From IMG/VR virus record IMGVR_UViG_3300014913_001094, positions 27,454 through 91,453 of that record: a DNA stretch of 64,000 bases. The stretch is one strand, 5' to 3'. The notes beneath the pieces were generated by a model that worked only from the letters and a program-made list of their open reading frames with translations, was not told the origin of the DNA and made no database searches. This DNA comes from a virus. Positions 1-64,000 of this stretch are shown here, one piece after another (position 1 is the stretch's first letter; each line of letters starts with the position of its first letter). Made by a program: the position numbers and the translations under genes.

Positions 1-2
1 TT

Positions 3-377
3 CTTATAAGTGAGACACCTCAGAAAACCACTGACGAAGCGTGCTACGACGCATTGTTGGTATTCGACTTTTTTCCTACGTTGGGTCAGCAATTCGAAAA
101 CTCACCGGAGATTTCGGAGAAACAGATCCAGGCTTTCGTAAGAGAGCTTGACTGTGAAAGACTTTGCATAGATGCGAACGAAGTTATAAAGAAAGTCAAA
201 AACTTTCGAAGCATCAGGCGAGTAATAGATGAGTTGATTCAGATGTTATCGCAACAGGTCAAAGAACAACTTGCACGCAAGTATTTGTTTGAGATCTGGT
301 TTAAACAGAATTCTAATGGTGATCTTGAAAACTTCAGAGGTAGTCTTAGGGAAGACTACTGGTCACCTAAAACTTAA
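3..377 (+). CDS. Partial hypothetical protein (5' truncated); position suggests a head scaffold or other head protein
   Basis: Frame 3 is open from base 3 to TAA at 377; charged, helical-looking sequence directly upstream of the decoration/capsid pair. Function inferred from position only. Confidence 0.45.
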   Translation, partial: LISETPQKTTDEACYDALLVFDFFPTLGQQFENSPEISEKQIQAFVRELDCERLCIDANEVIKKVKNFRSIRRVIDELIQMLSQQVKEQLARKYLFEIWFKQNSNGDLENFRGSLREDYWSPKT

Positions 378-402
378 CAACTCGTAGTAGAGGAGGAACT
401 CT

Positions 403-987
403 ATGACCTTATTTCCACTACAAGCATTTGAGCGTAACCCAATTGGGTTATTCCCGCTCGCAGCTAGTGTAGCGATTGAGGGCGGCATGGTTGGCGAAAT
501 TGTAGCCGCTGGTGGTGCTGGCAGTACTCCTGAGGTAGATATTATGAGCGACAGCGGAGCAGGCACTAAGCAGCTCTCACTAGTCGGTCTTCTTGATGAT
601 TCTACGTCAGGCGCTGGTTACGGTGGAGCTGTCTTTGGTACGCCTATTAATGCAGGCACAACCGAAGCAACAGGAACACCCGCTGGACCTGCATCCCACT
701 TCGCATCAGGTAAAGCAACAATTTGGACCGATTCCGGTCTTTATGCAACAGACGTTTTTGATTCCAGTCTTTCTGATCTAACTGGTTTAACCCCAGGCGA
801 CCTGCTTTATTCAGGTACCGGTGGTTCTGCTGGCTTACTCATTACTGGTCTCACAGATGAAATCGGACGTTTCGTCCGTCGTTTTGAGGGCGGCATTGGT
901 TCTGTAGATGCTTTTGATAGCTTCTTCATGCCTCGTGTTCAACCCCAACTCGCTGGGTCCGTATACATGATCTTTAAATTCAAGTAA
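403..987 (+). CDS. Probable capsid decoration/cement protein
   Basis: Strong RBS AGGAGG at 391-396; Gly-rich beta-type 194 aa with ASGKATIW..GLYATDVFD and GDLLY motifs; immediately upstream of the major capsid gene. Confidence 0.6.
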   Translation: MTLFPLQAFERNPIGLFPLAASVAIEGGMVGEIVAAGGAGSTPEVDIMSDSGAGTKQLSLVGLLDDSTSGAGYGGAVFGTPINAGTTEATGTPAGPASHFASGKATIWTDSGLYATDVFDSSLSDLTGLTPGDLLYSGTGGSAGLLITGLTDEIGRFVRRFEGGIGSVDAFDSFFMPRVQPQLAGSVYMIFKFK

Positions 988-1012
988 AGCTGAGAGAATA
1001 GGAGTAAAATAG

Positions 1013-2056
1013 ATGAACCTTTTCAATGACAAAGGCGAAGTCAATGCGCATGATCGTGCAGAAGCTCTCCAGAATCTCATCCGCTATGCAAACATGCTTG
1101 GCTCTACTGAGCCTGCAGCTGCAGCAGCAGATGCTGATGGTCCCTCTTTCAGTGATGAAGCTAAAGAGGCAATGCTGGCACAAGCGCTCGCTTCCCCCGA
1201 AGGCAAAGTTGCCCTCGGTCAGGCAATGGCGAATCCAATTCGTCGAAACTTAGACTATCAAGGTGTTGGTCGTAAAGCACTAATCGTAGATCCCCTTCCA
1301 CAGGGCGCTCTACCAGTTTACGACAAAGATATTGACGTCTCCGCATGTATTATCGCTGCTAACGGTTCGGCTCCTGAGAGCCGTGTCCAAGGCGACCGTC
1401 TGATGGTTCCTGAGTTGGAAATCGTTTCCAATCCAACCGTCCGTATCGCTGAGGTTAAGCGTCGTCGATTCAACGTTATCGACAGAGCGCAGCAAAAAGC
1501 ACGTCAAGAGATTCAAGCTCAAGAAGATGCTAACATTTTCTCCGCTATCGATTTTTCATCAGATACAGCTGGTGGCTTCGGTGGTGAGAATGCTCGTACC
1601 GGTTTCGCCGGTGGTGCAGCTAGCCGTCTACAGCTTTTGGATCTACTTGATATTAAACAAAACATCGACAAGTGGGATTTAGTTACAGCTAAATTCTTCA
1701 TGCACATCACACAGTTTACCGACCTTCTTGCGGTTGGTATGACTAATGTTGGTGGCGCCGGTGTTGGTGGTCCAATCTATGGTGGCTTTGATCCGGTAAC
1801 GGTCCGCGAAGTACTACAGACTGGTCTTTATGGTAGTATTTGGGGCGCTGACATGATCGTCAGCAAGATTGTACCACAAGGTACCGTCTATGGTCTCGCA
1901 GAGCCAGAATTTGTTGGTGTATTCCCTGTCCGTCAAGACATTGAAGTACTACCTGCTGACGAACCAAAACAGCTGAAGCTAGGTTGGGTCGTTAATGAGA
2001 TCGTCGGTGTTGGTATTGTTAATCCTAGAGGAATCGCATCCGCAGATAACTCCTAA
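1013..2056 (+). CDS. Major capsid protein (HK97-type fold)
   Basis: 347 aa; ALGQAMANPIRRNLDYQGVGRKALIVDPLPQGALPVYDKD, IDRAQQKARQEIQAQEDANIF and GLYGSIWGADMIVSKIVPQGTVY..GVGIVNPRGIA match the HK97-family capsid layout; RBS AGGAG; followed by a terminator. Confidence 0.85.
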   Translation: MNLFNDKGEVNAHDRAEALQNLIRYANMLGSTEPAAAAADADGPSFSDEAKEAMLAQALASPEGKVALGQAMANPIRRNLDYQGVGRKALIVDPLPQGALPVYDKDIDVSACIIAANGSAPESRVQGDRLMVPELEIVSNPTVRIAEVKRRRFNVIDRAQQKARQEIQAQEDANIFSAIDFSSDTAGGFGGENARTGFAGGAASRLQLLDLLDIKQNIDKWDLVTAKFFMHITQFTDLLAVGMTNVGGAGVGGPIYGGFDPVTVREVLQTGLYGSIWGADMIVSKIVPQGTVYGLAEPEFVGVFPVRQDIEVLPADEPKQLKLGWVVNEIVGVGIVNPRGIASADNS

Positions 2057-2107
2057 TAATACTTGGAGTTAAGAGCGAAGCAATTCTTTTAATTCGATAT
2101 CTAATAA

Positions 2108-2137
2108 GGGAGGTTACTAAGTAACCTCTCTTTTTTT
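2108..2137 (+). terminator. Intrinsic terminator after the capsid gene
   Basis: GGGAGGTTAC-TAA-GTAACCTCTC stem followed by TTTTTTT. Confidence 0.85.
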
Positions 2138-2146
2138 ATAATTAAT

Positions 2147-2177
2147 GTGACAATCGTGTTCTTCTATTAGATAAAAG
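2147..2177 (+). promoter_or_regulatory. Putative promoter, class A (GTGACAA-N10-CT..ATAAAA)
   Basis: The same motif with near-identical spacing recurs at 2953 and 24320, each at an operon start next to a terminator. Confidence 0.55.
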
Positions 2178-2180
2178 CAT

Positions 2181-2888
2181 ATGTCTACAAAATGGTCAAG
2201 AAAATATAACCACTGTCAGAATCGAGAGTGTCCTAATACTGTTAATGGGATTACTCGCATGAAACATAATGCGAAGGGGCTCTGTAAGAGCTGCTTTTCA
2301 TCTGAGCACCGCCGTAAGAATCTTAAGCGGTCACAAGAAAATGAAGCTACTCGAAGAGTAAAGCCTGAAAATAGGGCAAAGCAAAAAGAAGCTCATGCAA
2401 AGTGGTACAGAGAACATGCAGAAGAACATATAGCTAATACAACTCAATATCGCAAAGAGCATCCAGAACAATCTCGTAAGCATTGGGCTAAATACCGTGC
2501 AAACAATAGAGAAGCATGTAATGTAGCGTGTCGCAAACATTGGCATGCCAATAAGGAGGCTGAGTCAGAAAAGCGCAGACAGTGGCGTAAAAGTAATAAA
2601 GAAAAAGTGAGAATAAGCAATAACCGACGCCGCGCCCTCAAAGAAAATGCAGAAGGCTCGTTTACTCTAGAAGAGTGGCTTGCCTGTATTGCTAGTTATA
2701 ATCATCAATGTTATGGTTGTCTTTGTGTTTTTGATGAAGAAAATATTCCTACAGTAGATCATTCGACTCCTCTCTCAAGAGGAGGTTCAAATTATATTGA
2801 CAATATTGAACCTCTATGTGGAAAATGTAATAGTAAAAAAGGAACAAAAACCAAAGAAGAATTCTTAACAAAAATTAACAGTTCCTAA
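2181..2888 (+). CDS. HNH endonuclease (free-standing, homing-type)
   Basis: C-terminal CYGC..TVDHSTPLSRGGSNYIDNIEPLCGKCNSKKG; N-terminal HNAKGLCKSC zinc motif and basic helical repeats. Confidence 0.9.
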   Translation: MSTKWSRKYNHCQNRECPNTVNGITRMKHNAKGLCKSCFSSEHRRKNLKRSQENEATRRVKPENRAKQKEAHAKWYREHAEEHIANTTQYRKEHPEQSRKHWAKYRANNREACNVACRKHWHANKEAESEKRRQWRKSNKEKVRISNNRRRALKENAEGSFTLEEWLACIASYNHQCYGCLCVFDEENIPTVDHSTPLSRGGSNYIDNIEPLCGKCNSKKGTKTKEEFLTKINSS

Positions 2889-2909
2889 GCCCAATATTTA
2901 GGATACCAT

Positions 2910-2943
2910 AGGGACTGACTTCGGTCAGTCCCTTATTTTTTTT
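2910..2943 (+). terminator. Intrinsic terminator after the HNH gene
   Basis: AGGGACTGAC-TTCG-GTCAGTCCCT: 10-bp perfect stem, cUUCGg loop, then a T run. Confidence 0.9.
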
Positions 2944-2952
2944 GGAAAAGCG

Positions 2953-2982
2953 GTGACAAGAATGAACAACTATATATAAAAA
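2953..2982 (+). promoter_or_regulatory. Putative promoter, class A
   Basis: GTGACAA-GAATGAACAA-CTATATATAAAA, same spacing to CTAT as the copy at 2147. Confidence 0.55.
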
Positions 2983-3023
2983 TATAGAGTATTAAATGTA
3001 GTAACGAAAAGAAAGGAAGCAGA

Positions 3024-3848
3024 ATGCTCAAAATCACCGCTATTGTAGTAGTCCTTTGTGGTCTCCTCTTAACTCCCACCTTTGCTGATCAACAAGTCAG
3101 AGACATGCATGATCAACTAATGAAAACGGTTGTACGAGTTTCAACAGAGGGAGGTACTGGCTCTGGTACTGTCATTTATTGTGATGATAGAGACGAGGCA
3201 GGCAAATTTGAGACTTATGTTTTAACTAACTATCACGTCATCAGCGATGCAATCAACTTCGAAGAGCGTTGGGATTCTAATAGTAAAAGTATGAAAAAAA
3301 TTCAAGAGCTCGACAGAGTTGAAGTTGAAATTTTTCTATACAATAATGAAGGTACAGCTCAAGGTCAAAATGTATTTCAAGCTGACATTATAGCCTATGA
3401 TGAAAAGGGAGATATAGCCATACTTAAGCTATATACCACCAGAAGCATTACGGCTGATGCAAGAGTCGCACCTCTTCTTCCTGAAGGCGCTAGGTTGCAG
3501 GTATTTCAGGTAGTATATAATGTTGGATGCTCTCTTGCACATGAACCAATTCCGACAAAAGGAATGATCACTGATACAGACGATACAATTGATAATCGTC
3601 GATATGTAATGACCAACGCAGATATCATTTTTGGTAACAGTGGTGGTGCTTGTTTTGTTCAACACAATGGTGTGTGGCATCTTGCTGGCATTCCTGCTCG
3701 TGGACGAGTTGCCCAAGGTAATATGGTTACTCATATGAACTGGATTGTTCCTATCGAAAGAATTCGTGATTTCATCATTAAAGAAGAGCTCACTTTTCTT
3801 CTCAATAGGAAAGTAACACCAAAGAAAAGTAAAGGTGTAATTCTCTAG
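3024..3848 (+). CDS. Trypsin-like (S1/HtrA-type) serine protease with signal peptide
   Basis: GTGSGTVI, LTNYHV (His), DIAIL (Asp), GNSGG (Ser); hydrophobic N-terminus ending TFA-D. Confidence 0.9.
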   Translation: MLKITAIVVVLCGLLLTPTFADQQVRDMHDQLMKTVVRVSTEGGTGSGTVIYCDDRDEAGKFETYVLTNYHVISDAINFEERWDSNSKSMKKIQELDRVEVEIFLYNNEGTAQGQNVFQADIIAYDEKGDIAILKLYTTRSITADARVAPLLPEGARLQVFQVVYNVGCSLAHEPIPTKGMITDTDDTIDNRRYVMTNADIIFGNSGGACFVQHNGVWHLAGIPARGRVAQGNMVTHMNWIVPIERIRDFIIKEELTFLLNRKVTPKKSKGVIL

Positions 3849-3856
3849 GAGATCAA

Positions 3857-4045
3857 ATGAATATGGAAGCTGAAGCAGAGAGTTTGAAGATTCAAATTAT
3901 GGAACTTCAGCGTATGGAATTTGATATTCAAGAAGACATTGAAAAACTTTATCAAGACCTCGAGAGAGTACGCAAAGAGCGTACTCTCAAAGAGACTCAG
4001 CTTCGTTTAATAGAAGATAAGCAACTTGGTAGGACTGAAGAGTAG
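3857..4045 (+). CDS. Small coiled-coil hypothetical protein
   Basis: RBS AGGAG; 62 aa heptad-like E/L/Q-rich sequence that fills the gap between genes. Confidence 0.65.
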   Translation: MNMEAEAESLKIQIMELQRMEFDIQEDIEKLYQDLERVRKERTLKETQLRLIEDKQLGRTEE

Positions 4046-4055
4046 AAAGAAAGAA

Positions 4056-5090
4056 ATGTTTGAGAATATTCCCACAGGCTATTTTTATGAAGACCTTTTA
4101 TTGAGACCTTGTGGTAGTGAAGTCATGTCTCGTATGGATGTTAATATGTCAACAGAATTGTTGCCAGGAATAGTTCTCAAGGCTCCAATTATTTCTTCGC
4201 CAATGTCTTCAATAACTGAATCAAAGATGGCTATTAAAATGCATGAAGTCGGTGGATTGGGCATTCTTCATCGCTTTGCAAGCCTTACTCACCTTGAGCA
4301 AGAAATGAAAATAATAGGCAAAGAAGTCCCGAAGTCTCATCGTGCTTTTGCTGTTGGAATTAAAGAAGCCGATACTGCTCTTCTTAGACTCTTAACTCCT
4401 CATGCAGATATTATTTGTGTTGATGTTAATGTAGGTCACCATGTTAAAACGATAGAAATGATCAAATATATTCGTCATGCATATCCTGATCATCAAGTAA
4501 TTGCTGGAAGTGTCTCAACAGCAGAAGGTACAACAGACTTATGTAAAGCAGGAGCTCACTGCATTAGAGCGACCAATGGGGGCGGCAGTATGTGTACCAC
4601 TTTAATTGAAACTGGCGTTGGTGTTCCAACTGCTACTTCGCTTGCTGAATGTGTTCAAGCTGCTGATCAATATGGAGTAACAGTTATTGCAGATGGTGGC
4701 ATTACAGGCTCAGGTACCATTGTTAAAGCTCTTGCAATAGGAGCAGATGCTGCAATGACTGGTTCATTGTTATCAGGTTCTTCTGCAATTCCAACTGAAG
4801 CATTTTTTCTTGATGAAGATGGTAATTATAAAGCTCATTATTATGGAATGGCATCGAGAGAGGCGCAGTTGCGCCGTGGCGATGAAGTTAGAGAAGGTAC
4901 AGCTCCAGAAGGAATTAGTCGAAGTGTGCCAGTACGAGGAAAAACAAGTGTCATACTTGAGAGATTGATTAATGGGATTAGATCAGGTATGTCGCAGGTA
5001 AATGCAAAAGATCTGTCAGCTCTAAGAGCTAATGCACAATGGGTAAAAGTAAATAAGTGGCCAAATTCGTTTTCAGGAAAAATGAAATAA
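4056..5090 (+). CDS. guaB: IMP dehydrogenase / GMP reductase family enzyme, CBS-less
   Basis: PIISSPM, GGLGILHRF, GGGSMCTT (catalytic Cys), GVPTAT, IADGGI..G.IVKALAIGA, YYGMAS, PEG. ATG 4056 preferred over TTG 4026. IMPDH versus GMPR is not resolved. Confidence 0.8.
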   Translation: MFENIPTGYFYEDLLLRPCGSEVMSRMDVNMSTELLPGIVLKAPIISSPMSSITESKMAIKMHEVGGLGILHRFASLTHLEQEMKIIGKEVPKSHRAFAVGIKEADTALLRLLTPHADIICVDVNVGHHVKTIEMIKYIRHAYPDHQVIAGSVSTAEGTTDLCKAGAHCIRATNGGGSMCTTLIETGVGVPTATSLAECVQAADQYGVTVIADGGITGSGTIVKALAIGADAAMTGSLLSGSSAIPTEAFFLDEDGNYKAHYYGMASREAQLRRGDEVREGTAPEGISRSVPVRGKTSVILERLINGIRSGMSQVNAKDLSALRANAQWVKVNKWPNSFSGKMK

Positions 5091-5498
5091 ATGTTTAAAA
5101 GCAAGAAGATCAAAGAGATAGAGAAGTTATGGGAACAAGTCCTCATGCTTTATACAGCAGTACAGATCACGGAGCTCAAAGACAAAAGACAAGCAGAAAA
5201 GGCTTTTGTTTCCGTAAGTATGAAAACAATAGGACTATATCCAAAGAAAAAGATCAATAAAACTATTCTGAGAGCGATGATTTTTCTTAAAAGAATAGCA
5301 GCGGATAAGGCAATGTACGATTCAGTTAAGGTAATAGACTACATAACTGGAGGACATAATGCAAGTAGAAAATTTAAAGGAGAGCTTCGAGATCGCATCA
5401 TAGCTCATTTTTGGCAATATGCATCAAACTATTGTACTATAATTATTAATGCTGAGAAGACAAATCCCATGGTTCCTGGAACATCCTTCAGAAAGTAA
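5091..5498 (+). CDS. Hypothetical basic protein
   Basis: 135-aa ORF abutting the upstream stop; no recognised motif. Confidence 0.55.
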   Translation: MFKSKKIKEIEKLWEQVLMLYTAVQITELKDKRQAEKAFVSVSMKTIGLYPKKKINKTILRAMIFLKRIAADKAMYDSVKVIDYITGGHNASRKFKGELRDRIIAHFWQYASNYCTIIINAEKTNPMVPGTSFRK

Positions 5499-5507
5499 GG
5501 AAGAGGT

Positions 5508-6401
5508 ATGAGTAAGAAGAACAAGAATAAAAAGAAAAACAAAAACAAAAAAGCACAACGATCCAAGGTGTTACCAGAAGTATCTCAACAAGTGCCTCAA
5601 CAAGCATTGAAGCCTTTTGCTGAGATGACTACCGAAGAAAAGATTGAGACAATCAATCGAGGACATTCATTTTTTGATAAGCAAGCTACCCTGGATGATT
5701 TTAGTATTATGATTGCAACACCCCATTCTTATGACTTTGTCTATAAAGAATGGTTTGCTATGTATGAGCGTTTGATGAAACCTAAATCTGCAAGACTTTA
5801 TATGGATCCTAGTCTTCCTCTCTCTGTTAATCGTAACAATTGTGTAGAAGAAGCTCAAAAGTCGGGTGTGGATTTTTTGATGTTTATTGATCATGATAAT
5901 ATTTTACCGCCTGATACAATTTTAAAATTTATTGAACATAATGCTCCAATTGTCGGTGGTTTATATTTTGAACGCAAGTATCCTCATCTTCCTGTATGCT
6001 ATGTTTTTGAGAAGGATCGTCAAACGGTAAGAGTTGTGTATGATTACAAAAAAGGACTTGTCCCTGTTCATGTAACAGGACTGGGTTGTACTCTGTTTGA
6101 TATGAGAGTTTTTGATGTCATTGACGCTCCCTGGTTTTGTTATGAGCACGATGGACACTCTTGGGGTACAGAAGATATTGGATTTTTTCATAAAGTAATG
6201 GATGTAGGTATTAATACTTTTATGGATACAGCACATACAGTTGGACACTATACTCAAACAGTTATAGATGAAGGTGACTGGCTTGAATACAAGCCTGGTT
6301 ATTTGGAAGAAGTTAATAAAAAGGCACAGGAGTTTGGTGGGAATTCAGTCTACGTCGATAAGCGTAAAAATCAAATTCTACCCTCTCCAAGTGGTCAATG
6401 A
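5508..6401 (+). CDS. GT-A fold (GT2-like) glycosyltransferase
   Basis: RNNCVEEA, FLMFIDHD (DxD), IVGGLY, TGLGCTL, PWF, GTEDIGF; Lys-rich N-terminal tail. Confidence 0.8.
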   Translation: MSKKNKNKKKNKNKKAQRSKVLPEVSQQVPQQALKPFAEMTTEEKIETINRGHSFFDKQATLDDFSIMIATPHSYDFVYKEWFAMYERLMKPKSARLYMDPSLPLSVNRNNCVEEAQKSGVDFLMFIDHDNILPPDTILKFIEHNAPIVGGLYFERKYPHLPVCYVFEKDRQTVRVVYDYKKGLVPVHVTGLGCTLFDMRVFDVIDAPWFCYEHDGHSWGTEDIGFFHKVMDVGINTFMDTAHTVGHYTQTVIDEGDWLEYKPGYLEEVNKKAQEFGGNSVYVDKRKNQILPSPSGQ

Positions 6402-6414
6402 AAAAGGAGTAAAG

Positions 6415-6975
6415 ATGAAAGTAAGAAACATTAGTAGACTGTTTTGGCCAAAAGGAATGGAACTATCTAGAGATTTACAATCAGGAGAAGAAGGTGTAGT
6501 TCTTGCAGAGGCAGAAAATAATGATAGGCTTCGTAATGCTATCGCTTCTGGGGTTCTTGAGATTGTTACTGAAGTGACACATATTCAAACTTCTGCTGGT
6601 ATTGTTCAAATTGTTCAAGGAGATGATCCATTTGAATCTTCTATTGGACAAGAAGCAATCAATCCCGCAATGGCAGAAACAAAGAGAGGCGCAGTTCGTC
6701 GCTTAACGGAAGCGGAGGCCTCTAAAGTAGCGAAAGAAGTGTCTACTGAAAAGTCGGAGATTGACGGATTTAAGCATCGTAAAGGTGGTGCTAAAGTTAA
6801 GTTTGTCAAAGAAATGACCGACGTTAAGGCGCTAAGACAAGTTTTGAGTCTCTCTAAAGGAGCAAAAGTTCTTGCTGCTGCACAGGCAAGGATTGAAGAG
6901 CTCAGTAATGTAGCTAAGGCTCCTGAAGAAATGATTCAATCAGTCCCAGCTCCAGAAGATAATAATGATAGTTAA
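6415..6975 (+). CDS. Hypothetical protein with the shared VxN..G.L N-terminal module
   Basis: ATG 6415 follows AAGGAG; N-terminus MKVRNIS..LRNAIASGVLEIV resembles those of 6965, 34064 and 38985. Confidence 0.65.
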   Translation: MKVRNISRLFWPKGMELSRDLQSGEEGVVLAEAENNDRLRNAIASGVLEIVTEVTHIQTSAGIVQIVQGDDPFESSIGQEAINPAMAETKRGAVRRLTEAEASKVAKEVSTEKSEIDGFKHRKGGAKVKFVKEMTDVKALRQVLSLSKGAKVLAAAQARIEELSNVAKAPEEMIQSVPAPEDNNDS

Positions 6976-7576
6976 AAATATTTCCATCACTATTCAAGAG
7001 TTTCCTGGCTTAGGCGGATTGCGTTTAATGCCAGGAGAACAGCAAGATATAAGTAATTTTAGCCAAAGAGAACGAGATAACTCTTACGAATTGCAAGAAG
7101 CTTTTCGTAAGGGTGATCTCATTTGTATTGGAGTTGGTAAGAGTGATCGTCCTGATATCGATCCAAAGATGCGAGTTGCTCGAGCTCGATTTATGGAAAA
7201 AATTGAAGAACAACCTCTTCTTGATGATCGTCATGAACAAAAAGAAACGCTAACACACGAAGATGAAAGAACAGGGGTTACTATTATTGATAATCCTCAC
7301 GCTTTTATTACTATGAATGAAGAGGGAGTAACACAAGTACAGCACATCGTTCCTCCCCCAAAAACCCCTCCTCCACCAAAGCCTCCTGTTGAGCATCCTA
7401 CTATTACGCCTGAGCGTGCCCGTGAAATTCTTAGTCAACAATGTTTAGGGACCCGCACAAATGGCCGCGAATGTCGCCGCCGTGCTGTAAAGGGTTACGA
7501 GCACTGTCTTGTTCATATGCCACCTGAAATTAAGGCAGAATATAAAAGACGTAAAAAACAACAATTTTTCGATTAA
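6965..7576 (+). CDS. Hypothetical protein: shared N-terminal module, Pro-rich linker, C-terminal CCCH zinc finger
   Basis: CLGTRTNGRECRRRAVKGYEHCLVH; PPPKTPPPPKPP linker. Confidence 0.7.
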   Translation: MIVKNISITIQEFPGLGGLRLMPGEQQDISNFSQRERDNSYELQEAFRKGDLICIGVGKSDRPDIDPKMRVARARFMEKIEEQPLLDDRHEQKETLTHEDERTGVTIIDNPHAFITMNEEGVTQVQHIVPPPKTPPPPKPPVEHPTITPERAREILSQQCLGTRTNGRECRRRAVKGYEHCLVHMPPEIKAEYKRRKKQQFFD

Positions 7577-7580
7577 GACA

Positions 7581-7616
7581 TCCCAACAAATCTATCGATA
7601 TTTCTCCTTAATAATG
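7581..7616 (+). promoter_or_regulatory. Putative promoter, class B (late-type; AAATCTATCGATAT core)
   Basis: TCCCAACAAATCTATCGATATTTCTCCTTAATAATG is closely repeated at 29217; the core recurs at 43935 and 44062. Confidence 0.6.
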
Positions 7617-7662
7617 GAAGGATTGTATATATCCTATACACCCATTTGAACGGGAGTTATAT

Positions 7663-8037
7663 ATGGTTGAGATTATTGGTGGACAAGTCTTAAGATATTC
7701 TGTCTTCGGAAACGAAGCAGTATCTATTCCTTTTGTAGGGACTACTACAAGTACAGCAGCCTATGGAGGCGAACATCCTCCAATCTTTATCTACACTGGT
7801 TTCTCTGTTTCAGGTGCAAATACTTCATTTGAGAGAGAGTTTGGACCGCGTGATGCTGAGATAATTTACGATTTCAGGGATGACAGAAGTGCAGCACGAA
7901 TACGAGTAAGAGCTCCAATAGATCCTTGTCTAAACGGATTTTATGTTGATTTCTCACAAGAACCTGGCTTCAATGAACCTTTTGTATTGAGATTCAACTG
8001 GATAGCAGTTGGCGGTTCGATATCGTGTGATAATTAG
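7663..8037 (+). CDS. Hypothetical beta-rich protein, possibly virion-associated
   Basis: RBS GGGAG; C-terminal FNWIAVG strand resembles H-type lectin/gp53-like fibre-tip domains (weak). Confidence 0.55.
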   Translation: MVEIIGGQVLRYSVFGNEAVSIPFVGTTTSTAAYGGEHPPIFIYTGFSVSGANTSFEREFGPRDAEIIYDFRDDRSAARIRVRAPIDPCLNGFYVDFSQEPGFNEPFVLRFNWIAVGGSISCDN

Positions 8038-8049
8038 GAAGGGCATGAC

Positions 8050-8484
8050 GTGGTAGCAAAAGTAGCAGTTATCTATCGTAAAGAAGATGGAAAAATCGTC
8101 AGAGTAACGACGTTGACTCCATTGACTGAGCGCACTATAACAGAAGAAGATATGGCAATCTTCATGCCTGGCATTAAGCTTGACAGTTTTGCTATGGTCC
8201 TCATTCAAGGTAAGCAATATCTAGATATTGAGAGATATCGTGTTAATGTTAGTGCTGATGGTGAATATCTTGGAATCATTGAGGACGAAGATATTGAGAT
8301 TATGAGTGCAATTGATTCAAGTGCAGAAATAACAGATGGACTTCTTGACAGAGAAGCAAGCATAGTAATCAGTGTATTAAGTGTTATTGATGATCAAGCA
8401 AGACTATTAAAATACAAAGAGATTGAGATTAAGGGTAAGAATAGAACAGAGATATTGAATTTCTTTAAGCAAAGGGGTCTATAG
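8050..8484 (+). CDS. Hypothetical phage protein
   Basis: GTG start; C-terminal EIKGKNRTEIL motif of a kind common in small phage head-region proteins. Confidence 0.6.
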   Translation: MVAKVAVIYRKEDGKIVRVTTLTPLTERTITEEDMAIFMPGIKLDSFAMVLIQGKQYLDIERYRVNVSADGEYLGIIEDEDIEIMSAIDSSAEITDGLLDREASIVISVLSVIDDQARLLKYKEIEIKGKNRTEILNFFKQRGL

Positions 8485-8488
8485 AAAT

Positions 8489-10501
8489 ATGAAGATCTTT
8501 GACATGCTTGTTCATGAAGGACATCAATATGAACTCTGCAAATTGGGTTGTGACTTCACAGTTATGACGGATGAGAGTACAGGTAAGGTTTGGGATACAA
8601 AAATGCGTCCTGTACCATCTAATGTCACTTTTGTTGATAAAGTGGGACTATCTATAAAGACTATTGAGTCACATGATCTTGCAATTATTCGCAATTATAG
8701 ACAATTTAAATTGTTGGAAAATTGTCGCTTACCAAAAATAATTGTGATGCATTGTTCAAGACATGGTCAAGGTAATGTAGAATTTGTACAAGAAGATCTT
8801 TCTAATTATACAATAGTATTTTGTTCTCACAAGGATAAAGAAAGATGGAACCTTGCTTCTGGTAGACAGCATGTTATTTATCCTGGATTAGATCCAAATG
8901 AATGGCCAATTAGTCAAAGAACAACAAACAGAGTGTTTACAGTAGGGAGAATGATAAAAGAGCGGAGTAAGATTTGTGGTTTCAAGATTGTTGAAGAGTT
9001 CCAAAGGAGTAGGATACCAGTTAGTGTAGTTGGAGACAATCCTGCAATACAAGTTCAAGCTCCTGGTAGTTTTGAAGCATTTAAAAGAAATCATGAAAGA
9101 TATGCAGTCTATTTGAATCCAACTCTAAGGTCACCACAACCTCGTGGCCGAGTTGAAGCAATGATGTCAGGAATCCCTATTGTAACAACAGCGTTTTATG
9201 ATGAGTCATCTTTTATTGAGAACGGCATCAATGGTTTTTTCTCAAATAATGCTCAACAGTTAAAAGAATATGCTGTTTTACTGTTAAATGATCGAACCTT
9301 ACAAGAGTCAATGGCAACTAAAAGTAGACAAACAGCAGTAGAGCATTTTCACATTGATAGATTTCTTGGACAATGGAGAGAAATTATTGAAGAGATGGTT
9401 GGAAGTGCAAATATTCCTATCATCAAAGCACGACCAACGAATATATCTATGACAAGAAAAGATAGTAGTGGTGGTGGAGGAACAGTAACATCAAACAATG
9501 TAGTTGAAGGACTAAAGAAAAGCGGATACAATGTAAGCTGCTTAGATATTAACAGCAAAGGATGGGTTTCTTTTGTAAATGATATTAAGCTCCCAGCTAC
9601 TGGCGATAGAATATTCGAGAATTATATTAGACAAAATCCATGCGATGTTTTGATTTTTGATGATGTAGCTCGATATATATTATGTAAAGACTCCATCGAT
9701 CCTCATTGTCGAGTGTTTTTATGTCTTCTTGGTAATCCTCAAGTTCACTCAGAACATTGGGCAAGTTCAGGAGTAAATCTCAATGACCCAGATAATCGTA
9801 TAGAAAGAATTTTATGTAGACCTGTATATGCTAAATTTCTAAAAGTTCAATTTGGAGATGAAAGGGTGATAAGCTGGGTTGGTGGATGTGATGGAGAAGC
9901 GTTGCGTAGAGAATATGGCTCCGCTCAATATAGAAGTCCACAAGATGGAGCACTAGTTATATCAGCTCATAGAGGTACAGATTGGTGGAAAAACCCAACA
10001 ACTTCATTCCTAGCAGCTTATGGGTTATCCAAGACACATCCTGGGTTAATATATTTTAAGCCTAGCGGAAATGAGATGGAAAAGCAATTTCTTAAGCATT
10101 CGCCATTTGATATTCAATATGGTGGAACACGTAGAGAAGGAATGGAAAGAGAAAAGCTTTTAAGAACAATGGCTTGTGCTCAATTAGCAATTGAACCTGG
10201 ATATTCAGAAGGGTTTTCGAGATCTTGTAATGAGATGATGAACTTTGGTATACCAGTAATTCAAGGACCGAATGCACAGCATTTGAGACAAAACGAGCTT
10301 CTCAGTAAATACTTATTGCTTAATGATGGAAGTGATATTCAAGAATTGGTTGAAAAGTCATCAGCTCTTTTGGAAGATAAAGAGCTGTGGGAACAGGTTA
10401 GTGCAGAATGTATTGAGTTTTCTGCACAATATGATATACAACAAGAAGTAGCAACTTTACTTGAGGCTTTAGGAGATGAAGATCATGAAGCTGGCTGCTA
10501 A
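8489..10501 (+). CDS. Tandem GT-B (GT4-like) glycosyltransferase
   Basis: First unit has IYPGLD and VEAMMSGIPIVT..IENGING; second unit has SGGGG and SEGFSRSCNEMMNFGIPVI. Confidence 0.85.
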   Translation: MKIFDMLVHEGHQYELCKLGCDFTVMTDESTGKVWDTKMRPVPSNVTFVDKVGLSIKTIESHDLAIIRNYRQFKLLENCRLPKIIVMHCSRHGQGNVEFVQEDLSNYTIVFCSHKDKERWNLASGRQHVIYPGLDPNEWPISQRTTNRVFTVGRMIKERSKICGFKIVEEFQRSRIPVSVVGDNPAIQVQAPGSFEAFKRNHERYAVYLNPTLRSPQPRGRVEAMMSGIPIVTTAFYDESSFIENGINGFFSNNAQQLKEYAVLLLNDRTLQESMATKSRQTAVEHFHIDRFLGQWREIIEEMVGSANIPIIKARPTNISMTRKDSSGGGGTVTSNNVVEGLKKSGYNVSCLDINSKGWVSFVNDIKLPATGDRIFENYIRQNPCDVLIFDDVARYILCKDSIDPHCRVFLCLLGNPQVHSEHWASSGVNLNDPDNRIERILCRPVYAKFLKVQFGDERVISWVGGCDGEALRREYGSAQYRSPQDGALVISAHRGTDWWKNPTTSFLAAYGLSKTHPGLIYFKPSGNEMEKQFLKHSPFDIQYGGTRREGMEREKLLRTMACAQLAIEPGYSEGFSRSCNEMMNFGIPVIQGPNAQHLRQNELLSKYLLLNDGSDIQELVEKSSALLEDKELWEQVSAECIEFSAQYDIQQEVATLLEALGDEDHEAGC

Positions 10502-11243
10502 GACAGAGCCCAATAAAGAAAAGATGCAAACAATATGGGATGCTGGATTTCGGTATCTTGAAATTTATACAACTGTTCAAAATATCAATAAGGATAGTGA
10601 GGACTTACTTAATTCATTTGAATTTGAATATGCTATACATGCTCCTATCTATTCTTTTGATGAGAGTGTAATTGATTTTGCTCATCATGTTGGAGCACGA
10701 ATTATAAATACACATAAGATTCTTAATCCTGATAGATTTAGAGAATTAGTACAATACGCTAGAGGAAAAAATATAACAATAACAATAGAAAATGATTCAC
10801 TTCCTTCAGCTCATCAAATTAAAGATGGACAGTTGATAGTGATGCCACCAGAGCCCTTTCATGCAGCTTCAGATGGAGAGAGAATAGTACGAGACATATT
10901 AGGAGTAAAGTTGTGCTTAGATATTGAGCACGCTTGGTTAAGAGGAGAATATAGTCAGATTCTTACAGCACACGCTTCACATCACATTAGACATGTTCAT
11001 TTAACGGGCTACATATCATCCAATTCAAAAGGATTTCATAGGCCTGTATATGAGAGTGACTTTTTAGTAGAGAATACAATTCATTACCTAGCACGAGAAA
11101 GCTACGAAGGTTTTGTAGTATGTGAGCACAATGTGCAGTATCATACATTTGAAATATGGAAGAGATCTTTTGATTTTTGTAACGACATTATAGTAGAGAA
11201 AGAAATGCTAAATAGGACCAAATTAGCTAGGAGAACCAAATGA
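10476..11243 (+). CDS. TIM-barrel metalloenzyme (sugar-phosphate isomerase/epimerase, AP-endonuclease-2 family)
   Basis: AIHAP, TIEN, CLDIEHA, HVHL, FHRP, VVCEH metal-ligand pattern; the start may be ATG 10485. Confidence 0.75.
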   Translation: MKIMKLAAKTEPNKEKMQTIWDAGFRYLEIYTTVQNINKDSEDLLNSFEFEYAIHAPIYSFDESVIDFAHHVGARIINTHKILNPDRFRELVQYARGKNITITIENDSLPSAHQIKDGQLIVMPPEPFHAASDGERIVRDILGVKLCLDIEHAWLRGEYSQILTAHASHHIRHVHLTGYISSNSKGFHRPVYESDFLVENTIHYLARESYEGFVVCEHNVQYHTFEIWKRSFDFCNDIIVEKEMLNRTKLARRTK

Positions 11244-13189
11244 ATTTTCGCCTAAAAACAAGTACAAACATTCAACAAGCTATTGGAAGAAGAATGTATC
11301 CAGATCCACATATGGCTATTGTTGAGCTTGTAAGTAATTCTTATGACGCTGATGCCGATAAGGTACATGTTATTGTAACAGCAGATAAGATTATTGTCCA
11401 CGACGATGGTTGGGGCATGACAGAAGATAATCTAGCCGGATTCTTTACGATTGGTAAAAGTTCGAAAGCCCCTTCAGAAAAGGGCAGAGAGCCAATTGGA
11501 ACATTCGGAATTGGTAAATTTGCTATTCTTAGTATGGCAGAGCAGTTCTTAGTATTCTCAAAGTCTGAAACTGGTCCCTACAGAAGCTGTGCATTTTATT
11601 CACACGAAGCAGCAATAGCAGCAGGTGATTTAATCGACGACTATGAGATTGAAGTAAGTACATATTTAACAGAAGAAGAGTATGAAACTGCTCTTGTTGC
11701 AGAGATTGGTACAGAGCTGTATGATGTAAATAAAACTGGCGTTTGCATTATTATGAAGAATCTTCATAGACAATATTCTGATATGGCTATTCGAGAGAGG
11801 CTTTCTGAAATGCTTGTTCCCCAAGCAGAGAGCGAGTTCAGTGTATTTGTTAATGATGAGCTGCTTGAAGAAAAGTATGTTCATGGTCTTCGTTACGATA
11901 TTGATCTTACCACTGAATTTGGTCCAATCACAGGCGAGATTGTCATAGCAGCAGAGAGCATTGATCTTGCAGATCAGGCTGGTGTTCAAATTCAAGTACA
12001 GAGTAGAGGAGTATATAGAACCTATTTTGGACTTGAAGGTTATGATAAGTCGGCAGGTCGTCTTTCAGGATATGTGGTTGCCAATTGGCTTAAGGATGTG
12101 ATCTCTTCTAATAGAACAGATTTGATTGCCTCTCCAGAAAAAACAGCATTTGAAGCTGCTGTTACAGAAGCTATTCGTTCCATCCTCGACGTTGAAGCTC
12201 AGAAGAGAGCAGCAGAAGACGAAGAACGAAAAGCAGAAGTTCTTAATAGAGCTGTTAGAACAGTAACAAATATTTTAAACAAGCTTCCAGAGTTTGATTT
12301 TCCACAGAGACCTATGCAGTCAATGATTCCTGTAGGGATTCTCGAAGATGTTCTCGCCGGTAAAGATCCAGCAGGAGAAATAAATGAAGATGGAAGTATG
12401 GAAGCAACAGTATCTGCTGCTTCAGGTGCTTTTAAGGAATTGTTAAAATATCTAAGAGAAATAGCACCACAATTCAATGTTGATCCTTCTGATGTTCCTA
12501 CTGAAGTTCGTACCATCTCTGAATTGCTCGATGTAGTTGAGAAGGTACTTGGAGTATCGCTGGTTGAACTAATTGGAAAAGAAGCTCTTGAGCAATTAAT
12601 TAGTGCAGCTATCCCAGAAGCAGAAATGGAAGATGAAGAAAGAATTAGAGGTGCATTTAGATTAGTTAGTCAAAGAATTGAGCAGCTAATAAGAGAAATT
12701 ACAGCACAAGAAGATATGCCAACAGAATGTGCCCAACCAGCAGAAGGTGTTTCTTTACGTACTCCTATTACCAATTCGTTGGAGCTAGGTAAGATTAATC
12801 TTACTCCTATTGCTCCTCCACTTGACTTTTCTTCTTTAGATCTCAATATTAATCCTCAAGAAGACGGATATGTTCCAGATGCACCACAAGCACAAATAAA
12901 CAACTTTGTTGCTGCTAGTGTTGAGCATCTTGGAGAAGATGGTCCCGCAAGCATGGTAGCTGAGGGAGCAGGTTTCGACGGTATTCAAATTTACATTAAT
13001 GCAGATCATCCAGTATATCAAGGTATCAAAGAGGATTCCCCAAGTATGCTTGCTTTTTATCAAGCACAGTTAATTTTTGGTGAGGTTATTTTAATGCAGA
13101 ACTTTACACCAAGAGAGGCAATGGATAAACAAGCAGAACTCATGAGATTACTTGTCAATACTGACAGAAAGATTCTTAAATTTAAATAA
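11240..13189 (+). CDS. GHKL ATPase (MORC/Hsp90-like)
   Basis: YPDPHMAIVELVSNSYDADA (N box), DDGWGMT (G1), GTFGIGKFA (G2), TG; S5-like region with SSNR; C-terminal IYINADHP. Confidence 0.85.
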   Translation: MNFRLKTSTNIQQAIGRRMYPDPHMAIVELVSNSYDADADKVHVIVTADKIIVHDDGWGMTEDNLAGFFTIGKSSKAPSEKGREPIGTFGIGKFAILSMAEQFLVFSKSETGPYRSCAFYSHEAAIAAGDLIDDYEIEVSTYLTEEEYETALVAEIGTELYDVNKTGVCIIMKNLHRQYSDMAIRERLSEMLVPQAESEFSVFVNDELLEEKYVHGLRYDIDLTTEFGPITGEIVIAAESIDLADQAGVQIQVQSRGVYRTYFGLEGYDKSAGRLSGYVVANWLKDVISSNRTDLIASPEKTAFEAAVTEAIRSILDVEAQKRAAEDEERKAEVLNRAVRTVTNILNKLPEFDFPQRPMQSMIPVGILEDVLAGKDPAGEINEDGSMEATVSAASGAFKELLKYLREIAPQFNVDPSDVPTEVRTISELLDVVEKVLGVSLVELIGKEALEQLISAAIPEAEMEDEERIRGAFRLVSQRIEQLIREITAQEDMPTECAQPAEGVSLRTPITNSLELGKINLTPIAPPLDFSSLDLNINPQEDGYVPDAPQAQINNFVAASVEHLGEDGPASMVAEGAGFDGIQIYINADHPVYQGIKEDSPSMLAFYQAQLIFGEVILMQNFTPREAMDKQAELMRLLVNTDRKILKFK

Positions 13190-13198
13190 GGAGTAGAA

Positions 13199-13438
13199 AT
13201 GGTAACAGTAACAAACAGTGCTGAGTTAAATGCAGCAATTGCAGCAACAGAAGCACAGATTGTGTGTGAGACAGGTACGTATGTGGTATCTGCTGTACCA
13301 ACATACAATTGCTTGCTCACTATGAGAGTTGGGGCAATTCTAACAGGTGCAATTGAGAATTTTTGTTTAGGACATCCTGGCGCAATGGCTCATCTTGTGT
13401 ACGAAGGTGCGACAATTCCAGAAGATTATAATCCGTAG
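13199..13438 (+). CDS. Small hypothetical protein
   Basis: RBS AAGGAG; VTNSAELNAAI..GTY resembles the N-cap of beta-helix proteins. Confidence 0.55.
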   Translation: MVTVTNSAELNAAIAATEAQIVCETGTYVVSAVPTYNCLLTMRVGAILTGAIENFCLGHPGAMAHLVYEGATIPEDYNP

Positions 13439-13451
13439 GAGGATATAGATC

Positions 13452-14336
13452 ATGGCATTAGAAACTAATTTAGTATCATATTGGAAAATGGATGAAACAT
13501 CTGGAACAAGATCTGACTCAAAAGGGTCAAATGATCTTACAGCAAGTGGCGTTGACTACGACACAGGTCAGTTCAATAATGCAGCAGATTTTAATGACCT
13601 TTCAGATTATTTAACAATAGCCGATGGTAGTCAAAGTGGTCTTGACGGTTCTCTTGACTTTTCATTCTCTCTTTGGGTAAATTGGCGAGGTGTGAGTTCA
13701 AGTGGAGATAATCAGTTTATAGCTAAACACTCTAGCCCCTTCCATTCTACTAGTCCAAATTACGACCTTGCGGCCCGTCTAACTTCAGGTCGTCTGATAC
13801 TCTCTTCCACCATGACTGGAGGGAGTACTGCTTCTCTTACTGGTGGCTTTTGGACATTTTCCACAGATACATGGCATCACATTGTTGTGACAAGAGCAAA
13901 TTCTGGTAATTTGACTTTGTATCTTAATAATGTTTTATATTTTCAGACTGCTTCAGGTGGAGGAACAAGTCACGACAGCGACCGGCCATTCTATATTGGC
14001 AACCGTTACAACCCTACTCCAAGTGAAGGTGCTGATGCGCTAATTGATGAAGTTGGTTTCTGGAGTCGCGAATTGACGACTGATGAAGTTGAAGAGCTAC
14101 ATAACTCTGGTAGTGGTCTCCAATTTGATAATGAAAAGCCTGGCGAATTTGACGATATTCCTCCAATTTGTTGGAACTACACAGCACAATACAAAGGCTC
14201 TACCAAAATGTTCAAAATGTCTGGTCCTGGCGACTTCCCAAAAAGAATCAGTATCCCAGGTAATATAGATACATCAACCGGTAAAATGATTGATGATGGT
14301 CAAGAAATTGACCCTTCAAATTACGAAGTAGAGTGA
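13452..14336 (+). CDS. LamG/concanavalin A-like lectin-domain protein
   Basis: LVSYWKMDE, FSFSLWV, WHHIVVT, LYLNN, IG, IDEVGFWSRELT..EV. Confidence 0.9.
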   Translation: MALETNLVSYWKMDETSGTRSDSKGSNDLTASGVDYDTGQFNNAADFNDLSDYLTIADGSQSGLDGSLDFSFSLWVNWRGVSSSGDNQFIAKHSSPFHSTSPNYDLAARLTSGRLILSSTMTGGSTASLTGGFWTFSTDTWHHIVVTRANSGNLTLYLNNVLYFQTASGGGTSHDSDRPFYIGNRYNPTPSEGADALIDEVGFWSRELTTDEVEELHNSGSGLQFDNEKPGEFDDIPPICWNYTAQYKGSTKMFKMSGPGDFPKRISIPGNIDTSTGKMIDDGQEIDPSNYEVE

Positions 14337-14352
14337 GTAAAAAGGAAAGAAA

Positions 14353-15804
14353 ATGAAAGTAGTAACTCGATTTGCACCCACAATTAGTGGAGACCTACAT
14401 ATTGGTGGTTTGTATAATGCTCTTGTAAATTATTTGTTTGCTAAAAGGTATGATGGTGATTTTAAGCTTCGACTCGATGGAATATTTACCAACGATGACA
14501 GGCTACAATGGCAAAAGAGTCTTGAAGAGGATCTAATAACCTTTGGTTTAATTCCAGACGAGGTTCTTAGGTGCTCTGATAGACTTGAATATTACAAGAC
14601 AACAGCAACAAGCATGCTTTTGGATCACCCAAGATCATACTACTGCGACTGTACAGTGCAAGATTTATTGAAGCGTGCTGATAAAAGTGATGTAGGATTT
14701 TATCATTTATATCGTCCAGAAAAGTATCCGCCATATTGTAAGATAGCGCAAATCAAGTTATTTGGTTTAGAAAATGACAACAATATTGCAGTAGGATGTG
14801 GAGTTAAATCAGGCACTACATCGCAGAATAGTTCTATTGAATGTCTAACAGGACATACTGCAAATAAGAATAAGTATTGGGAGCCAGTAGATTCAGGTTA
14901 TGCATTTCATCCAATGAAGCCTGAAGTGACTATTCACTTCAAAGAGGCAACAGATGTGAGTGGAATCGAAATTGTATGGCGAGATAGACCAATTCAAGAA
15001 TACAAAGTAGAAGTGTGTACAGAAGGTAAAGGGAGTCAGGAAGTTGTTCACTGCAGTAAACCAGGAAGGCATTTTGTAGACCATAAACCAGGCCAACCTT
15101 ATCCTACTTTAACAAGTGATAAGCAAAGCTTTGCTGCAGTTAAGGGTACATATGTGAGGATAACTTTTATTGGATGTCCTCGACCTGTAGATCGACCATA
15201 TTTTTATGATTATCATTGTCGTGATCTTGGTAAGTCTTTAGATCTTACCGAGCGCGATGCAACAATGAGAATGAAAAATAAAGATTGGTATGAGGGTGGC
15301 TACAGTGGTCCAGTAGACTTTTTGACTCAAGAGTCAACCATTCAGCCCGAAGATCTTAATGTTGATACCTGTTGGTGGTTTGGACGAGCACCAGATTTAG
15401 TTTTTACAAGCCCGCTTGACGATCATGACCTTGGAGTTACACATTTGCTGAGAGGTGAAGATATTCAACCTTTTAGTGTGATAGAGTCACAAATTGCAGA
15501 AGCAATGGGAATGTTGGTAAAACCCCAGCTCTACCATGGAATGATAATAGATACAAGCGGATATAAGTACAGTAAGTTTGTTGAGAGTACACCAGTGAGA
15601 CAACATTTAAAAGACGGAATAACCGCTGATATGATCTTAACCTATCTTGCACACAGAACAGGATTAGTTGAAAGTCTTGATAAGATTATGACGCCCAAAC
15701 AGCTGGTACAGTGCTTTGAGGCAAGTAGTATTTTGACTCAAAATATTGTGATTGATGAAGAAATCATGATTGAAGTGATCAAAGAGAGATTTATAAGGAG
15801 CTAA
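14353..15804 (+). CDS. Class I glutamyl-tRNA-synthetase-like (GluQ-like) enzyme with inserted discoidin/F5-8C-like domain; no anticodon-binding domain
   Basis: TRFAPT.SG.LHIGG, YYCDCT, YDYHCR, DDHDLGVTHLLRGED, GYKYSK (KMSKS equivalent). Insert at about aa 128-275 has NIA.G, YW, IEIVW, YKVEV, YVRITF. Confidence 0.85.
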   Translation: MKVVTRFAPTISGDLHIGGLYNALVNYLFAKRYDGDFKLRLDGIFTNDDRLQWQKSLEEDLITFGLIPDEVLRCSDRLEYYKTTATSMLLDHPRSYYCDCTVQDLLKRADKSDVGFYHLYRPEKYPPYCKIAQIKLFGLENDNNIAVGCGVKSGTTSQNSSIECLTGHTANKNKYWEPVDSGYAFHPMKPEVTIHFKEATDVSGIEIVWRDRPIQEYKVEVCTEGKGSQEVVHCSKPGRHFVDHKPGQPYPTLTSDKQSFAAVKGTYVRITFIGCPRPVDRPYFYDYHCRDLGKSLDLTERDATMRMKNKDWYEGGYSGPVDFLTQESTIQPEDLNVDTCWWFGRAPDLVFTSPLDDHDLGVTHLLRGEDIQPFSVIESQIAEAMGMLVKPQLYHGMIIDTSGYKYSKFVESTPVRQHLKDGITADMILTYLAHRTGLVESLDKIMTPKQLVQCFEASSILTQNIVIDEEIMIEVIKERFIRS

Positions 15805-15807
15805 AAA

Positions 15808-17448
15808 ATGGCCAGTACACCTACCGATAATTTCGGTTATGACAAGCCAGCAGCTGGTGACAGAGGCTGGGGTACAACAATGAATACCAATCTTACCAAT
15901 CTCGATGTTCATCTTGCAGCTGAACATCGCAGTAGTTCAGGTAATGAAGGTAAGCATGGTCCCAATCTTACAATTCTTAATTCAAACTCAACTCCAGCTC
16001 TTGATATCACTCAGAGTGCAGGATCTGCAGTAGCAGTTAATATTACTAATTCGACAACAACTGCGGGTGATATGCTTTCCATTAATTGCAACTCGAGCAC
16101 TGGCAGCGCCGTATCAGTCACCTCAACTCATACTAATAATTATGTCACTTTGATTGATATTGATGACAGCTCTACAAATTCCGGTGGCTGCACTTTTAGT
16201 GTAAAGAGTGCAAGGAAAGTCGGTGCTGGGGGTGCTAAGTTTGAGAACACATCTACTCACTCAAACAGTTCTTCATTGGCAGTATCAAAGGCTGCAGGAA
16301 CAAGTGGTAGGGTTCTCAAGGTCACCAACGATGGTAATGGTATAGGAATAGATATAAATCATTCTAGCGATGGTGTTATTATAGATATTGATTGCACAAA
16401 CGCTGGTTCTGGTATTATGACCATCAATCAATCAGGAGCAAGTGGTGGTGCAGGCATCACAATGACAACAATATGTAATCAGGAGGCTCTAGGAATAACT
16501 GCAAATGGTACTCACAGTAATGCTCACGGCATTGAGCTCACCAATAGTGGTGGTGGCAAGGTCTTGTGGCTCAAACAGTATGCATCTGGCATTGGAATAG
16601 ATTTAGATTACAATCACACCACTAGTGGCAATGCAGCAATTGATATTGATACATCAAACCCTGCCAATGTTATTGATATTAACAAAACTCATACAGGTAG
16701 TGGAAGTCCGATCAGTATCAACAACTCTGGTACAGGTGTTGGTATTTATGCACAACAAGTTGGTACAGGATATGGTCTACAAATTAGAAAGACAGCAACC
16801 TCTGGAACGACAGCACTTCTTGAATGTACCTCTACGGCTAATACGAGCACTCTCTTGTCAATAAGTCACAGTGGTACTGGGAATGCAATAACAGTCAGTC
16901 CTTTGAGCTCAGGTAAAGGTATTTTTGTCAACAAGACGACAGTAGCCGCTGGAGCTTGTATTGATATTATGAACTCTGGAACTGGTCATAGTATTAATAT
17001 TACACAAAATGGTGATCAAATACCAATAAGAGTTTCAATGGCAAGTGGCAACACTTATGCTGCCATTTACGTTACAAATTCTGGTTCTGGACATCACTTT
17101 GATACTGATGCTGGTTCAGGTACCGCAGCTCATTTAACAAATGGTGGTGTTTGGACTGATGCGTCTTGCTTTAGAGAGTTTAAAGAAGAGATTGAAGAAC
17201 TAGATGCTGAGGCACTAACTGACGTATTAGATAGGGTTAGTGAGATGCCAGTTGCTCGTTATTATGATAAGGCAGATAAGGCTAAAGTACGTCGTCGTCG
17301 TTTTGGTCCATTCCAAGATGAATTGGTTGATCGGTTTGGTCTTGATCCTCGTGGAGTCAGTCCAGTAGAAGTAGCCACAATTGCACTTGCTGCAGTTAAA
17401 GCTCTTAAAGCCGAGATGAATGATCTTAAAAAGCAGTTAGGTCAATAA
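15808..17448 (+). CDS. Fibre/spike protein: beta-solenoid with C-terminal intramolecular chaperone (peptidase S74-like)
   Basis: N-terminal T.NFGYDKP..G..GWG..MN.N..LD attachment motif; (I/V)xIxNSGxG repeats; C-terminal S..REFKEEI..VSEMPV..Y..FGP..EL..LAAVKAL coiled coil. Confidence 0.8.
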   Translation: MASTPTDNFGYDKPAAGDRGWGTTMNTNLTNLDVHLAAEHRSSSGNEGKHGPNLTILNSNSTPALDITQSAGSAVAVNITNSTTTAGDMLSINCNSSTGSAVSVTSTHTNNYVTLIDIDDSSTNSGGCTFSVKSARKVGAGGAKFENTSTHSNSSSLAVSKAAGTSGRVLKVTNDGNGIGIDINHSSDGVIIDIDCTNAGSGIMTINQSGASGGAGITMTTICNQEALGITANGTHSNAHGIELTNSGGGKVLWLKQYASGIGIDLDYNHTTSGNAAIDIDTSNPANVIDINKTHTGSGSPISINNSGTGVGIYAQQVGTGYGLQIRKTATSGTTALLECTSTANTSTLLSISHSGTGNAITVSPLSSGKGIFVNKTTVAAGACIDIMNSGTGHSINITQNGDQIPIRVSMASGNTYAAIYVTNSGSGHHFDTDAGSGTAAHLTNGGVWTDASCFREFKEEIEELDAEALTDVLDRVSEMPVARYYDKADKAKVRRRRFGPFQDELVDRFGLDPRGVSPVEVATIALAAVKALKAEMNDLKKQLGQ

Positions 17449-17449
17449 T

Positions 17450-18790
17450 ATGGTTCTTTGGAATGAGTCAGGTTGGGATGCCGCAAGGTGGGATCTAGGC
17501 GGAAGTGAATTAGCTTCTGACTGGTTTCAGATTGCATATGACGGCGACACAGAGATAGCTGGCATTCTAAGTATTATTGAGTTTGATGGCGATTTGTATG
17601 CTGGTACTAGCGATGGTAGAGTTATAACATCAGTAAATGGTACAACATGGTCTCTTGCTTATGATTCGCTAGAAGATGAGATGCATGGTCTTGCACTCTT
17701 CGGCGGTGACTTATATGCTATAACAGGAAACAATGGAAGAGTACTAAAGACCACTGATGGTTCTTCCTGGACTCTTGCTTACGACTCTCCACAGACAGAT
17801 TTATTTGCAATTCAAGAATTCAGTAGCTATTTATATGTGGGTGGCGACAATGGAGTAATCTACAGAAGTAGCGATGGTGCTACCTGGACTCTTGCTTACG
17901 ATTCTCCACAAACTACCATTCATGATTTTGGAGATTTCAATGGCTCCCTATTTGCCGCAACAGGAACTAATGGGGTGATTTATTCTAGTGCAGACGGAAC
18001 AACATGGTCTCTCGCTTATGACTCTCCGCAAACTGGAATTTTATCATTAGCATCTTTAGATCCTTCTTTAGATCCTTATGTTGACGATACACTCTTTGCT
18101 GGAGTTGATACGTCGTTCTTAATCTATAAGACTACTGATGGTACAACGTGGGAAGTTGCATATGATGGACCAGACGGTGCTGGTGGCGTTAATAGTATGT
18201 ATGCAACTGATGCAATGATATTTGCTGGCTCTGATACAGATGGATCATTATTTAAAAGCGACGATGGTCTCACTTGGTTCATGAGCTATGACTCACCAGC
18301 AGGTTCAATCAATGCAATGGCTCCATGGTCTAGCAATTGTAATCTATATTTAGGTGCTGATGAATTTGTATATAGTATGGATAATCTTCCGCAGATATCT
18401 CTTGCTGATACATGTCCTGATATTACTGCACCAGATGGTGGAGAGACAATAACAGTTGATACCTTTACGGTTCAATGGAGTGTAGAAGATGATACAAATC
18501 TCGTTTTTGATGTTGAGTATTCAAGAAATTGGTCAACGAATAGAGATTGGGAGACTGCAGTAGATGATACTGGAGGAGATCCAGGACATACAGGAGCGCC
18601 TCTCACAGGAATACCAGGAGATCCAAATGGTAACTACCTAGAGGCTGATTGGAATGTTTTACCAATTGTTGACAGTACAGATATGAAAATTAGGATTAGA
18701 GCGAGAGATACCAGTGCTTCTGGATGTGCACGAATAGGATCTTGGAACGAATCAGAAGATATATTCGAACTTAATAATGGACCTTGTTAG
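17450..18790 (+). CDS. Asp-box (BNR-type) beta-propeller protein, about 7 blades, with C-terminal Ig/Fn3-like domain
   Basis: Six S/T-x-(D/N)-G-x-(T/S)-W-x-x-x-YD repeats plus an N-terminal WFQIAYD; then PDGGE..VQW..IRIRA. Confidence 0.85.
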   Translation: MVLWNESGWDAARWDLGGSELASDWFQIAYDGDTEIAGILSIIEFDGDLYAGTSDGRVITSVNGTTWSLAYDSLEDEMHGLALFGGDLYAITGNNGRVLKTTDGSSWTLAYDSPQTDLFAIQEFSSYLYVGGDNGVIYRSSDGATWTLAYDSPQTTIHDFGDFNGSLFAATGTNGVIYSSADGTTWSLAYDSPQTGILSLASLDPSLDPYVDDTLFAGVDTSFLIYKTTDGTTWEVAYDGPDGAGGVNSMYATDAMIFAGSDTDGSLFKSDDGLTWFMSYDSPAGSINAMAPWSSNCNLYLGADEFVYSMDNLPQISLADTCPDITAPDGGETITVDTFTVQWSVEDDTNLVFDVEYSRNWSTNRDWETAVDDTGGDPGHTGAPLTGIPGDPNGNYLEADWNVLPIVDSTDMKIRIRARDTSASGCARIGSWNESEDIFELNNGPC

Positions 18791-19775
18791 TCCAGGAAGA
18801 GGAAAGATGACAGCTTTAGGAATAACATGCTGGTCAGCGACAAAGGCTAATTTTGAAATAATGAAAGAACTTGGTTGCACTGAGTTTTACTCTGTAGTAG
18901 AGTGGTGTAATCATCATAAGTCTCCTGATCATTATTACTGGAGTCAGTTAGATAAAGAATTTGCTCTTGAAGAACAATATGGAATTAAGAGCATAAGAGT
19001 AATAATGCACACACCATTGTGGGCATCAGGAGTTGATCGTACAGATTGTAAGTTTAGACCTAGATCTTATCCGCCAAGAACGTTAGAATATTATGGTCGT
19101 TTTTGTGCTGCTCTTGTAAGAAGATATCCAGATAGAGAATGGATACTTTGGGGTGAGCCAGATAACTCTTGGCCACGAGAAGACGCGAAAATTATACAGT
19201 GGGCAGGTGATGCTGAAACATATGCTAAAATGGCAAAGTATGCATATGTGGAAATGAAGAAAGCTGATTCTAAATGTGTTGTGGGACTTGGAAGTCTTGT
19301 TGGAGCAACGCTGAATGGAACTTATCGAACAGTAGTAGAGAATAATAAGCCTCTCAATAAGCTACCGTTTTTTGAAAAGTTGTTAGAATTAGATATGGGC
19401 AATTATTGTGATTTCATTCCCCTTGATCTCTATTGCTGGGGTTACGGAGGATCAAGAAACTTTTTAGCAGGAATTCGAAAAATAAAGGGAATAATGGCTG
19501 ACTTTAATGTAAAGAAGCCACTATATATAATGGAGTGTGGTGCCAAGATAACTCCTCCAGGAGGAAAGATGAGAGAGGAATTTCATCACGAGGTAGTGAA
19601 TGAAGAAACTCAGGCTGGTTTCTTACTACGCGCCTACAAGTGGTCCCAAGAGAACAAAATTGACAAATTGTTCTGGCATACCTTAAAGGATAGTAATTGG
19701 GGAGTCATTAATCGCTTGGGTAGACCACATCTGAGTTACCATGTATTTAAAGCCATGAAAGCGGGTTCGTTTTGA
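18777..19775 (+). CDS. Clan GH-A glycoside hydrolase (GH39/GH5-like)
   Basis: YYWSQLD, TPLWAS, WILWGEPD (acid/base), KPLYIMECG (nucleophile), EETQA, LFW, WG; the start may be ATG 18807. Confidence 0.8.
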   Translation: MDLVSPGRGKMTALGITCWSATKANFEIMKELGCTEFYSVVEWCNHHKSPDHYYWSQLDKEFALEEQYGIKSIRVIMHTPLWASGVDRTDCKFRPRSYPPRTLEYYGRFCAALVRRYPDREWILWGEPDNSWPREDAKIIQWAGDAETYAKMAKYAYVEMKKADSKCVVGLGSLVGATLNGTYRTVVENNKPLNKLPFFEKLLELDMGNYCDFIPLDLYCWGYGGSRNFLAGIRKIKGIMADFNVKKPLYIMECGAKITPPGGKMREEFHHEVVNEETQAGFLLRAYKWSQENKIDKLFWHTLKDSNWGVINRLGRPHLSYHVFKAMKAGSF

Positions 19776-20656
19776 GAGCACAGAGTATTTCGAGTTTGAT
19801 TATGTTCATCGTTACAATTACTTTCTGCATAAGCGCTACAGAGGTGCCTATAGCTGAGTCACAAGATAGAGGTGCTCCAATTATTGTTCAAGTTGGGCAA
19901 ACAGAGCAAGAAGAGATTACACAAAAGCAGGAAGAAATGCTCTTTCCGACTGTTCGTCTTGCTGTAACTCATAAGTCTGGAGGAGTCACAATACATGGAG
20001 CTGGAAGCGGATCTGTAGTGTCTTCAAAGTTTCTAGGGGTTGAAAAAACAGAGTCTGGAGAAAGAGATATTTATGAAAATTTCATAATCACAGCCCACCA
20101 TGTTGCTGTAAGTCCTTTTAAAAAGAAGAGTGAGTCAGAAATTGTAGTAAGTGTATTTTGCGATGAACCGCTATTGTCTATGAAAGTTTGTGGAAAAGTT
20201 GTTTATGGAGACAAGCTAGCAGATTTTGCAATTGTACGTCTTGATTATGACGGTCCTCTGTTTGTTGCTAAAGTATTGCCTTCTGAGTTTACTCCAAGAG
20301 CTTTTCAAACAAGCTACACATTGGGATGTCCTCTTGGAATATCAGTACCTTTGCCCATTGAAGGTATTATTAGATTGCCTGAAGCAAATAGGAAAGATGT
20401 GCAAATGGGGGTCACAAGTGCAGGAGCTCTGCCAGGAAATAGTGGTGGTGGAGTTTATGTTAAATTTAATAATACATATTATCTTGTTGGAGTTATCTCT
20501 TTTATTTCAGTAAACAATGAGATTGTGATTGGTGGTCCTTGTGGATTTCATCTAAGTGTTGATGTAGGAGTCCCTGAGTTAGCATGGTATGTAACAATTT
20601 CACATATAGAAGAAATCCTTCTTAATGAAACTTATGAAGAGTATTTAGGGAGATAA
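19772..20656 (+). CDS. Second trypsin-like serine protease with signal peptide
   Basis: GSGSVV, ITAHHV, DFAIV, GCPLG, PGNSGGG; hydrophobic N-terminus; TTG start overlaps the upstream stop. Confidence 0.85.
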   Translation: MRAQSISSLIMFIVTITFCISATEVPIAESQDRGAPIIVQVGQTEQEEITQKQEEMLFPTVRLAVTHKSGGVTIHGAGSGSVVSSKFLGVEKTESGERDIYENFIITAHHVAVSPFKKKSESEIVVSVFCDEPLLSMKVCGKVVYGDKLADFAIVRLDYDGPLFVAKVLPSEFTPRAFQTSYTLGCPLGISVPLPIEGIIRLPEANRKDVQMGVTSAGALPGNSGGGVYVKFNNTYYLVGVISFISVNNEIVIGGPCGFHLSVDVGVPELAWYVTISHIEEILLNETYEEYLGR

Positions 20657-20657
20657 A

Positions 20658-21170
20658 GTGTCAATATTAACTAATGTAATTCATTTTCGTGGAGAGACTG
20701 TTACTCTCTATGCTACCTTTAAGCAAGCTACTTCTGTTCCTGAGTCGACTGGAATTTTGACAATTCAACCGACTGTAAGGATAGAATATGTAAATTCTCT
20801 TGGAAATGTAATTACAACGTTACCTGACACTCAAATGTCTCTTATATCAAAAGAGAGATTCTTTTACAATTGGTTGATACCAGATTCAGCTCCAATTACT
20901 GCATATATAGTAACTTATACTGGAATCATTGATGAAATTGAAGCATCGAGAACAGAAGAGCTTGTAGTAGGTAATCCCAATATCACTACAAAGAATCGTT
21001 GTATGCTTAGATATGGCCCAGGAAGCGTTTTGTTGCGTCCTCGTGATTTTTCTGTTCGACCACACCCTGCACAACCAAGAATAGTGCCAATACCAGCGAG
21101 AACAAATAAAAAATTCTGTGGAACTTGTCCGCCACAACAAACAATAGTTCCGCCTCCACCTGGATCTTAG
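20658..21170 (+). CDS. Ig-like beta-sandwich protein (paralog family)
   Basis: RGETV, TQMS..FFYNWLIP..Y.GIID shared with 21179 and 23636. Confidence 0.65.
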   Translation: MSILTNVIHFRGETVTLYATFKQATSVPESTGILTIQPTVRIEYVNSLGNVITTLPDTQMSLISKERFFYNWLIPDSAPITAYIVTYTGIIDEIEASRTEELVVGNPNITTKNRCMLRYGPGSVLLRPRDFSVRPHPAQPRIVPIPARTNKKFCGTCPPQQTIVPPPPGS

Positions 21171-21178
21171 GAGACCTA

Positions 21179-21544
21179 ATGACAGAACAAATTTTTAGAC
21201 AGGGTACAACAGAAAGAATCACCACTGCCTTTATAACCTATAGTGGTGTAGTAATTCCTCAACCTGTTGGTCTTCCTACGGTTGAGATTATTTTTATAAA
21301 TGACAATTTAAAGCCTGAGTCAGCAATAGCGAGAATGGTAATGACAGAATATGATGTAGGAAGATATTTTTATGATTGGAATATTCCTATAGATCAACCT
21401 ACTACTGAACATCAAATTATATATAAAGGAATCATCGATGGCAGGAAAGTAATAGGAGAAGATACTGTTACAATATTACCAATAATAGTAGATTGTCCAG
21501 TTACACCTGTAAACCTTGATAATAATCAGGGATGTGGATGTTAA
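21179..21544 (+). CDS. Ig-like beta-sandwich protein (paralog family)
   Basis: ATG 21179 follows AGGAG; MTEYDVGRYFYDWNIP..YKGIID; ends GCGC. Confidence 0.65.
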   Translation: MTEQIFRQGTTERITTAFITYSGVVIPQPVGLPTVEIIFINDNLKPESAIARMVMTEYDVGRYFYDWNIPIDQPTTEHQIIYKGIIDGRKVIGEDTVTILPIIVDCPVTPVNLDNNQGCGC

Positions 21545-21557
21545 ATAAGGAGAGAAT

Positions 21558-23609
21558 ATGGTAGACTATAACGATACACCACAATCTGGTGGTCCTTTAG
21601 AATCGTCATCGCTTCGTGATAATTTTCAGATTTTGAGAAACGCAACTGGATTATATGCATCAGAAACAGATCTTTTAAGTTTAGCTGTGAATGTACATGA
21701 AGGGTACTATCAAACTAATTATGTCAATAGTATTTTTCTTTCTGAACAAGATAGTCCTGCTTTAGCAGCTAATCATGTAAGTGGCGACGGTGGTGTTCTT
21801 GGTCAACAAAGAATTGCTACACTTACAGTTGAAGCAATAGGAAGTTTCCCTTCAATAGTAAGCACTTTGAGCTGGGTTGTAGGAAGCTGGGAAACACCTC
21901 CTACTACTCCTAACCCTCCTCCTATTTTTCCTAATCGTATTCCAATTTGCAATGTTTTGATTACATTCGATATGACAGAGGTAACAAACGACCTCATCAC
22001 CGACACTCGTCCTTTAATAAGTCTTGGTGGAGATGGTCCTACAGGTATCACAGGGACACAAGGAATAACAGGTCTTCAAGGTATCCAAGGTGCAACTGGG
22101 AGTCTAGGTATTCAAGGAGACACAGGTGCTTTAGGAAATACAGGAGTCCAAGGTATCCAAGGTGACCAAGGAGATACAGGAGTCCAAGGACTACAAGGTG
22201 ACACAGGTACTCAAGGTACAATTGGAAGTGCAGGAATCCAAGGCGACACTGGAATCCAAGGCGACACGGGTATCCAAGGTGACACGGGTCCTATAGGAGC
22301 GACAACTCTTCAAGCAGCTTATGATGGTGGAAATACGATTATTCCAACTGGTCTTGGTCTTGGTGGGGATGAAGTAGAGATATTCCCAACTCCTGGCACA
22401 GGAGGAATCAGAATGGTATCTTCTGGAGGTAGTTTTCCTTCTCTCCTTATTCAACATATGACTAATGGACCAGCGAACCCAAGCGGACAACCGATCCGCA
22501 TAGAAACAGGAACTGTTGGTAATGGAGATAGTACAACAGGAACGGCTCTACGCATAGTTGCAGATAGTTCTTTTTCAAGTGGGAATGGAACCTCTGGCTT
22601 ACATATATCTACTGGGCATTCAAATTCTGGTAGAGCAGTGTTCATTGATAGTAGAGGGACATCGGCAAATGCAATAGGTCTTCGAATCGACAGAATAGAT
22701 GCCTCTAGCGTAGGAGCCCTAGGCTCCCTCATGGCTGTTACAAATTCTGCCTCTGGTCGTTTGATGGTTATATCAGATAGATTGTCAACGAGTACTGCTG
22801 ATACAATATTATTTGATCACAGGACTCAAGGCATCGTTCTCAATATTGATTCAACAAATACAGCAAATGCAGCTAATATTGTTGATATCACAAATAGTGG
22901 TACTGGTGATAGTGTTGAAATTAATCAAGTTGGTGCTGGTGCAGCTCTTGATATAAATTATACCAATACTGGTTCAAGTAATGTAATTGATATTGTTAGT
23001 TCAAGCACTGGTGATGTTATTGCTATTGTTAAGAACGATACTGGTGTTGGAAGTCCAATTGATATTATTAACAAAGGTTCAGCCGCATCAATCAGGATTA
23101 TTGATGAAGGTACCGGAACAATGCTCGACCTGACCCAAAGTGGGTCAGGTATAGCGATGCTACTAAATAAATCACACACTGGTAGCGACACTTGTCTTGA
23201 CATCAACAATAGTGGTACAGGTACTGCAATATCTATTGCTCAATATGCATCGAGTACAGCAATGTTAATAGAATCGACATCAGCAAGTACAGCAGATTGT
23301 GTTCAAATTAAGAATAGTGGTTCAGGTAGAGGTCTTTACATTTCACAAAGTGCCACAGCAAGTGCAAGTAAAGTGATAGATATTGATAATAGTGGTACAG
23401 GAATTGGTATTAATCTCAATCAATCAACAACTACAGCCCCTGCCTTTGTAATGGGTGGTGCTGCTGATAGGTTTGAATTGACAAATTCTAAAACACCATT
23501 GAATGCTTCAGATACAGGTACAGTAGGAACTATATGTTGGGATGCAAGTTATGTTTATGTTTGCACAGCAACGAATACTTGGAAGAGAACAGCAATAGCA
23601 AGTTGGTAA
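21558..23609 (+). CDS. Fibre protein: attachment domain, short collagen stalk, beta-solenoid and C-terminal tip motif
   Basis: G-X-Y run at about 22035-22300; IDIxNSGTG repeats like 15808; ends TP..ASDTG..G.ICWD..YVYVC.ATNTWKR.A..SW, a recurrent phage fibre motif. Confidence 0.8.
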   Translation: MVDYNDTPQSGGPLESSSLRDNFQILRNATGLYASETDLLSLAVNVHEGYYQTNYVNSIFLSEQDSPALAANHVSGDGGVLGQQRIATLTVEAIGSFPSIVSTLSWVVGSWETPPTTPNPPPIFPNRIPICNVLITFDMTEVTNDLITDTRPLISLGGDGPTGITGTQGITGLQGIQGATGSLGIQGDTGALGNTGVQGIQGDQGDTGVQGLQGDTGTQGTIGSAGIQGDTGIQGDTGIQGDTGPIGATTLQAAYDGGNTIIPTGLGLGGDEVEIFPTPGTGGIRMVSSGGSFPSLLIQHMTNGPANPSGQPIRIETGTVGNGDSTTGTALRIVADSSFSSGNGTSGLHISTGHSNSGRAVFIDSRGTSANAIGLRIDRIDASSVGALGSLMAVTNSASGRLMVISDRLSTSTADTILFDHRTQGIVLNIDSTNTANAANIVDITNSGTGDSVEINQVGAGAALDINYTNTGSSNVIDIVSSSTGDVIAIVKNDTGVGSPIDIINKGSAASIRIIDEGTGTMLDLTQSGSGIAMLLNKSHTGSDTCLDINNSGTGTAISIAQYASSTAMLIESTSASTADCVQIKNSGSGRGLYISQSATASASKVIDIDNSGTGIGINLNQSTTTAPAFVMGGAADRFELTNSKTPLNASDTGTVGTICWDASYVYVCTATNTWKRTAIASW

Positions 23610-23635
23610 AATAGGCTATATACAAAGGATATAAA

Positions 23636-24313
23636 ATGCCAGATCTCAATACAGGTGTACTTCAAGGAGACATCGTACCAATTTATCTAGCAATACGTGC
23701 CTTAACGGGAGAGCTGATTCCTCAGCCACCCGACGCTCCAACAATTGCGATTACTTTCACTGATCCAGAGACTAATATTATTCATACAAGAATAGAGCAG
23801 ACGCAGATGAGTGAAATAATTCCTGGACAGTATTATTACTTATGGCGAATACCACTGAATGAATTTATTGGAGAACATAGACTCTTGCTTCGTGGTGTTA
23901 TAGATAATACTCCACTTGAGGCAACTGATAGTTCTTTTGTTGTTTCTGATCTCTTTCAAGTTGAAGATTTTGAAATAAGGATAAAAGTTACTGAAAGACA
24001 TGAAGTATGTTATCCTGAAGTAACAGACAAGCCTGTAAAATGTAGACGAAGAGGTCCTCTACCAGCTTCTCACATGCAAGAGGCTGACATAGGGCTTGAT
24101 GATAGGGTACTTGAAGGAGCTTTCAGATTTGGTGAATTTCCAAATCAAGTTGTCGACAGGAGAGTGTCTGGAAGATTTGAAATTGGTTATGGCGCCAGAA
24201 GTGGCCTAAACAGTTACATCAACAGTAGAATGCCTGGAGGAGGTCCAGCTCATCGTCTGAGAGGCATCAATGAGGGACAGGTACCACCTCATAAAGGTGG
24301 ATTTAGATATTAA
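23636..24313 (+). CDS. Ig-like beta-sandwich protein (paralog family)
   Basis: QGDIV, TQMSEIIPGQYYYLWRIP..RGVID. Confidence 0.65.
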   Translation: MPDLNTGVLQGDIVPIYLAIRALTGELIPQPPDAPTIAITFTDPETNIIHTRIEQTQMSEIIPGQYYYLWRIPLNEFIGEHRLLLRGVIDNTPLEATDSSFVVSDLFQVEDFEIRIKVTERHEVCYPEVTDKPVKCRRRGPLPASHMQEADIGLDDRVLEGAFRFGEFPNQVVDRRVSGRFEIGYGARSGLNSYINSRMPGGGPAHRLRGINEGQVPPHKGGFRY

Positions 24314-24319
24314 AATAGA

Positions 24320-24350
24320 GTGACAAAATAAATAGCCTTGCATATAAAAG
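24320..24350 (+). promoter_or_regulatory. Putative promoter, class A, overlapping an inverted repeat
   Basis: GTGACAA-N10-CTTGCATATAAAAG; ATAAAAG lies at the same offset as in the 2147 copy. Confidence 0.4.
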
Positions 24351-24365
24351 TGCAAGGCTATTTTT
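24330..24365 (+). terminator. Intrinsic terminator or operator-like inverted repeat
   Basis: Perfect 13-bp stem AAATAGCCTTGCA / TGCAAGGCTATTT, 8-nt loop, T run. Confidence 0.75.
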
Positions 24366-24395
24366 GTAGCTTTTGATATATAAAGAGGAGAAAGA

Positions 24396-27300
24396 ATGAC
24401 TACTGTCAGCATATGTATGATTGTTAAGAATGAGGAAGAGGTCCTTGCACGATGCCTCAAATCTCTCGGTAATTTTCCTGATCAATTAGTTATAGTAGAC
24501 ACAGGTTCAATAGATAGAACAATTGAAATTGCAAAGGAATTTGGAGCTGAAATTCATCACTTCGAATGGATACGAGACTTTGCCAAAGCGCGTAACTATT
24601 CCTTTAGTAAGGCAACTTGCGACTATGTTTTCTGGCTTGATGGCGACGATGAAATTGCACCAGAAGAGCTTGAAAAGCTAATGACTCTCAAATCTAATCT
24701 CACCAAAGATATGTATCTAATGGTTTATGATTACTTCCAAGATGCAGACGGTAATCCTAAATGTGATCTTTGGAGAGAGCGCCTTGTAAAACGAGAGTTG
24801 GGATTGAAGTGGCGCTATCCAATTCACGAATGTATCCCTATGGATCAGCGTCCTCTTGAAACAGAGCAAGTTCCAATTCGAATTACACACAAACGAACAG
24901 AGGCTGGATTTGCTAGCGACCTCAGCCGTAATATAGATATTCTTGAAAATGCTGTAAGAGGCGATTATGCCGACGATCCTCGTGTTAGATATTATTTAGC
25001 TAAAGAGATTCATGACAATAGAGATTTTGAAAGAGCATCAAGAGAGTACACAAAGTTTCTTAATATGAATGCCGGCTGGTATGAAGATAAATTATATGCA
25101 CAATTTAAATTAGCTCAGTGTTATTATGAAATGGGCTGCGACAAACAAAGGCAAGTAGAGAAATTTGAAAAGCAAGCAAGAGAAGCAAAGAATAGTAAGA
25201 AGCGAGAACAAGCAACAAGAGCAGCTAATCGCCGCAAGAAGCAGGTAAGTATACAGCATGATAATGCAAGAAAAGCCGCAAAGCAAGCGATTAAAAGCGA
25301 TTCTCAATTTGCAGAGCCATACTATGTTCTTGGTCAACTTGCAATGGATGAGCAAGATCATGATGAAGCCATCTACTGGTTTGAAAAAGCGTTTAGACCA
25401 TTTCCTAATGTTCTAAGTCCTATTCGAAGAGACTTTTATACATGGATGCCAGCTCTTCAGTTATGTGTATGTCACAGTAACCGTGGTGACTATGAACAAG
25501 CAAGCTATTACAATGAACAAGCTGCCAAGGAAAATCCACAACATTCTTCTATTATTCATAATACGAAATATTTTGCTGAGAAGCTTGAAGAAAAAACGCA
25601 AAGAAAAACTCCAGAAGGAGATATTTCTGTTAAGTTGAATCTTGGTAGTGGAAATAAAAGATACAAAGATTACACGAGTTGTGATCTGTTTCCAGGAGCA
25701 GAAGTAGATGAAGTATTTCCCCTAAATGATATTCCATATGAAGACCAAACCGTAGATGCAATTCATAGTGAACATTCTCTTGAGCATCTTCGTCATGTCG
25801 ACGCAAGGTCAGCCATACAAGAATGGGCACGAGTTTTGAAGCCAGGTGGAGAGTTGCATCTTCAGATTCCAGACCTTGAAGAGTGTTGTAGAAAATATAT
25901 AGAGGCAGTACAAAACGGAGATCGAAGACTACAACAATGGTATATGTATACAATATTCGGTATACAAAAATCACAAGCCGACGAGCCGGATGAAGGTCAA
26001 ATTCATTATACAGGATTTAATTTGGCTGAGATTTTAGACTTACTTAAAGATGCTGACTTCATAATAGATTATTATGGAAAATACGATGGACATAGTACGC
26101 CGTCTCTTGAGATAAGAGCTGTTAAAGCAATCGGTTCAATCAGAATAGGATGGTTGGGTCAAACATGTCTTGAAAGTCCACAGTATAGAATTCGAACACA
26201 CCATATAGATAGATGGCTTCGCAGCAGAGGATATCGTACAGAGATCTCCCAAAAAGATCAAAAGTATGACACTGTGATTGCTGATAACGGTACACCATAT
26301 AGGACAATACAACAATACAAGAAAGAGGGTTCAAGAGTAATTCTCAATTTATGTGAAGACTATGACACAATGCTTTCTAAAGAAGAGATGAAAGTAGAAC
26401 AAAGAAGATATGAGGTTGTAGATCTTATAGTATGTTGCTCTCATGCCCTAGCTGAGAAGTTGAAAAAATATAATACTGTTGTAATAGAAGACGCAGTTGA
26501 AGTCGATTTTAATTTAAACTGCACTTATGAAAACAAAGAACAATTGACAGTTGGTTGGATCGGTATGGGTGGTAATGTCGTTCATGCAGAAAGACTGCGT
26601 CCACTAATTGAAGAGCTAGGATATAAGCTTGTCACAATTCATGAACACGATAATGCAGATGTAAAGTGGGATTTGAACACTTGGCAACAAGAGTTAGCAA
26701 AATGTGATATGGCAATAGCTCCAATTGATCATCATAAGCAACCCAGCAAATCAAATAATAAACTGACAACATATATGGCTCTTGGTCTTCCTACTGTCGT
26801 CAGTCCACTAGATGCATATAAACACGTTGTTGATAATGGTCCTTCTAATTATCCATTTTACATTGCATATAATGATGAAGGATGGAAACATTGTTTGGCT
26901 TGTCTAGGAAATGTTGAGCATCGAAGAGAAATGGGATTTGACGCAAAAGAAAAAGCAAAAGAATATAGCCTTGATGCAATAGGTCAGAAATGGGTAGATG
27001 TCTTAATTGAAACTGACTGGATGAGCGATGAAGATTGGGATAAGTTATCTGTATCATCACTCGAAAGATTATATGAAGACGAAGATAGAGCAGAACAACT
27101 TGTTGATATAATTATTCCTACATATGGTAAAGATGATTATCTTCAAGCATGTATCAATAGCATTAAGACATGTACAACTGACTATCCATATAATATTATA
27201 GTTGTTGATAGCCTAAAGCTGGGACTGAATTTTTCTCAAGCAGTAAATCATGGAATTAGACAATCAACAGCATCGCATGTATGTATTATGAATGACGATG

Positions 27301-28280
27301 TAATAGTATCAAAAGGATGGTTAAAGCCATTGCTTGAAGAGTTAAAAGATGATGTTGGTTTTGCGAACCCATTGAGTAATTGCGACAAGGGATGGTTACA
27401 TAATTATGATCTTAAAGCAGGTGAAGTAAATCTGCTTCCTGGCGTTCATAAGCTAGGCGAGGTTGATCCATATGCAATTTATGATTTTAAATCTCCTTCT
27501 ACAAAAAGATATAAACGAGATTGGCTTCCTTTATACTGCACTTTAGCAACAAAAGAAGCTATTGAAAAAATAGGATATCTCGATGAAGAGTTTGAAACAG
27601 GAAGTGAAGATTTAGATTATTGTAAGAGAGCAGAAAAGCTTGGAATAAAATGTGCAGTAGCAGAAGATTCGTTTGTGTTTCATTTTGGAGGAGTGAGTCG
27701 CAAAGCACATGAAATGGAAGATCGTAGTGTTCATCAAGAAGAAGACACAAAGAATCAGAACAGAATTGGATTTAAATACAATCGTCCGCTCGTTGTAATC
27801 CAGTCAGGATTAGCCTATGAGGACTGGGATGCGAATACGTTAAGAGAAAAGGGTTGTGGTGGTAGTGAACTAGCTGCTTGTATGATGGCAGAAAATTTTG
27901 CTAAGCAGGGATACAGAGCGGTAGTATTTGCTCAAACAGGAAAACCGAAGCAGGTAATTAATCAAGTAGAGTGGTACGATCAAAGTGAGTGGTTGAATTT
28001 CATCGACATGAATCATATTAGTATCTGCGTTGTTTCGCGCTATGCAAACTATCTTGAAGATTCAATAAGAGCAGATCAGCTATGGCTCTGGACGCATGAT
28101 ATTTTTGCGATGTGTAGTAAGGTTGGAGATGTCGACTTAGTTCAAAAGAATTACGATAAGCTGACAGGAATTTTTGTATTATCCAAATGGCATGCCTGCT
28201 TTATGGCTGATTACCATGGGATATCAACAGAAAAGACATGGGTTACAGGAAATGGTATAAATTTGAAGGGAAGTGAATAA
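24396..28280 (+). CDS. Multidomain glycosyltransferase: GT2 - TPR - SAM methyltransferase - GT4-like - GT2 - N-terminal half of GT4
   Basis: SICMIVKNEE..VDTGS.D..DFAKARN..WLDGDD..IHE; TPR helices; KLNLGSG..HSLEH..RVLKPGG; KSNNKLTTYMALGLP; IIIPT..MNDDV..EDLDYC; GCGGSE..LWTHD..LSKWH..NGI. Confidence 0.9.
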   Translation: MTTVSICMIVKNEEEVLARCLKSLGNFPDQLVIVDTGSIDRTIEIAKEFGAEIHHFEWIRDFAKARNYSFSKATCDYVFWLDGDDEIAPEELEKLMTLKSNLTKDMYLMVYDYFQDADGNPKCDLWRERLVKRELGLKWRYPIHECIPMDQRPLETEQVPIRITHKRTEAGFASDLSRNIDILENAVRGDYADDPRVRYYLAKEIHDNRDFERASREYTKFLNMNAGWYEDKLYAQFKLAQCYYEMGCDKQRQVEKFEKQAREAKNSKKREQATRAANRRKKQVSIQHDNARKAAKQAIKSDSQFAEPYYVLGQLAMDEQDHDEAIYWFEKAFRPFPNVLSPIRRDFYTWMPALQLCVCHSNRGDYEQASYYNEQAAKENPQHSSIIHNTKYFAEKLEEKTQRKTPEGDISVKLNLGSGNKRYKDYTSCDLFPGAEVDEVFPLNDIPYEDQTVDAIHSEHSLEHLRHVDARSAIQEWARVLKPGGELHLQIPDLEECCRKYIEAVQNGDRRLQQWYMYTIFGIQKSQADEPDEGQIHYTGFNLAEILDLLKDADFIIDYYGKYDGHSTPSLEIRAVKAIGSIRIGWLGQTCLESPQYRIRTHHIDRWLRSRGYRTEISQKDQKYDTVIADNGTPYRTIQQYKKEGSRVILNLCEDYDTMLSKEEMKVEQRRYEVVDLIVCCSHALAEKLKKYNTVVIEDAVEVDFNLNCTYENKEQLTVGWIGMGGNVVHAERLRPLIEELGYKLVTIHEHDNADVKWDLNTWQQELAKCDMAIAPIDHHKQPSKSNNKLTTYMALGLPTVVSPLDAYKHVVDNGPSNYPFYIAYNDEGWKHCLACLGNVEHRREMGFDAKEKAKEYSLDAIGQKWVDVLIETDWMSDEDWDKLSVSSLERLYEDEDRAEQLVDIIIPTYGKDDYLQACINSIKTCTTDYPYNIIVVDSLKLGLNFSQAVNHGIRQSTASHVCIMNDDVIVSKGWLKPLLEELKDDVGFANPLSNCDKGWLHNYDLKAGEVNLLPGVHKLGEVDPYAIYDFKSPSTKRYKRDWLPLYCTLATKEAIEKIGYLDEEFETGSEDLDYCKRAEKLGIKCAVAEDSFVFHFGGVSRKAHEMEDRSVHQEEDTKNQNRIGFKYNRPLVVIQSGLAYEDWDANTLREKGCGGSELAACMMAENFAKQGYRAVVFAQTGKPKQVINQVEWYDQSEWLNFIDMNHISICVVSRYANYLEDSIRADQLWLWTHDIFAMCSKVGDVDLVQKNYDKLTGIFVLSKWHACFMADYHGISTEKTWVTGNGINLKGSE

Positions 28281-28885
28281 TGTCAATTGAGAATCCTAAA
28301 TTCATCTATTCCTCCTCTGCTGATAGAGGGCTCGATACACTTCTTTATTTATGGCAATTTATTCGTAAAGAGTTTCCAGAAGCAACCTTAGATGTTCTAT
28401 ACGGTTTTGAAAATTGGAAAAAGTCGATTCTTGCATCTGGAAATGAACAACAGAAGCAGTGGATGGAGTCAATTGAAGAAGGATTAAATCAACCTGGTGT
28501 CACCAACCATGGTCGTGTAAGTCAGGATGAGTTAGCTAAATACTGGCAACAGATGGATATATGGGCCTATCCAACAAGATTCACCGAGACATACTGCATA
28601 ACTGCGCTTGAGGCACAACTCTACAGAACAGCAATTGTCACAACTCGTCTTGCTGGTCTTATTGATACAGTTGGTGATCGTGGTATCTTGATTGATGGAG
28701 ATGCTTATACTAAAGAATATCGTGAACAATTTCTCAGTGAAGTTTTTGCAATTTTGCGTGATGATGAGCGTAGAGAAGTTATGTTAGATAAAGCAGAAAA
28801 ATGTGCCAAAAAACTAACATGGTCAAATCGTGCAAAAGAATGGACTGATGTATTTAAACAAAATGGTCTAACTTTTCCGAAATAG
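28280..28885 (+). CDS. C-terminal (donor-binding) half of a split GT4 glycosyltransferase
   Basis: FIYSSSADRGL, HGRVSQ, YPTRFTETYCITALEAQ; TAATG coupling to the upstream gene. Confidence 0.85.
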   Translation: MSIENPKFIYSSSADRGLDTLLYLWQFIRKEFPEATLDVLYGFENWKKSILASGNEQQKQWMESIEEGLNQPGVTNHGRVSQDELAKYWQQMDIWAYPTRFTETYCITALEAQLYRTAIVTTRLAGLIDTVGDRGILIDGDAYTKEYREQFLSEVFAILRDDERREVMLDKAEKCAKKLTWSNRAKEWTDVFKQNGLTFPK

Positions 28886-28892
28886 AGGATTT

Positions 28893-29189
28893 ATGAACCT
28901 AGATAGATATCAAAAGCTATTCGAAAGATTTTATGAACAATTCGGAGAAGTAAGGGATGATAGTCCTTTAGAAATACGATACAATCACCTGCTCGGTCAA
29001 GTAGATATCCTAGGAAAGTTTTTATTAGAACATTTTGATCATGAGATTGGAGGAGGTCCTGATCCAGGTGGTGAAGGTGCCTGTGAATTAGTCGTAAGAC
29101 TGCTACAAGGTTGCAGAGCACCAGAACATAGGCTGTATCGTATCATTGGTCAACCCTTTTCTTGCCCTTGTTTTCCTGACCCCTCCTAA
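28893..29189 (+). CDS. Hypothetical protein
   Basis: RBS AGAGG; 98 aa; no recognised motif. Confidence 0.5.
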   Translation: MNLDRYQKLFERFYEQFGEVRDDSPLEIRYNHLLGQVDILGKFLLEHFDHEIGGGPDPGGEGACELVVRLLQGCRAPEHRLYRIIGQPFSCPCFPDPS

Positions 29190-29216
29190 AAATCCTGTCT
29201 ATTTCACATCTTACCC

Positions 29217-29249
29217 TCCCAAACCTATCGATTTTCTTCTCCTTAAATG
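29217..29249 (+). promoter_or_regulatory. Putative promoter, class B, upstream of the collagen genes
   Basis: TCCCAAACCTATCGATTTTCTTCTCCTTAAATG is a near copy of 7581-7616. Confidence 0.6.
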
Positions 29250-29306
29250 AGGCTACACGTATAGTCTGATTCCTTGTTTTAACAGCACCTGGATTCCGGA
29301 GATAAG

Positions 29307-34052
<4,746 letters not shown>

Positions 34053-34063
34053 GGGAACGATAA

Positions 34064-37000
34064 ATGGTGATCGGTCGCACAATAGATCTACGAAACAACA
34101 CAATAAGTGATATTCTGATAGAAGACTTAGGTGTCATTCTACCGGCAAACCTCACTTCCAATACCACTAATGTTGTAAGGATAACAGACTTTGTCCAAGC
34201 TGATACTCTTGATTTTTCACAAGATCTAAGAAGTCTCATTACCAGTGGGCAGGTGAGCGTAAACGGACACAATGGTACTGGAGACGGAACGGCTACGACT
34301 AATCTAGAAATAGCGGAGAGTCTTGATGAAGTTTCAATCACCACTATTCGTTCCTCTGCTGAAGATTTTGAACATCTTGATAAAGGAGGCCTAAGTCTCC
34401 TTGTAACAGGCGGACATTATAATGTTGGTGGAGTTCATGGGGTTGCACCTAGTACTACCTTAGTTCTTACTGATAACGCAACTAATTATATTTATGCTGA
34501 TCCTGTAGGTGGAACGATAGCCTTCAGTACAATTGGTTTTCCTGATAATTCAACACCTCTTTGGACAGCAACAACCTCCGGTGGAGATATAGATAGCACA
34601 TTCGATCATAGAACATTTGTAGTCCCTAATACCTCAGGTGAAACAGGTGTAGCAGGAACAACAGGTGTCCGTGGAGTAACAGGTCTCTTAGGTGAAACAG
34701 GACTAATAGGAGAGACAGGACTTCAAGGACTTCAAGGAACGACAGGCATTCGTGGAGTAACAGGTATCCTTGGTCAAACTGGTGTTCAAGGCGAACAAGG
34801 AACAACTGGAGTTCGTGGAGTAACAGGTATACTTGGTCAAACAGGAATCCAAGGTATCCAAGGTGACACAGGCGTCCAAGGTATCCAAGGTACTACGGGT
34901 GTAGTTGGAACAGCAGGAGACCAAGGCGAGACAGGAATCCAAGGAGACCAAGGTGACCAAGGTGAAACTGGAACTCAAGGTATCCAAGGAGACCAAGGCG
35001 ATACAGGCGTCCAAGGCCTTCAAGGAGACACTGGAGCACTAGGTAACACAGGACTCCAAGGAGCAGTAGGCGATCAAGGACAAACTGGTACACAAGGTAT
35101 CCAAGGTAACGTTGGTGACCAAGGTCAAACTGGTGTTCAAGGAATCCAAGGTAATCAAGGTAATACTGGTAATCAAGGTGATACAGGTGTTCAAGGTATC
35201 CAAGGGATAACGGGACTTGGTACAACTGGTCCAGAAGGACAAACAGGTACTCAAGGCATTCAAGGTACCCAAGGCGATCAAGGTGAAACTGGTGTAGAAG
35301 GACAAACTGGTCCCACTGGTGGAGTCGGAGCTCAAGGTAGCACAGGTCTTCGAGGTGAAACAGGTACTCAAGGCATCCAAGGCAACCAAGGTAACGTAGG
35401 TGCCCAAGGTGAAACAGGCCTTCAAGGCGTCGTAGGTGACGAAGGTCAAACAGGCATCCAAGGACAAACAGGAGCATTAGGTAATACAGGTGCTCAAGGA
35501 GTTCAGGGTAACCAAGGTAATCAAGGCGACCAAGGACAAACTGGTATTCAAGGTAATCAGGGTGCACAAGGTATAACTGGACTACAAGGTAACACAGGTA
35601 TCCAAGGTACCCAAGGAGACACTGGAGCACTGGGCAATACAGGTGCCCAAGGCGAAACAGGTCTCCAAGGTGTCCAAGGTAACCAAGGTACCCAAGGTGA
35701 CACTGGTACTCAAGGCGACCAAGGTGACACAGGTACTCAAGGTACTCAAGGAACAACAGGCGATCAAGGTGACACAGGTATCCAAGGTGAAACAGGAACA
35801 CAAGGTATCCAAGGTGACACAGGTACTCAAGGTATCCAAGGCGACACAGGTGTAGACGGAACAACCGGCGACCAAGGTGAAACAGGACTTCAGGGTGAAA
35901 CTGGTCTTCAAGGTATCATAGGTGATACAGGTACTCAAGGCATCCAAGGAGACACTGGAGCACTAGGTAACACAGGACTCCAAGGAACAGTAGGTGACGA
36001 AGGTCAAACTGGTATTCAAGGTATCCAAGGTAATGTTGGTGATGAGGGACAAACTGGTGTTCAAGGAGTTCAAGGCAATCAAGGTAACACTGGTGACCAA
36101 GGCGATACAGGTGTTCTAGGTCTTCAAGGTACCACAGGTGTTGGTGCAACTGGTCCAGCTGGTCCAGAAGGACAAACTGGTCCTCAAGGTACTCAAGGTG
36201 ACCAAGGTGACACAGGCGTAGAAGGACAAACTGGTCCCGTTGGTGGAGTCGGAGCTCAAGGAGAAACAGGTCCACAAGGATTAACAGGATTACTAGGTGA
36301 GACTGGTCCGTTACAGCAAGGTGAAACTGGCGTAGAAGGACAAACTGGCGTTCAAGGCGTCCAAGGTGACCAAGGTGAAACTGGAACTCAAGGTATCCAA
36401 GGTGATACAGGCATCCAAGGACAAACTGGTGCGCTAGGCAACACTGGTGTTCAAGGAGTTCAGGGTAACCAAGGTAATCAAGGCGACCAAGGACAAACTG
36501 GTATCCAAGGTAACCAAGGTACACAAGGTATAACTGGACTACAAGGTAACACAGGTATCCAAGGTATCCAAGGAGATACTGGTATCCAAGGAGACCAAGG
36601 AGACACAGGTACTCAAGGCATCCAAGGAGACCAAGGTGAAACAGGTACTCAAGGTATCCAAGGAGACCAAGGTGAAACAGGTACTCAAGGTATCCAAGGA
36701 GACCAAGGTGATCAAGGTGACACAGGCATCCAAGGTGACCAAGGTGAAACAGGTACTCAAGGTATTCAAGGTACCCAAGGCGATCAAGGTGAAACTGGTG
36801 CTCAAGGACAAACAGGCGCACTAGGTAATACAGGGGCTCAGGGTACTCAAGGTGACACAGGTACTCAAGGAATCCAAGGCGACCAAGGTGAAACAGGTAT
36901 TCAAGGCATCCAAGGAGACACTGGAGCACTAGGTAACACAGGACTCCAAGGAACAGCAGGCAACCAAGGACAAACTGGCGTTCAGGGTATCCAAGGTAAT

Positions 37001-38974
37001 GTTGGCGATGAAGGTCAAACTGGTGTTCAGGGAGTTCAAGGCAATCAAGGTAACACTGGTGACCAAGGTGGCACAGGTGTTCAAGGTACCCAAGGGATAA
37101 CAGGACTTGGTGCAACTGGTCCAGTTGGTTCAGAAGGACAAACAGGTACACAAGGTACTCAAGGTAACCAAGGCCTCCAAGGTGAAACTGGCGTAGAAGG
37201 ACAAACTGGTCCCGTTGGTGGAGTTGGAGCTCAAGGAGAAACTGGTACCCAAGGAATTCAAGGTACTCAAGGTGACCAGGGCAACACAGGTACTCAAGGA
37301 CAAACAGGTATCCAAGGAGTCCAAGGTGAAACAGGTCTTCAAGGTATCCAAGGCACTCAAGGCAATACTGGTGTTCAAGGAGTACAAGGCAATCAAGGTA
37401 ACCAAGGTAACCAAGGACAAACTGGTATCCAAGGTAACCAAGGTACACAAGGTATAACGGGATTACAAGGTAATACAGGTGTCCAAGGTGCTCAAGGTGA
37501 TACTGGAGCACTAGGTAATACTGGTGCCCTTGGAGAAACAGGTACTCAAGGCATCCAAGGCGACCAAGGCGACCAAGGCGACACAGGCATCCAAGGCGAC
37601 CAAGGCGACACTGGTACTCAAGGTATCCAAGGTATCCAAGGCGATCAAGGTGATACAGGTGCTCAAGGACAAACAGGTGCTCTAGGTAATACAGGTGCTC
37701 AAGGCATTCAAGGTGATACAGGTATCCAAGGTCAGACTGGTACACTAGGTAATACAGGTATCCAAGGCCTTCAAGGAGACACAGGCGCTCAAGGTCTCAC
37801 CGGTCTTCGAGGATTAACAGGTCTACGAGGTCCAACAGGCGTTCAAGGTCTCAGAGGAACAACAGGTGTTCAAGGTGTTATAGGTAATACAGGTATCCAA
37901 GGACCACAAGGACACACGGGTGCAAAAGGTGCCACCGGCTTCCAAGGAATAACAGGTCTCCAAGGACAAACCGGTATCCAAGGAATAACAGGCCTCCAAG
38001 GACAAACCGGTATTCAAGGACAAACCGGTATCCAAGGAGTCCAAGGACAAACAGGTCTCCAAGGTGAAACAGGTCTCCAAGGACAAACCGGTACTCAAGG
38101 TATCCAAGGCGACCAAGGTGGTACGGGTCTCCAAGGAGTTCAAGGTCAAACTGGTGCTCAAGGTCAAACTGGTACTCAAGGCAACCAAGGACAAACTGGT
38201 ACTCAAGGTACTCAAGGCGATCAAGGCGATCAAGGTGAAACTGGAGTACAAGGTCTCCAAGGCGAAACCGGAACCCAAGGTATTCAAGGCGACGAAGGAC
38301 AAACAGGCGTTCAAGGTGTTCAGGGTCTTCAAGGACAAACAGGTGTCCAAGGTATCCAAGGCATTCAAGGTGTCCAAGGCATTCAAGGTGAAACAGGTGT
38401 TCAAGGTATCCAAGGTGACCAAGGCAACCAAGGCAACCAAGGCGACCAAGGTGATACTGGTATCCAAGGACAAACAGGCATTCAAGGTGTCGAAGGACAA
38501 ACTGGTGCTCTTGGACTACAGGGATACACAGGAGTATCAGGTGAAACAGGTGTCCAAGGCATCACAGGATTAGTAGGAGAAACAGGCGCTGAAGGAGTCG
38601 GCAACACTGGCTACGGAACTGGTTCTGGAGGACTACAAGTAATTTGTTTTAGTGATACACGACCTAGTGGAGCGTCATATTTACCTATTGGAGACGCTAT
38701 CAATGCAAAAACAGGAGTACTGCTTCCTGTTGACGTCACTGTCCAATATATAACATGTAAATGGCAAAAAACACAGGACTTCTATGTACGTCTTCGACGA
38801 AACAATGACAGTATAAATATGTATTCATTAAACTGCACAGGAGAAGAGCAATCAGCCCTAGATGTAGGTATTTCGTACACAGCAGGTGATTTTTTACAAG
38901 TCTACTGTGATGAAGTAGACACAAGCATTAATGATCTAGTTGTTTCACTATGGTTCCAATTGGATAATAATTAA
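34064..38974 (+). CDS. Collagen-like fibre protein 2 (1636 aa) with N-terminal attachment domains
   Basis: G-X-(T/Q) at about 34636-38610; C-terminal domain aligns by eye with that of fibre 1 (G..(A/L)P...T...I....AG....V). Confidence 0.92.
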   Translation: MVIGRTIDLRNNTISDILIEDLGVILPANLTSNTTNVVRITDFVQADTLDFSQDLRSLITSGQVSVNGHNGTGDGTATTNLEIAESLDEVSITTIRSSAEDFEHLDKGGLSLLVTGGHYNVGGVHGVAPSTTLVLTDNATNYIYADPVGGTIAFSTIGFPDNSTPLWTATTSGGDIDSTFDHRTFVVPNTSGETGVAGTTGVRGVTGLLGETGLIGETGLQGLQGTTGIRGVTGILGQTGVQGEQGTTGVRGVTGILGQTGIQGIQGDTGVQGIQGTTGVVGTAGDQGETGIQGDQGDQGETGTQGIQGDQGDTGVQGLQGDTGALGNTGLQGAVGDQGQTGTQGIQGNVGDQGQTGVQGIQGNQGNTGNQGDTGVQGIQGITGLGTTGPEGQTGTQGIQGTQGDQGETGVEGQTGPTGGVGAQGSTGLRGETGTQGIQGNQGNVGAQGETGLQGVVGDEGQTGIQGQTGALGNTGAQGVQGNQGNQGDQGQTGIQGNQGAQGITGLQGNTGIQGTQGDTGALGNTGAQGETGLQGVQGNQGTQGDTGTQGDQGDTGTQGTQGTTGDQGDTGIQGETGTQGIQGDTGTQGIQGDTGVDGTTGDQGETGLQGETGLQGIIGDTGTQGIQGDTGALGNTGLQGTVGDEGQTGIQGIQGNVGDEGQTGVQGVQGNQGNTGDQGDTGVLGLQGTTGVGATGPAGPEGQTGPQGTQGDQGDTGVEGQTGPVGGVGAQGETGPQGLTGLLGETGPLQQGETGVEGQTGVQGVQGDQGETGTQGIQGDTGIQGQTGALGNTGVQGVQGNQGNQGDQGQTGIQGNQGTQGITGLQGNTGIQGIQGDTGIQGDQGDTGTQGIQGDQGETGTQGIQGDQGETGTQGIQGDQGDQGDTGIQGDQGETGTQGIQGTQGDQGETGAQGQTGALGNTGAQGTQGDTGTQGIQGDQGETGIQGIQGDTGALGNTGLQGTAGNQGQTGVQGIQGNVGDEGQTGVQGVQGNQGNTGDQGGTGVQGTQGITGLGATGPVGSEGQTGTQGTQGNQGLQGETGVEGQTGPVGGVGAQGETGTQGIQGTQGDQGNTGTQGQTGIQGVQGETGLQGIQGTQGNTGVQGVQGNQGNQGNQGQTGIQGNQGTQGITGLQGNTGVQGAQGDTGALGNTGALGETGTQGIQGDQGDQGDTGIQGDQGDTGTQGIQGIQGDQGDTGAQGQTGALGNTGAQGIQGDTGIQGQTGTLGNTGIQGLQGDTGAQGLTGLRGLTGLRGPTGVQGLRGTTGVQGVIGNTGIQGPQGHTGAKGATGFQGITGLQGQTGIQGITGLQGQTGIQGQTGIQGVQGQTGLQGETGLQGQTGTQGIQGDQGGTGLQGVQGQTGAQGQTGTQGNQGQTGTQGTQGDQGDQGETGVQGLQGETGTQGIQGDEGQTGVQGVQGLQGQTGVQGIQGIQGVQGIQGETGVQGIQGDQGNQGNQGDQGDTGIQGQTGIQGVEGQTGALGLQGYTGVSGETGVQGITGLVGETGAEGVGNTGYGTGSGGLQVICFSDTRPSGASYLPIGDAINAKTGVLLPVDVTVQYITCKWQKTQDFYVRLRRNNDSINMYSLNCTGEEQSALDVGISYTAGDFLQVYCDEVDTSINDLVVSLWFQLDNN
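35021..37740 (+). repeat. Three imperfect tandem copies of a ~0.95-kb collagen block
   Basis: Identical 42-mer CAAGGAGACACTGGAGCACTAGGTAACACAGGACTCCAAGGA at 35021, 35945 and 36911, each followed by collinear peptide sequence; end coordinate approximate. Confidence 0.75.
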
Positions 38975-38984
38975 GGAGTAATAA

Positions 38985-40154
38985 ATGGTAATTAGGATTG
39001 TAAAAAATAACACACCGAGTCCAGTAGTATTAAGCGACCTCGGTGGATTAACGGTTCCCGCTAGCGGACAACTTGATTTATATCTAGGCAATAGTTTAGA
39101 AGAATTAGCACAATCTGATGATCTCGCTATTTTTATTGGAGATGGAACACTCACATTAAATGTAGGTCAAGATGCTGATATTCCTTTTCCTCGCTCTCTT
39201 GATATTATTCGCAATATTCCACAGGTTTGCAGTACAACACATAATGATGCAAAATTAAATGTTGTATCAACCCCAAGACCAACAGGAACATTTTTTCATG
39301 CAACAGGTCGTGCTGATCATGTTCATGAAGGCGGCGATTTATCTCCTCGCTTTGGAGGCGGCAATCATTTTTATTTCCGTCATACCATTTATCAACATGG
39401 TCAAGACATAGAAGACGTGTTTGCTCCGCCAGGAGAGTTTATTAGTGGTGATCATTCAGGTGGACTATATTCAGATTACTGGATTAATCGAATGTATTTT
39501 GATGTTAAAACTGCGGAGAATGAAACACATTTATACGATGGCCTACTCTGTTGGGATATAGATACATCAGAACCAGCGATGGTAGCGCTAACAGTGGATA
39601 TTGTCACGATTCCATGTAATTTTGCGCCTTTTGCGGTTGCTCCTGGAACAGGAAACGCAATGTTAATGGGCGGCTATCTGGCAGTACCTCATCCAACTGG
39701 ACAAGGTGATTTTAATCTACCATTTGGTCAAACTGAAGAACAAACCCCTCAAGACATGAATATATTTGAATTTAAGCCTTCTTTATTGCAAGGAACTTAC
39801 AGTACTCCTGCTTTCTTTACTATTGAATATAATCTCACAACACATAAGTATTTTAATTTATTGCCTCGTGAAAATCCGTATGATAAGAGTCCTAACTTAG
39901 ATACTGGAAATCCTAATATAAAAAGAATGACTGGTAATTTCTTTGCTATAGAGATTCCAGTACATAATTTTGTTGAGAGCTTTGTTTTGATCAACAACAA
40001 TCCCTATATGTCAATTGGTTCTGGTGACCCAATTAGTCTAGGTGCTAATACAAGGATAAGAGCAACAGCAAAAACGATTATTGATGAGCATCATAGAAAT
40101 TCGGCATGGCAGATAGCGATGTTACTTAAAATGTATCGTATGCGTACCATATAG
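38985..40154 (+). CDS. Probable virion protein with the shared N-terminal module
   Basis: RBS AAGGAG; IVKNNT..LSDLGGL.VP..ELAQSDDLAIFIGDGTLTL. Confidence 0.7.
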   Translation: MVIRIVKNNTPSPVVLSDLGGLTVPASGQLDLYLGNSLEELAQSDDLAIFIGDGTLTLNVGQDADIPFPRSLDIIRNIPQVCSTTHNDAKLNVVSTPRPTGTFFHATGRADHVHEGGDLSPRFGGGNHFYFRHTIYQHGQDIEDVFAPPGEFISGDHSGGLYSDYWINRMYFDVKTAENETHLYDGLLCWDIDTSEPAMVALTVDIVTIPCNFAPFAVAPGTGNAMLMGGYLAVPHPTGQGDFNLPFGQTEEQTPQDMNIFEFKPSLLQGTYSTPAFFTIEYNLTTHKYFNLLPRENPYDKSPNLDTGNPNIKRMTGNFFAIEIPVHNFVESFVLINNNPYMSIGSGDPISLGANTRIRATAKTIIDEHHRNSAWQIAMLLKMYRMRTI

Positions 40155-40169
40155 AAAGGGGAACAATAA

Positions 40170-40373
40170 ATGAGTACTGAAAATGATCTTAAAAATGATC
40201 CTGAATATCAAAAGAAGAATGAAAAGAAGTTAAAAGAAATAAACAAAGCGAGAGACAGCAAAAAGCATTTCGAAGAAATAAGTCGTCTTATTCGACTTTG
40301 GAATAAAGATAGTACCTTTGATACGGGTGAAAGAATTTGGAAAGAACATATCGAACCGAAGTTAGGGGAATAA
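40170..40373 (+). CDS. Small hypothetical protein
   Basis: RBS AAGGGG; 67 aa, charged. Confidence 0.6.
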   Translation: MSTENDLKNDPEYQKKNEKKLKEINKARDSKKHFEEISRLIRLWNKDSTFDTGERIWKEHIEPKLGE

Positions 40374-40376
40374 AAA

Positions 40377-41222
40377 ATGGCTAGACCAATTTTAGTTGGC
40401 AGTGTCTATCAACAAAATAGTCGTGCTGTATTGAAAATGAGCATGTCGATTCAAGGATCACCGGCAATAGGAGAAGTACCAATTGTTACTATTATCCGCG
40501 ATAGAGATCTATATGCTGTTGATTTTACCACCTCAACTTTTGAGCCAACTACTCCAGCTACCATAACTGTTAATCCTAACTTCAAGTCGGCAATGTCTGA
40601 GGTAGGAGCTGGTAGTTATCTCTTCAATTTTGATCCGGAAGATTATGAAGGAGTCGAGCCTGGTAGTTATACAATAATCTTCCGCAATGAACGAGTTGGA
40701 GCTGAAGCAACAACACAAGATGAGTTGTTCTACACTGGACCAGCCGGTTCACTTTCAGCTGGGCCAAAACTTGGATTTATTGATAGGTATAAAGATGTTT
40801 GCTTGAATTCAGATACTTTAATTGCTTACTTGGCAACACCAGGACAAAATGATGTTATACTTAATATTTTTGATCCTCTTGACAATCTTGTTGTTGCTGG
40901 TGCTACGATGACAGAGCTCGATGACACAGGAGTTTTTAAGTATAACTATACCTTCTCATTAGCTGGTGATTATATTCTAATGGGTTCGGAAGCGTCGAAT
41001 AATTCTAACGATGCCCTAGTAATAACAGTAGGTGGCAATTGTTGTACACTAAAAAGAATTGAACAACAACTTGGAGCATTAATTTCTTGTCCACCTTCAG
41101 TAACTTCAGGTGGTGAAACAAATTATTGTAATACTTCTTCTGTTTGTAGTACTTGCAATCAACCTTGTGGAACTTGTAATTGTTCATCAAACTCATCAGG
41201 CGGCAGTTGTTCGTCTTGCTAA
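40377..41222 (+). CDS. Double Ig-like protein with Cys-rich C-terminus
   Basis: MSEVGAGSYLFNF and MTELDDTGVFKYNY; tail CNTSSVCSTCNQPCGTCNC..SCSSC. Confidence 0.7.
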   Translation: MARPILVGSVYQQNSRAVLKMSMSIQGSPAIGEVPIVTIIRDRDLYAVDFTTSTFEPTTPATITVNPNFKSAMSEVGAGSYLFNFDPEDYEGVEPGSYTIIFRNERVGAEATTQDELFYTGPAGSLSAGPKLGFIDRYKDVCLNSDTLIAYLATPGQNDVILNIFDPLDNLVVAGATMTELDDTGVFKYNYTFSLAGDYILMGSEASNNSNDALVITVGGNCCTLKRIEQQLGALISCPPSVTSGGETNYCNTSSVCSTCNQPCGTCNCSSNSSGGSCSSC

Positions 41223-41234
41223 TAAGGAGAAAAT

Positions 41235-42497
41235 ATGTCTGATTGCTCATGTGGAAGCTGTGGAAGCTCACAACCAGAGCGAATTCGCCTTACACGAAAT
41301 GTCAATGCAAGTTGTCAACCAATTGGTTGCTGTGCTCCAATATCATGTCACTGCACAAGAGCTGACTGGCTTTCTGGCATTGACTGTTGTTGCAGTGGTG
41401 GACAAAGTCTGACAGATTGTGTAGTAGCAATTGAGCAAGGCGCAGTAGGAAAATTGATTGCGATTTTCAGAGATGGAGATGGTGTTTATAGAGATCCATC
41501 TGCACCAAAAATCACTATTAAAGATCCATGTGGTAACACAATCTTATTAAGTCAAGATATGTCTAGAGAAAGTACAGGATTGTACTTCTTCTATTTTGGA
41601 ACCGATGGAACTACGCCTCTTGGAAGATGGTCAGCTCTTGTCACAGGTTCCTTAGGTGGCGTAGCAGTTCATAATGAATGGACCTTTTGTGTATTAACAG
41701 TTGGTTCAATACCTCGAGACGGCTATGGTTGTGACGGCTATGGTAGTGACGGCTATGGAGACGGCTATGGCTGTGATGGCTATGGTGATGGCTACGGTTG
41801 TGATTGTACCAATAATAATTGCTCCTGCTCTAGTGGAGATGTAGGAATATTTGCAGGCAGAGAAAAATGCGGCTTCGACGGTACAAGCAATGATGCTAGC
41901 GGTAAACCAGGTTCAGCAGACGTTCCTTCCACGGGTGGTTGTAGAACAAATCGTAACGAATGTGGCGATGGATTTTGGGATGGAATCAGCTACGAAGAGT
42001 GCTGCGTAGATCCAATTGGTAAACGAGGGCAGTGTATGAAAGATAAAGGTCATGCAATGCTTAGAGTAAGGCTAAAAGATATAGTACCTTCATGCTGGGC
42101 GTTTACAGAAGATGAGCTTGATATGCAATTAGAGTTAGCGTTGAGCGACTTTAACTCTGTTCCAACATTTACACATTTTACATGGGATACGCTAACAGAT
42201 GCATGGCTAGGTGTTATCGTCTTTGGAGCACAAGTATTTGCTCTATTTTCTCAAGGACTAATTGAAGCAGGTCGAGAATTTAACATCACTGACAATGGTA
42301 TTAACTTTGTACCTCCAGCAATATCAGGTTACATGCAAAGCACTGCATCTACTTTGCTTCAGACTTATGTACAGCAAAGAGATGCTATTAAAGCTAATAT
42401 CAAGCCCAATCCAAGTGGCGTTGGAACTTTTAGAGTTCTTTCTGTAGTTCCAACACTTGCAAGACTACGCCACTTAAGAGCCAGACAGATTATGTAG
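41235..42497 (+). CDS. Probable head-tail connector/neck protein fused to Cys-rich, Ig-like and DGYG-repeat segments
   Basis: C-terminal LRVRLKD..FTEDEL...L..ALSDFN..P..T..EFNITDNGINF is adaptor-like; N-terminal Cys clusters; MSRESTGLYFFYF Ig-like unit. Confidence 0.6.
   Translation: MSDCSCGSCGSSQPERIRLTRNVNASCQPIGCCAPISCHCTRADWLSGIDCCCSGGQSLTDCVVAIEQGAVGKLIAIFRDGDGVYRDPSAPKITIKDPCGNTILLSQDMSRESTGLYFFYFGTDGTTPLGRWSALVTGSLGGVAVHNEWTFCVLTVGSIPRDGYGCDGYGSDGYGDGYGCDGYGDGYGCDCTNNNCSCSSGDVGIFAGREKCGFDGTSNDASGKPGSADVPSTGGCRTNRNECGDGFWDGISYEECCVDPIGKRGQCMKDKGHAMLRVRLKDIVPSCWAFTEDELDMQLELALSDFNSVPTFTHFTWDTLTDAWLGVIVFGAQVFALFSQGLIEAGREFNITDNGINFVPPAISGYMQSTASTLLQTYVQQRDAIKANIKPNPSGVGTFRVLSVVPTLARLRHLRARQIM
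41718..41798 (+). repeat. Six DGYG peptide repeats
   Basis: GA(C/T)GGCTA(T/C)GG x6, encoding DGYGCDGYGSDGYGDGYGCDGYGDGYG. Confidence 0.9.
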
Positions 42498-42509
42498 TAG
42501 GAGGACTCC

Positions 42510-42851
42510 TTGTTAATTGTACCAAATCCACAGTTCAAGAGTTTTAAAAGAGAAAAAGGAAAACGAGTTATAGTCGAATATGTAGTAATGAATCAAAATA
42601 AGCTTGAGGAAGCAAATTTAAAATGGTTTCCGGAAGTGCCAAGTAATGAACTTGTCGAGGCAAATGAAGATATTTTAGAAGACTTTACACAAGCAATGAC
42701 ATTATGTAAAACACATATAGCAGATCCGTTAGTATTTGATTTATGTAGAAAAATAGAAGTTTTAATTAAGCAAATTATGTTAGATCGTTTCACATACCAA
42801 GGTAAAGACTGTTGGGTATTTGAAGAGAAACCACTAGATAAAGAAGACTAA
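42510..42851 (+). CDS. Hypothetical protein
   Basis: TTG start after a strong AGGAGG. Confidence 0.6.
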   Translation: MLIVPNPQFKSFKREKGKRVIVEYVVMNQNKLEEANLKWFPEVPSNELVEANEDILEDFTQAMTLCKTHIADPLVFDLCRKIEVLIKQIMLDRFTYQGKDCWVFEEKPLDKED

Positions 42852-42878
42852 TTTCAAAGTAGTTCTAAGGAGGACAAT

Positions 42879-43625
42879 ATGGTCGCACCAAGGTTAATTA
42901 ATATTACTCCAGGTTCAGGTTCAGGTTTATATACTGGTGGTGATATAGTTACAATTACTGGATATGACATTGATGCAGGCGCTACGGTAGATGTGAGACC
43001 GTTCCTAACCCAATCAGTCACAGCAGCAGCAGTAACAAAGTATGTTTCGTTTCCAAATGGCATCCAACATATATCTGTAGCCATGCCAGCAGTCTCGTTG
43101 CTCCCAATTACAACACCTGCTCCGCCAACCCCCTTCATGGGCAGTGTTGCAAAAGATACAGCACTATCAGCTACTCTACGAGTAACTAATCCACCGTATG
43201 GTGAATCTACAGAATTACTTTGGAGCTATGATTATAGATTTATTGCTCTTGTGGCTCCACCAGTTGGCAATACTACGTTTGAAGTTGAGAGTGTAGGAGT
43301 TGCTCCTGCAGTAATCAAGCAGACTTATGAATTTGTTGCTGACGCTTCTGGAGACGTTATCTTCCCAACAGCAGCAGGTGGAACTATAGGAAAAGTTATA
43401 CTAGAGTCAGATACAGCAACTGCAACATGGGTAGTAATCTATGAAGATGAAGCAGGGATTGATGCATTCCACGGAGCACCTGCTGGACCAGCTCCAGGAG
43501 CAGATGTTGAGTTTATTCCAGTCATCGGAACATTGCCAGTAGTTGTAGCAGATAAGTTCTCACTAAAAATTACAGGTGCAGGAGCAGGCGGTACTGGTAG
43601 AGTCCATGTTTACTTGACAAGGTAG
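42879..43625 (+). CDS. IPT/TIG-like Ig-domain protein
   Basis: PRLINITPGSG..GGDIVTITG..V.VTNP.GES pattern; strong RBS AAGGAGG. Confidence 0.7.
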   Translation: MVAPRLINITPGSGSGLYTGGDIVTITGYDIDAGATVDVRPFLTQSVTAAAVTKYVSFPNGIQHISVAMPAVSLLPITTPAPPTPFMGSVAKDTALSATLRVTNPPYGESTELLWSYDYRFIALVAPPVGNTTFEVESVGVAPAVIKQTYEFVADASGDVIFPTAAGGTIGKVILESDTATATWVVIYEDEAGIDAFHGAPAGPAPGADVEFIPVIGTLPVVVADKFSLKITGAGAGGTGRVHVYLTR

Positions 43626-43636
43626 ATGGTGACATA

Positions 43637-43927
43637 ATGAAGATTGATGATCTAGTTAAAATAATTAAAATAGCTGACAAAGTAGATCAAAAAGGCCAAC
43701 GTAAAATAGCAGTAGAATTAGATAACATTGTAAATAGTATATTGAAGACCAGCAAATGTGAGTGTGATCCAAACACACTTCAACCATTTGGGACATTTCA
43801 AGGCCGCGTTATGTATTATTGTTATAAGTGTGAAGAAGAGGTTCTAGAGCAACCATGGTCTTCTCAAACGCCATATCCTCAAGATAATGGATTACCTTCA
43901 AGACAAATTATGGACGGCTCTAATTAA
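43637..43927 (+). CDS. Hypothetical protein with N-terminal helical hairpin and Cys cluster
   Basis: LVKIIKIADKVDQKG..IAVELD; CxC..YCYKC. Confidence 0.6.
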   Translation: MKIDDLVKIIKIADKVDQKGQRKIAVELDNIVNSILKTSKCECDPNTLQPFGTFQGRVMYYCYKCEEEVLEQPWSSQTPYPQDNGLPSRQIMDGSN

Positions 43928-43934
43928 AAATCGA

Positions 43935-43955
43935 AAATGTATCGATATAATATAC
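43935..43955 (+). promoter_or_regulatory. Putative class B promoter upstream of a candidate sRNA
   Basis: AAATGTATCGATATAAT. Confidence 0.4.
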
Positions 43956-43960
43956 TTACT

Positions 43961-44034
43961 ATGAGTAGTTCTAAATAGGCTACTTATCCTCTACTATCCC
44001 TAATGGATCCACATTCGTGTGGGTCCATTTTTTT
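43961..44034 (+). ncRNA. Candidate small RNA (hairpin - CU-rich linker - terminator)
   Basis: Stem ATGAGTAGTT/GGCTACTTAT, linker CCTCTACTATCCCT, terminator hairpin; downstream of a promoter-like motif. Confidence 0.35.
44002..44034 (+). terminator. Intrinsic terminator
   Basis: AATGGATCCACA-TTCG-TGTGGGTCCATT stem (one G-U pair) plus a T run. Confidence 0.85.
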
Positions 44035-44061
44035 ATGATAAACCACTCGTAGCCTCTCTCT

Positions 44062-44075
44062 AAATCTATTGATAT
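44062..44075 (+). promoter_or_regulatory. Putative class B promoter of the glycosylation operon
   Basis: AAATCTATTGATAT has one mismatch to the 7588 core and lies between a terminator and the first GT gene. Confidence 0.5.
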
Positions 44076-44130
44076 ATATCGACATATATAGAGCAATACT
44101 GTAGAAACGCAAGAGAAAGGCTCGAGACAA

Positions 44131-44889
44131 ATGACAAAGCTTATAGCATGTATGCCCGTGCGTAATGAGCAGTGGATCCTTAGCAAAACGCTCACTGATC
44201 TTTCTACCTATGTAGATGAGATTGTGATTGTTGACGACGGATCTACGGACGATACTCCCGAAATAATTCGTAGCTTTCCCAAGGTTACGAAGATTCATAC
44301 TAACCCTCCTGGGACCAAGCCTTTCGGTAACGGACAAGAGTCTGACAACCGCAATAAAACCCTCCAAATGGCTCGTGAACGTAACGCTGACTGGGTTCTC
44401 CAGATTGACGCAGATGAAAGATTCGAGCCGCGATTCAAAGATGAAATCCATAATTTGATTGACCGAGGATGTAGTACCAAATTTAGGGTACTCCATTTCT
44501 GGGAAGATACTAGCCAATTTCGAGTAGATGGCGAGTGGGGCGGATTCTTTAGATACTGTCTATTTCGTCTCAAGCCTCGTATGCGATTCTCACCACAACA
44601 TATCATAGCTACACCCAAGGCTTTTGATCGTAAAAATCGATATAAATCTGATATTAAACTGTTGCATTACGGGTGGATTCATCCACAACAGCGTGAGAGA
44701 TCATTGCTTCGTTACTACGAAGTCTACAAGCTGAAATACCCGGAAAAAACAGTGTCTTTTGAGCAATTTAAAGTGAGTACTGAGATGCAAACAGACCTGC
44801 GAATTGTTAAGCAAGATGCTGAGAATTTAACAACAATTCCGTGGGAGCAAGAAATGGGAGATCTTGATCGGAAAGATTATATATTATGA
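44131..44889 (+). CDS. GT2 glycosyltransferase
   Basis: MPVRNE, IVDDGSTDDT, WVLQIDADE, LLHYGW. Confidence 0.9.
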   Translation: MTKLIACMPVRNEQWILSKTLTDLSTYVDEIVIVDDGSTDDTPEIIRSFPKVTKIHTNPPGTKPFGNGQESDNRNKTLQMARERNADWVLQIDADERFEPRFKDEIHNLIDRGCSTKFRVLHFWEDTSQFRVDGEWGGFFRYCLFRLKPRMRFSPQHIIATPKAFDRKNRYKSDIKLLHYGWIHPQQRERSLLRYYEVYKLKYPEKTVSFEQFKVSTEMQTDLRIVKQDAENLTTIPWEQEMGDLDRKDYIL

Positions 44890-46022
44890 GAATTGGATTC
44901 TTTAACATTAGATATCCCAAGGGAATAGGTATATTGTGTGAGGACTTTGCTCGTTTAATAGAATCCAAGGGACATGAGGTATATTTTCTTACCTATCCTT
45001 TAAGTCGTAGACGTCCAGCTCTAATTAGTGACGAGTGGGCAAGAGATAATGTAACAATTATTGAGACATTCGAGCGCAATGCTGTTAAAGTAGATGATGC
45101 TACTGTAAGAGGATGGATTGAGGACAACCAACTAGATGTAGTTTTTACAGCCGAACAGCCTAATAATCTTAACGTATTTCCAATTGCTAAAAAGCTAGGT
45201 GTCTCAACAATCAATTATATTGATATTGAGATGTTTGACCCAACAATTGAGCAATATAAAGATTGTGATATTTTCTTTTGTCCAACTCAACAAGGATATA
45301 ATATACTCAAGGGTTATGAATTTCATAACCTAATGTCATTAAAGTACCATGCAAATGCAAATCAGTATCCATGGTCCTTGAGAAAAGCAGAAGATAAGGT
45401 AGAGTTTGTAATACATGCCGGTTGGGGAGGACAAAATGGTCGCAAAGGAGTTGGTCCAACAATAAGAGCCTTCGCAAAAGCAACGATAAGAGCCTCTGTA
45501 AAAGTAAATCCTTCAAATGCTACATTAACAATTATTACACAAAAGAAATGGAGGACATACGAAGAAGAGTTTAAGAAAATAGTCAGTGAATATTCAAATA
45601 TTTTAATTAAAGAAGTCAACGATACTCAAAATGTATATAATAGCGCTGCCTACGAAGAGGGACATGTAGTAATCCAACCAAGTATGTGGGAGGGATTAGG
45701 ATTAACTTACATCGAAGCAATGATGTCAGGTATACCAGTGATTTCATGCGATGGTCCTCCAATGAATGAATTTATAACACACGGACAAACAGGACTACTA
45801 GTTCCATGTAAAGAGATAGCAGGTAGTGCAATTAAAAAGGGACTACGAGTTCCAGCATTTATTGTAGATGAAGATAGGCTTGCCGAAGCAATTATGCAAT
45901 TTGCAGACAATCCTAAGTTGGTGGAGCAGATGTCTCACAATACTAAGCAAGTATGGGATGGTTATCAAGGATATTGTCAAGGATTTGAAGAAATGTTTGT
46001 TAGGATAGGAAAGCCACTATAA
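44886..46022 (+). CDS. GT4 glycosyltransferase
   Basis: RKG, QPSMWEGLGLTYIEAMMSGIPVI..PMNE. Confidence 0.9.
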   Translation: MRIGFFNIRYPKGIGILCEDFARLIESKGHEVYFLTYPLSRRRPALISDEWARDNVTIIETFERNAVKVDDATVRGWIEDNQLDVVFTAEQPNNLNVFPIAKKLGVSTINYIDIEMFDPTIEQYKDCDIFFCPTQQGYNILKGYEFHNLMSLKYHANANQYPWSLRKAEDKVEFVIHAGWGGQNGRKGVGPTIRAFAKATIRASVKVNPSNATLTIITQKKWRTYEEEFKKIVSEYSNILIKEVNDTQNVYNSAAYEEGHVVIQPSMWEGLGLTYIEAMMSGIPVISCDGPPMNEFITHGQTGLLVPCKEIAGSAIKKGLRVPAFIVDEDRLAEAIMQFADNPKLVEQMSHNTKQVWDGYQGYCQGFEEMFVRIGKPL

Positions 46023-46858
46023 TGGACCGTTTAAGTATTCTCATTGTCAATCATAATAGGGTTCGATATCTCAAAGCAGCTCTAAAGAGTATTATGTTGA
46101 ATACTGTCACTCCATATGAGCTGTTAATCTATGACAATAAATCTGGTAGACCAGATGTACGATTTCTTCAGAGATTTGAGCGAGAAGCACAAGTACCTGT
46201 AAAGGTGTGGTATGGTCAGAAAAATATAGGAGTATGGCAAGCGTCTAATATTCTAATCTCCAATGCGAGCAGCAGAGAAACTCTTGGCTTTATTAAGTGC
46301 GATAATGATATCATCGTTAAGACAATAGGGTGGGATAAAAAATGGATGCAAGTTGCAGAAGATATTCCTGAAATTGGAATTATAGGAGCAAATGCAGAAG
46401 AGATATCAGTCCGCAACAGTCATATGACTGCTATGAGTCAAAAGGGACATGAGTTACTTGTCAATCATGACTATGGAACAGGTGTTTGTGTCTACTGGCC
46501 AGCAAGGACTTTTAAGGCTCTGGGTTATTATGAGGAGCAATTCGGAAAGATGGGACATTGCGACAAGAGCATAGAAGTTAGATGCAGAGCTATAGGTCAG
46601 AAGTTTGTTTACGACAGAAACGTAACAGTTGCTCGTCAGAAGCCAGGACGAAAAGATAAGTACGGTGGATATCGTAGATGGAAGAATAGATATGTTAAAA
46701 ACAATAGACCTGTTTATGAAATGTTTAAAGGGCAATATTTAGATGGAACAAGATCGCCAGCAATCTGGTATGAAAAATTTAAAGATACAGCACCAGAAGG
46801 TGTTGATTTTACCAAGGAAGAGCCGCTTGTAGACTGGGAAAGTGGTTTACCCAAATGA
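46022..46858 (+). CDS. GT2 glycosyltransferase (paralog of 47367)
   Basis: SILIVNHNR, IYDNKS, NIG, KCDND, LGYYEE..GH.D. Confidence 0.85.
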   Translation: MDRLSILIVNHNRVRYLKAALKSIMLNTVTPYELLIYDNKSGRPDVRFLQRFEREAQVPVKVWYGQKNIGVWQASNILISNASSRETLGFIKCDNDIIVKTIGWDKKWMQVAEDIPEIGIIGANAEEISVRNSHMTAMSQKGHELLVNHDYGTGVCVYWPARTFKALGYYEEQFGKMGHCDKSIEVRCRAIGQKFVYDRNVTVARQKPGRKDKYGGYRRWKNRYVKNNRPVYEMFKGQYLDGTRSPAIWYEKFKDTAPEGVDFTKEEPLVDWESGLPK

Positions 46859-47370
46859 AAAAAGAATGCAAAAATTGTAATAAGATACGAGAGCACAAAG
46901 GATTAGGGTTATGTGCATCTTGCTACAGGAAGCATTACTTTACTCGGCCTGGAAAACGACAAGAAAGAAGTAAGACCAACAAGAAAAGTCGTGAGAAGTG
47001 CAAGATAGAATGTGTGGAATGCGGGAATGTTCGCTCACATATAGCACAAGGACTGTGTAGTAATTGTTATAATAAGGGGTTATATATGCGACAACCAACG
47101 AAGAGAATGAAATCAATAAGGTCCAGTCTATATGGGAAGAAGGCTACAGCAGCCTTTTATGAGGCTGTAGAGGCGCAAGGTAGCAAATGTCTTATTTGTG
47201 AGGAGACAAAAGATCTAGTACTGGATCATGACCACGAGACTGGTATATTTCGTGGTGCCATATGTCACAAATGTAATGTAGGCTTGGGTATGTTGAATGA
47301 TGATGTAGATATACTGCAGAGAGCACTTAATTATCTCAAAGGATCTTTAGGAAAGGTTACTCTGAAATGA
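46855..47370 (+). CDS. Endonuclease VII-family homing-type endonuclease
   Basis: CLIC..LVLDHDHETG.FRGAICHKCNVGLG..NDD; two N-terminal CxxC..H...GLCxxCY repeats. Confidence 0.9.
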   Translation: MKKECKNCNKIREHKGLGLCASCYRKHYFTRPGKRQERSKTNKKSREKCKIECVECGNVRSHIAQGLCSNCYNKGLYMRQPTKRMKSIRSSLYGKKATAAFYEAVEAQGSKCLICEETKDLVLDHDHETGIFRGAICHKCNVGLGMLNDDVDILQRALNYLKGSLGKVTLK

Positions 47371-48275
47371 ATGTTCAGAAAATTAGCATTCTAATAGTTA
47401 ATTATAATCGTTTAGATTATCTCAAAGGTACTATAGCATCTATTAGAGAACATACAGAATGGCCATTTCATCTTTATATCTGGGATAATGACTCTACAGA
47501 AGAAGGTGTTAAAGATTATCTTGATAAGATTGATCAAAAAGATGATGTTACAGTCTTTCATAGTCCAAAAAATGTTGGAATTTGGAAAGCGTCAAATGAG
47601 TTGATTAGTCGAGCAGCTAATGTTGAGACATTAGGCTTTATTAAGATGGATAATGATTGTATTATAAAGACTCAAGGATGGGCTCGTAAGTGGATTGAAT
47701 GTTGTAATGTTAATAAAGAAGTTGGAATGATCGGTGCGAATATCGAGGGCAAAAAGTCTCGTAGTGCCGATATTGATCCTCTAACTTTAAAAGGTCATAA
47801 AGTATTCTCTCTAACACGAGAAGGAACTGGCGGAGCAGTATATGTTCCAGGTAGAACATTCTGTAGCCTAGGGTTCTACAATGAGGAATATGGAAGATAT
47901 GGCCATGCCGATAAAGATTATGCTCGTCGAGTATTTTGTATGGGACGAAAGTTTGTATATCACTGTGACGTAGAAGTCGATCGCTTTGCAGTAAACAATG
48001 ATGACAATGTAGGTGGCTACAGAGAGCACAAGAACATGTATCTTCGTCGTAACCGTAGACTATATGTTCTTAATAGATATAAATATCAAAGAAAAATAAG
48101 ACCCCTAGCTATTTGGTATAGAAAGTTTCAGAAATCGATACCAAAGAGCGTTCGTAGAGATCCAATGTTTGCCTGGACCGAAACAAACTCAGTTGTTCAC
48201 TGGGATACAGGAAAAGTGTCACAATACATTAGGGATGAAATTGAAAAATACAAGCTTGAAAAGATTAAGAGATAA
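47367..48275 (+). CDS. GT2 glycosyltransferase (paralog of 46022)
   Basis: SILIVNYNR, IWDNDS, NVG, KMDND, LGFYNEEYG.YGHAD. Confidence 0.85.
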   Translation: MNVQKISILIVNYNRLDYLKGTIASIREHTEWPFHLYIWDNDSTEEGVKDYLDKIDQKDDVTVFHSPKNVGIWKASNELISRAANVETLGFIKMDNDCIIKTQGWARKWIECCNVNKEVGMIGANIEGKKSRSADIDPLTLKGHKVFSLTREGTGGAVYVPGRTFCSLGFYNEEYGRYGHADKDYARRVFCMGRKFVYHCDVEVDRFAVNNDDNVGGYREHKNMYLRRNRRLYVLNRYKYQRKIRPLAIWYRKFQKSIPKSVRRDPMFAWTETNSVVHWDTGKVSQYIRDEIEKYKLEKIKR

Positions 48276-49111
48276 TGACTCTAATTTCTGTAATTATTCC
48301 TACCTTTAATAAGTCTCCTCTTGTGTGTGATACGGTAAGAAATCTCCACTCACAAACTCTACAAGACTTTGAAGTAATAGTAGTAGACGACGGCTCAGCT
48401 GATGATACTGTTAAGCAGATGAAGAAGATGCGCAAAGAAGAGCGTCATTTAAAAATTAAAATATTTCAAACAGGAATGTCGGATCAATTTGGAATGTGTC
48501 ATGCTATAAACATGGGATTGAAAAATGCCAGTGGACCTATATCGCTGTTGCTGAATGATGATATTTATTTACATTCTACATGTCTCGAGCAGCATGCGCT
48601 AGCTCACAAACGTATTCGTTCTCGACATGCATTTATAGGTCCACGCTTTAAAAGTCCTCCTTATCAAAGAGGACAATTGTATATTGATAAAGATACGCAG
48701 AGACAGCAGAATCGGCGATACATAGATCGCAGTCAGCCTAAAAAATATGGCTATGGGGCATATCGAAAGAAGATGATGGTGTCGAGCAATTTTTCCATTA
48801 GTACTGATAAGTTGTGTAAAATTGGAGGATACAACCCCTATTTTACACAATACACAGGAGCAATAGATCGTGATGTATATAATAGAATGGTAGATCATAG
48901 AATTGGAACATTCTTTCTTTTTCAAGCTCAAGCATATTCTGTTAATTATGAAAATGATTTATTAAAGCAAACGATGTGGTTAAAAGATACAGAGTTTAGA
49001 GATGGACTTGGAGTAGTTGATTGGAAGCGTCAACAAATGCGCTATACAATTCGTCGAGAACGGAAAGCAAGAAAATATCCACCAGATCCTATCATTAGGA
49101 GGAGAAAATAA
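48275..49111 (+). CDS. GT2 glycosyltransferase
   Basis: ISVIIPTFN, EVIVVDDGS.D, LLNDD, IGGYN. Confidence 0.9.
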   Translation: MTLISVIIPTFNKSPLVCDTVRNLHSQTLQDFEVIVVDDGSADDTVKQMKKMRKEERHLKIKIFQTGMSDQFGMCHAINMGLKNASGPISLLLNDDIYLHSTCLEQHALAHKRIRSRHAFIGPRFKSPPYQRGQLYIDKDTQRQQNRRYIDRSQPKKYGYGAYRKKMMVSSNFSISTDKLCKIGGYNPYFTQYTGAIDRDVYNRMVDHRIGTFFLFQAQAYSVNYENDLLKQTMWLKDTEFRDGLGVVDWKRQQMRYTIRRERKARKYPPDPIIRRRK

Positions 49112-50190
49112 TGAAACGCAAACCTCGAATTATGTCAATGATTGATGCTATTAGCGGTGGCGGCGGCATGGTGGCATATAATATTATTAAAGAACTACCA
49201 CAATATGACCACGTAATAGTAACACCTGGCTTTATTAAATCATGGTCCATAGGTTTACCAAAGTTATTTGCTGATGAGCAAATCTCTGTTGATGTTATCA
49301 GTGCTGGACCAACTCATGCAAAGACAATGCATAAAATACTCAATCAAAAGGTGATGACCTATGATCCAGATATTATTGTTAATCACTGGTGGAAATCTGC
49401 ACAGATACAGAGACTAAATAAATTTGGTAGAACTCGTAAAGTATTTGGTCGTGCAAAGACAGTTCTTGTATCTCACAATAACGATCCATCTCCACCTGGA
49501 TATGATTATTATGTATCTGTATCAAAGCATAATGCGAAGTATCAAGTTTATGCAAATAAAGGGAAGCAGAAGTCAAACCATCAAGTTATTTATAATGGGA
49601 TAGATATTGACAGATTCTCAAGTATTCCTAAGAGGCCAAATAAAGATAAATTTGTAATCGGCCGGGTTAGTTCTTTAGTAAAGTTTAAGGTTCCTAGAGA
49701 TTGGATTAGGTTTGTTAATACATTTAATATTCCGAATCTTGAATGTATTATTGTTGGAGAAGGTGAGAGACGTAGACAATTTCAATATGATATTAATAAA
49801 TTAGGAGCTCAACATAAATTTAAGCTTCCAGGTGAAGTACCACAACTTGGTAATGAGCTTCCACAAGCGCTAGCAGGATTTGACATTCTCTGCTACGTCA
49901 CCGAAAAAACTGAGGCTTTTTCGCTTGCCATCTTAGAAGCAATGGCAGCTGGTATTCCTATTGTAACACAAAACGTGGGTGGAACGCCAGAGCAAGTAAT
50001 TCATGGTCAGACAGGCTTCTTGTGTAGTAGTAGAGCAGAAGTCAAGCAGTACTGTGAGTGGTTATATAATAATCCAAAACAATTATTAATTATGGGACAA
50101 AATGCTCGAAGAAGAGCTCAGGAGCAGTTTACACTTAAGAAAATGGCTGATCAATATGATGAGCTATTCCTGAGGTTACTCCATGAATAA
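49111..50190 (+). CDS. GT4 glycosyltransferase
   Basis: GGG, VIYNGID, IVGEG, EAFSLAILEAMAAGIPIV..VGG.PE. Confidence 0.92.
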   Translation: MKRKPRIMSMIDAISGGGGMVAYNIIKELPQYDHVIVTPGFIKSWSIGLPKLFADEQISVDVISAGPTHAKTMHKILNQKVMTYDPDIIVNHWWKSAQIQRLNKFGRTRKVFGRAKTVLVSHNNDPSPPGYDYYVSVSKHNAKYQVYANKGKQKSNHQVIYNGIDIDRFSSIPKRPNKDKFVIGRVSSLVKFKVPRDWIRFVNTFNIPNLECIIVGEGERRRQFQYDINKLGAQHKFKLPGEVPQLGNELPQALAGFDILCYVTEKTEAFSLAILEAMAAGIPIVTQNVGGTPEQVIHGQTGFLCSSRAEVKQYCEWLYNNPKQLLIMGQNARRRAQEQFTLKKMADQYDELFLRLLHE

Positions 50191-50917
50191 ATATAAAGTT
50201 TCTGTTGTTATGCCAGTATATAATTGTGTTTTGTTTCTGCATGAGGCAGTTGATGGTATCCTTAATCAAACATTTAAGGATTTTGAATTTGTCATTGTTG
50301 AAGATTGTTCGACTGATGGATCAAAAGAAATTATCAAAGACTATGCTGATAGATATGCAAACATCAAGGTTATATGGCACGAGGTCAACAAGGGCTTAAG
50401 TCGGTCTCTTAATGATGGTCTCGCTGCAGCGTCTGGAGATTTGATTGCAATACAGCATGGGGACGATGTAAGTTTACCACAGAGATTAGAAAAGCAGGTA
50501 GCTTATCTAAAAGAGAACGAAAATGTTCACTTACTAAGTACGTGGGTGAAGTTAATAGATGAACATAGCAAAGCTGCAAGAAGAGATAGTTGGTGGATCA
50601 AGCAAATCAAAGGTACAGCAGATAATCCCGAAGTACTCAAACAAAAGATGTTAGAGATGAATATTTTTGTTCACACGAGTGTAATGTTTCGAAGTTCAGT
50701 AATAGATTCTGTGGGTACATATGGTCTTGATATGGTACCGGCTGAGGATTTTGATCTTTGGTTACGTATTGCAGACAATCATGACTTAGGAATCTTAAGA
50801 GAAGTCCTTTGTTTATATCGTCATCATTCAAATCAAATATCAGGAACAGATTCGGGTAATTTGATGAAAGCAAAGGCAGCAATAGCTATCGAGAGAGCAA
50901 AAGAGAGAAGAAAGTAA
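50183..50917 (+). CDS. GT2 glycosyltransferase
   Basis: VSVVMPVYN, IVEDCSTDGS, N.GL..SLN.G, RLEKQ, AEDFDLWLR. Confidence 0.92.
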   Translation: MNKYKVSVVMPVYNCVLFLHEAVDGILNQTFKDFEFVIVEDCSTDGSKEIIKDYADRYANIKVIWHEVNKGLSRSLNDGLAAASGDLIAIQHGDDVSLPQRLEKQVAYLKENENVHLLSTWVKLIDEHSKAARRDSWWIKQIKGTADNPEVLKQKMLEMNIFVHTSVMFRSSVIDSVGTYGLDMVPAEDFDLWLRIADNHDLGILREVLCLYRHHSNQISGTDSGNLMKAKAAIAIERAKERRK

Positions 50918-50921
50918 AATA

Positions 50922-53084
50922 ATGGCCAAGGTTACAATTATTTTAGATAAACACAATATGGATTCAATCCAATCCATTAAAGATCAAGTCTATGAAGATT
51001 GGGAGCTCCTGATTGTTGATGAGATTGGCTCTAAGAGGAGTATGACTCCAGGAATTAAATATGTTAGAAATGTAAGCAATATCGTAAGTGAATTTGTTGT
51101 GTTCTTATGTAGTGGGGATATTTTACTTCCAAGTCATCTCTATTCCCTTGTTGAGCAGTTTGATGAAGATACCGATGTCACCTATGGTCAAGTAAAAGAG
51201 TTTAAGTATAAGAATCCTGAAAGGTTCTCTGTATATAAAAAGCTTCACACAAGATATAGTAGCAATGCTATGGTCCGCGTTAAGGCAATCAGTGTGTTTG
51301 CTCGAAAAGACCTAGACTTCAGTGGACTAAAGGCAAAAGCAATCAAGATTCCAGTATCGGAACGCTTTTATCCTCAAGAAATGATTGACAAGTGGGAAAA
51401 ACAAAGAACCTCAAGATACCGCCGCCAGATGAAAATATCAGTAATATTTGGGGTTCGTAATAGGTCGAGATATGCTAAGAGAGTTATTCGTTCCTTATTA
51501 GTACAAGATCTTCATAGAGACATGTATGACATTGTTATAGTAGATTTTGACAGTTCAGATGATCTTGGTAATTATGTTAGCCTCCTTAAGGCAAAAAATA
51601 TAACTTACATCAACATCCCAGAAGTTACCGTTTTTGATAGAGCAAAGGCATTTAATATAGGACTTAAGCAGTCGAGTGGCGAAATAGCTCTTTTTGTTGA
51701 GGCAGATTTACTGTTCCCCAAGTATTCGTTGAGAACACTCAAAGATCATTTTATTGACAATGAAAAGCAAGCTCTTTTGATTAAACAAAAAGATCTTGAA
51801 AAATTAGAAACAGCGGTTGTCATTGGCAAAACATATTCGGATTATGCTGAAATGTTAAAGACAATCAAAGCTAAAGAGGCCACCAGATTAGGATGTATCG
51901 CAGTAGAAAGAGAACATGTAGAGGCTATTGGAGGTTTTGATGAGGTGTTCACAGGAGAATCATACGAAGTAGAAGATTTTCTTACAAGGATAGAGAAGCA
52001 CGGAATCGAAAAGGTTGATTTTTCTAGTGTTGAGGTGCTTCATATGTGGCACAACGAACCAGTAGAAGAGAAAGATAAAGGATATCTTTGGGAGCTAGCT
52101 CAAAGAAATAAGACAGCCGAAAGTGCAGTTCGCAATATAGATAGAGAATGGGGGATATTAGTCAAGAAGCGTCCAAGTGTGATGTTTATGTTAAGTCCTC
52201 ATGTTTGGGAATCAGGAACAATTTTTAAATATGTTTCTCGTTTTCTCGAACCACACTACAATGTTACTATGTGTGGTTTACGAAGTGACATTAGAGGAAA
52301 GACAGCAAAGAGTCACGACATCATTTATTCAGTTGACTGGAGATATCCTACCAAATTTAGAGCCAATAGCTGCAGATTTGTAGTAGGAGTTCATGATTTT
52401 CATAGTTGGAATGAGGGTGCAGAGCACGATATTCCCAGAGATGATATTTTGAATAGATTGAAGCTGTTTGAAGCGGTAAGTGTTCCATGCAAAAAGCTTG
52501 GTGAAATCTTTGTTCAATATCATCCCAATACTTTCTATACGCCTTCTGCTGTTGATACAGAGTTTTTTAAGCCACTGAAAGAAAAACGTAGAGTCTCAAA
52601 AAAGTTCACTATTGGTTGGGTCGGAAGACCAGAAAAGAAACATACGATTGAAGGATTCCAGGAGCATATTAAACCAGTGTGTAATCAAATGTCTGGTGTT
52701 GAATTGTTTTCTGCACCTGGCGGAGAAGATATTAATGGACCCCTTCAAATGCTTGGATTTTATAATGCAATAGATGCCTTAGTGTTGTTTCCTGAAAACT
52801 CAGGTGATAATAAAACTATGCTTGAAGCAATGGCTTGTGGTATTCCTGTGATAACAACGAGAGTCGCTGATACTGATTCGATCATAGAAAATGGTACCAA
52901 TGGACTCATTGTTCCGCGTAATGAGCAAGACCTTGAAGATGCAATCAAAATGATGAGAGACAAAGATTCAATGAGGCTTAATATGGGCCGTGCAGCACGA
53001 GAATGTGTTATTAAAAATTGGGACTGGAGAGATATATCCTACTACTGGAAAAAACTCTTTGATTTTGTAATGGAGACTGAATAA
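50922..53084 (+). CDS. Multidomain glycosyltransferase (degenerate GT2 + GT2 + GT4)
   Basis: SIKDQVYEDWELLIVD; IVIVDFDSSD..IGGFDE..EDF..HMWH; IGWVG..LEAMACGIPVITT. Confidence 0.85.
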   Translation: MAKVTIILDKHNMDSIQSIKDQVYEDWELLIVDEIGSKRSMTPGIKYVRNVSNIVSEFVVFLCSGDILLPSHLYSLVEQFDEDTDVTYGQVKEFKYKNPERFSVYKKLHTRYSSNAMVRVKAISVFARKDLDFSGLKAKAIKIPVSERFYPQEMIDKWEKQRTSRYRRQMKISVIFGVRNRSRYAKRVIRSLLVQDLHRDMYDIVIVDFDSSDDLGNYVSLLKAKNITYINIPEVTVFDRAKAFNIGLKQSSGEIALFVEADLLFPKYSLRTLKDHFIDNEKQALLIKQKDLEKLETAVVIGKTYSDYAEMLKTIKAKEATRLGCIAVEREHVEAIGGFDEVFTGESYEVEDFLTRIEKHGIEKVDFSSVEVLHMWHNEPVEEKDKGYLWELAQRNKTAESAVRNIDREWGILVKKRPSVMFMLSPHVWESGTIFKYVSRFLEPHYNVTMCGLRSDIRGKTAKSHDIIYSVDWRYPTKFRANSCRFVVGVHDFHSWNEGAEHDIPRDDILNRLKLFEAVSVPCKKLGEIFVQYHPNTFYTPSAVDTEFFKPLKEKRRVSKKFTIGWVGRPEKKHTIEGFQEHIKPVCNQMSGVELFSAPGGEDINGPLQMLGFYNAIDALVLFPENSGDNKTMLEAMACGIPVITTRVADTDSIIENGTNGLIVPRNEQDLEDAIKMMRDKDSMRLNMGRAARECVIKNWDWRDISYYWKKLFDFVMETE

Positions 53085-53980
53085 TGCAAACAGCAGCGAT
53101 TATAGTGCCACAAGATAATATATTCTTTTCTGACCTAGCAAAGGCACTAGTAATGTCTTTTATGGAGCTTGGTTGGAATGTGATGTGGCTTGGTGATAAA
53201 GATCAAATTAGAGAATATGCAAGACAAATTGATCTAGCAGTTGTACTATCTCCCTTTGATTATAAAGATATTCGTAAAATACTTCCTCGGACGACCAAAG
53301 TTCTCTATCAACTAGAAGCTCTTCCTTGGCCTCAATGTGTTCATTTGAAGAGACGAAAGTATTGGAAGTGGGAAGAGCGCCTAGAAGCAATGAATTCTTA
53401 TGATGCTGTTTGGGAAGCTGACCTAGCCAACATCAAGGAACACTATAGGTATTACAATATTCGTAGACCATTGATTCATATGCCAGTTGGATATTCTTCT
53501 ATATTCGAGCTAGACAAGAGAGTGTCGCAAAGAAATATAGCCTTGTTTATTGGTGAAGATGGTAATCATCCTCGCGTAAAGCCAAGACGTCGAATAGTAC
53601 GAAGAGTCCAATCTCTAATACCTAAGCAGTTTAAGATTGTTAAGGGGCGTTATGGAGATAAAGCAAAGCAGTCAGCTAAGAATGCTCGAATCAATCTCAA
53701 CATTCATCAAAACAGAATGCAGAATTTAGAGAGTCTTCGAGTTGTTGGGCTTTTGATGAGTAATAAGTGTTTTGTCATGACAGAGCCTGTGCTTCACTCG
53801 CCCTTCGAGAACAACAAACACTGGGTAGTTGTTGAAGGTAAAGATATGGCAGCAGAAATTAAGTACTACCTTGAAATGGCAACTTGGGAAGTAGATCGAA
53901 TAGCTAAAGAGGGATACAACTTTGTCAAGAATCACTATACAATGACACAACATTTGAAGAAGGCGTTAGAGCAACTCTAA
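53084..53980 (+). CDS. GT-B glycosyltransferase, CgeB-like (paralog 1 of 3)
   Basis: INLNIH..ESLRV..MSNKCFVMTE..YYL..IAKEGY..HY. Confidence 0.75.
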   Translation: MQTAAIIVPQDNIFFSDLAKALVMSFMELGWNVMWLGDKDQIREYARQIDLAVVLSPFDYKDIRKILPRTTKVLYQLEALPWPQCVHLKRRKYWKWEERLEAMNSYDAVWEADLANIKEHYRYYNIRRPLIHMPVGYSSIFELDKRVSQRNIALFIGEDGNHPRVKPRRRIVRRVQSLIPKQFKIVKGRYGDKAKQSAKNARINLNIHQNRMQNLESLRVVGLLMSNKCFVMTEPVLHSPFENNKHWVVVEGKDMAAEIKYYLEMATWEVDRIAKEGYNFVKNHYTMTQHLKKALEQL

Positions 53981-53981
53981 A

Positions 53982-54527
53982 ATGGGACACAAATATAAAA
54001 AACCTAGACAGGTAAAAATCGGAAAGAATTCTTATTTTGGTAAGAATCTTCGCGTTATTGAAGGACATTCTCACTGTGTTCAAATTGGTGAATTCTGCTC
54101 ATTGGCTGCTGATATCACATTTTGTATGGTAACAGAACATAATTATCGTCGAGTAACAACCTATCCAGTCAAAATGAAGGTTCTTGGAATGGAATATGGA
54201 GTAGATGAACCAAGGGTTGCCTCTAAAGGTGATGTAATTGTAGGAAATGATGTGTGGATTGGATATGGAGCAACAATACTAAGTGGAGTAAATATAGGTC
54301 ATGGCGCGATCATAGCTGCATATGCCCTAGTGACTAAAGATGTTGAGCCCTATGCAATAGTGGGTGGTAATCCTGCAAAAGTAATTAAGTATCGTTTTGA
54401 ACCTCATCAAATAGAAGCTCTATTAGATATAGCATGGTGGAATTGGTCGATAGAAGTCTTGAGTGAGCGTTGTGATGACGTGTACATGGAGGATATTGAT
54501 GAATTCATCGCCAAATACAAAAATTAG
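53982..54527 (+). CDS. Hexapeptide-repeat O-acetyltransferase (CatB/Vat-like fold)
   Basis: IGEFCS, IVGNDVWIG, GVNIGHGA, VTKDVEPYAIVGGNPAKVIKYRF, WWNW. Confidence 0.92.
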   Translation: MGHKYKKPRQVKIGKNSYFGKNLRVIEGHSHCVQIGEFCSLAADITFCMVTEHNYRRVTTYPVKMKVLGMEYGVDEPRVASKGDVIVGNDVWIGYGATILSGVNIGHGAIIAAYALVTKDVEPYAIVGGNPAKVIKYRFEPHQIEALLDIAWWNWSIEVLSERCDDVYMEDIDEFIAKYKN

Positions 54528-55314
54528 TGCTATTTGGATTACAAAGAATAGTGAAAAATTTATTGGATATTCAATTGCTTCACTACTCTCTGTTGTTGAT
54601 CAGGTAATTGTAATGGATGCCGAATCTACAGATAATACACAAAGAATTGTCACTTCTTTTAAGAGTCCAAAAATACAATTTTCTGTTTTAGATCAAGATA
54701 TCTATAATATGAATCACAGTGCTAAGATTGGGTTTGAACATGCTACTGGGAATTTTGTTATGCTTCTTGGTGATGACTATGTCTGGGACAACAACAATGC
54801 TCAAAAATTAAGAGCAGCGGTAGAAGAATCTGAAGTTAATAAAACAAAGGGAGTGCGAGCGACAGTTTATAATATGTCAACTGACTCTGGACATTATTTT
54901 ACTAAATACCAAAAAGAGTATATTTTTCGAAGACAAGAAAAAGATCCACTCCTATGTTACGGTTCTTTTTTTGTAGATAGATTTTATATATTACACAAGA
55001 GTGAGGCGCGTAAATTTAAGAATGGTCTCCCAAGTGTCCGTTTTGCATCAAGCAGATATACAAAAGCAGGACTAGCTTTTTCCCATTGGAAATATCTTAA
55101 AGATACAAAAGATTATTTTATACATAAATATATTTTATATAGAAAAGATAAAAAAGAAACAATTGAGCAGCTTAGAAAAAAAGCAGAGTTAGCCTGGCAG
55201 ACAATAGAAAAGCAACGTCGATATCTTTTACCTCAAATTGTTCCAGAGGTCTTTGAAGATTATAGAGATCTTTTTGTGCCTCTTGGAGGATATGATATTC
55301 TGGAGGAGAAGTGA
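54499..55314 (+). CDS. GT2 glycosyltransferase
   Basis: ATG 54499 after GGAGG; ITKNSE, VMDAESTDNT, LLGDD. Confidence 0.8.
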   Translation: MNSSPNTKISAIWITKNSEKFIGYSIASLLSVVDQVIVMDAESTDNTQRIVTSFKSPKIQFSVLDQDIYNMNHSAKIGFEHATGNFVMLLGDDYVWDNNNAQKLRAAVEESEVNKTKGVRATVYNMSTDSGHYFTKYQKEYIFRRQEKDPLLCYGSFFVDRFYILHKSEARKFKNGLPSVRFASSRYTKAGLAFSHWKYLKDTKDYFIHKYILYRKDKKETIEQLRKKAELAWQTIEKQRRYLLPQIVPEVFEDYRDLFVPLGGYDILEEK

Positions 55315-56180
55315 AGATTTTAACAATAGCTCATCATTATGATCCTCTTGCTCGCTTTATAGCTACTGCTTTTCAGGAATGTTTTATTGAATTGGGATAT
55401 GAAGCTGAAATGCGGTCAGAATATGAGTCCGGATATGATATTAGTTTTGGAATGTACGCTCATTCGTCATATGGCACTCAAAATGACGGAACTTATAAGA
55501 TAGCATACAATTGGGAATCGTTAAGCCTCAAGATGTGGCACAGAAGGATATGTGGAGGAACACAATTTGATTGCATTTGGGACTGTGATGAGAATAATCT
55601 TCAATATACTACTCCTGGAGAGCACTTATGTTGTCCAATTGGATATCATGAGAAATTTGAACTTCCACAAGCGATAGGGCCTCACAATAAGATAGCATTC
55701 ATAGGAAATTCTCCAACAAGCAGTCGAAGAAGACGTAATCCAAATTCAAGAAAGTGGCATAGACGAAGGATAATAGAGAGCATAGAAAAACATACAGGTA
55801 CACAGGTGTGGTATGTTGAGGATAAGACTAAGCAAATACATACAGAGAAGTTGAGTCAAATCATACATAATACTGATGTTCATTTAAACATTCACAACAA
55901 TCCTCATAGTCCTATGTTTGAAAGCCTTAGAGTGATTGCAATGTTGCTAAGCAATAGAAAATTTGTAATAAGTGAACCAAGTAGAACCTCTCCTCTTATT
56001 GATAAAGAGCATTATATAGAAACTAATGATTTTTCTAATGTTGAATATTACCTACAACACCCAGAAGAATGTAAAGAGATTGCACAACGTGGATATGACT
56101 TTATCAAAGCTAAATATAAATTAATTGATCATGTTGCTGAGTGTTTCGATCAACTACCAGAGAGAGTTAAGAAGAGATGA
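55311..56180 (+). CDS. GT-B glycosyltransferase, CgeB-like (paralog 2 of 3)
   Basis: PIGYH, AFIG, LNIH..FESLRV..SNRKFVISE..IAQRGY. Confidence 0.75.
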   Translation: MKILTIAHHYDPLARFIATAFQECFIELGYEAEMRSEYESGYDISFGMYAHSSYGTQNDGTYKIAYNWESLSLKMWHRRICGGTQFDCIWDCDENNLQYTTPGEHLCCPIGYHEKFELPQAIGPHNKIAFIGNSPTSSRRRRNPNSRKWHRRRIIESIEKHTGTQVWYVEDKTKQIHTEKLSQIIHNTDVHLNIHNNPHSPMFESLRVIAMLLSNRKFVISEPSRTSPLIDKEHYIETNDFSNVEYYLQHPEECKEIAQRGYDFIKAKYKLIDHVAECFDQLPERVKKR

Positions 56181-56806
56181 AAGATAGACATCGTAAAAAG
56201 TTAATTGAGTTGATAGAGAGAGCTGATCAAGCTCGTCGAGATTGGGAAAATCTTGCTGTACGTGCTTATAAAATTCATCCAAAGCAAATCTTTAGTCCTA
56301 GAGAGGCTAATTTTATACGATTCATTCAGTCTGACGACTTCATTCTAGATCTTGGCTGTGGTAATGCAAAAACTCTCAAGGCTCTCGCAGAGAAGTGTAG
56401 AGGCGGAATTGGTATAGAAAGTAGCCCTGTATGTCATAAAGATTCGAAGAGATTCAATAGCAGTAAGATCAGAATCATAGAAGACAACTTCTTTAATGTC
56501 CTACCTGGATTAGCTGGGCAATATACCGTAACTCTGATGTCTCATGTCTTAGAACATGTGATTGAGCCAATACCATTGTTACAACAATTGACAAGTGAAA
56601 AGCTTCTCTTACTTGTTCCTACTAATACTTGGGAGTTTAAAATGAGAGATGACCTTGGTATACATTCTACTCGTCAGCCAGATCATTATAGAGAATACGA
56701 TAAGGATTTGTTAACTAGTGAACTACAAGCAAGCGGATGGCAATCAGAATATATGGAATATACAGAAGAAGAAGAACTTCTATGTTTTGCAAGGAGAGTA
56801 AGATGA
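56177..56806 (+). CDS. Class I SAM-dependent methyltransferase
   Basis: ILDLGCG, GIE, SHVLEHV, VP, HYREY. Confidence 0.9.
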   Translation: MKDRHRKKLIELIERADQARRDWENLAVRAYKIHPKQIFSPREANFIRFIQSDDFILDLGCGNAKTLKALAEKCRGGIGIESSPVCHKDSKRFNSSKIRIIEDNFFNVLPGLAGQYTVTLMSHVLEHVIEPIPLLQQLTSEKLLLLVPTNTWEFKMRDDLGIHSTRQPDHYREYDKDLLTSELQASGWQSEYMEYTEEEELLCFARRVR

Positions 56807-57810
56807 AAATAGCATTTATTTGTCCGGATGGCCTCGACGTAAGAGGTGGTGTAAAAAGAATTTGCGAATATGCCATGAGACTCGGTCATCGCGGTCATGA
56901 TGTGTATGTTTTAACTAAAGATACAATAATGCCTGAATGGTTAAAAGATTATGATAGCTTTAAGTTAGCACCAATCAAAGACTATAGACATTTTAAAACC
57001 GATGTTGCTATCGCTACGGGTGGCCGAGCTGCTCGTCGCCTTGGTAGAATGACAAAAGTAAAAGTCAAAGTATACTCAGTAGTAATGTTGGAAAGTATGA
57101 ATAAGCCAACCGAAAAGCACGGGAAAAAGATTGATCGTGATAGATTCCTTTCTGATCCCTATGGTCAAAATTGGCTTTATTATGCCAACTCCACATGGAT
57201 GCGGGATATAGTAGAAAAAGATTTTAATCAAAAGTGTGAATTGGTGTTGGCACCAAGTCACGAAAGAATGAGGCCTGTAGCAAGCATTAAGCCAAAAAAC
57301 AGAGTATGGGCCCTTGGTTATGGTGGGACAAGCGATTGGAAAGGTGGAGGCAGGACAGCAGAGGCAGTTGGATTAGCAAAGAAACATATATCAGGACTGC
57401 AGATGATTCATTATTCTCAACGCAGCATACCAAAGCAAAGAAGAATTATTGCAAAACACTGGAGCTGTCCGGATCAAGATTTTCTACCAACAATCTACAG
57501 CTCAGCAGATGTATTTATTCATTCGTCCAGATTTGAAGGTTGGGCAAACACCTGCATGGAAGCAATCAGCTGTGGAACACCAGTTGTTTCTTACAAGACT
57601 CCTGGAATTGAAGATATTGTAATCAATAATAAGACAGGTATTGTAGTAGATACGTTTGATCCAACTCATATGGCCCGCGCTATGGTAAGACTATTGCAAG
57701 ATAAGCCGAGATATGAGGCAATGAAGATTCGATGCATTGAGCATGCGGCCACCTTTTGTTGGGATGTAACTTTGTCAAAGTTAGAGCAAATTTTTGAAGC
57801 ACGCCTTTAA
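56803..57810 (+). CDS. GT4 glycosyltransferase
   Basis: ATG 56803 after AAGGAG; GGV..L..RGHDV, WKG, SRFEGW...MEAISCGTPVV. Confidence 0.9.
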   Translation: MKIAFICPDGLDVRGGVKRICEYAMRLGHRGHDVYVLTKDTIMPEWLKDYDSFKLAPIKDYRHFKTDVAIATGGRAARRLGRMTKVKVKVYSVVMLESMNKPTEKHGKKIDRDRFLSDPYGQNWLYYANSTWMRDIVEKDFNQKCELVLAPSHERMRPVASIKPKNRVWALGYGGTSDWKGGGRTAEAVGLAKKHISGLQMIHYSQRSIPKQRRIIAKHWSCPDQDFLPTIYSSADVFIHSSRFEGWANTCMEAISCGTPVVSYKTPGIEDIVINNKTGIVVDTFDPTHMARAMVRLLQDKPRYEAMKIRCIEHAATFCWDVTLSKLEQIFEARL

Positions 57811-57821
57811 AAGAGGATAAG

Positions 57822-58634
57822 ATGAAAAGAATACTCGTAGTATGTCCCCCAAATAAGATATTTGGTAGATTTGCGGAAGCCTGTGTAGATAGTCTTGACA
57901 ATCTTGGCTATGAAGTGGTTTTACAGAAAGAGTATTCTGCTGACTTTGACATAGCTCTCTTTTTCGATTTTTATGCAGAACATAATATTGTGGACGACAC
58001 CTATAAGGTAGGATATAATTTTGAACCTCTGTGGGTAGGTAGATGGAGAAGACAGATATCGCAGAAGCAACATCAATATGATTGTATTTTTGATGCGAGC
58101 TATCTCAACTGCTCCTACTCTAAAATTTGTAAGCCACATATCTTTTGTCCTATAGGATATCATCCTATGTTTGAATGTTTAGAGACAGTAGAGAAGAAAG
58201 AAAAAATTATCTTCATTGGTGATCTTAGTAAGTATAGACAGAAAATAATACAAAGGATTTCCACAAAAACTGCCAAAACAGTAAAAGTAATTACAGGAAA
58301 ATACTGGCAAGAGTTAGAAAAAGATTCATCTGGCATTTATCTCAACATACATGGCCACCGCAGTAAGTTTATATTTGAAGGTGCACGCATAATAGGAGTT
58401 TTGATGAGTAACAAGTGCTTTGTTATCAGTGAGACTTGTAAATGGAGCCCACTAAAGAATGGGATACATTATGTCGAAGCTCACTGGTCTTCTATGCCAG
58501 AGAAGGTTCAATATTATCTTAATAATCCTCTCAAAAGAGAAAAAATAGCGCAACAAGGATATGATTTTATAAAAACGCAATACAGATTTCAAGATCACAT
58601 AAAAAGAGCAATGGAGCAAATATGTCAAAAATAG
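57822..58634 (+). CDS. GT-B glycosyltransferase, CgeB-like (paralog 3 of 3)
   Basis: PIGYHP, IFIG, LNIH..FE..RI..MSNKCFVISE..IAQQGY. Confidence 0.75.
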   Translation: MKRILVVCPPNKIFGRFAEACVDSLDNLGYEVVLQKEYSADFDIALFFDFYAEHNIVDDTYKVGYNFEPLWVGRWRRQISQKQHQYDCIFDASYLNCSYSKICKPHIFCPIGYHPMFECLETVEKKEKIIFIGDLSKYRQKIIQRISTKTAKTVKVITGKYWQELEKDSSGIYLNIHGHRSKFIFEGARIIGVLMSNKCFVISETCKWSPLKNGIHYVEAHWSSMPEKVQYYLNNPLKREKIAQQGYDFIKTQYRFQDHIKRAMEQICQK

Positions 58635-59335
58635 GAATAGGAGTCTGTACATATAATCGCTTAGATCTACTTCAGAAGTGTTTGAGTGGCTTTGCAAACA
58701 CAATCTCTTCAACATGTCGATTGATAATATCTTCTGATGGAAGTACAGATGGGACTGATAAGTGGTTAGGCCAACAGAGCCACGACTGGATATCGGGACC
58801 AAATGTGGGAATAGCTAAAAATAAAAATCGCTTACTCAATGTGCTAGATGATTGTGATTATATATTTTTAATTGAGGATGATATAGTAATAAAAAATTCG
58901 AAGTGGATTGAATGGTATATCAGAACATCACAAGAAAGCGGTATACAGCATTTTTCTTATCATAATAAGATTCAAAGAGCGCGAAGAAATACAACACACT
59001 ATGCAACAACAACAACAATAGGGGATCATGGAACAACAGGACAATTGATGTTTTTTACAAAAGAGGTTTTAAAAAGATGTGGAGGCTTCAATGAACAATA
59101 TGCTGGACATGGCTATGAACATCTTGAATATACAAAACGAATTAATTTTGCTTTTCAATATGGACCTTTATTTCTAGATAGCTTAGAAGGACATCTATGT
59201 ATTCATGCACCCACAACAAAATCTTCCACTCAGGCTACAGGTAAAAACGGAAAACTATATAAACATTTTAAGAGATATTATCAAAGAGACTTTGAACGAT
59301 TTCGCTATTGTGAATATAAGGGAGAACAAAGATGA
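58622..59335 (+). CDS. GT2 glycosyltransferase
   Basis: CTYNR, SDGSTDGT, N.GIA.NKN, LIEDD, GGFNE.Y..GYEH. Confidence 0.9.
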   Translation: MSKIGIGVCTYNRLDLLQKCLSGFANTISSTCRLIISSDGSTDGTDKWLGQQSHDWISGPNVGIAKNKNRLLNVLDDCDYIFLIEDDIVIKNSKWIEWYIRTSQESGIQHFSYHNKIQRARRNTTHYATTTTIGDHGTTGQLMFFTKEVLKRCGGFNEQYAGHGYEHLEYTKRINFAFQYGPLFLDSLEGHLCIHAPTTKSSTQATGKNGKLYKHFKRYYQRDFERFRYCEYKGEQR

Positions 59336-60087
59336 TCCCACTCAAAGTAGCTCCTGACAATGGTAATTGGGGAGACATATTGTCGCCAGTTTTGATTAAA
59401 AAACTTACAGGCATAGATATGCCAGTTGTTTATGGAAATACGCACAGGAAGCAAGCACATCTTTTAGCAATTGGAAGTCTTTTGAGATGGGCAAATAAAA
59501 ATACCACAGTCTGGGGCACTGGGTTTTTGTCAAATTCAATGAAGGTAAAAGGAAGACCTCATATCTGTGCTGTACGTGGACCATCAACTCGAGAGAGATT
59601 ACAACAATTGGGAATCGATTGTCCTGAGATATATGGTGATCCAGCACTGTTGTATCCTCGTTTTTATAATCCAAAAGTTGAAACTAAGTTTGATTTGGGA
59701 ATTATACCTCATTATTGTGAGAAAGATTTATATAAACATTTGAATCAAAATGGTGTCCTTACGATAGATATCTGTGCAGGAATAGATTCTGTTGTAGATC
59801 AAGTTAAGAGTTGTAAGAAAATAATATCAAGCTCACTTCACGGATTGATTGTAGCTGATGCATATCAGATTCCCTCTCTTTGGATTGAGGCCTCAAGTGA
59901 GGTTCTTGGTAAAGGATTTAAATTCATAGACTATTTTAGGTCTGTTGGTCGATCTGACAGAAGCTCCTTTAAAGTCAATAAAGAAACTACGCTTGAACTG
60001 ATTGAGAATCAGTTTTCTCAATACAAAATAGATATTGATCTCGACAAGTTAGCTAATTCATTCCCAATTCATCTATTGGAAAAATAA
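59332..60087 (+). CDS. Polysaccharide pyruvyltransferase (ExoV-like)
   Basis: NWGD.LS, IGS, VWGTG, AVRGP.T, GDPALL, IIPHY, SSSLHGLI.ADAY.IP, FKF.DY. Confidence 0.92.
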   Translation: MIPLKVAPDNGNWGDILSPVLIKKLTGIDMPVVYGNTHRKQAHLLAIGSLLRWANKNTTVWGTGFLSNSMKVKGRPHICAVRGPSTRERLQQLGIDCPEIYGDPALLYPRFYNPKVETKFDLGIIPHYCEKDLYKHLNQNGVLTIDICAGIDSVVDQVKSCKKIISSSLHGLIVADAYQIPSLWIEASSEVLGKGFKFIDYFRSVGRSDRSSFKVNKETTLELIENQFSQYKIDIDLDKLANSFPIHLLEK

Positions 60088-60088
60088 A

Positions 60089-60841
60089 ATGTTAGATATG
60101 ATGACAGACATGGAAGTGGTAGAGAGTGTGCGCCGGCATATTTCTCACAATACTCCTTTTGCTTTGATGCGACTAGGGGATGGAGAAATGTATTTACTAA
60201 GAGGAACATCACCACGGTCTGGATTTTGGAATAAATATGTGCAAGTTTGGGGTTTTGAGGAAGAAAAGCAAGCTCTCGACTCTGTTGGCAAATATACGCT
60301 TAAAGCTCTGAGAGAAGCAGATGTTGTAGGTCTCTTAGATAAGAGGGTAGCTAAAAGGATGTACATTCGCCTCAGAGAGGAAGATTGGATTCCTACAAAG
60401 GAAGAACTAAAAAAATGGAGGGTTAATCTTGATTCTAGAAAAATATGTAGTCATCAGATTGTGAGGACAAGAGAATTAGGAACAGTGGAAGCGTGGCAAA
60501 AGCTCCTGGCCGGTCGTCCTGTTCATATCATAAGCTGCAATGTAGAACAGTTGAAGAAAAACAAGATTTCCAGCTTACTAAAGGCTGATGTTTCTTATAC
60601 TCAAGTACCCAATCCGACTTCGCTTTTGGATCGAGAAGAGATATTGAAGAGTTTAGAAAACATTAAGCCTAGTGTGGTTCTTTTTGGATTAAGCGTGCTT
60701 GGAAAAGATATAGGAATAACTTTAAGAGATGAATATGGAAAAATATCCATAGACATGGGAGCTACATTAGATGCTTGGGCAGGGCTTGAAACCAGACCAT
60801 GGTTCAAAAAAGATGGGGGACAGGAGTACCTAGTTGTATGA
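60089..60841 (+). CDS. GT-D-fold (DUF1792-like) glycosyltransferase
   Basis: F..MRLGDGE, ADVVG, GK..I..G..SIDMG..LDAW. Confidence 0.75.
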   Translation: MLDMMTDMEVVESVRRHISHNTPFALMRLGDGEMYLLRGTSPRSGFWNKYVQVWGFEEEKQALDSVGKYTLKALREADVVGLLDKRVAKRMYIRLREEDWIPTKEELKKWRVNLDSRKICSHQIVRTRELGTVEAWQKLLAGRPVHIISCNVEQLKKNKISSLLKADVSYTQVPNPTSLLDREEILKSLENIKPSVVLFGLSVLGKDIGITLRDEYGKISIDMGATLDAWAGLETRPWFKKDGGQEYLVV

Positions 60842-61386
60842 AGTTACATATTGGATGTGGAAAAAAGGCTCTTGAGGGATGGATTAATATAGATATTAAA
60901 GATCATCCTTGGATAGACTTAAAACATAACATTTTACAACCTTTACCATATGATAAAAATACCATAGATTATATTTTTAATGAACATGTATTTGAACATT
61001 TTACTCAGCGTGAGGGAATGAAGATACTTAGAGATTGGCATCGAGTCTTGAGTCTCACCGGTGTTATAAGGATAGCAATGCCAGGACTAAAAGATAGTAT
61101 TGCAAAGTATCTCGATGGCTCTTGGCGCAATGAGCCTTGGGTAAAAAAGCTCAAATTTCGTAGAAGAACAGATGCAGAGTATTTAAATCTTCTTTTTTAT
61201 GGAACCTTAGATAGATATCATCATAAGTGTATATATGATTTTGAATTGTTGAAGAGAAATTTAGAGAGAGCAGGATTTAGAAACGTACAACAGCAAGTAC
61301 ATCATCAAAGTTCATACATAGAGTTATGTAATATAGAGGGCAGATCTGCAGCAGAAAGTAATTTGATAATAGAAGCGGTGAAGTAA
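60838..61386 (+). CDS. Class I SAM-dependent methyltransferase
   Basis: ATG 60838 after AGGAG; KLHIGCG..GWINID, EHVFEHF, RVL..G..RIA.P. Confidence 0.9.
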   Translation: MKLHIGCGKKALEGWINIDIKDHPWIDLKHNILQPLPYDKNTIDYIFNEHVFEHFTQREGMKILRDWHRVLSLTGVIRIAMPGLKDSIAKYLDGSWRNEPWVKKLKFRRRTDAEYLNLLFYGTLDRYHHKCIYDFELLKRNLERAGFRNVQQQVHHQSSYIELCNIEGRSAAESNLIIEAVK

Positions 61387-61962
61387 GTGGTTTTTTTAAC
61401 TGAAGTGGCCTTGAAGAATTTAGGCTTTAACAATATAGGAGACAATGTTCTCATTAGTGACAAGGCCTCAATATATGGTGCAGAGAATGTTTCTATTGGA
61501 GACAATGTAAGAATAGATGATTTTTGCATACTCAGTGCAATAGGTGGATATATTGATCTAGGAAGCCATATCCATATTGCAGCATATGTTTCTTTATTTG
61601 GAGGAGGCGGAATAGTAATTGAGGATTTTTGTGGAGTTTCTTCCTATACTTGCATCTACTCAGTTAATGATAACTATAATGGAGATTATTTGATGGGTCC
61701 AGAAATAGATAGCGATCTCACAGATGTAACAAAAGCAGAGGTAAGGCTGTGTAGATATGTCACATGTGGTACACACTCTGTAGTCCTACCAGGTGTTAGA
61801 TTAAATGAAGGAACAGTACTTGGAGCTTGCTCACTAGCAACAAAAGAACAAAACGAGTGGCAAATTTATGCAGGGGTGCCTGCAAAAGAAATTAAAGCTC
61901 GCAAAAGAGGACTATTATCAAAGGCTAAAGAGATGGAGAAGAGATGGCAGCGAAAATCATAA
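61387..61962 (+). CDS. vioB: Hexapeptide acyltransferase, VioB-like (NDP-4-amino-4,6-dideoxyhexose N-acyltransferase)
   Basis: LGF..IG.NVLISDKASIYG...IGDNVRIDDFCILS..HIA..D.Y.G..L; lies close to a VioA-like gene. Confidence 0.7.
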   Translation: MVFLTEVALKNLGFNNIGDNVLISDKASIYGAENVSIGDNVRIDDFCILSAIGGYIDLGSHIHIAAYVSLFGGGGIVIEDFCGVSSYTCIYSVNDNYNGDYLMGPEIDSDLTDVTKAEVRLCRYVTCGTHSVVLPGVRLNEGTVLGACSLATKEQNEWQIYAGVPAKEIKARKRGLLSKAKEMEKRWQRKS

Positions 61963-61974
61963 AAAGGAGCGGAA

Positions 61975-62571
61975 ATGGTACTGATTAGAAAACCATTTAT
62001 TGGATTAGGTACTGGTAGAATGGGTACAACAAGTCTTCAAAAGTTAGTCGGAGCGTGTCAAAATACAATAGTTGGTCACGAGCAGAAACAATATCTCACT
62101 GCGTGGCATGAAGATAAGAATATACATAAAATTGATCGATTAATTGAATGGCTCGAAAGCAATGCTCAAAAAGGACTTTTAGTTGGTGAAGTGACTCCAA
62201 GCTTAGTACCAAGAGTTGACTATATTCGAGATAAGATAGATGTTAAGATTATATGTTTACATAGATCTAAGGAAGAAGTAGTAGAGTCATATATGAAAAA
62301 ATGCAAAAACAGGTCACTTATACTTCCTGATCAAAAATGGAGTAATTGGTGCAAATATGCACCGACAATTTCAGCTAAAGATGTGAGAACATCGTATGAG
62401 GCATATTGGGAATTGTATGAGAGAGTTGCAGCCGATATAACAGATGCATATCATTTTAATACACACGACTTGAGCAACAAAAAAAGTCTTGAACAGTTGT
62501 TCAAGTTTTTAGATATTCCTAAAGGGGATTGGGAATTTCTAAAGAAGACAAAATGGAATATCGGTTGTTAG
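61975..62571 (+). CDS. P-loop sulfotransferase-like protein
   Basis: IGLGTGRMGTTSL (5'-PSB-like), HE, KIICLHR..EVVES (3'-PB-like), L..FL. Confidence 0.75.
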   Translation: MVLIRKPFIGLGTGRMGTTSLQKLVGACQNTIVGHEQKQYLTAWHEDKNIHKIDRLIEWLESNAQKGLLVGEVTPSLVPRVDYIRDKIDVKIICLHRSKEEVVESYMKKCKNRSLILPDQKWSNWCKYAPTISAKDVRTSYEAYWELYERVAADITDAYHFNTHDLSNKKSLEQLFKFLDIPKGDWEFLKKTKWNIGC

Positions 62572-62589
62572 CAAGGAGAGAGACGGGTT

Positions 62590-63678
62590 ATGATTCCTTT
62601 TATAAAGCCAATTTTACCTTCTGCTGAAAGATATCAACAGCATATTTATGATATGCACGAAAACGAATGGTTTTCTAACAATGGTCCCCTTGTGCAGCAG
62701 TTTGAAAAGGCCTTACAGAAATATCTTAAAACACAAAGGGAAATCGTTGTAGTATCTAATGCAACAATAGGACTCATTCTTGCCCTCAAGGGACTACAAG
62801 AAATACAAGATCTCAAACAAGTGATAGTCCCCTCCTTTACATTTGCTGCCACAATAGCAGCGATAGAGTGGTGCAAAATGGATTATAAATATGTAGACAT
62901 AGACTCTACCTGGTCAGCTAGTGTTGAAGATGTTGAGAGGCTCTTAAGAGAAGGTGAGTTTGAAGCATTGATGCCAGTTCATACCTTTGGAGGTCCATGT
63001 AGGATTGAAGAGCTTGAAAGCATTGCAAAGAAGAACAACATAAAGTTGATCTTTGACGCAGCCCCAGCAATGGGATCGCTTTATCGTAATCAGCCTATAG
63101 GTAACTTTGGAGATATAGAAGTTTTCAGTCTCCATGCTACAAAAGTTCTTCCTGTTGGAGAGGGTGGCTTTCTTAGCATTAAAGACAAGGAAGTGGCAGA
63201 TCACGTAAGGCAGCTTAAAAATTTTGGATTTGATAGCAATAAAATAGTAGCATCGAATGGGCTAAATGGAAAGATGCCAGAGATGATGGCAGCCATAGGA
63301 ATAGAAGCTCTCAAGGATGTTGATCAGCATCTTCGAAATAGAAAGATGTATATTGAAAAATACAAAGAAATTCTTGGAGATATGGTTCAATATCAAGAAG
63401 TAATACCTGATAGTTCACATTCATTTCAATCTCTGGGTGTTTTGGTAGAGAATGCAGAGCAAGTTGTTTTTGAGATGGAAAAGCGAGATATTCAAGTGCG
63501 TCGATATTTTTCAGATCCTATGCATACTCATCTTGCCTATCGTCAATGTGGAACTGATCTTTCGATGACAAATCGTGTAGCAAAAGAGATTATAAATTTA
63601 CCACTTTACTCAATTATGGATGAACACACAATAGAGTGTGTATGTTCTAATTTAAAGGATATTATTAATGGATCATAA
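62590..63678 (+). CDS. vioA: DegT/DnrJ/EryC1/StrS PLP aminotransferase, VioA-like
   Basis: KP.LP, W.SNNGP..FE, NAT..L, PSFTF.AT, DAA, FSLHATK..GEGG, NGKM.E, RRYF. Confidence 0.8.
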   Translation: MIPFIKPILPSAERYQQHIYDMHENEWFSNNGPLVQQFEKALQKYLKTQREIVVVSNATIGLILALKGLQEIQDLKQVIVPSFTFAATIAAIEWCKMDYKYVDIDSTWSASVEDVERLLREGEFEALMPVHTFGGPCRIEELESIAKKNNIKLIFDAAPAMGSLYRNQPIGNFGDIEVFSLHATKVLPVGEGGFLSIKDKEVADHVRQLKNFGFDSNKIVASNGLNGKMPEMMAAIGIEALKDVDQHLRNRKMYIEKYKEILGDMVQYQEVIPDSSHSFQSLGVLVENAEQVVFEMEKRDIQVRRYFSDPMHTHLAYRQCGTDLSMTNRVAKEIINLPLYSIMDEHTIECVCSNLKDIINGS

Positions 63679-64000
63679 AAAATACATTCACTCACAAGCT
63701 AAGAGATTTTCTGGTGAAAATCATCAAGCACAGGGAAGATTGAAGCAAGCATTTAAGTTTTTTAAACCGATTGTTAAGTCTGACAAACCGTTACTCGACA
63801 TTGGTAGTCGAGATGGGTGGTTTATAGAGTTTTTAGAGCGAAAACGTTATAAGGATGTTCAGGGAATTGAAATTACCAAAAACGCTGTAGCGCATGCTCA
63901 ATCAAAAGGACGCAACGTGACATGGGGTGATGCGCATGATCTTTCAAGATTTATTGATGAGCAATTTACAACAGTTTTGATGATTCATAGTCTTGAACAT
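63668..64000 (+). CDS. Class I SAM-dependent methyltransferase (3' truncated; absent from the ORF track)
   Basis: ATG 63668: MDHKKY..LLDIGSRDG..GIEI..GDAHDL..HSLEH; open to the window end. Confidence 0.85.
   Translation, partial: MDHKKYIHSQAKRFSGENHQAQGRLKQAFKFFKPIVKSDKPLLDIGSRDGWFIEFLERKRYKDVQGIEITKNAVAHAQSKGRNVTWGDAHDLSRFIDEQFTTVLMIHSLEH

Follow-up and report, generated by a model that had tools for sequence, protein, structure and literature searches.

A GluQRS-like phage enzyme with a CBM32-fold domain in its zinc knuckle, a candidate glutamyl ligase for sugars

Results

A GluQRS-branch enzyme with an interrupted zinc knuckle

In a 64,000-nucleotide stretch of DNA from an uncultured large phage (positions 27,454 to 91,453 of IMG/VR record IMGVR_UViG_3300014913_001094; hereafter the window, whose plus strand carries every feature given below), the gene at 14353..15804 encodes a 483-residue GluQRS-like class I ligase into which a β-sandwich has been inserted. 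The enzyme belongs to an undescribed family of the GluQRS branch, found only in metagenomes, and its inserted domain, which has the CBM32/discoidin fold, lies between the two halves of the zinc knuckle. Quite possibly the enzyme works without tRNA, as a ligase that transfers glutamate to a sugar of a phage glycan pathway, and this is the reading that we prefer.

The catalytic core and glutamate pocket

The gene, taken from the list of open reading frames, has an AGGA-type ribosome-binding site 7–8 nt upstream of its start. Its product keeps an intact synthetase core, with R6-F-A-P9, H16-I-G-G19, R367-G-E-D370 and K405-Y-S-K408 where the original prediction, made from the DNA letters and their translations, had placed them. 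The Pfam match to tRNA-synt_1c (2.8e-30) is split between residues 2–107 and about 347–470. The protein ends 75 residues past KYSK, and Pfam found no anticodon-binding domain in it (PF19269 absent), again as predicted. In fold searches, the AlphaFold2 model of the whole protein (pLDDT 86.7, pTM 0.85) matched GluRS and GluQRS cores at Z ~28: GluRS 2cfo was recovered at Z 28.5, and E. coli GluQRS 4a91 (residues 4–294) at Z 27.9, the alignment covering 282 of 290 residues. A variable loop at residues 308–337 (15274..15363), recognized by gaps in the alignment and present in some family members only, was modelled with a mean pLDDT of 56 for residues 311–320 and 77 for residues 321–340, falling below 50 at residues 313–315.

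Conservation was counted over 30 family members that are 26–55% identical. In the ATP-binding HIGH-type motif H16-I-G-G19 (14398..14409), H16 and G18 are present in all 30, as are K405, S407 and K408 of the KMSKS-type motif (15565..15576). The counterpart of the GluRS RIED motif, by HMMER alignment to 6b1p, is R40-L-D42-G43 (14470..14481), where R40 and D42 are invariant and D42 occupies the position of GluRS E41. An Asp at this position is the state found in archaeal and eukaryotic GluRS and in GlnRS. The remainder of the amino-acid pocket, P347-D-L349...S353..D356-D357...R367-G-E-D370-I371 (15391..15465), aligns with PTYNFAVVVDD...RGEDH of GluRS; L349, S353, G368 and D370 are invariant, R6 and R367 are each kept in 29 of 30 members, and D357 in 28. 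The adenylation machinery is wholly retained.

HMMER alignments to solved GluRS structures confirmed the divergence of the amino-acid site that the original prediction had pointed to, in that RIEDTD has become RLDGIF and PTY has become PDL; across the family, the EDTD-type motif adjoining the acceptor site reads DG(I/x)(F/x). The accompanying hint of a new substrate did not hold, since the residues that bind glutamate are kept in 28 or 29 of the 30 members. These residues, R6, R367 and D357, correspond to R5, R205 and D195 of Tth GluRS, a triad that is strictly conserved among GluRS enzymes (PMC2978374). The ligase has Leu at the equivalent of Tyr187, and Leu or Met replaces this Tyr in genuine archaeal GluRS (PMC2978374). 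Because the triad is kept, the change at Tyr187 is tolerated and Asp at the E41 position is a natural state, glutamate is the most likely substrate. Conservation of HIGH, KMSKS, the three zinc cysteines and the triad suggests, as far as sequence can, that the enzyme probably retains its activity, and probably glutamate as its substrate too.

The zinc knuckle

In GluRS, the zinc knuckle adjoins the binding site of the 3′ CCA end of tRNA (PMC2978374). Its first half in the ligase, C98-x-C100 (14644..14652), is present in all 30 members and corresponds in the alignment to CxC of both GluRS and GluQRS. The second half, Y283-F-Y285-D-Y-H-C289 (15199..15219), is a YxxxC motif of the GluQRS type, with C289 in 30/30 and Y283, Y285 and D286 each in 29/30. 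The 184 residues between C100 and Y285 bear out the splitting of the zinc motif that had been read from the sequence. In E. coli YadB, by comparison, the motif is spaced CxC-x11-Y-x3-C; the spacer is also longer than this compact GluQRS spacing in relatives that have no insert. The surroundings of Y285 resemble Y-D-G-H-C-R of GluRS and GluQRS, and Y-D-x-H-C-R is found in the insert-less P0136 and P0137 as well.

The family alignment shows a further, family-specific motif directly before the insert, R121-P-E-K-Y-P-P-Y-C129 (14713..14739), with K124 in 30/30 members, R121 in 29, Y125 in 28, E123 in 27 and C129 in 21; its EKY is shared by the insert-less P0136. Residues Y125 to C129 make a second YxxxC just ahead of the insert, and a core zinc site formed by C98, C100, C129 and C289 was considered. 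As C129 is kept by no more than 21 of the 30 members and is missing from the insert-less relatives, it was rejected as a core ligand, and the earlier assignment of Y285 and C289 stands.

The inserted domain

The insert is about 150 residues long, and its β-sandwich body at residues 139–279 (14767..15189) proved by fold search and Pfam to be the discoidin/CBM32-like (galactose-binding-like) domain that had been predicted. Pfam F5_F8_type_C (PF00754) matches residues 171–273 (1.5e-6; 28.8 bits, cut-off 28.2). Taken from the whole model, the insert matched 4zxe at Z 13.1 (VIA-align; rmsd 2.3, 116 aligned), 8ayr at 12.9 and 2v72 at 12.8; modelled alone, it again gave a galactose-binding-like sandwich, with matches to CBM32 structures at Z 11–12.7 (4zxe 12.7, 2v72 11.9). 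The best CBM32 matches have an rmsd of 2.0–2.5 Å over 113–120 residues, rising to 3.4 Å lower in the list, and sequence identity to CBM32 structures is 12–18%. The top matches, at Z 11–13, are carbohydrate-binding modules, including the chitosan-binding 4zxe, the galactose complexes 2v72, 4lks and 2j1a, and F-lectins. Protein-binding domains of the galactose-binding-like fold (HECTD3 DOC, APC10 and IFT25) score nearly as high, at Z 9.5–11.5, and the fold also serves in lipid and DNA binding. Since W176 (27/30) is the sole insert residue kept across the wide family, the others being poorly conserved, no conserved sugar-binding site can be identified. Isoelectric point and net charge of both core and insert vary widely among members and are uninformative as to an RNA or sugar partner. 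An HMM of the insert detected no other discoidin domain in the window or in related loci.

The order of strands in the sandwich may be unusual. All alignments to CBM32 structures begin after the strand at residues 130–137 (KIAQIKLFG, 14740..14766; DSSP strand E130–137) and leave the last 10–14 residues of the target unmatched, and the Pfam match likewise ends at position 113 of the 127 in the profile. Strand 130–137 resembles in sequence the usual last strand of the sandwich and is a candidate for that strand, displaced. With the final strand missing from the C-terminal side and a strand of like character ahead of the domain, a permutation is probable. When a 78-residue fragment permuted by hand was compared with the native order by hmmscan, F5_F8_type_C was matched at E 0.29 and the match ended at position 114, the moved strand being left uncovered. 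The data are thus consistent with a circularly permuted insert, albeit an unproven one.

Family and phylogeny

We found at least 35 representatives of the family, all of them metagenomic, and a sugar-enzyme context in four phage lineages. Two representatives have no insert; such relatives are 290–295 residues long, compared with about 330 for the ligase minus its insert, and in one of them, P0137, neither arginine of the glutamate triad remains. In the tree, members of the family form one clade (support 0.999), which joins GluQRS (0.87) and is separate from GluRS.

Viral contigs scanned with the family alignment and with the insert-less P0136 gave no match. A pattern-based, non-exhaustive scan of cellular genomes with the GC-rich P0141 returned no member of the family, only ordinary archaeal GluRS. 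Neither tblastn against GenBank phages nor Foldseek against BFVD recovered the fused architecture, synthetases and F5/8C proteins being found only separately, and an ESM Atlas feature search with the ligase gave no usable match. The literature held nothing relevant on a phage-encoded GluQRS, or a paralogue of GluRS, bearing an insert that binds carbohydrate.

Gene neighbourhood

The original prediction had set the gene among lectin and fibre genes rather than translation genes. Such genes do flank it, together with glycosyltransferases and a glycosidase-like gene that had not been mentioned, and the constant neighbours are indeed not translation genes. Upstream lies a conserved gene for a GT4-type glycosyltransferase-like protein of 670 residues (8489..10501; Glycos_transf_1 2.7e-12; TarM, E 8e-4), syntenic in six related loci (L003, L004, L008, L011, L012 and L014). 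It is followed by a xylose-isomerase-like TIM barrel (10476..11243; AP_endonuc_2 1e-10) that is syntenic in the closest relatives only (L003, L004, L008 and L011) and absent from L014, and by a GHKL (MORC/MutL-like) ATPase (11240..13189; HATPase_c_3 2.4e-18; MORC3 2.4e-4). In most clade-A relatives the ligase gene is immediately preceded by the ATPase gene, whose absence from clade-B contexts rules it out as an obligatory partner. Between the two in the window is an accessory gene for a LamG/ConA-like lectin-fold protein (13452..14336; Laminin_G_3 1.7e-21), of which no homologue was found in loci L002–L016, where the junction holds other inserts or none.

Downstream is a fibre/spike-like protein with a weakly matched S74 chaperone-like C-terminus (15808..17448; Peptidase_S74, E 0.0056). 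Its ends alone are conserved, and in L002–L009 and L015 the ligase gene is followed by partial homologues. A GH-A (TIM-barrel glycoside hydrolase)-like protein (18777..19775; PslG, E 7e-4), assigned from its ESM Atlas structure (TM 0.80–0.83 to GH39/GH5/GH42 clusters, feature score 0.96), co-occurs with the ligase in all four lineages (homologues in L013, L014, L015, L035/36 and L037). So does the GT2 part of a 1294-residue multi-domain glycosyltransferase/methyltransferase (24396..28280; PHROG β-1,4-glycosyltransferase 3.7e-44 and further glycosyltransferase and methyltransferase families), with homologues in L013–L015, while in L035 and L037 double GT2 plus TPR proteins are encoded no more than one gene away from the ligase. 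Across the four lineages, whose ligases are 29–35% identical, the ligase gene is thus adjoined by genes for GT4-like, GT2, GT2-TPR and GH-A-like proteins and methyltransferases; β-propeller proteins also adjoin it.

Further along the window, 14 ORFs at 44–59 kb match glycosyltransferase families, 12 of them passing Pfam's own cut-off. The window also encodes a pyruvyl transferase and, in the neighbourhood of the ligase gene, a DegT sugar aminotransferase (4.6e-81) as well as two giant Thr/Gln-rich collagen-like proteins with 417 and 438 GXY triplets, in which Q or T takes the Y position. Neither the 91-kb record, which is about 54% complete, nor nine related loci yielded a tRNA gene, and the record likewise gave no queuosine gene for TGT or QueC; genes of either kind could sit in the missing part.

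Discussion

The ligase resembles enzymes of several kinds without coinciding with any. With bacterial GluRS (TIGR00464) it shares the Rossmann core, HIGH, KMSKS, the arginines that bind glutamate and a zinc knuckle in the same position, but it has no PF19269 domain, reaches only 106 bits (cut-off 289.95), and falls in a different clade. The insert has the β-sandwich of CBM32/F5-F8 type C (discoidin) domains and a Pfam match just above the gathering score; it differs from them in sitting inside the zinc knuckle of an enzyme and in having no usual final strand on its C-terminal side, and it is probably permuted. For mechanism only, it may be compared with two class I synthetase folds that have non-tRNA acceptors: MshC (Cys:GlcN-Ins ligase), a CysRS paralogue that passes an aminoacyl-adenylate to an amino sugar, and the PyrN-type MetRS-like O-aminoacyl-hydroxylamine synthetases, in which the acceptor is a hydroxylamine. 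They stem from the CysRS and MetRS lineages, respectively, rather than from GluRS, have no lectin-fold insert and serve cellular secondary metabolism. Although both match the ligase model in structure (MshC 3c8z, Z 16.4, 12% identity; PyrN 9l8v, Z 17.5), ordinary class I synthetases match it at least as well.

GluQRS (YadB, glutamyl-Q tRNA(Asp) synthetase, TIGR03838), which activates glutamate without tRNA and esterifies a cyclopentene-diol rather than the 3′-terminal ribose, is the nearest characterised relative, and it acts on tRNA, at queuosine-34 of tRNA-Asp. The ligase could by this token be a tRNA modifier of the same kind, glutamylating queuosine or another hypermodified or glycosylated anticodon-loop base of host or phage tRNA, with the insert as an extra RNA- or nucleoside-binding or regulatory module. 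The place of the family in the tree, the truncated core that superposes on the E. coli enzyme over nearly its full length, the CxC...YxxxC motif, the retained triad and the existence of insert-less relatives of GluQRS size all argue for it. We nevertheless consider this unlikely. The ligase scores only 88 bits with TIGR03838 (cut-off 276.7) and 91.2 bits with NF004314 (cut-off 256); it has an extra R-x-E-K-Y motif, invariant at its Lys, and an altered PTY; and the acceptor side is changed both by the 150-residue domain that occupies a knuckle compact in GluQRS and by the altered EDTD-type motif. The family is seen only in phage-like metagenome contigs, where its constant neighbours are sugar enzymes and not translation or RNA genes, and neither tRNA genes nor those for TGT and QueC were found in the roughly half-complete record.

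As the ligase gene always lies among sugar-handling genes, a sugar, and not tRNA, is probably what receives the glutamate. In the sugar-directed mechanism that we prefer, the ligase would be an active class I adenylate-forming enzyme descended from the GluQRS branch. ATP would be bound through HIGG and KYSK, and L-glutamate, or an acidic amino acid very like it, through R6, D42, D357 and R367; the conserved residues suggest that glutamyl-AMP would then form without tRNA, as in GluQRS. From the architecture and gene context we infer a second step in which the aminoacyl group would pass to a carbohydrate instead of a tRNA 3′ end. The CBM32-fold domain in the acceptor-shaping knuckle would hold this carbohydrate, which would supply a hydroxyl or amino group as nucleophile. 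The likely acceptor would be a glycan built by the many glycosyltransferases of this phage group, probably shown on proteins of the virion, for instance the Thr/Gln-rich collagen-like fibres. That the enzyme is a glutamyl (aminoacyl) transferase decorating virion-surface glycan sugars by means of a permuted lectin domain in its acceptor-site knuckle is possible, and this we hold more loosely. The original prediction is supported by the complete adenylation core, the missing anticodon domain, the CBM32 fold in the knuckle and the glycosylation context in four divergent lineages, though not in its new substrate. The two family members without any insert, the poor conservation of the insert and the tRNA acceptor of GluQRS count against a sugar acceptor, and the co-location may be mere conserved late-gene order, as all the genes are on one strand.

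The matches of the insert to HECTD3 DOC, APC10 and IFT25 raise a protein as acceptor instead, with the sandwich docking a collagen-like fibre side chain or another virion protein for aminoacylation. The gene does lie in a structural region beside fibre-like and β-propeller proteins, and its GT2-TPR neighbours suggest proteins as substrates of the cluster. To our knowledge, though, no class I aminoacyl-tRNA synthetase paralogue modifies a protein; the insert is closest to carbohydrate-binding modules, and no conserved partner protein stands out save enzymes. Even with PoxA/EpmA, a LysRS paralogue that modifies EF-P (PMC3542578), as a precedent, we regard protein aminoacylation as rather improbable. 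Phage glycosyltransferases also build glycans on DNA bases (bioRxiv 10.1101/2023.12.21.572611; PMC13326640), and a ligase adding an amino acid to a DNA-linked sugar would suit the MutL/MORC-like ATPase and the AP-endonuclease-2/xylose-isomerase-like barrel upstream. Those two genes are missing from clade-B contexts, however, and no C5-cytosine methyltransferase was found in the 91-kb record, about 54% complete; a search for a Tet/JBP dioxygenase was negative too, but equally so in all control genomes, so that it carries little weight. The abundance of glycosyltransferases and of enzymes for pyruvyl, methyl and amino-sugar groups, like the GT2-TPR fusions, better fits protein or polysaccharide glycans, and the preprint (bioRxiv 10.1101/2023.12.21.572611) makes no mention of aminoacyl groups or tRNA synthetases. 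We hold tailoring of DNA to be very unlikely. The location among virion genes and the loss of both triad arginines in P0137 would suit an inert structural or lectin protein that reuses the synthetase fold; given that HIGH, KMSKS, the zinc cysteines and pocket residues are invariant over 30 sequences as divergent as these, a pattern hard to explain without catalysis, that idea is scarcely credible.

Conclusions

Synthetase paralogues outside translation are few, and each of them (GluQRS, MshC, PoxA and the hydrazine synthetases are examples) has opened new chemistry. The family described here has a design of its own, an intact glutamate-activating core in which a lectin-fold domain has reshaped the acceptor site, and has its home in phage glycosylation cassettes; even with tRNA as the acceptor, a GluQRS carrying a lectin-fold insert would be unexpected. 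If the enzyme does decorate a virion-surface glycan, it would be the first glycan-tailoring enzyme derived from an aminoacyl-tRNA synthetase, and the first case in which a carbohydrate-binding module recognizes the acceptor for a synthetase fold. A sugar acceptor would mean that phage glycans are decorated with amino acids by a new route to aminoacylated sugars, and that nature has retargeted a synthetase by domain insertion, which would be useful for enzyme engineering. It would also add to the emerging picture of elaborate glycan coats in some large phages.

Domain organization and phylogeny of the ligase

The window spans positions 27454-91453 of an IMG/VR virus record of 91,453 bp, whose completeness CheckV places at ~54%, and nearly all genes in the window lie on the + strand. 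The ligase ORF (14353-15804, +, 483 aa) starts 7-8 nt downstream of an AGGA-type ribosome-binding site. Its product matches the Pfam model for the GluRS/GlnRS catalytic domain (tRNA-synt_1c, 2.8e-30) in two blocks, aa 2-107 and about 347-470, between which an F5/8 type C domain is matched at aa 171-273 (28.8 bits, gathering score 28.2). The protein ends 75 aa past K405-Y-S-K408, and domain searches detected no anticodon-binding domain in it or its relatives, in agreement with the original prediction. The NCBIfam models for GluRS and GluQRS are matched only weakly (88-106 bits, cut-offs 256-290). Below threshold for both, the ligase further differs from GluRS in lacking the anticodon domain and from GluQRS, its closest kin, in having a split zinc motif.

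A word-indexed search retrieved 18 full-length homologues (35-55% identity), all metagenomic, followed after a gulf by ordinary GluRS covering only about 23% of the query. Scanning 1.84 billion representatives with HMMER added about 17 cluster representatives, including three that are GC-rich and two that lack the insert; nothing comparable was found in GenBank phages, in BFVD or in the literature searched. In a FastTree phylogeny of 284 columns rooted on archaeal GluRS, the family is monophyletic (support 0.999) and joins the GluQRS clade (support 0.87), separate from bacterial GluRS. The insert-less pair, P0136 (295 aa) and P0137 (290 aa), is nested within the family, which suggests that the insert was lost, or gained repeatedly. 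Because P0137 lacks both arginines of the glutamate triad, it may use another substrate or be inactive.

Catalytic residues and the amino acid substrate

H16, G18, K405, S407 and K408 are invariant in an alignment of 30 family sequences with identities down to 26%. Two motif changes that had been pointed out, RIEDTD to RLDGIF and PTY to PDL, are real, but the new substrate they were taken to indicate is not borne out, as the glutamate-recognition network is kept in 28-29 of the 30 sequences (R6 and R367 in 29 each, D357 in 28). The altered positions are instead those adjoining the acceptor site, namely the residue that follows RGED and the D-T-D portion of EDTD. D42 occupies the position of GluRS E41, where Asp is the state of archaeal and eukaryotic GluRS and of GlnRS. 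In T. thermophilus numbering, the strictly conserved network of GluRS consists of R5, R205 and D195; many archaeal GluRS carry Leu or Met in place of Tyr187, which is reported not to be critical (PMC2978374). Given that R6, R367 and D357 are conserved, that Tyr187 is not critical and that D42 matches the archaeal and eukaryotic state, L-glutamate or an acidic compound closely resembling it most likely remains the substrate.

Fold of the core and insert

An AlphaFold2 model built from 19 homologues was confident (pLDDT 86.7, pTM 0.85). In exhaustive structural comparisons, the core matched the catalytic domains of bacterial GluRS (Z 26-28.5) and E. coli GluQRS (4a91, 290 residues, of which 282 aligned; Z 27.9), and other class I enzymes scored lower, among them PyrN-C (Z 17.5) and MshC (Z 16.4), two ligases with non-tRNA acceptors. 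Residues 139-279 matched carbohydrate-binding modules of family 32 (CBM32) and their relatives (4zxe, Z 13.1; 8ayr, 12.9; 2v72, 12.8), the best at an rmsd of about 2 Å across 113-120 residues, and a separate model of aa 115-300 alone gave the same match list (Z 11-12.7). On both models the insert is thus a galactose-binding-like sandwich, as originally proposed. Sugar binding does not follow from the fold alone, since the protein-binding members IFT25 and APC10/DOC appear in the same list (Z 9.5-11.5).

A circular permutation of the sandwich is consistent with three features: the Pfam match ends at profile position 113 of 127, all structural alignments start past strand 130-137, and the last 10-14 residues of each structural target stay unpaired with the insert. 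When a hand-permuted 78-aa fragment was scanned with hmmscan, its F5_F8_type_C match (E 0.29) stopped at profile position 114, short of the relocated strand.

C98, C100 and C289 are invariant among the 30 aligned sequences, and Y285 is present in 29. A second Y-x3-C, Y125-C129, lies just ahead of the insert, and both MAFFT and the GluQRS HMM favour pairing it with the GluRS motif; we rejected this candidate. C129 occurs in only 21 of the 30 sequences and has no equivalent in P0136 and P0137, which retain the C-x-C, the E-K-Y motif and Y-D-x-H-C-R. On this distribution the split originally proposed is right: the insert interrupts a GluQRS-type CxC...YxxxC motif.

Genomic context

In the closest relatives (L002-L011, L015), gene order is kept: a 670-aa GT4-like protein, a xylose-isomerase-like barrel, a GHKL/MORC-like ATPase and the ligase, then a fibre-like protein, a beta-propeller, a 332-aa protein and a last multi-glycosyltransferase (GT) protein. 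The 35%-identity group (L012-L014) retains the GT4-like, GHKL ATPase, ligase, GH-A-like and GT2 homologues. In two more IMG/VR lineages, L035/L036 (32% identity) and L037 (29%), the ligase comes after three genes, encoding a GH-A-like homologue, a double-GT2-plus-TPR protein and a third product of about 300 aa, the last being beta-propeller-like in L035 and without a Pfam match in L037; GT2s, GT4s and methyltransferases additionally border the L037 gene. By this comparison, glycosyltransferase and glycosidase-like genes are the only neighbours constant over four lineages. The placement of the ligase among lectin and fibre genes was thus correctly noted but incomplete.

The GH-A (GH39/GH5/PslG-like) TIM-barrel gene accompanies the ligase in all lineages examined. 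In the window its product (18777-19775, 332 aa) has no Pfam or PHROG match; language-model and structure look-up related it to GH39/GH5/GH42 clusters (TM 0.80-0.83, Atlas) and PslG (E 7e-4). The GHKL (MORC/MutL-like) ATPase gene (11240-13189, 649 aa), whose product has a long acidic C-terminal part and a weak PHROG match to RIIA, is conserved upstream of the ligase in the clade-A relatives. The junction between the ATPase and ligase genes is a hot spot of accessory gene insertion, and the LamG lectin gene of the window is one such insert, lying with a 79-aa ORF at 13190-14352. The same junction holds genes of 474 aa in L003, 176 aa in L005, 140 aa in L007 and 126 and 177 aa in L011, and none in L002, L004, L006 and L008. 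Between the ligase and GH-A-like genes, L014 carries six tandem ORFs of 162-177 aa (12076-15082), matched by three of similar size in L013 (4208-5791).

Fourteen ORFs at 44-59 kb have glycosyltransferase-family matches, 12 of them above Pfam's own cut-off. This long series, made up of genes of the GT2, GT4 and GT-like types (44131-59335, continuing at 59332-63678), also encodes methyltransferases, a DegT/EryC1 sugar aminotransferase (62590-63678, 4.6e-81), a GT-D-like protein and a polysaccharide pyruvyl transferase (59332-60087). The middle of the GT series is occupied by an endonuclease VII-like gene (46855-47370). Two giant collagen-like proteins (29307-34052, 1581 aa; 34064-38974, 1636 aa) contain 417 and 438 G-X-Y triplets, with chiefly Gln or Thr at Y. 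Their genes lie in a GC-richer patch (47-50% vs about 38% elsewhere), and a smaller collagen-repeat fibre is encoded at 21558-23609. An IMPDH/GMP-reductase family protein (4026-5090, Pfam 4.6e-82) is encoded upstream of the block of structural and glycosylation genes. Two small proteins, at 7663-8037 (124 aa) and 8050-8484 (144 aa), have no family match; the former is unusually conserved (65-73% identity in the closest relatives), and in L014 it makes up the C-terminal portion of a protein of 672 aa.

Proposed function

The reading we favour, to which we give slightly less than an even chance, is by analogy with GluQRS, which forms glutamyl-AMP without tRNA (PMC3542578). The ligase would do likewise and would then pass the glutamyl moiety on to a hydroxyl or amino group of a sugar, which the CBM32-fold domain, replacing the zinc-knuckle tip, would position. 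In GluRS, this knuckle adjoins the CCA-end binding region (PMC2978374). The GluQRS acceptor is the queuosine cyclopentene-diol, from which a sugar diol is chemically a small step, and MshC provides a precedent for a class I paralogue able to acylate an amino sugar; amino sugars are made by this phage.

The affinity of the family to GluQRS also brings to mind a tRNA anticodon loop as acceptor, which we consider unlikely; tRNA genes were found neither in the whole 91,453-bp record (~54% complete) nor in nine related loci, and searches of that record found no TGT or QueC. A protein acceptor, a thought raised by the protein-binding relatives of the insert, is less probable again. A search of the 91-kb record, about half of the genome, found no C5-methyltransferase, and a Tet_JBP search of it was blank, as it was in all control genomes, which makes it uninformative; that the glutamyl group goes to a DNA glycan seems very improbable. 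An inert structural role, for a protein with invariant catalytic residues, is scarcely credible.

Transfer to a sugar is retained as our tentative reading. What the original prediction observed held, and its interpretation did in part, the exception being the diverged amino acid site, where glutamate is probably retained. The ligase is best described as a synthetase paralogue with a predicted non-canonical acceptor, distinguished, as modelled, by a lectin-fold domain, possibly permuted, inserted in its acceptor-site zinc knuckle.

Follow-up and report, generated by a model that had tools for sequence, protein, structure and literature searches.

The 3' end of a 91-kb IMG/VR phage fragment, a 64-kb stretch referred to here as the window, carries genes for very long collagen-like proteins together with a large set of glycosyltransferase (GT) genes, and the locus raises the question of what these enzymes glycosylate. 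Given the collagens, an enzyme family linked to collagens, about 18 further GTs and no export machinery, the answer most likely on sequence grounds is that the phage adds sugars to the fibres of its own virion within the infected cell. If true, glycosylation this extensive has no reported counterpart among phages.

Genome context of the locus

The phage is large and uncultured and is related to Bacillus phage G. The gene for its major capsid protein, a member of the clade around phage G, is located at 1013..2056 on the + strand, as are all features below (phrog_2522, E 4.7e-68). An earlier note on positions 24396-64000 had named a capsid gene, and the gene is present, outside that range. The protein is 53% identical to gp27 of phage G, has 338 relatives in IMG/VR, and is distantly related to the capsid protein of cluster C mycobacteriophages (29% identical). 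The note had also called the phage tailed and proposed a search for terminase and portal genes on the parent contig. Both were found within the 27 kb upstream of the window; TerL, portal and prohead protease lie on the same contig and strand as the capsid gene, in support of a tailed phage.

Coding density was 98%, with every gene on one strand, and G+C and strand use were even apart from the collagen repeats. Completeness of the record was estimated by CheckV at ~54%, and the contig stops within the GT operon. A conserved structural-module protein (22 relatives by tblastn) is encoded at 41235..42497, and its structural model was confident for the Ig-like part alone, residues 62-160. In relatives this gene sits 5-9 kb after the capsid gene, and it therefore marks the far end of an accessory island of ~38 kb.

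Collagen-like fibres

Fibre 1 (29307..34052, 1581 aa) and fibre 2 (34064..38974, 1636 aa) were identified by Pfam Collagen matches (E 8e-175 and 8e-197) and repeat analysis. A tail-fibre-like protein of 683 aa with a collagen segment (21558..23609; PHROG tail fibre families, E 3e-18; Pfam Collagen, E 1e-13) lies outside the range of the earlier note, whose count of three collagen-containing fibres agrees with the Pfam matches. Fibre 1 contains 1278 G-X-Y residues in 19 runs, an internal globular domain of 143 aa and a C-terminal domain of 115 aa. Fibre 2 contains 1314 G-X-Y residues, an N-terminal domain of 191 aa and a C-terminal knob of 123 aa, predicted to be of C1q/TNF type; the third fibre has 93 G-X-Y residues. 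At the Y position, Gln and Thr numbered 157 and 149 in fibre 1, 226 and 144 in fibre 2, and 13 and 12 in the third. The fibres had been described as Thr-rich, with Thr or Gln at nearly every Y position. Thr is indeed frequent at Y and the two residues predominate, but together they occupy 72-84% of Y positions and Gln equals or exceeds Thr. That the commonest Y residue is Gln, not Thr, was counted against glycosylation of the fibres.

Each of the two long fibres has a predicted length of ~370 nm. The collagens contain only 1.3-1.5% Pro, and a triple helix of such nearly Pro-free sequence is putative. A precedent for glycosylated Thr as a collagen stabiliser is the cuticle collagen of Riftia. 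With so little Pro another stabiliser is plausible, and by analogy glycosylated Thr may plausibly serve as one here. The C-terminus of fibre 2 was modelled by AlphaFold2 as a C1q/TNF jelly roll (pLDDT 79), for which the fold matches were ExsFA/BxpB (top), C1q, collagen X NC1 and phage fibre knobs, with TM values of 0.6-0.74 to phage collagen or minor-tail proteins. Directly 3' of the collagens, an orphan protein of 389 aa (38985..40154) had no relative in Pfam, PHROG, IMG/VR or Atlas.

A six-module enzyme next to the collagens

The gene at 24396..28280 encodes a protein of 1294 aa in which Pfam and sequence searches of the PDB identified, in order, a GmaR/SunS-like GT2, TPR, a methyltransferase, a GT4, a GT2 and the N-terminal half of a GT4, the Pfam matches to TPR falling slightly under curated cut-offs. 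The C-terminal half of the last GT4 is a separate ORF (28280..28885; Pfam Glycos_transf_1) that overlaps the first by 1 nt; in homologues of 1436-1484 aa it is joined to the main protein. The architecture is shared by ~30 homologues. For residues 1-420, the nearest solved structures by sequence were the flagellin O-GlcNAc transferase GmaR (E 9e-23), SunS (E 6e-12) and 7msk, and the GT2 module also matched yolJ of SPbeta. The DxD-type aspartates D75, D77 and D78 were invariant across 21 homologues. With GmaR and SunS as its nearest solved relatives, the enzyme upstream of the collagens is a GT2-TPR protein of a protein-glycosylating family, as the earlier note had held.

Linkage of the enzyme family to collagen genes

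Co-occurrence of GT2-TPR enzymes with G-X-T collagens, which the note had proposed to examine among genomes with the same capsid protein, was found in phages. Among dereplicated IMG/VR loci with homologues of the first module, 30 of 51 carried collagen runs, and at 28 of these 30 the run lay upstream, on the same strand and within 5 kb, with mostly Thr at Y. Control loci carried collagen far less often, at 3/80 when anchored on the capsid gene and 1/78 when anchored on one ordinary GT2 of the operon (Fisher p ~1e-14). In bacteria, G-X-Thr collagens lay within 6 kb at 52 of the best 80 genome loci with module homologues, which were mostly from Bacillus, Clostridium, Paenibacillus and Romboutsia.

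Enzyme and collagens were both present in phage records G005-G009, with collagen ORFs of up to 3081 aa. The capsid-clade genomes G001-G004 had other GT2 genes and neither a Pfam Collagen match nor a 24396-type enzyme, and phage G had one weak collagen match and no such enzyme; among capsid-clade relatives, lack of collagen goes with lack of the enzyme. These results support a specific association of the GmaR/SunS-like module family with G-X-Thr collagen genes in phages and spore-forming bacteria. The link made by these comparisons concerns the first module only, and glycosylation of the collagens by the 24396 enzyme is well supported by association.

The glycosyltransferase operon

The operon (44131..60841) contains 15 GT genes, assigned by Pfam, NCBIfam GT-D_rel and paralogue sets. 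They comprise GT2 genes (44131, 46022, 47367, 48275, 50183, 54463, 58622), GT4/GT1 genes (44886, 49111, 53084, 55311, 56737, 57822), a GT2+GT1 fusion (50922) and a GT-D gene (60089; NCBIfam GT-D_rel). The presence of this GT-D-fold enzyme was counted as a further hint in favour of fibre glycosylation. An Endonuclease VII/HNH gene (46855..47370; Pfam Endonuclease_7, E 7e-20) is inserted between the paralogous GT2 genes 46022 and 47367, which are 41% identical.

All 15 GT genes that had been placed between 44 and 64 kb are borne out by Pfam. The earlier total of 19 divides into 18 with Pfam support, namely these 15, 24396, 28280 and 8489, and one weak candidate. The protein at 8489..10501 has two GT1/GT4-type domains (two stretches of Pfam Glycos_transf_1), and internal BLAST also paired it with GT4 genes from the operon. 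The weak candidate (5508..6401) had no Pfam match and was identified solely by a weak match to a PHROG glycosyltransferase (E 2.6e-4); a homologue 61% identical to it follows the capsid gene in L005.

Sugar-tailoring genes include a hexapeptide O-acetyltransferase of the Vat/CatB type (53982..54527; Pfam, NCBIfam), a hexapeptide sugar acyltransferase resembling WbbJ, WcaF and the NeuD/PglB/VioB family (61387..61962), a polysaccharide pyruvyl transferase (59332..60087; Pfam PS_pyruv_trans, E 1.3e-14) and a DegT/DesI/PseC-type sugar aminotransferase (62590..63678; Pfam E 4.6e-81, NCBIfam). Besides the methyltransferase domain fused in the six-module enzyme there are three stand-alone methyltransferases: a SAM-dependent one (56177..56806; Pfam), one 28% identical to the fused domain (60799..61386), and one cut by the contig end (63668..64000), so that the operon runs on past the record. 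The tailoring functions listed in the earlier note thus held for two acyltransferases, one pyruvyltransferase, one aminotransferase and the methyltransferases, but not for a sulfotransferase: the 198-aa protein at 61975..62571 matched Sulfotransfer_4 below threshold (E 0.097), had no NCBIfam match and was assigned to no family. No 4,6-dehydratase was found within the window, and a search for close relatives of the operon, as a basis for a co-occurrence test, found none.

Transcription units and export machinery

The motif AAHCTATYGAT occurs three times in the window, compared with 0.44 expected by chance. All copies are intergenic, on the + strand and 68-85 nt ahead of a start: 7589..7599 (74 nt before start 7663), 29222..29232 (85 nt before collagen gene 1, start 29307) and 44063..44073 (68 nt before the GT operon, start 44131). 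The same motif precedes both the collagen genes and the operon, in agreement with the note, which hints at co-regulation of the two. An intrinsic-terminator-like hairpin with a 12-bp stem and a T run (44002..44029) ends the preceding unit, so a strong predicted terminator parts the operon from it.

The note had seen no flippase, initiating transferase or multi-pass membrane protein, and none came to light here. None of the contig's 89 ORFs came out as a multi-pass membrane protein in a Kyte-Doolittle scan. Profile searches for Bac_transf, Glycos_transf_4 and Polysacc_synt were negative both in the contig and in four relatives rated 98-100% complete by CheckV. With an estimated ~54% of the genome in the record and the contig end falling within the operon, genes for export or DNA modification could be located past it.

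Discussion

We infer, with a probability of about 0.6, that the locus is an accessory island of late genes in a tailed phage of the phage G capsid clade whose long, Pro-poor collagen-like fibres are O-glycosylated in the host cytoplasm. The GmaR/SgtA/SunS-like GT2 and TPR-like helices would recognise G-X-Thr repeats and place the first sugar on Thr, which the fused methyltransferase, GT4, GT2 and split GT4 modules would lengthen and methylate. The 15-GT operon, on its own transcript behind the same promoter-like motif and with aminotransferase and acyl-, methyl- and pyruvyl-transferase genes, may supply unusual sugars and may build larger or extra glycans, which would be carried by the fibres and perhaps also by further proteins of the virion; a virion glycocalyx could result. 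The fibres would trimerise from C-terminal C1q/TNF-like knobs and be mounted on the virion before lysis, making an export step unnecessary.

The targets might instead be split, with the six-module enzyme acting on the collagens and the operon mainly on capsid, tail tube and other fibres after the model of mycobacteriophage virion glycosylation, so that the operon would not make one giant fibre glycan. Capsid-clade relatives have GT clusters without collagens, and in the 42.6-kb phage MW202524.1 a GmaR-like GT cluster without collagen lies directly 3' of the capsid gene; this makes the capsid or other proteins possible targets. The rarity of collagens beside homologues of one ordinary operon GT2 (1 of 78) and the separation of the operon by a terminator point the same way. 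Set against this are the motif common to operon and collagen unit, the position of the operon beside fibre genes, and the capsid protein, on which an informal look noted no acceptor-like Ser/Thr-rich tail. We consider such a division rather unlikely. It is improbable that the array remodels or builds an envelope glycan of the host for superinfection exclusion, capsule or teichoic acid decoration, using a lipid carrier, an initiating transferase and exporters that the host provides. GT genes near phage fibre genes are commonly interpreted in this way (PMC7029224, PMC10202952), surface polysaccharide loci typically contain acetyl-, pyruvyl- and aminotransferases, and the contig is incomplete. 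However, the contig lacks an initiating transferase, flippase and multi-pass membrane protein, the three export-related families are missing from the near-complete relatives as well, the lead enzyme is from a protein-glycosylating, collagen-linked family, and the genes are part of the structural region, on the strand of the late genes.

Phage GTs also decorate 5hmC with glycans of one to three sugars, in some cases close to structural genes (10.1101/2023.12.21.572611; PMC13326640), and attachment of sugars to hydroxymethylated phage bases would be another use of the array. This is very doubtful: known DNA glycans take one to three GTs compared with ~19 here, and the nearest solved relatives of the lead enzyme modify proteins. 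In addition, no match of the cytosine methyltransferase, TET/5mYOX or hydroxymethylase type was present in the ORFs scanned, which in the window were searched by Pfam and/or PHROGs and in the upstream 27 kb were the ten largest, searched by PHROGs only. Misassembly of a bacterial island, such as an exosporium locus, onto phage DNA would fit the nearest cellular homologues of the lead enzyme being in spore-forming Bacillota, but is hardly credible given the uniform strand use and G+C outside the collagen repeats, the homing-endonuclease gene within the operon, the conserved phage gene 41235 between collagens and operon, and the independent phage records G005 (424 kb) and G006 (470 kb), which have lead-enzyme homologues and giant collagens.

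The proposed glycosylation of the phage's own fibres has a close counterpart in Clostridioides difficile, where SgtA (358 aa) transfers O-GlcNAc onto Thr of the GPT repeats of BclA3 in vitro and the sgtA gene lies beside the collagen-like bclA3 gene (PMC7157674). In both systems a soluble glycosyltransferase gene adjoins a G-X-Thr collagen-like gene. Homologues of the phage module, of 356-379 aa, occur in 38 of 61 Romboutsia-family genomes, and in one 4.2-Mb genome of that family a 365-aa homologue lies directly 5' of a GPT collagen gene, which is the published sgtA-bclA3 layout; the phage module is probably homologous to SgtA itself. Unlike SgtA, it heads a 1294-aa six-module enzyme, its setting is a phage and not a spore, and the phage collagens, at 3-5 times the length, are poor in Pro and rich in Gln. 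The BclA exosporium nap of Bacillus anthracis/cereus carries oligosaccharides capped with anthrose (PMC6222408, PMC10050317) and likewise combines a collagen stalk with Thr at Y and a C-terminal C1q/TNF-like trimeric knob; its ExsFA/BxpB proteins were the top structural matches of the fibre 2 knob model. Its glycan contains an N-acylated, O-methylated 4-amino-4,6-dideoxy sugar, and the island has genes for an aminotransferase, acyltransferases and methyltransferases, but the phage window lacks a detectable 4,6-dehydratase and its GT genes are far more numerous.

Listeria GmaR and Caulobacter FlmG, which carry TPR modules, O-glycosylate flagellin in the cytoplasm (PMC9638930, PMC3150276, PMC7591256). 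Like the proposed phage system, they modify a structural protein there ahead of its assembly outside the cell, and GmaR is the best solved-structure match of the phage module by sequence. Their acceptor is flagellin, not collagen, they have no fused extension modules, and GmaR doubles as an anti-repressor. SunS/ThuS of the SPbeta prophage (PDB 7msn, 7msp, 7msk) are homologous, phage-encoded GT2 enzymes with a peptide substrate, but are single-module and S-glycosylate bacteriocin Cys. The fibril glycosylation clusters of Mimivirus and Megavirinae, host-independent and of 6-33 genes (PMC9614988), also include an aminotransferase, acetyltransferase, pyruvyltransferase and multi-domain GTs. Bacterial-type sugars coat the virion fibrils there, as is proposed for the fibres here; those are giant viruses of eukaryotes, with a GMC oxidoreductase and not a collagen as the fibril protein. 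Mycobacteriophage GTs encoded next to structural genes reportedly modify virion proteins (Freeman et al. 2023). The phage described here also has GTs beside structural genes, and its capsid protein is distantly related to that of cluster C mycobacteriophages, but where mycobacteriophages apply one to a few GTs to capsid and tail-tube subunits, this locus combines ~19 GT genes with collagen fibres.

Identity of the phage and gene content of the island

The source record (91,453 bp, a single IMG/VR virus record without a terminal repeat) was rated 54% complete by CheckV, which implies a genome of approximately 170 kb. All 89 called ORFs of the record lie on one strand, with a coding density of 98%, and a search for tRNA genes gave none. 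A large terminase (phrog_675, 1e-70), a portal protein (7e-59) and a prohead protease are encoded in the 27 kb preceding the window, and an HK97-type major capsid gene is located at 1013-2056 (phrog_2522, 4.7e-68). Among named relatives, the capsid protein is nearest to gp27 of Bacillus phage G (53% identity) and next to proteins of cluster C mycobacteriophages (29%); some of its 338 relatives in IMG/VR lie on contigs of 316-442 kb. Because terminase, portal, protease and a phage G-like capsid are all encoded, and relatives reach these sizes, the record is that of a tailed phage in the capsid clade of Bacillus phage G, a clade with very large genomes. The earlier note had called the DNA that of a tailed phage and had looked to the parent contig for terminase and portal; both genes are present there, along with those for protease and capsid.

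The fibre genes are located within an island of approximately 38 kb between the capsid gene and the gene at 41235, a homologue of which lies 5-9 kb after the capsid gene in relatives. Three related loci (L037, L040 and L083) carry collagen genes in the same slot as here. The protein encoded by 41235-42497 begins with a Cys-rich segment that its relatives lack (11 Cys among the first 55 residues), continues into an Ig-like domain and ends in a conserved helical region; its structural model was poor (pLDDT 50). Within the island, conservation in a relative is limited to 4026-6401. This part comprises an IMPDH/GMP-reductase-like gene and two neighbours, whose counterparts in L005 (33-61% identity) occupy the equivalent place behind the capsid gene. 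PHROGs label 4026-5090 a dehydrogenase; it is IMPDH/GMP-reductase-like and not a sugar dehydratase.

Several other genes of the structural region have unusual domain content. Among the fibre genes, 14353-15804 encodes a class I GluRS/GluQRS-like catalytic core (tRNA-synt_1c, E 3e-30) joined to an F5/8 type C discoidin domain. A 649-aa protein with a HATPase_c_3 (MORC/Hsp90-like) ATPase domain is encoded at 11240-13189, 3' of a xylose-isomerase-like TIM-barrel gene (10476-11243) and a double GT1 gene. Two LamG-domain paralogues, one at 13452-14336 and the other at 25695-26591 of the whole record, are 41% identical, and their last 65 or so residues are 60-67% identical to protein tails in L004 and L005, the closest relatives; this common tail may serve in attachment or targeting. 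Trypsin-like serine protease genes are located at 3024-3848, where the product has an N-terminal hydrophobic segment, and at 19772-20656.

Collagen-like fibres

Two adjacent genes encode giant collagen-like proteins. Fibre 1 (29307-34052) is 1581 aa long with 1278 residues in G-X-Y repeats (Pfam Collagen, E 8e-175), and fibre 2 (34064-38974) is 1636 aa long with 1314 such residues (E 8e-197). At 0.286 nm per residue, each is predicted to form a rod of approximately 370 nm. The Y position is occupied by Gln (157 times in fibre 1 and 226 in fibre 2) or Thr (149 and 144), and the X position mainly by Ile, Val or Leu. The imino-acid or charge content typical of stable bacterial collagens was absent from these repeats, Pro making up 1.3-1.5% of residues. 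A collagen stretch of this type, 93 residues long, lies in a third fibre (21558-23609), whose PHROG tail-fibre matches mainly fall on it. The G-X-Y register of fibre 1 is broken 18 times, giving 19 runs, and that of fibre 2 only 4 times. Most of the breaks in fibre 1 are two-residue insertions, often ending in Gln (for example G-V-G-V-Q-G), and may act as flexible kinks.

Sequence searches of the fibre termini against solved structures gave no match. The 124-residue C-terminus of fibre 2 was predicted by AlphaFold2 to fold as an eight-stranded jelly roll (pLDDT 79, pTM 0.74), a prediction that applies to fibre 2 only. Foldseek matches in the PDB included ExsFA/BxpB, C1q heads and collagen X NC1 (E approximately 2e-4, TM approximately 0.5), as well as TNF ligands and phage fibre knobs, and the predicted viral proteins of BFVD that matched this domain were collagen-repeat and minor-tail proteins (TM 0.6-0.74). 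As modelled, fibre 2 follows a classic plan in which a collagen stalk carries a trimerising knob at its distal end. Few proteins resemble this domain in sequence: 6 weak relatives were found among 1.8 billion representatives, and one of them, P0117 (1357 aa, with a non-collagen middle), shares it. A proposed N-terminal docking module common to 34064, 38985 and 6965 appeared alike by eye but lacked significance in BLASTP (E 0.5 or worse), and was not relied on.

A six-module enzyme precedes the fibre genes

The gene at 24396-28280 encodes a 1294-aa protein in which Pfam identified GT2, TPR-like, methyltransferase, GT4 and GT2 domains and the N-terminal half of a second GT4. The GT2 match was strong (Glycos_transf_2, E 1.9e-38 over the full protein, with the best stretch at residues 5-147). 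For residues 1-420, the nearest solved structure was Listeria GmaR, the flagellin O-GlcNAc transferase (9e-23), followed by SunS, a prophage peptide S-glycosyltransferase (6e-12), and then the related 7msk chain. Across 21 homologues, the DxD-region residues D75, D77 and D78 do not vary, and they align with GmaR. The TPR assignments scored slightly under the curated Pfam thresholds (TPR_16, 30.0 bits against a cut-off of 32.7; TPR_2, 25.9 against 27); the region is conserved in homologues, and its residues 237-389 were matched by designed TPR proteins. Approximately 30 metagenomic proteins, 39-52% identical, have the same architecture. The last GT4 is split over two ORFs that overlap at TAATG (28278-28282), such that the next ORF (28280-28885) supplies its C-terminal half. 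This domain is whole in longer homologues (1436-1484 aa). The two closest homologues (1288 and 1267 aa) match the enzyme described here in being short, so the split is probably real and not the product of a sequencing error.

The enzyme family is linked to collagen genes in phages and spore formers

IMG/VR was searched with an alignment of the lead-module family, which yielded 80 loci, and a six-frame scan for G-X-Y runs of at least 24 residues was performed. The phage loci were dereplicated at 90% identity to 51, and collagen runs were present in 30 of these, several of the collagen-negative loci ending without upstream sequence. The run lay upstream, on the same strand and within 5 kb in 28 phage loci, with Thr at 50-90% of Y positions in most. 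As controls, collagen was found in only 3 of 80 loci anchored on the capsid gene and in 1 of 78 anchored on homologues of an ordinary GT2 gene of the GT operon (50183). The linkage was highly significant relative to these controls (Fisher p approximately 1e-14).

The same arrangement was found in cellular genomes, where the best 80 matches were mostly to endospore formers (Bacillus cereus group, Clostridium, Paenibacillus, Romboutsia and Thermoactinomyces), and 52 of these best 80 loci had G-X-Thr collagens within 6 kb of the homologue. Homologues of 356-379 aa were present in 38 of 61 genomes of the Romboutsia family, one of which (4.2 Mb) carries the homologue and, immediately 3' of it and in the same orientation, a GPT collagen gene. 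The sgtA-bclA3 locus of C. difficile has this layout; its 358-aa SgtA was shown in vitro to attach O-GlcNAc to Thr in GPT repeats (PMC7157674). We infer that the lead module is homologous to SgtA itself.

Across records, collagens and the GT2-TPR enzyme were present or absent together, a co-occurrence that the earlier note had put forward for testing. Both were present in five enzyme-bearing records (G005-G009), which include phages of 424 and 470 kb and collagen ORFs of up to 3081 aa, and both were missing from four capsid-clade records (G001-G004), in which other GT2 genes occurred without any Pfam collagen match or lead-type enzyme. Phage G gave one weak collagen match and no lead-type enzyme. 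Two capsid-clade fragments (G010 and G011), at 21-36% complete too partial to count, encode GAQ/GAD collagens without Thr, and no GT2-TPR gene was seen in them. The collagens of another related locus, L095, are of the same Pro-free G-X-T/G-X-Q type as those of the window. At 230-255 kb of G006 (469,617 bp, with terminal repeats), collagen ORFs of 2338 and 3081 aa, longer still than the fibres of the window, flank a GT2 gene (877-aa ORF).

The GT operon and its upstream motif

Fifteen GT genes are located in the operon at 44131-60841. Together with 24396-28280, 28280-28885 and a double GT1 at 8489, the total is 18, and a weak candidate at 5508 would raise it to 19, in agreement with the count made from the sequence beforehand. 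Of the tailoring functions that had been claimed, the acyl-, methyl-, pyruvyl- and aminotransferases were recovered, and the sulfotransferase, with a match of E 0.097 only, was unsupported. Searches of IMG/VR gave no close relatives of the GT2+GT1 fusion (50922), the GT-D protein (60089) or the orphan p389 (38985-40154), and p389 had no match in the ESM Atlas. An endonuclease VII/HNH gene (46855-47370) sits exactly between paralogous GT2 genes that are 41% identical (46022-48275); the arrangement points to a homing endonuclease at the junction of a duplication.

A shared motif upstream of the collagen genes and the operon, also proposed earlier, was confirmed: AAHCTATYGAT occurs three times in the window compared to 0.44 expected. 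All three copies are intergenic, on the coding strand, 68-85 nt ahead of the starts at 7663, 29307 and 44131, and the sites of 7663 and 29307 have about 35 nt in common. A strong terminator (44002-44029) lies between the preceding unit and the GT operon.

Proposed site of glycosylation and alternative targets

The earlier note had seen no membrane export machinery, and this held for the contig (54% complete), on which every ORF has at most one hydrophobic segment and multi-pass membrane proteins are absent. Neither phosphoglycosyl transferase profiles (PF02397, PF00953) nor the Wzx-type flippase profile (PF01943) had a match in the contig or in G001, G003, G005 and G006. These four genomes were rated 98-100% complete by CheckV, and two of them carry the lead enzyme and giant collagens. 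A lytic phage frees its particles by lysis, and proteins glycosylated in the cytoplasm therefore need no export. On the half or so of the genome that the record covers, two further readings are less likely: remodelling of the host surface by the GT array, and use of the GTs in sugar hypermodification of DNA. Regarding the latter, the ORFs scanned from this incomplete genome gave no Pfam or PHROG match to a base hydroxymethylase or to a methyltransferase with a TET dioxygenase, the scan of the upstream 27 kb covering the ten largest ORFs with PHROGs only.

A serious rival is that the GT operon acts on targets other than the collagens, because GT clusters directly follow the capsid gene in other phages that lack collagen and also occur in capsid-clade relatives. 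Homologues of the operon's ordinary GT2 were, moreover, not linked to collagen. The ties between the operon and the collagen genes are proximity, strand and the common upstream motif only. In a circular phage genome of 42.6 kb (L174, MW202524.1), positions 1656-11978 hold a capsid gene, one small ORF and six glyco genes, the first of which encodes a 762-aa GmaR-like GT. Collagen is absent, and this cluster is a candidate capsid-glycosylation cassette. The proposal that the phage glycosylates its own Thr-rich collagen fibres in the cytoplasm is partly supported, by the link of the enzyme family to collagens and by the lack of lipid-carrier genes in the genomes searched, and those three features alone tie the 15-GT operon to the fibres.

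Discussion

The locus and the statistics of gene linkage suggest that phages add sugars to collagen-like fibres of their own, using an enzyme family that spore-forming bacteria also have; the practice would be widespread and is unstudied. The phage described here would be the extreme case, with two fibres of approximately 370 nm, a six-module lead enzyme and some 19 GT genes in 60 kb. An interpretation of the system as an extreme form of glycosylated collagen-like surface fibres, modified by a soluble GT2-TPR enzyme, is partly supported by these comparisons of sequence. The fullest reading is tentative, and we place its probability at roughly 0.3. It holds that a complex heteroglycan, methylated, acylated and pyruvylated, stabilises and coats the nearly Pro-free G-X-Thr/G-X-Gln triple helix of the approximately 370 nm fibres of this tailed phage, and that approximately 19 phage GTs build this glycan wholly in the cytoplasm. 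The fibres would then be to the phage what the fibril layer is to mimivirus and the BclA nap to spores, and would be the product of the largest phage glycosylation apparatus known.

If true, self-glycosylation would alter current views of the fibres with which phages bind receptors, and of the antigenicity and stability of phages. Its soluble enzymes could be used to glycosylate designed collagen materials, and it would provide a testable idea for how collagen is stable without proline or hydroxyproline. To our knowledge, the glycosylation of phage particles has been demonstrated only recently, and for only a few enzymes acting on mycobacteriophage capsid and tail-tube proteins. We found no link in the literature between phage collagen-like fibres and phage GTs. 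Genes for GTs beside phage fibre genes are still routinely taken as modifiers of DNA or host O-antigen (PMC7029224, PMC10202952), including in papers that met both phage collagens and GTs.

In mechanism, SgtA-BclA3 and the Bacillus cereus group BclA nap come closest to this system. The nearest viral systems are mycobacteriophage virion glycosylation and the fibril glycosylation clusters of mimiviruses; these clusters combine genes for aminotransferase, acetyltransferase, pyruvyltransferase and multi-domain GTs, as does the locus described here (PMC9614988).
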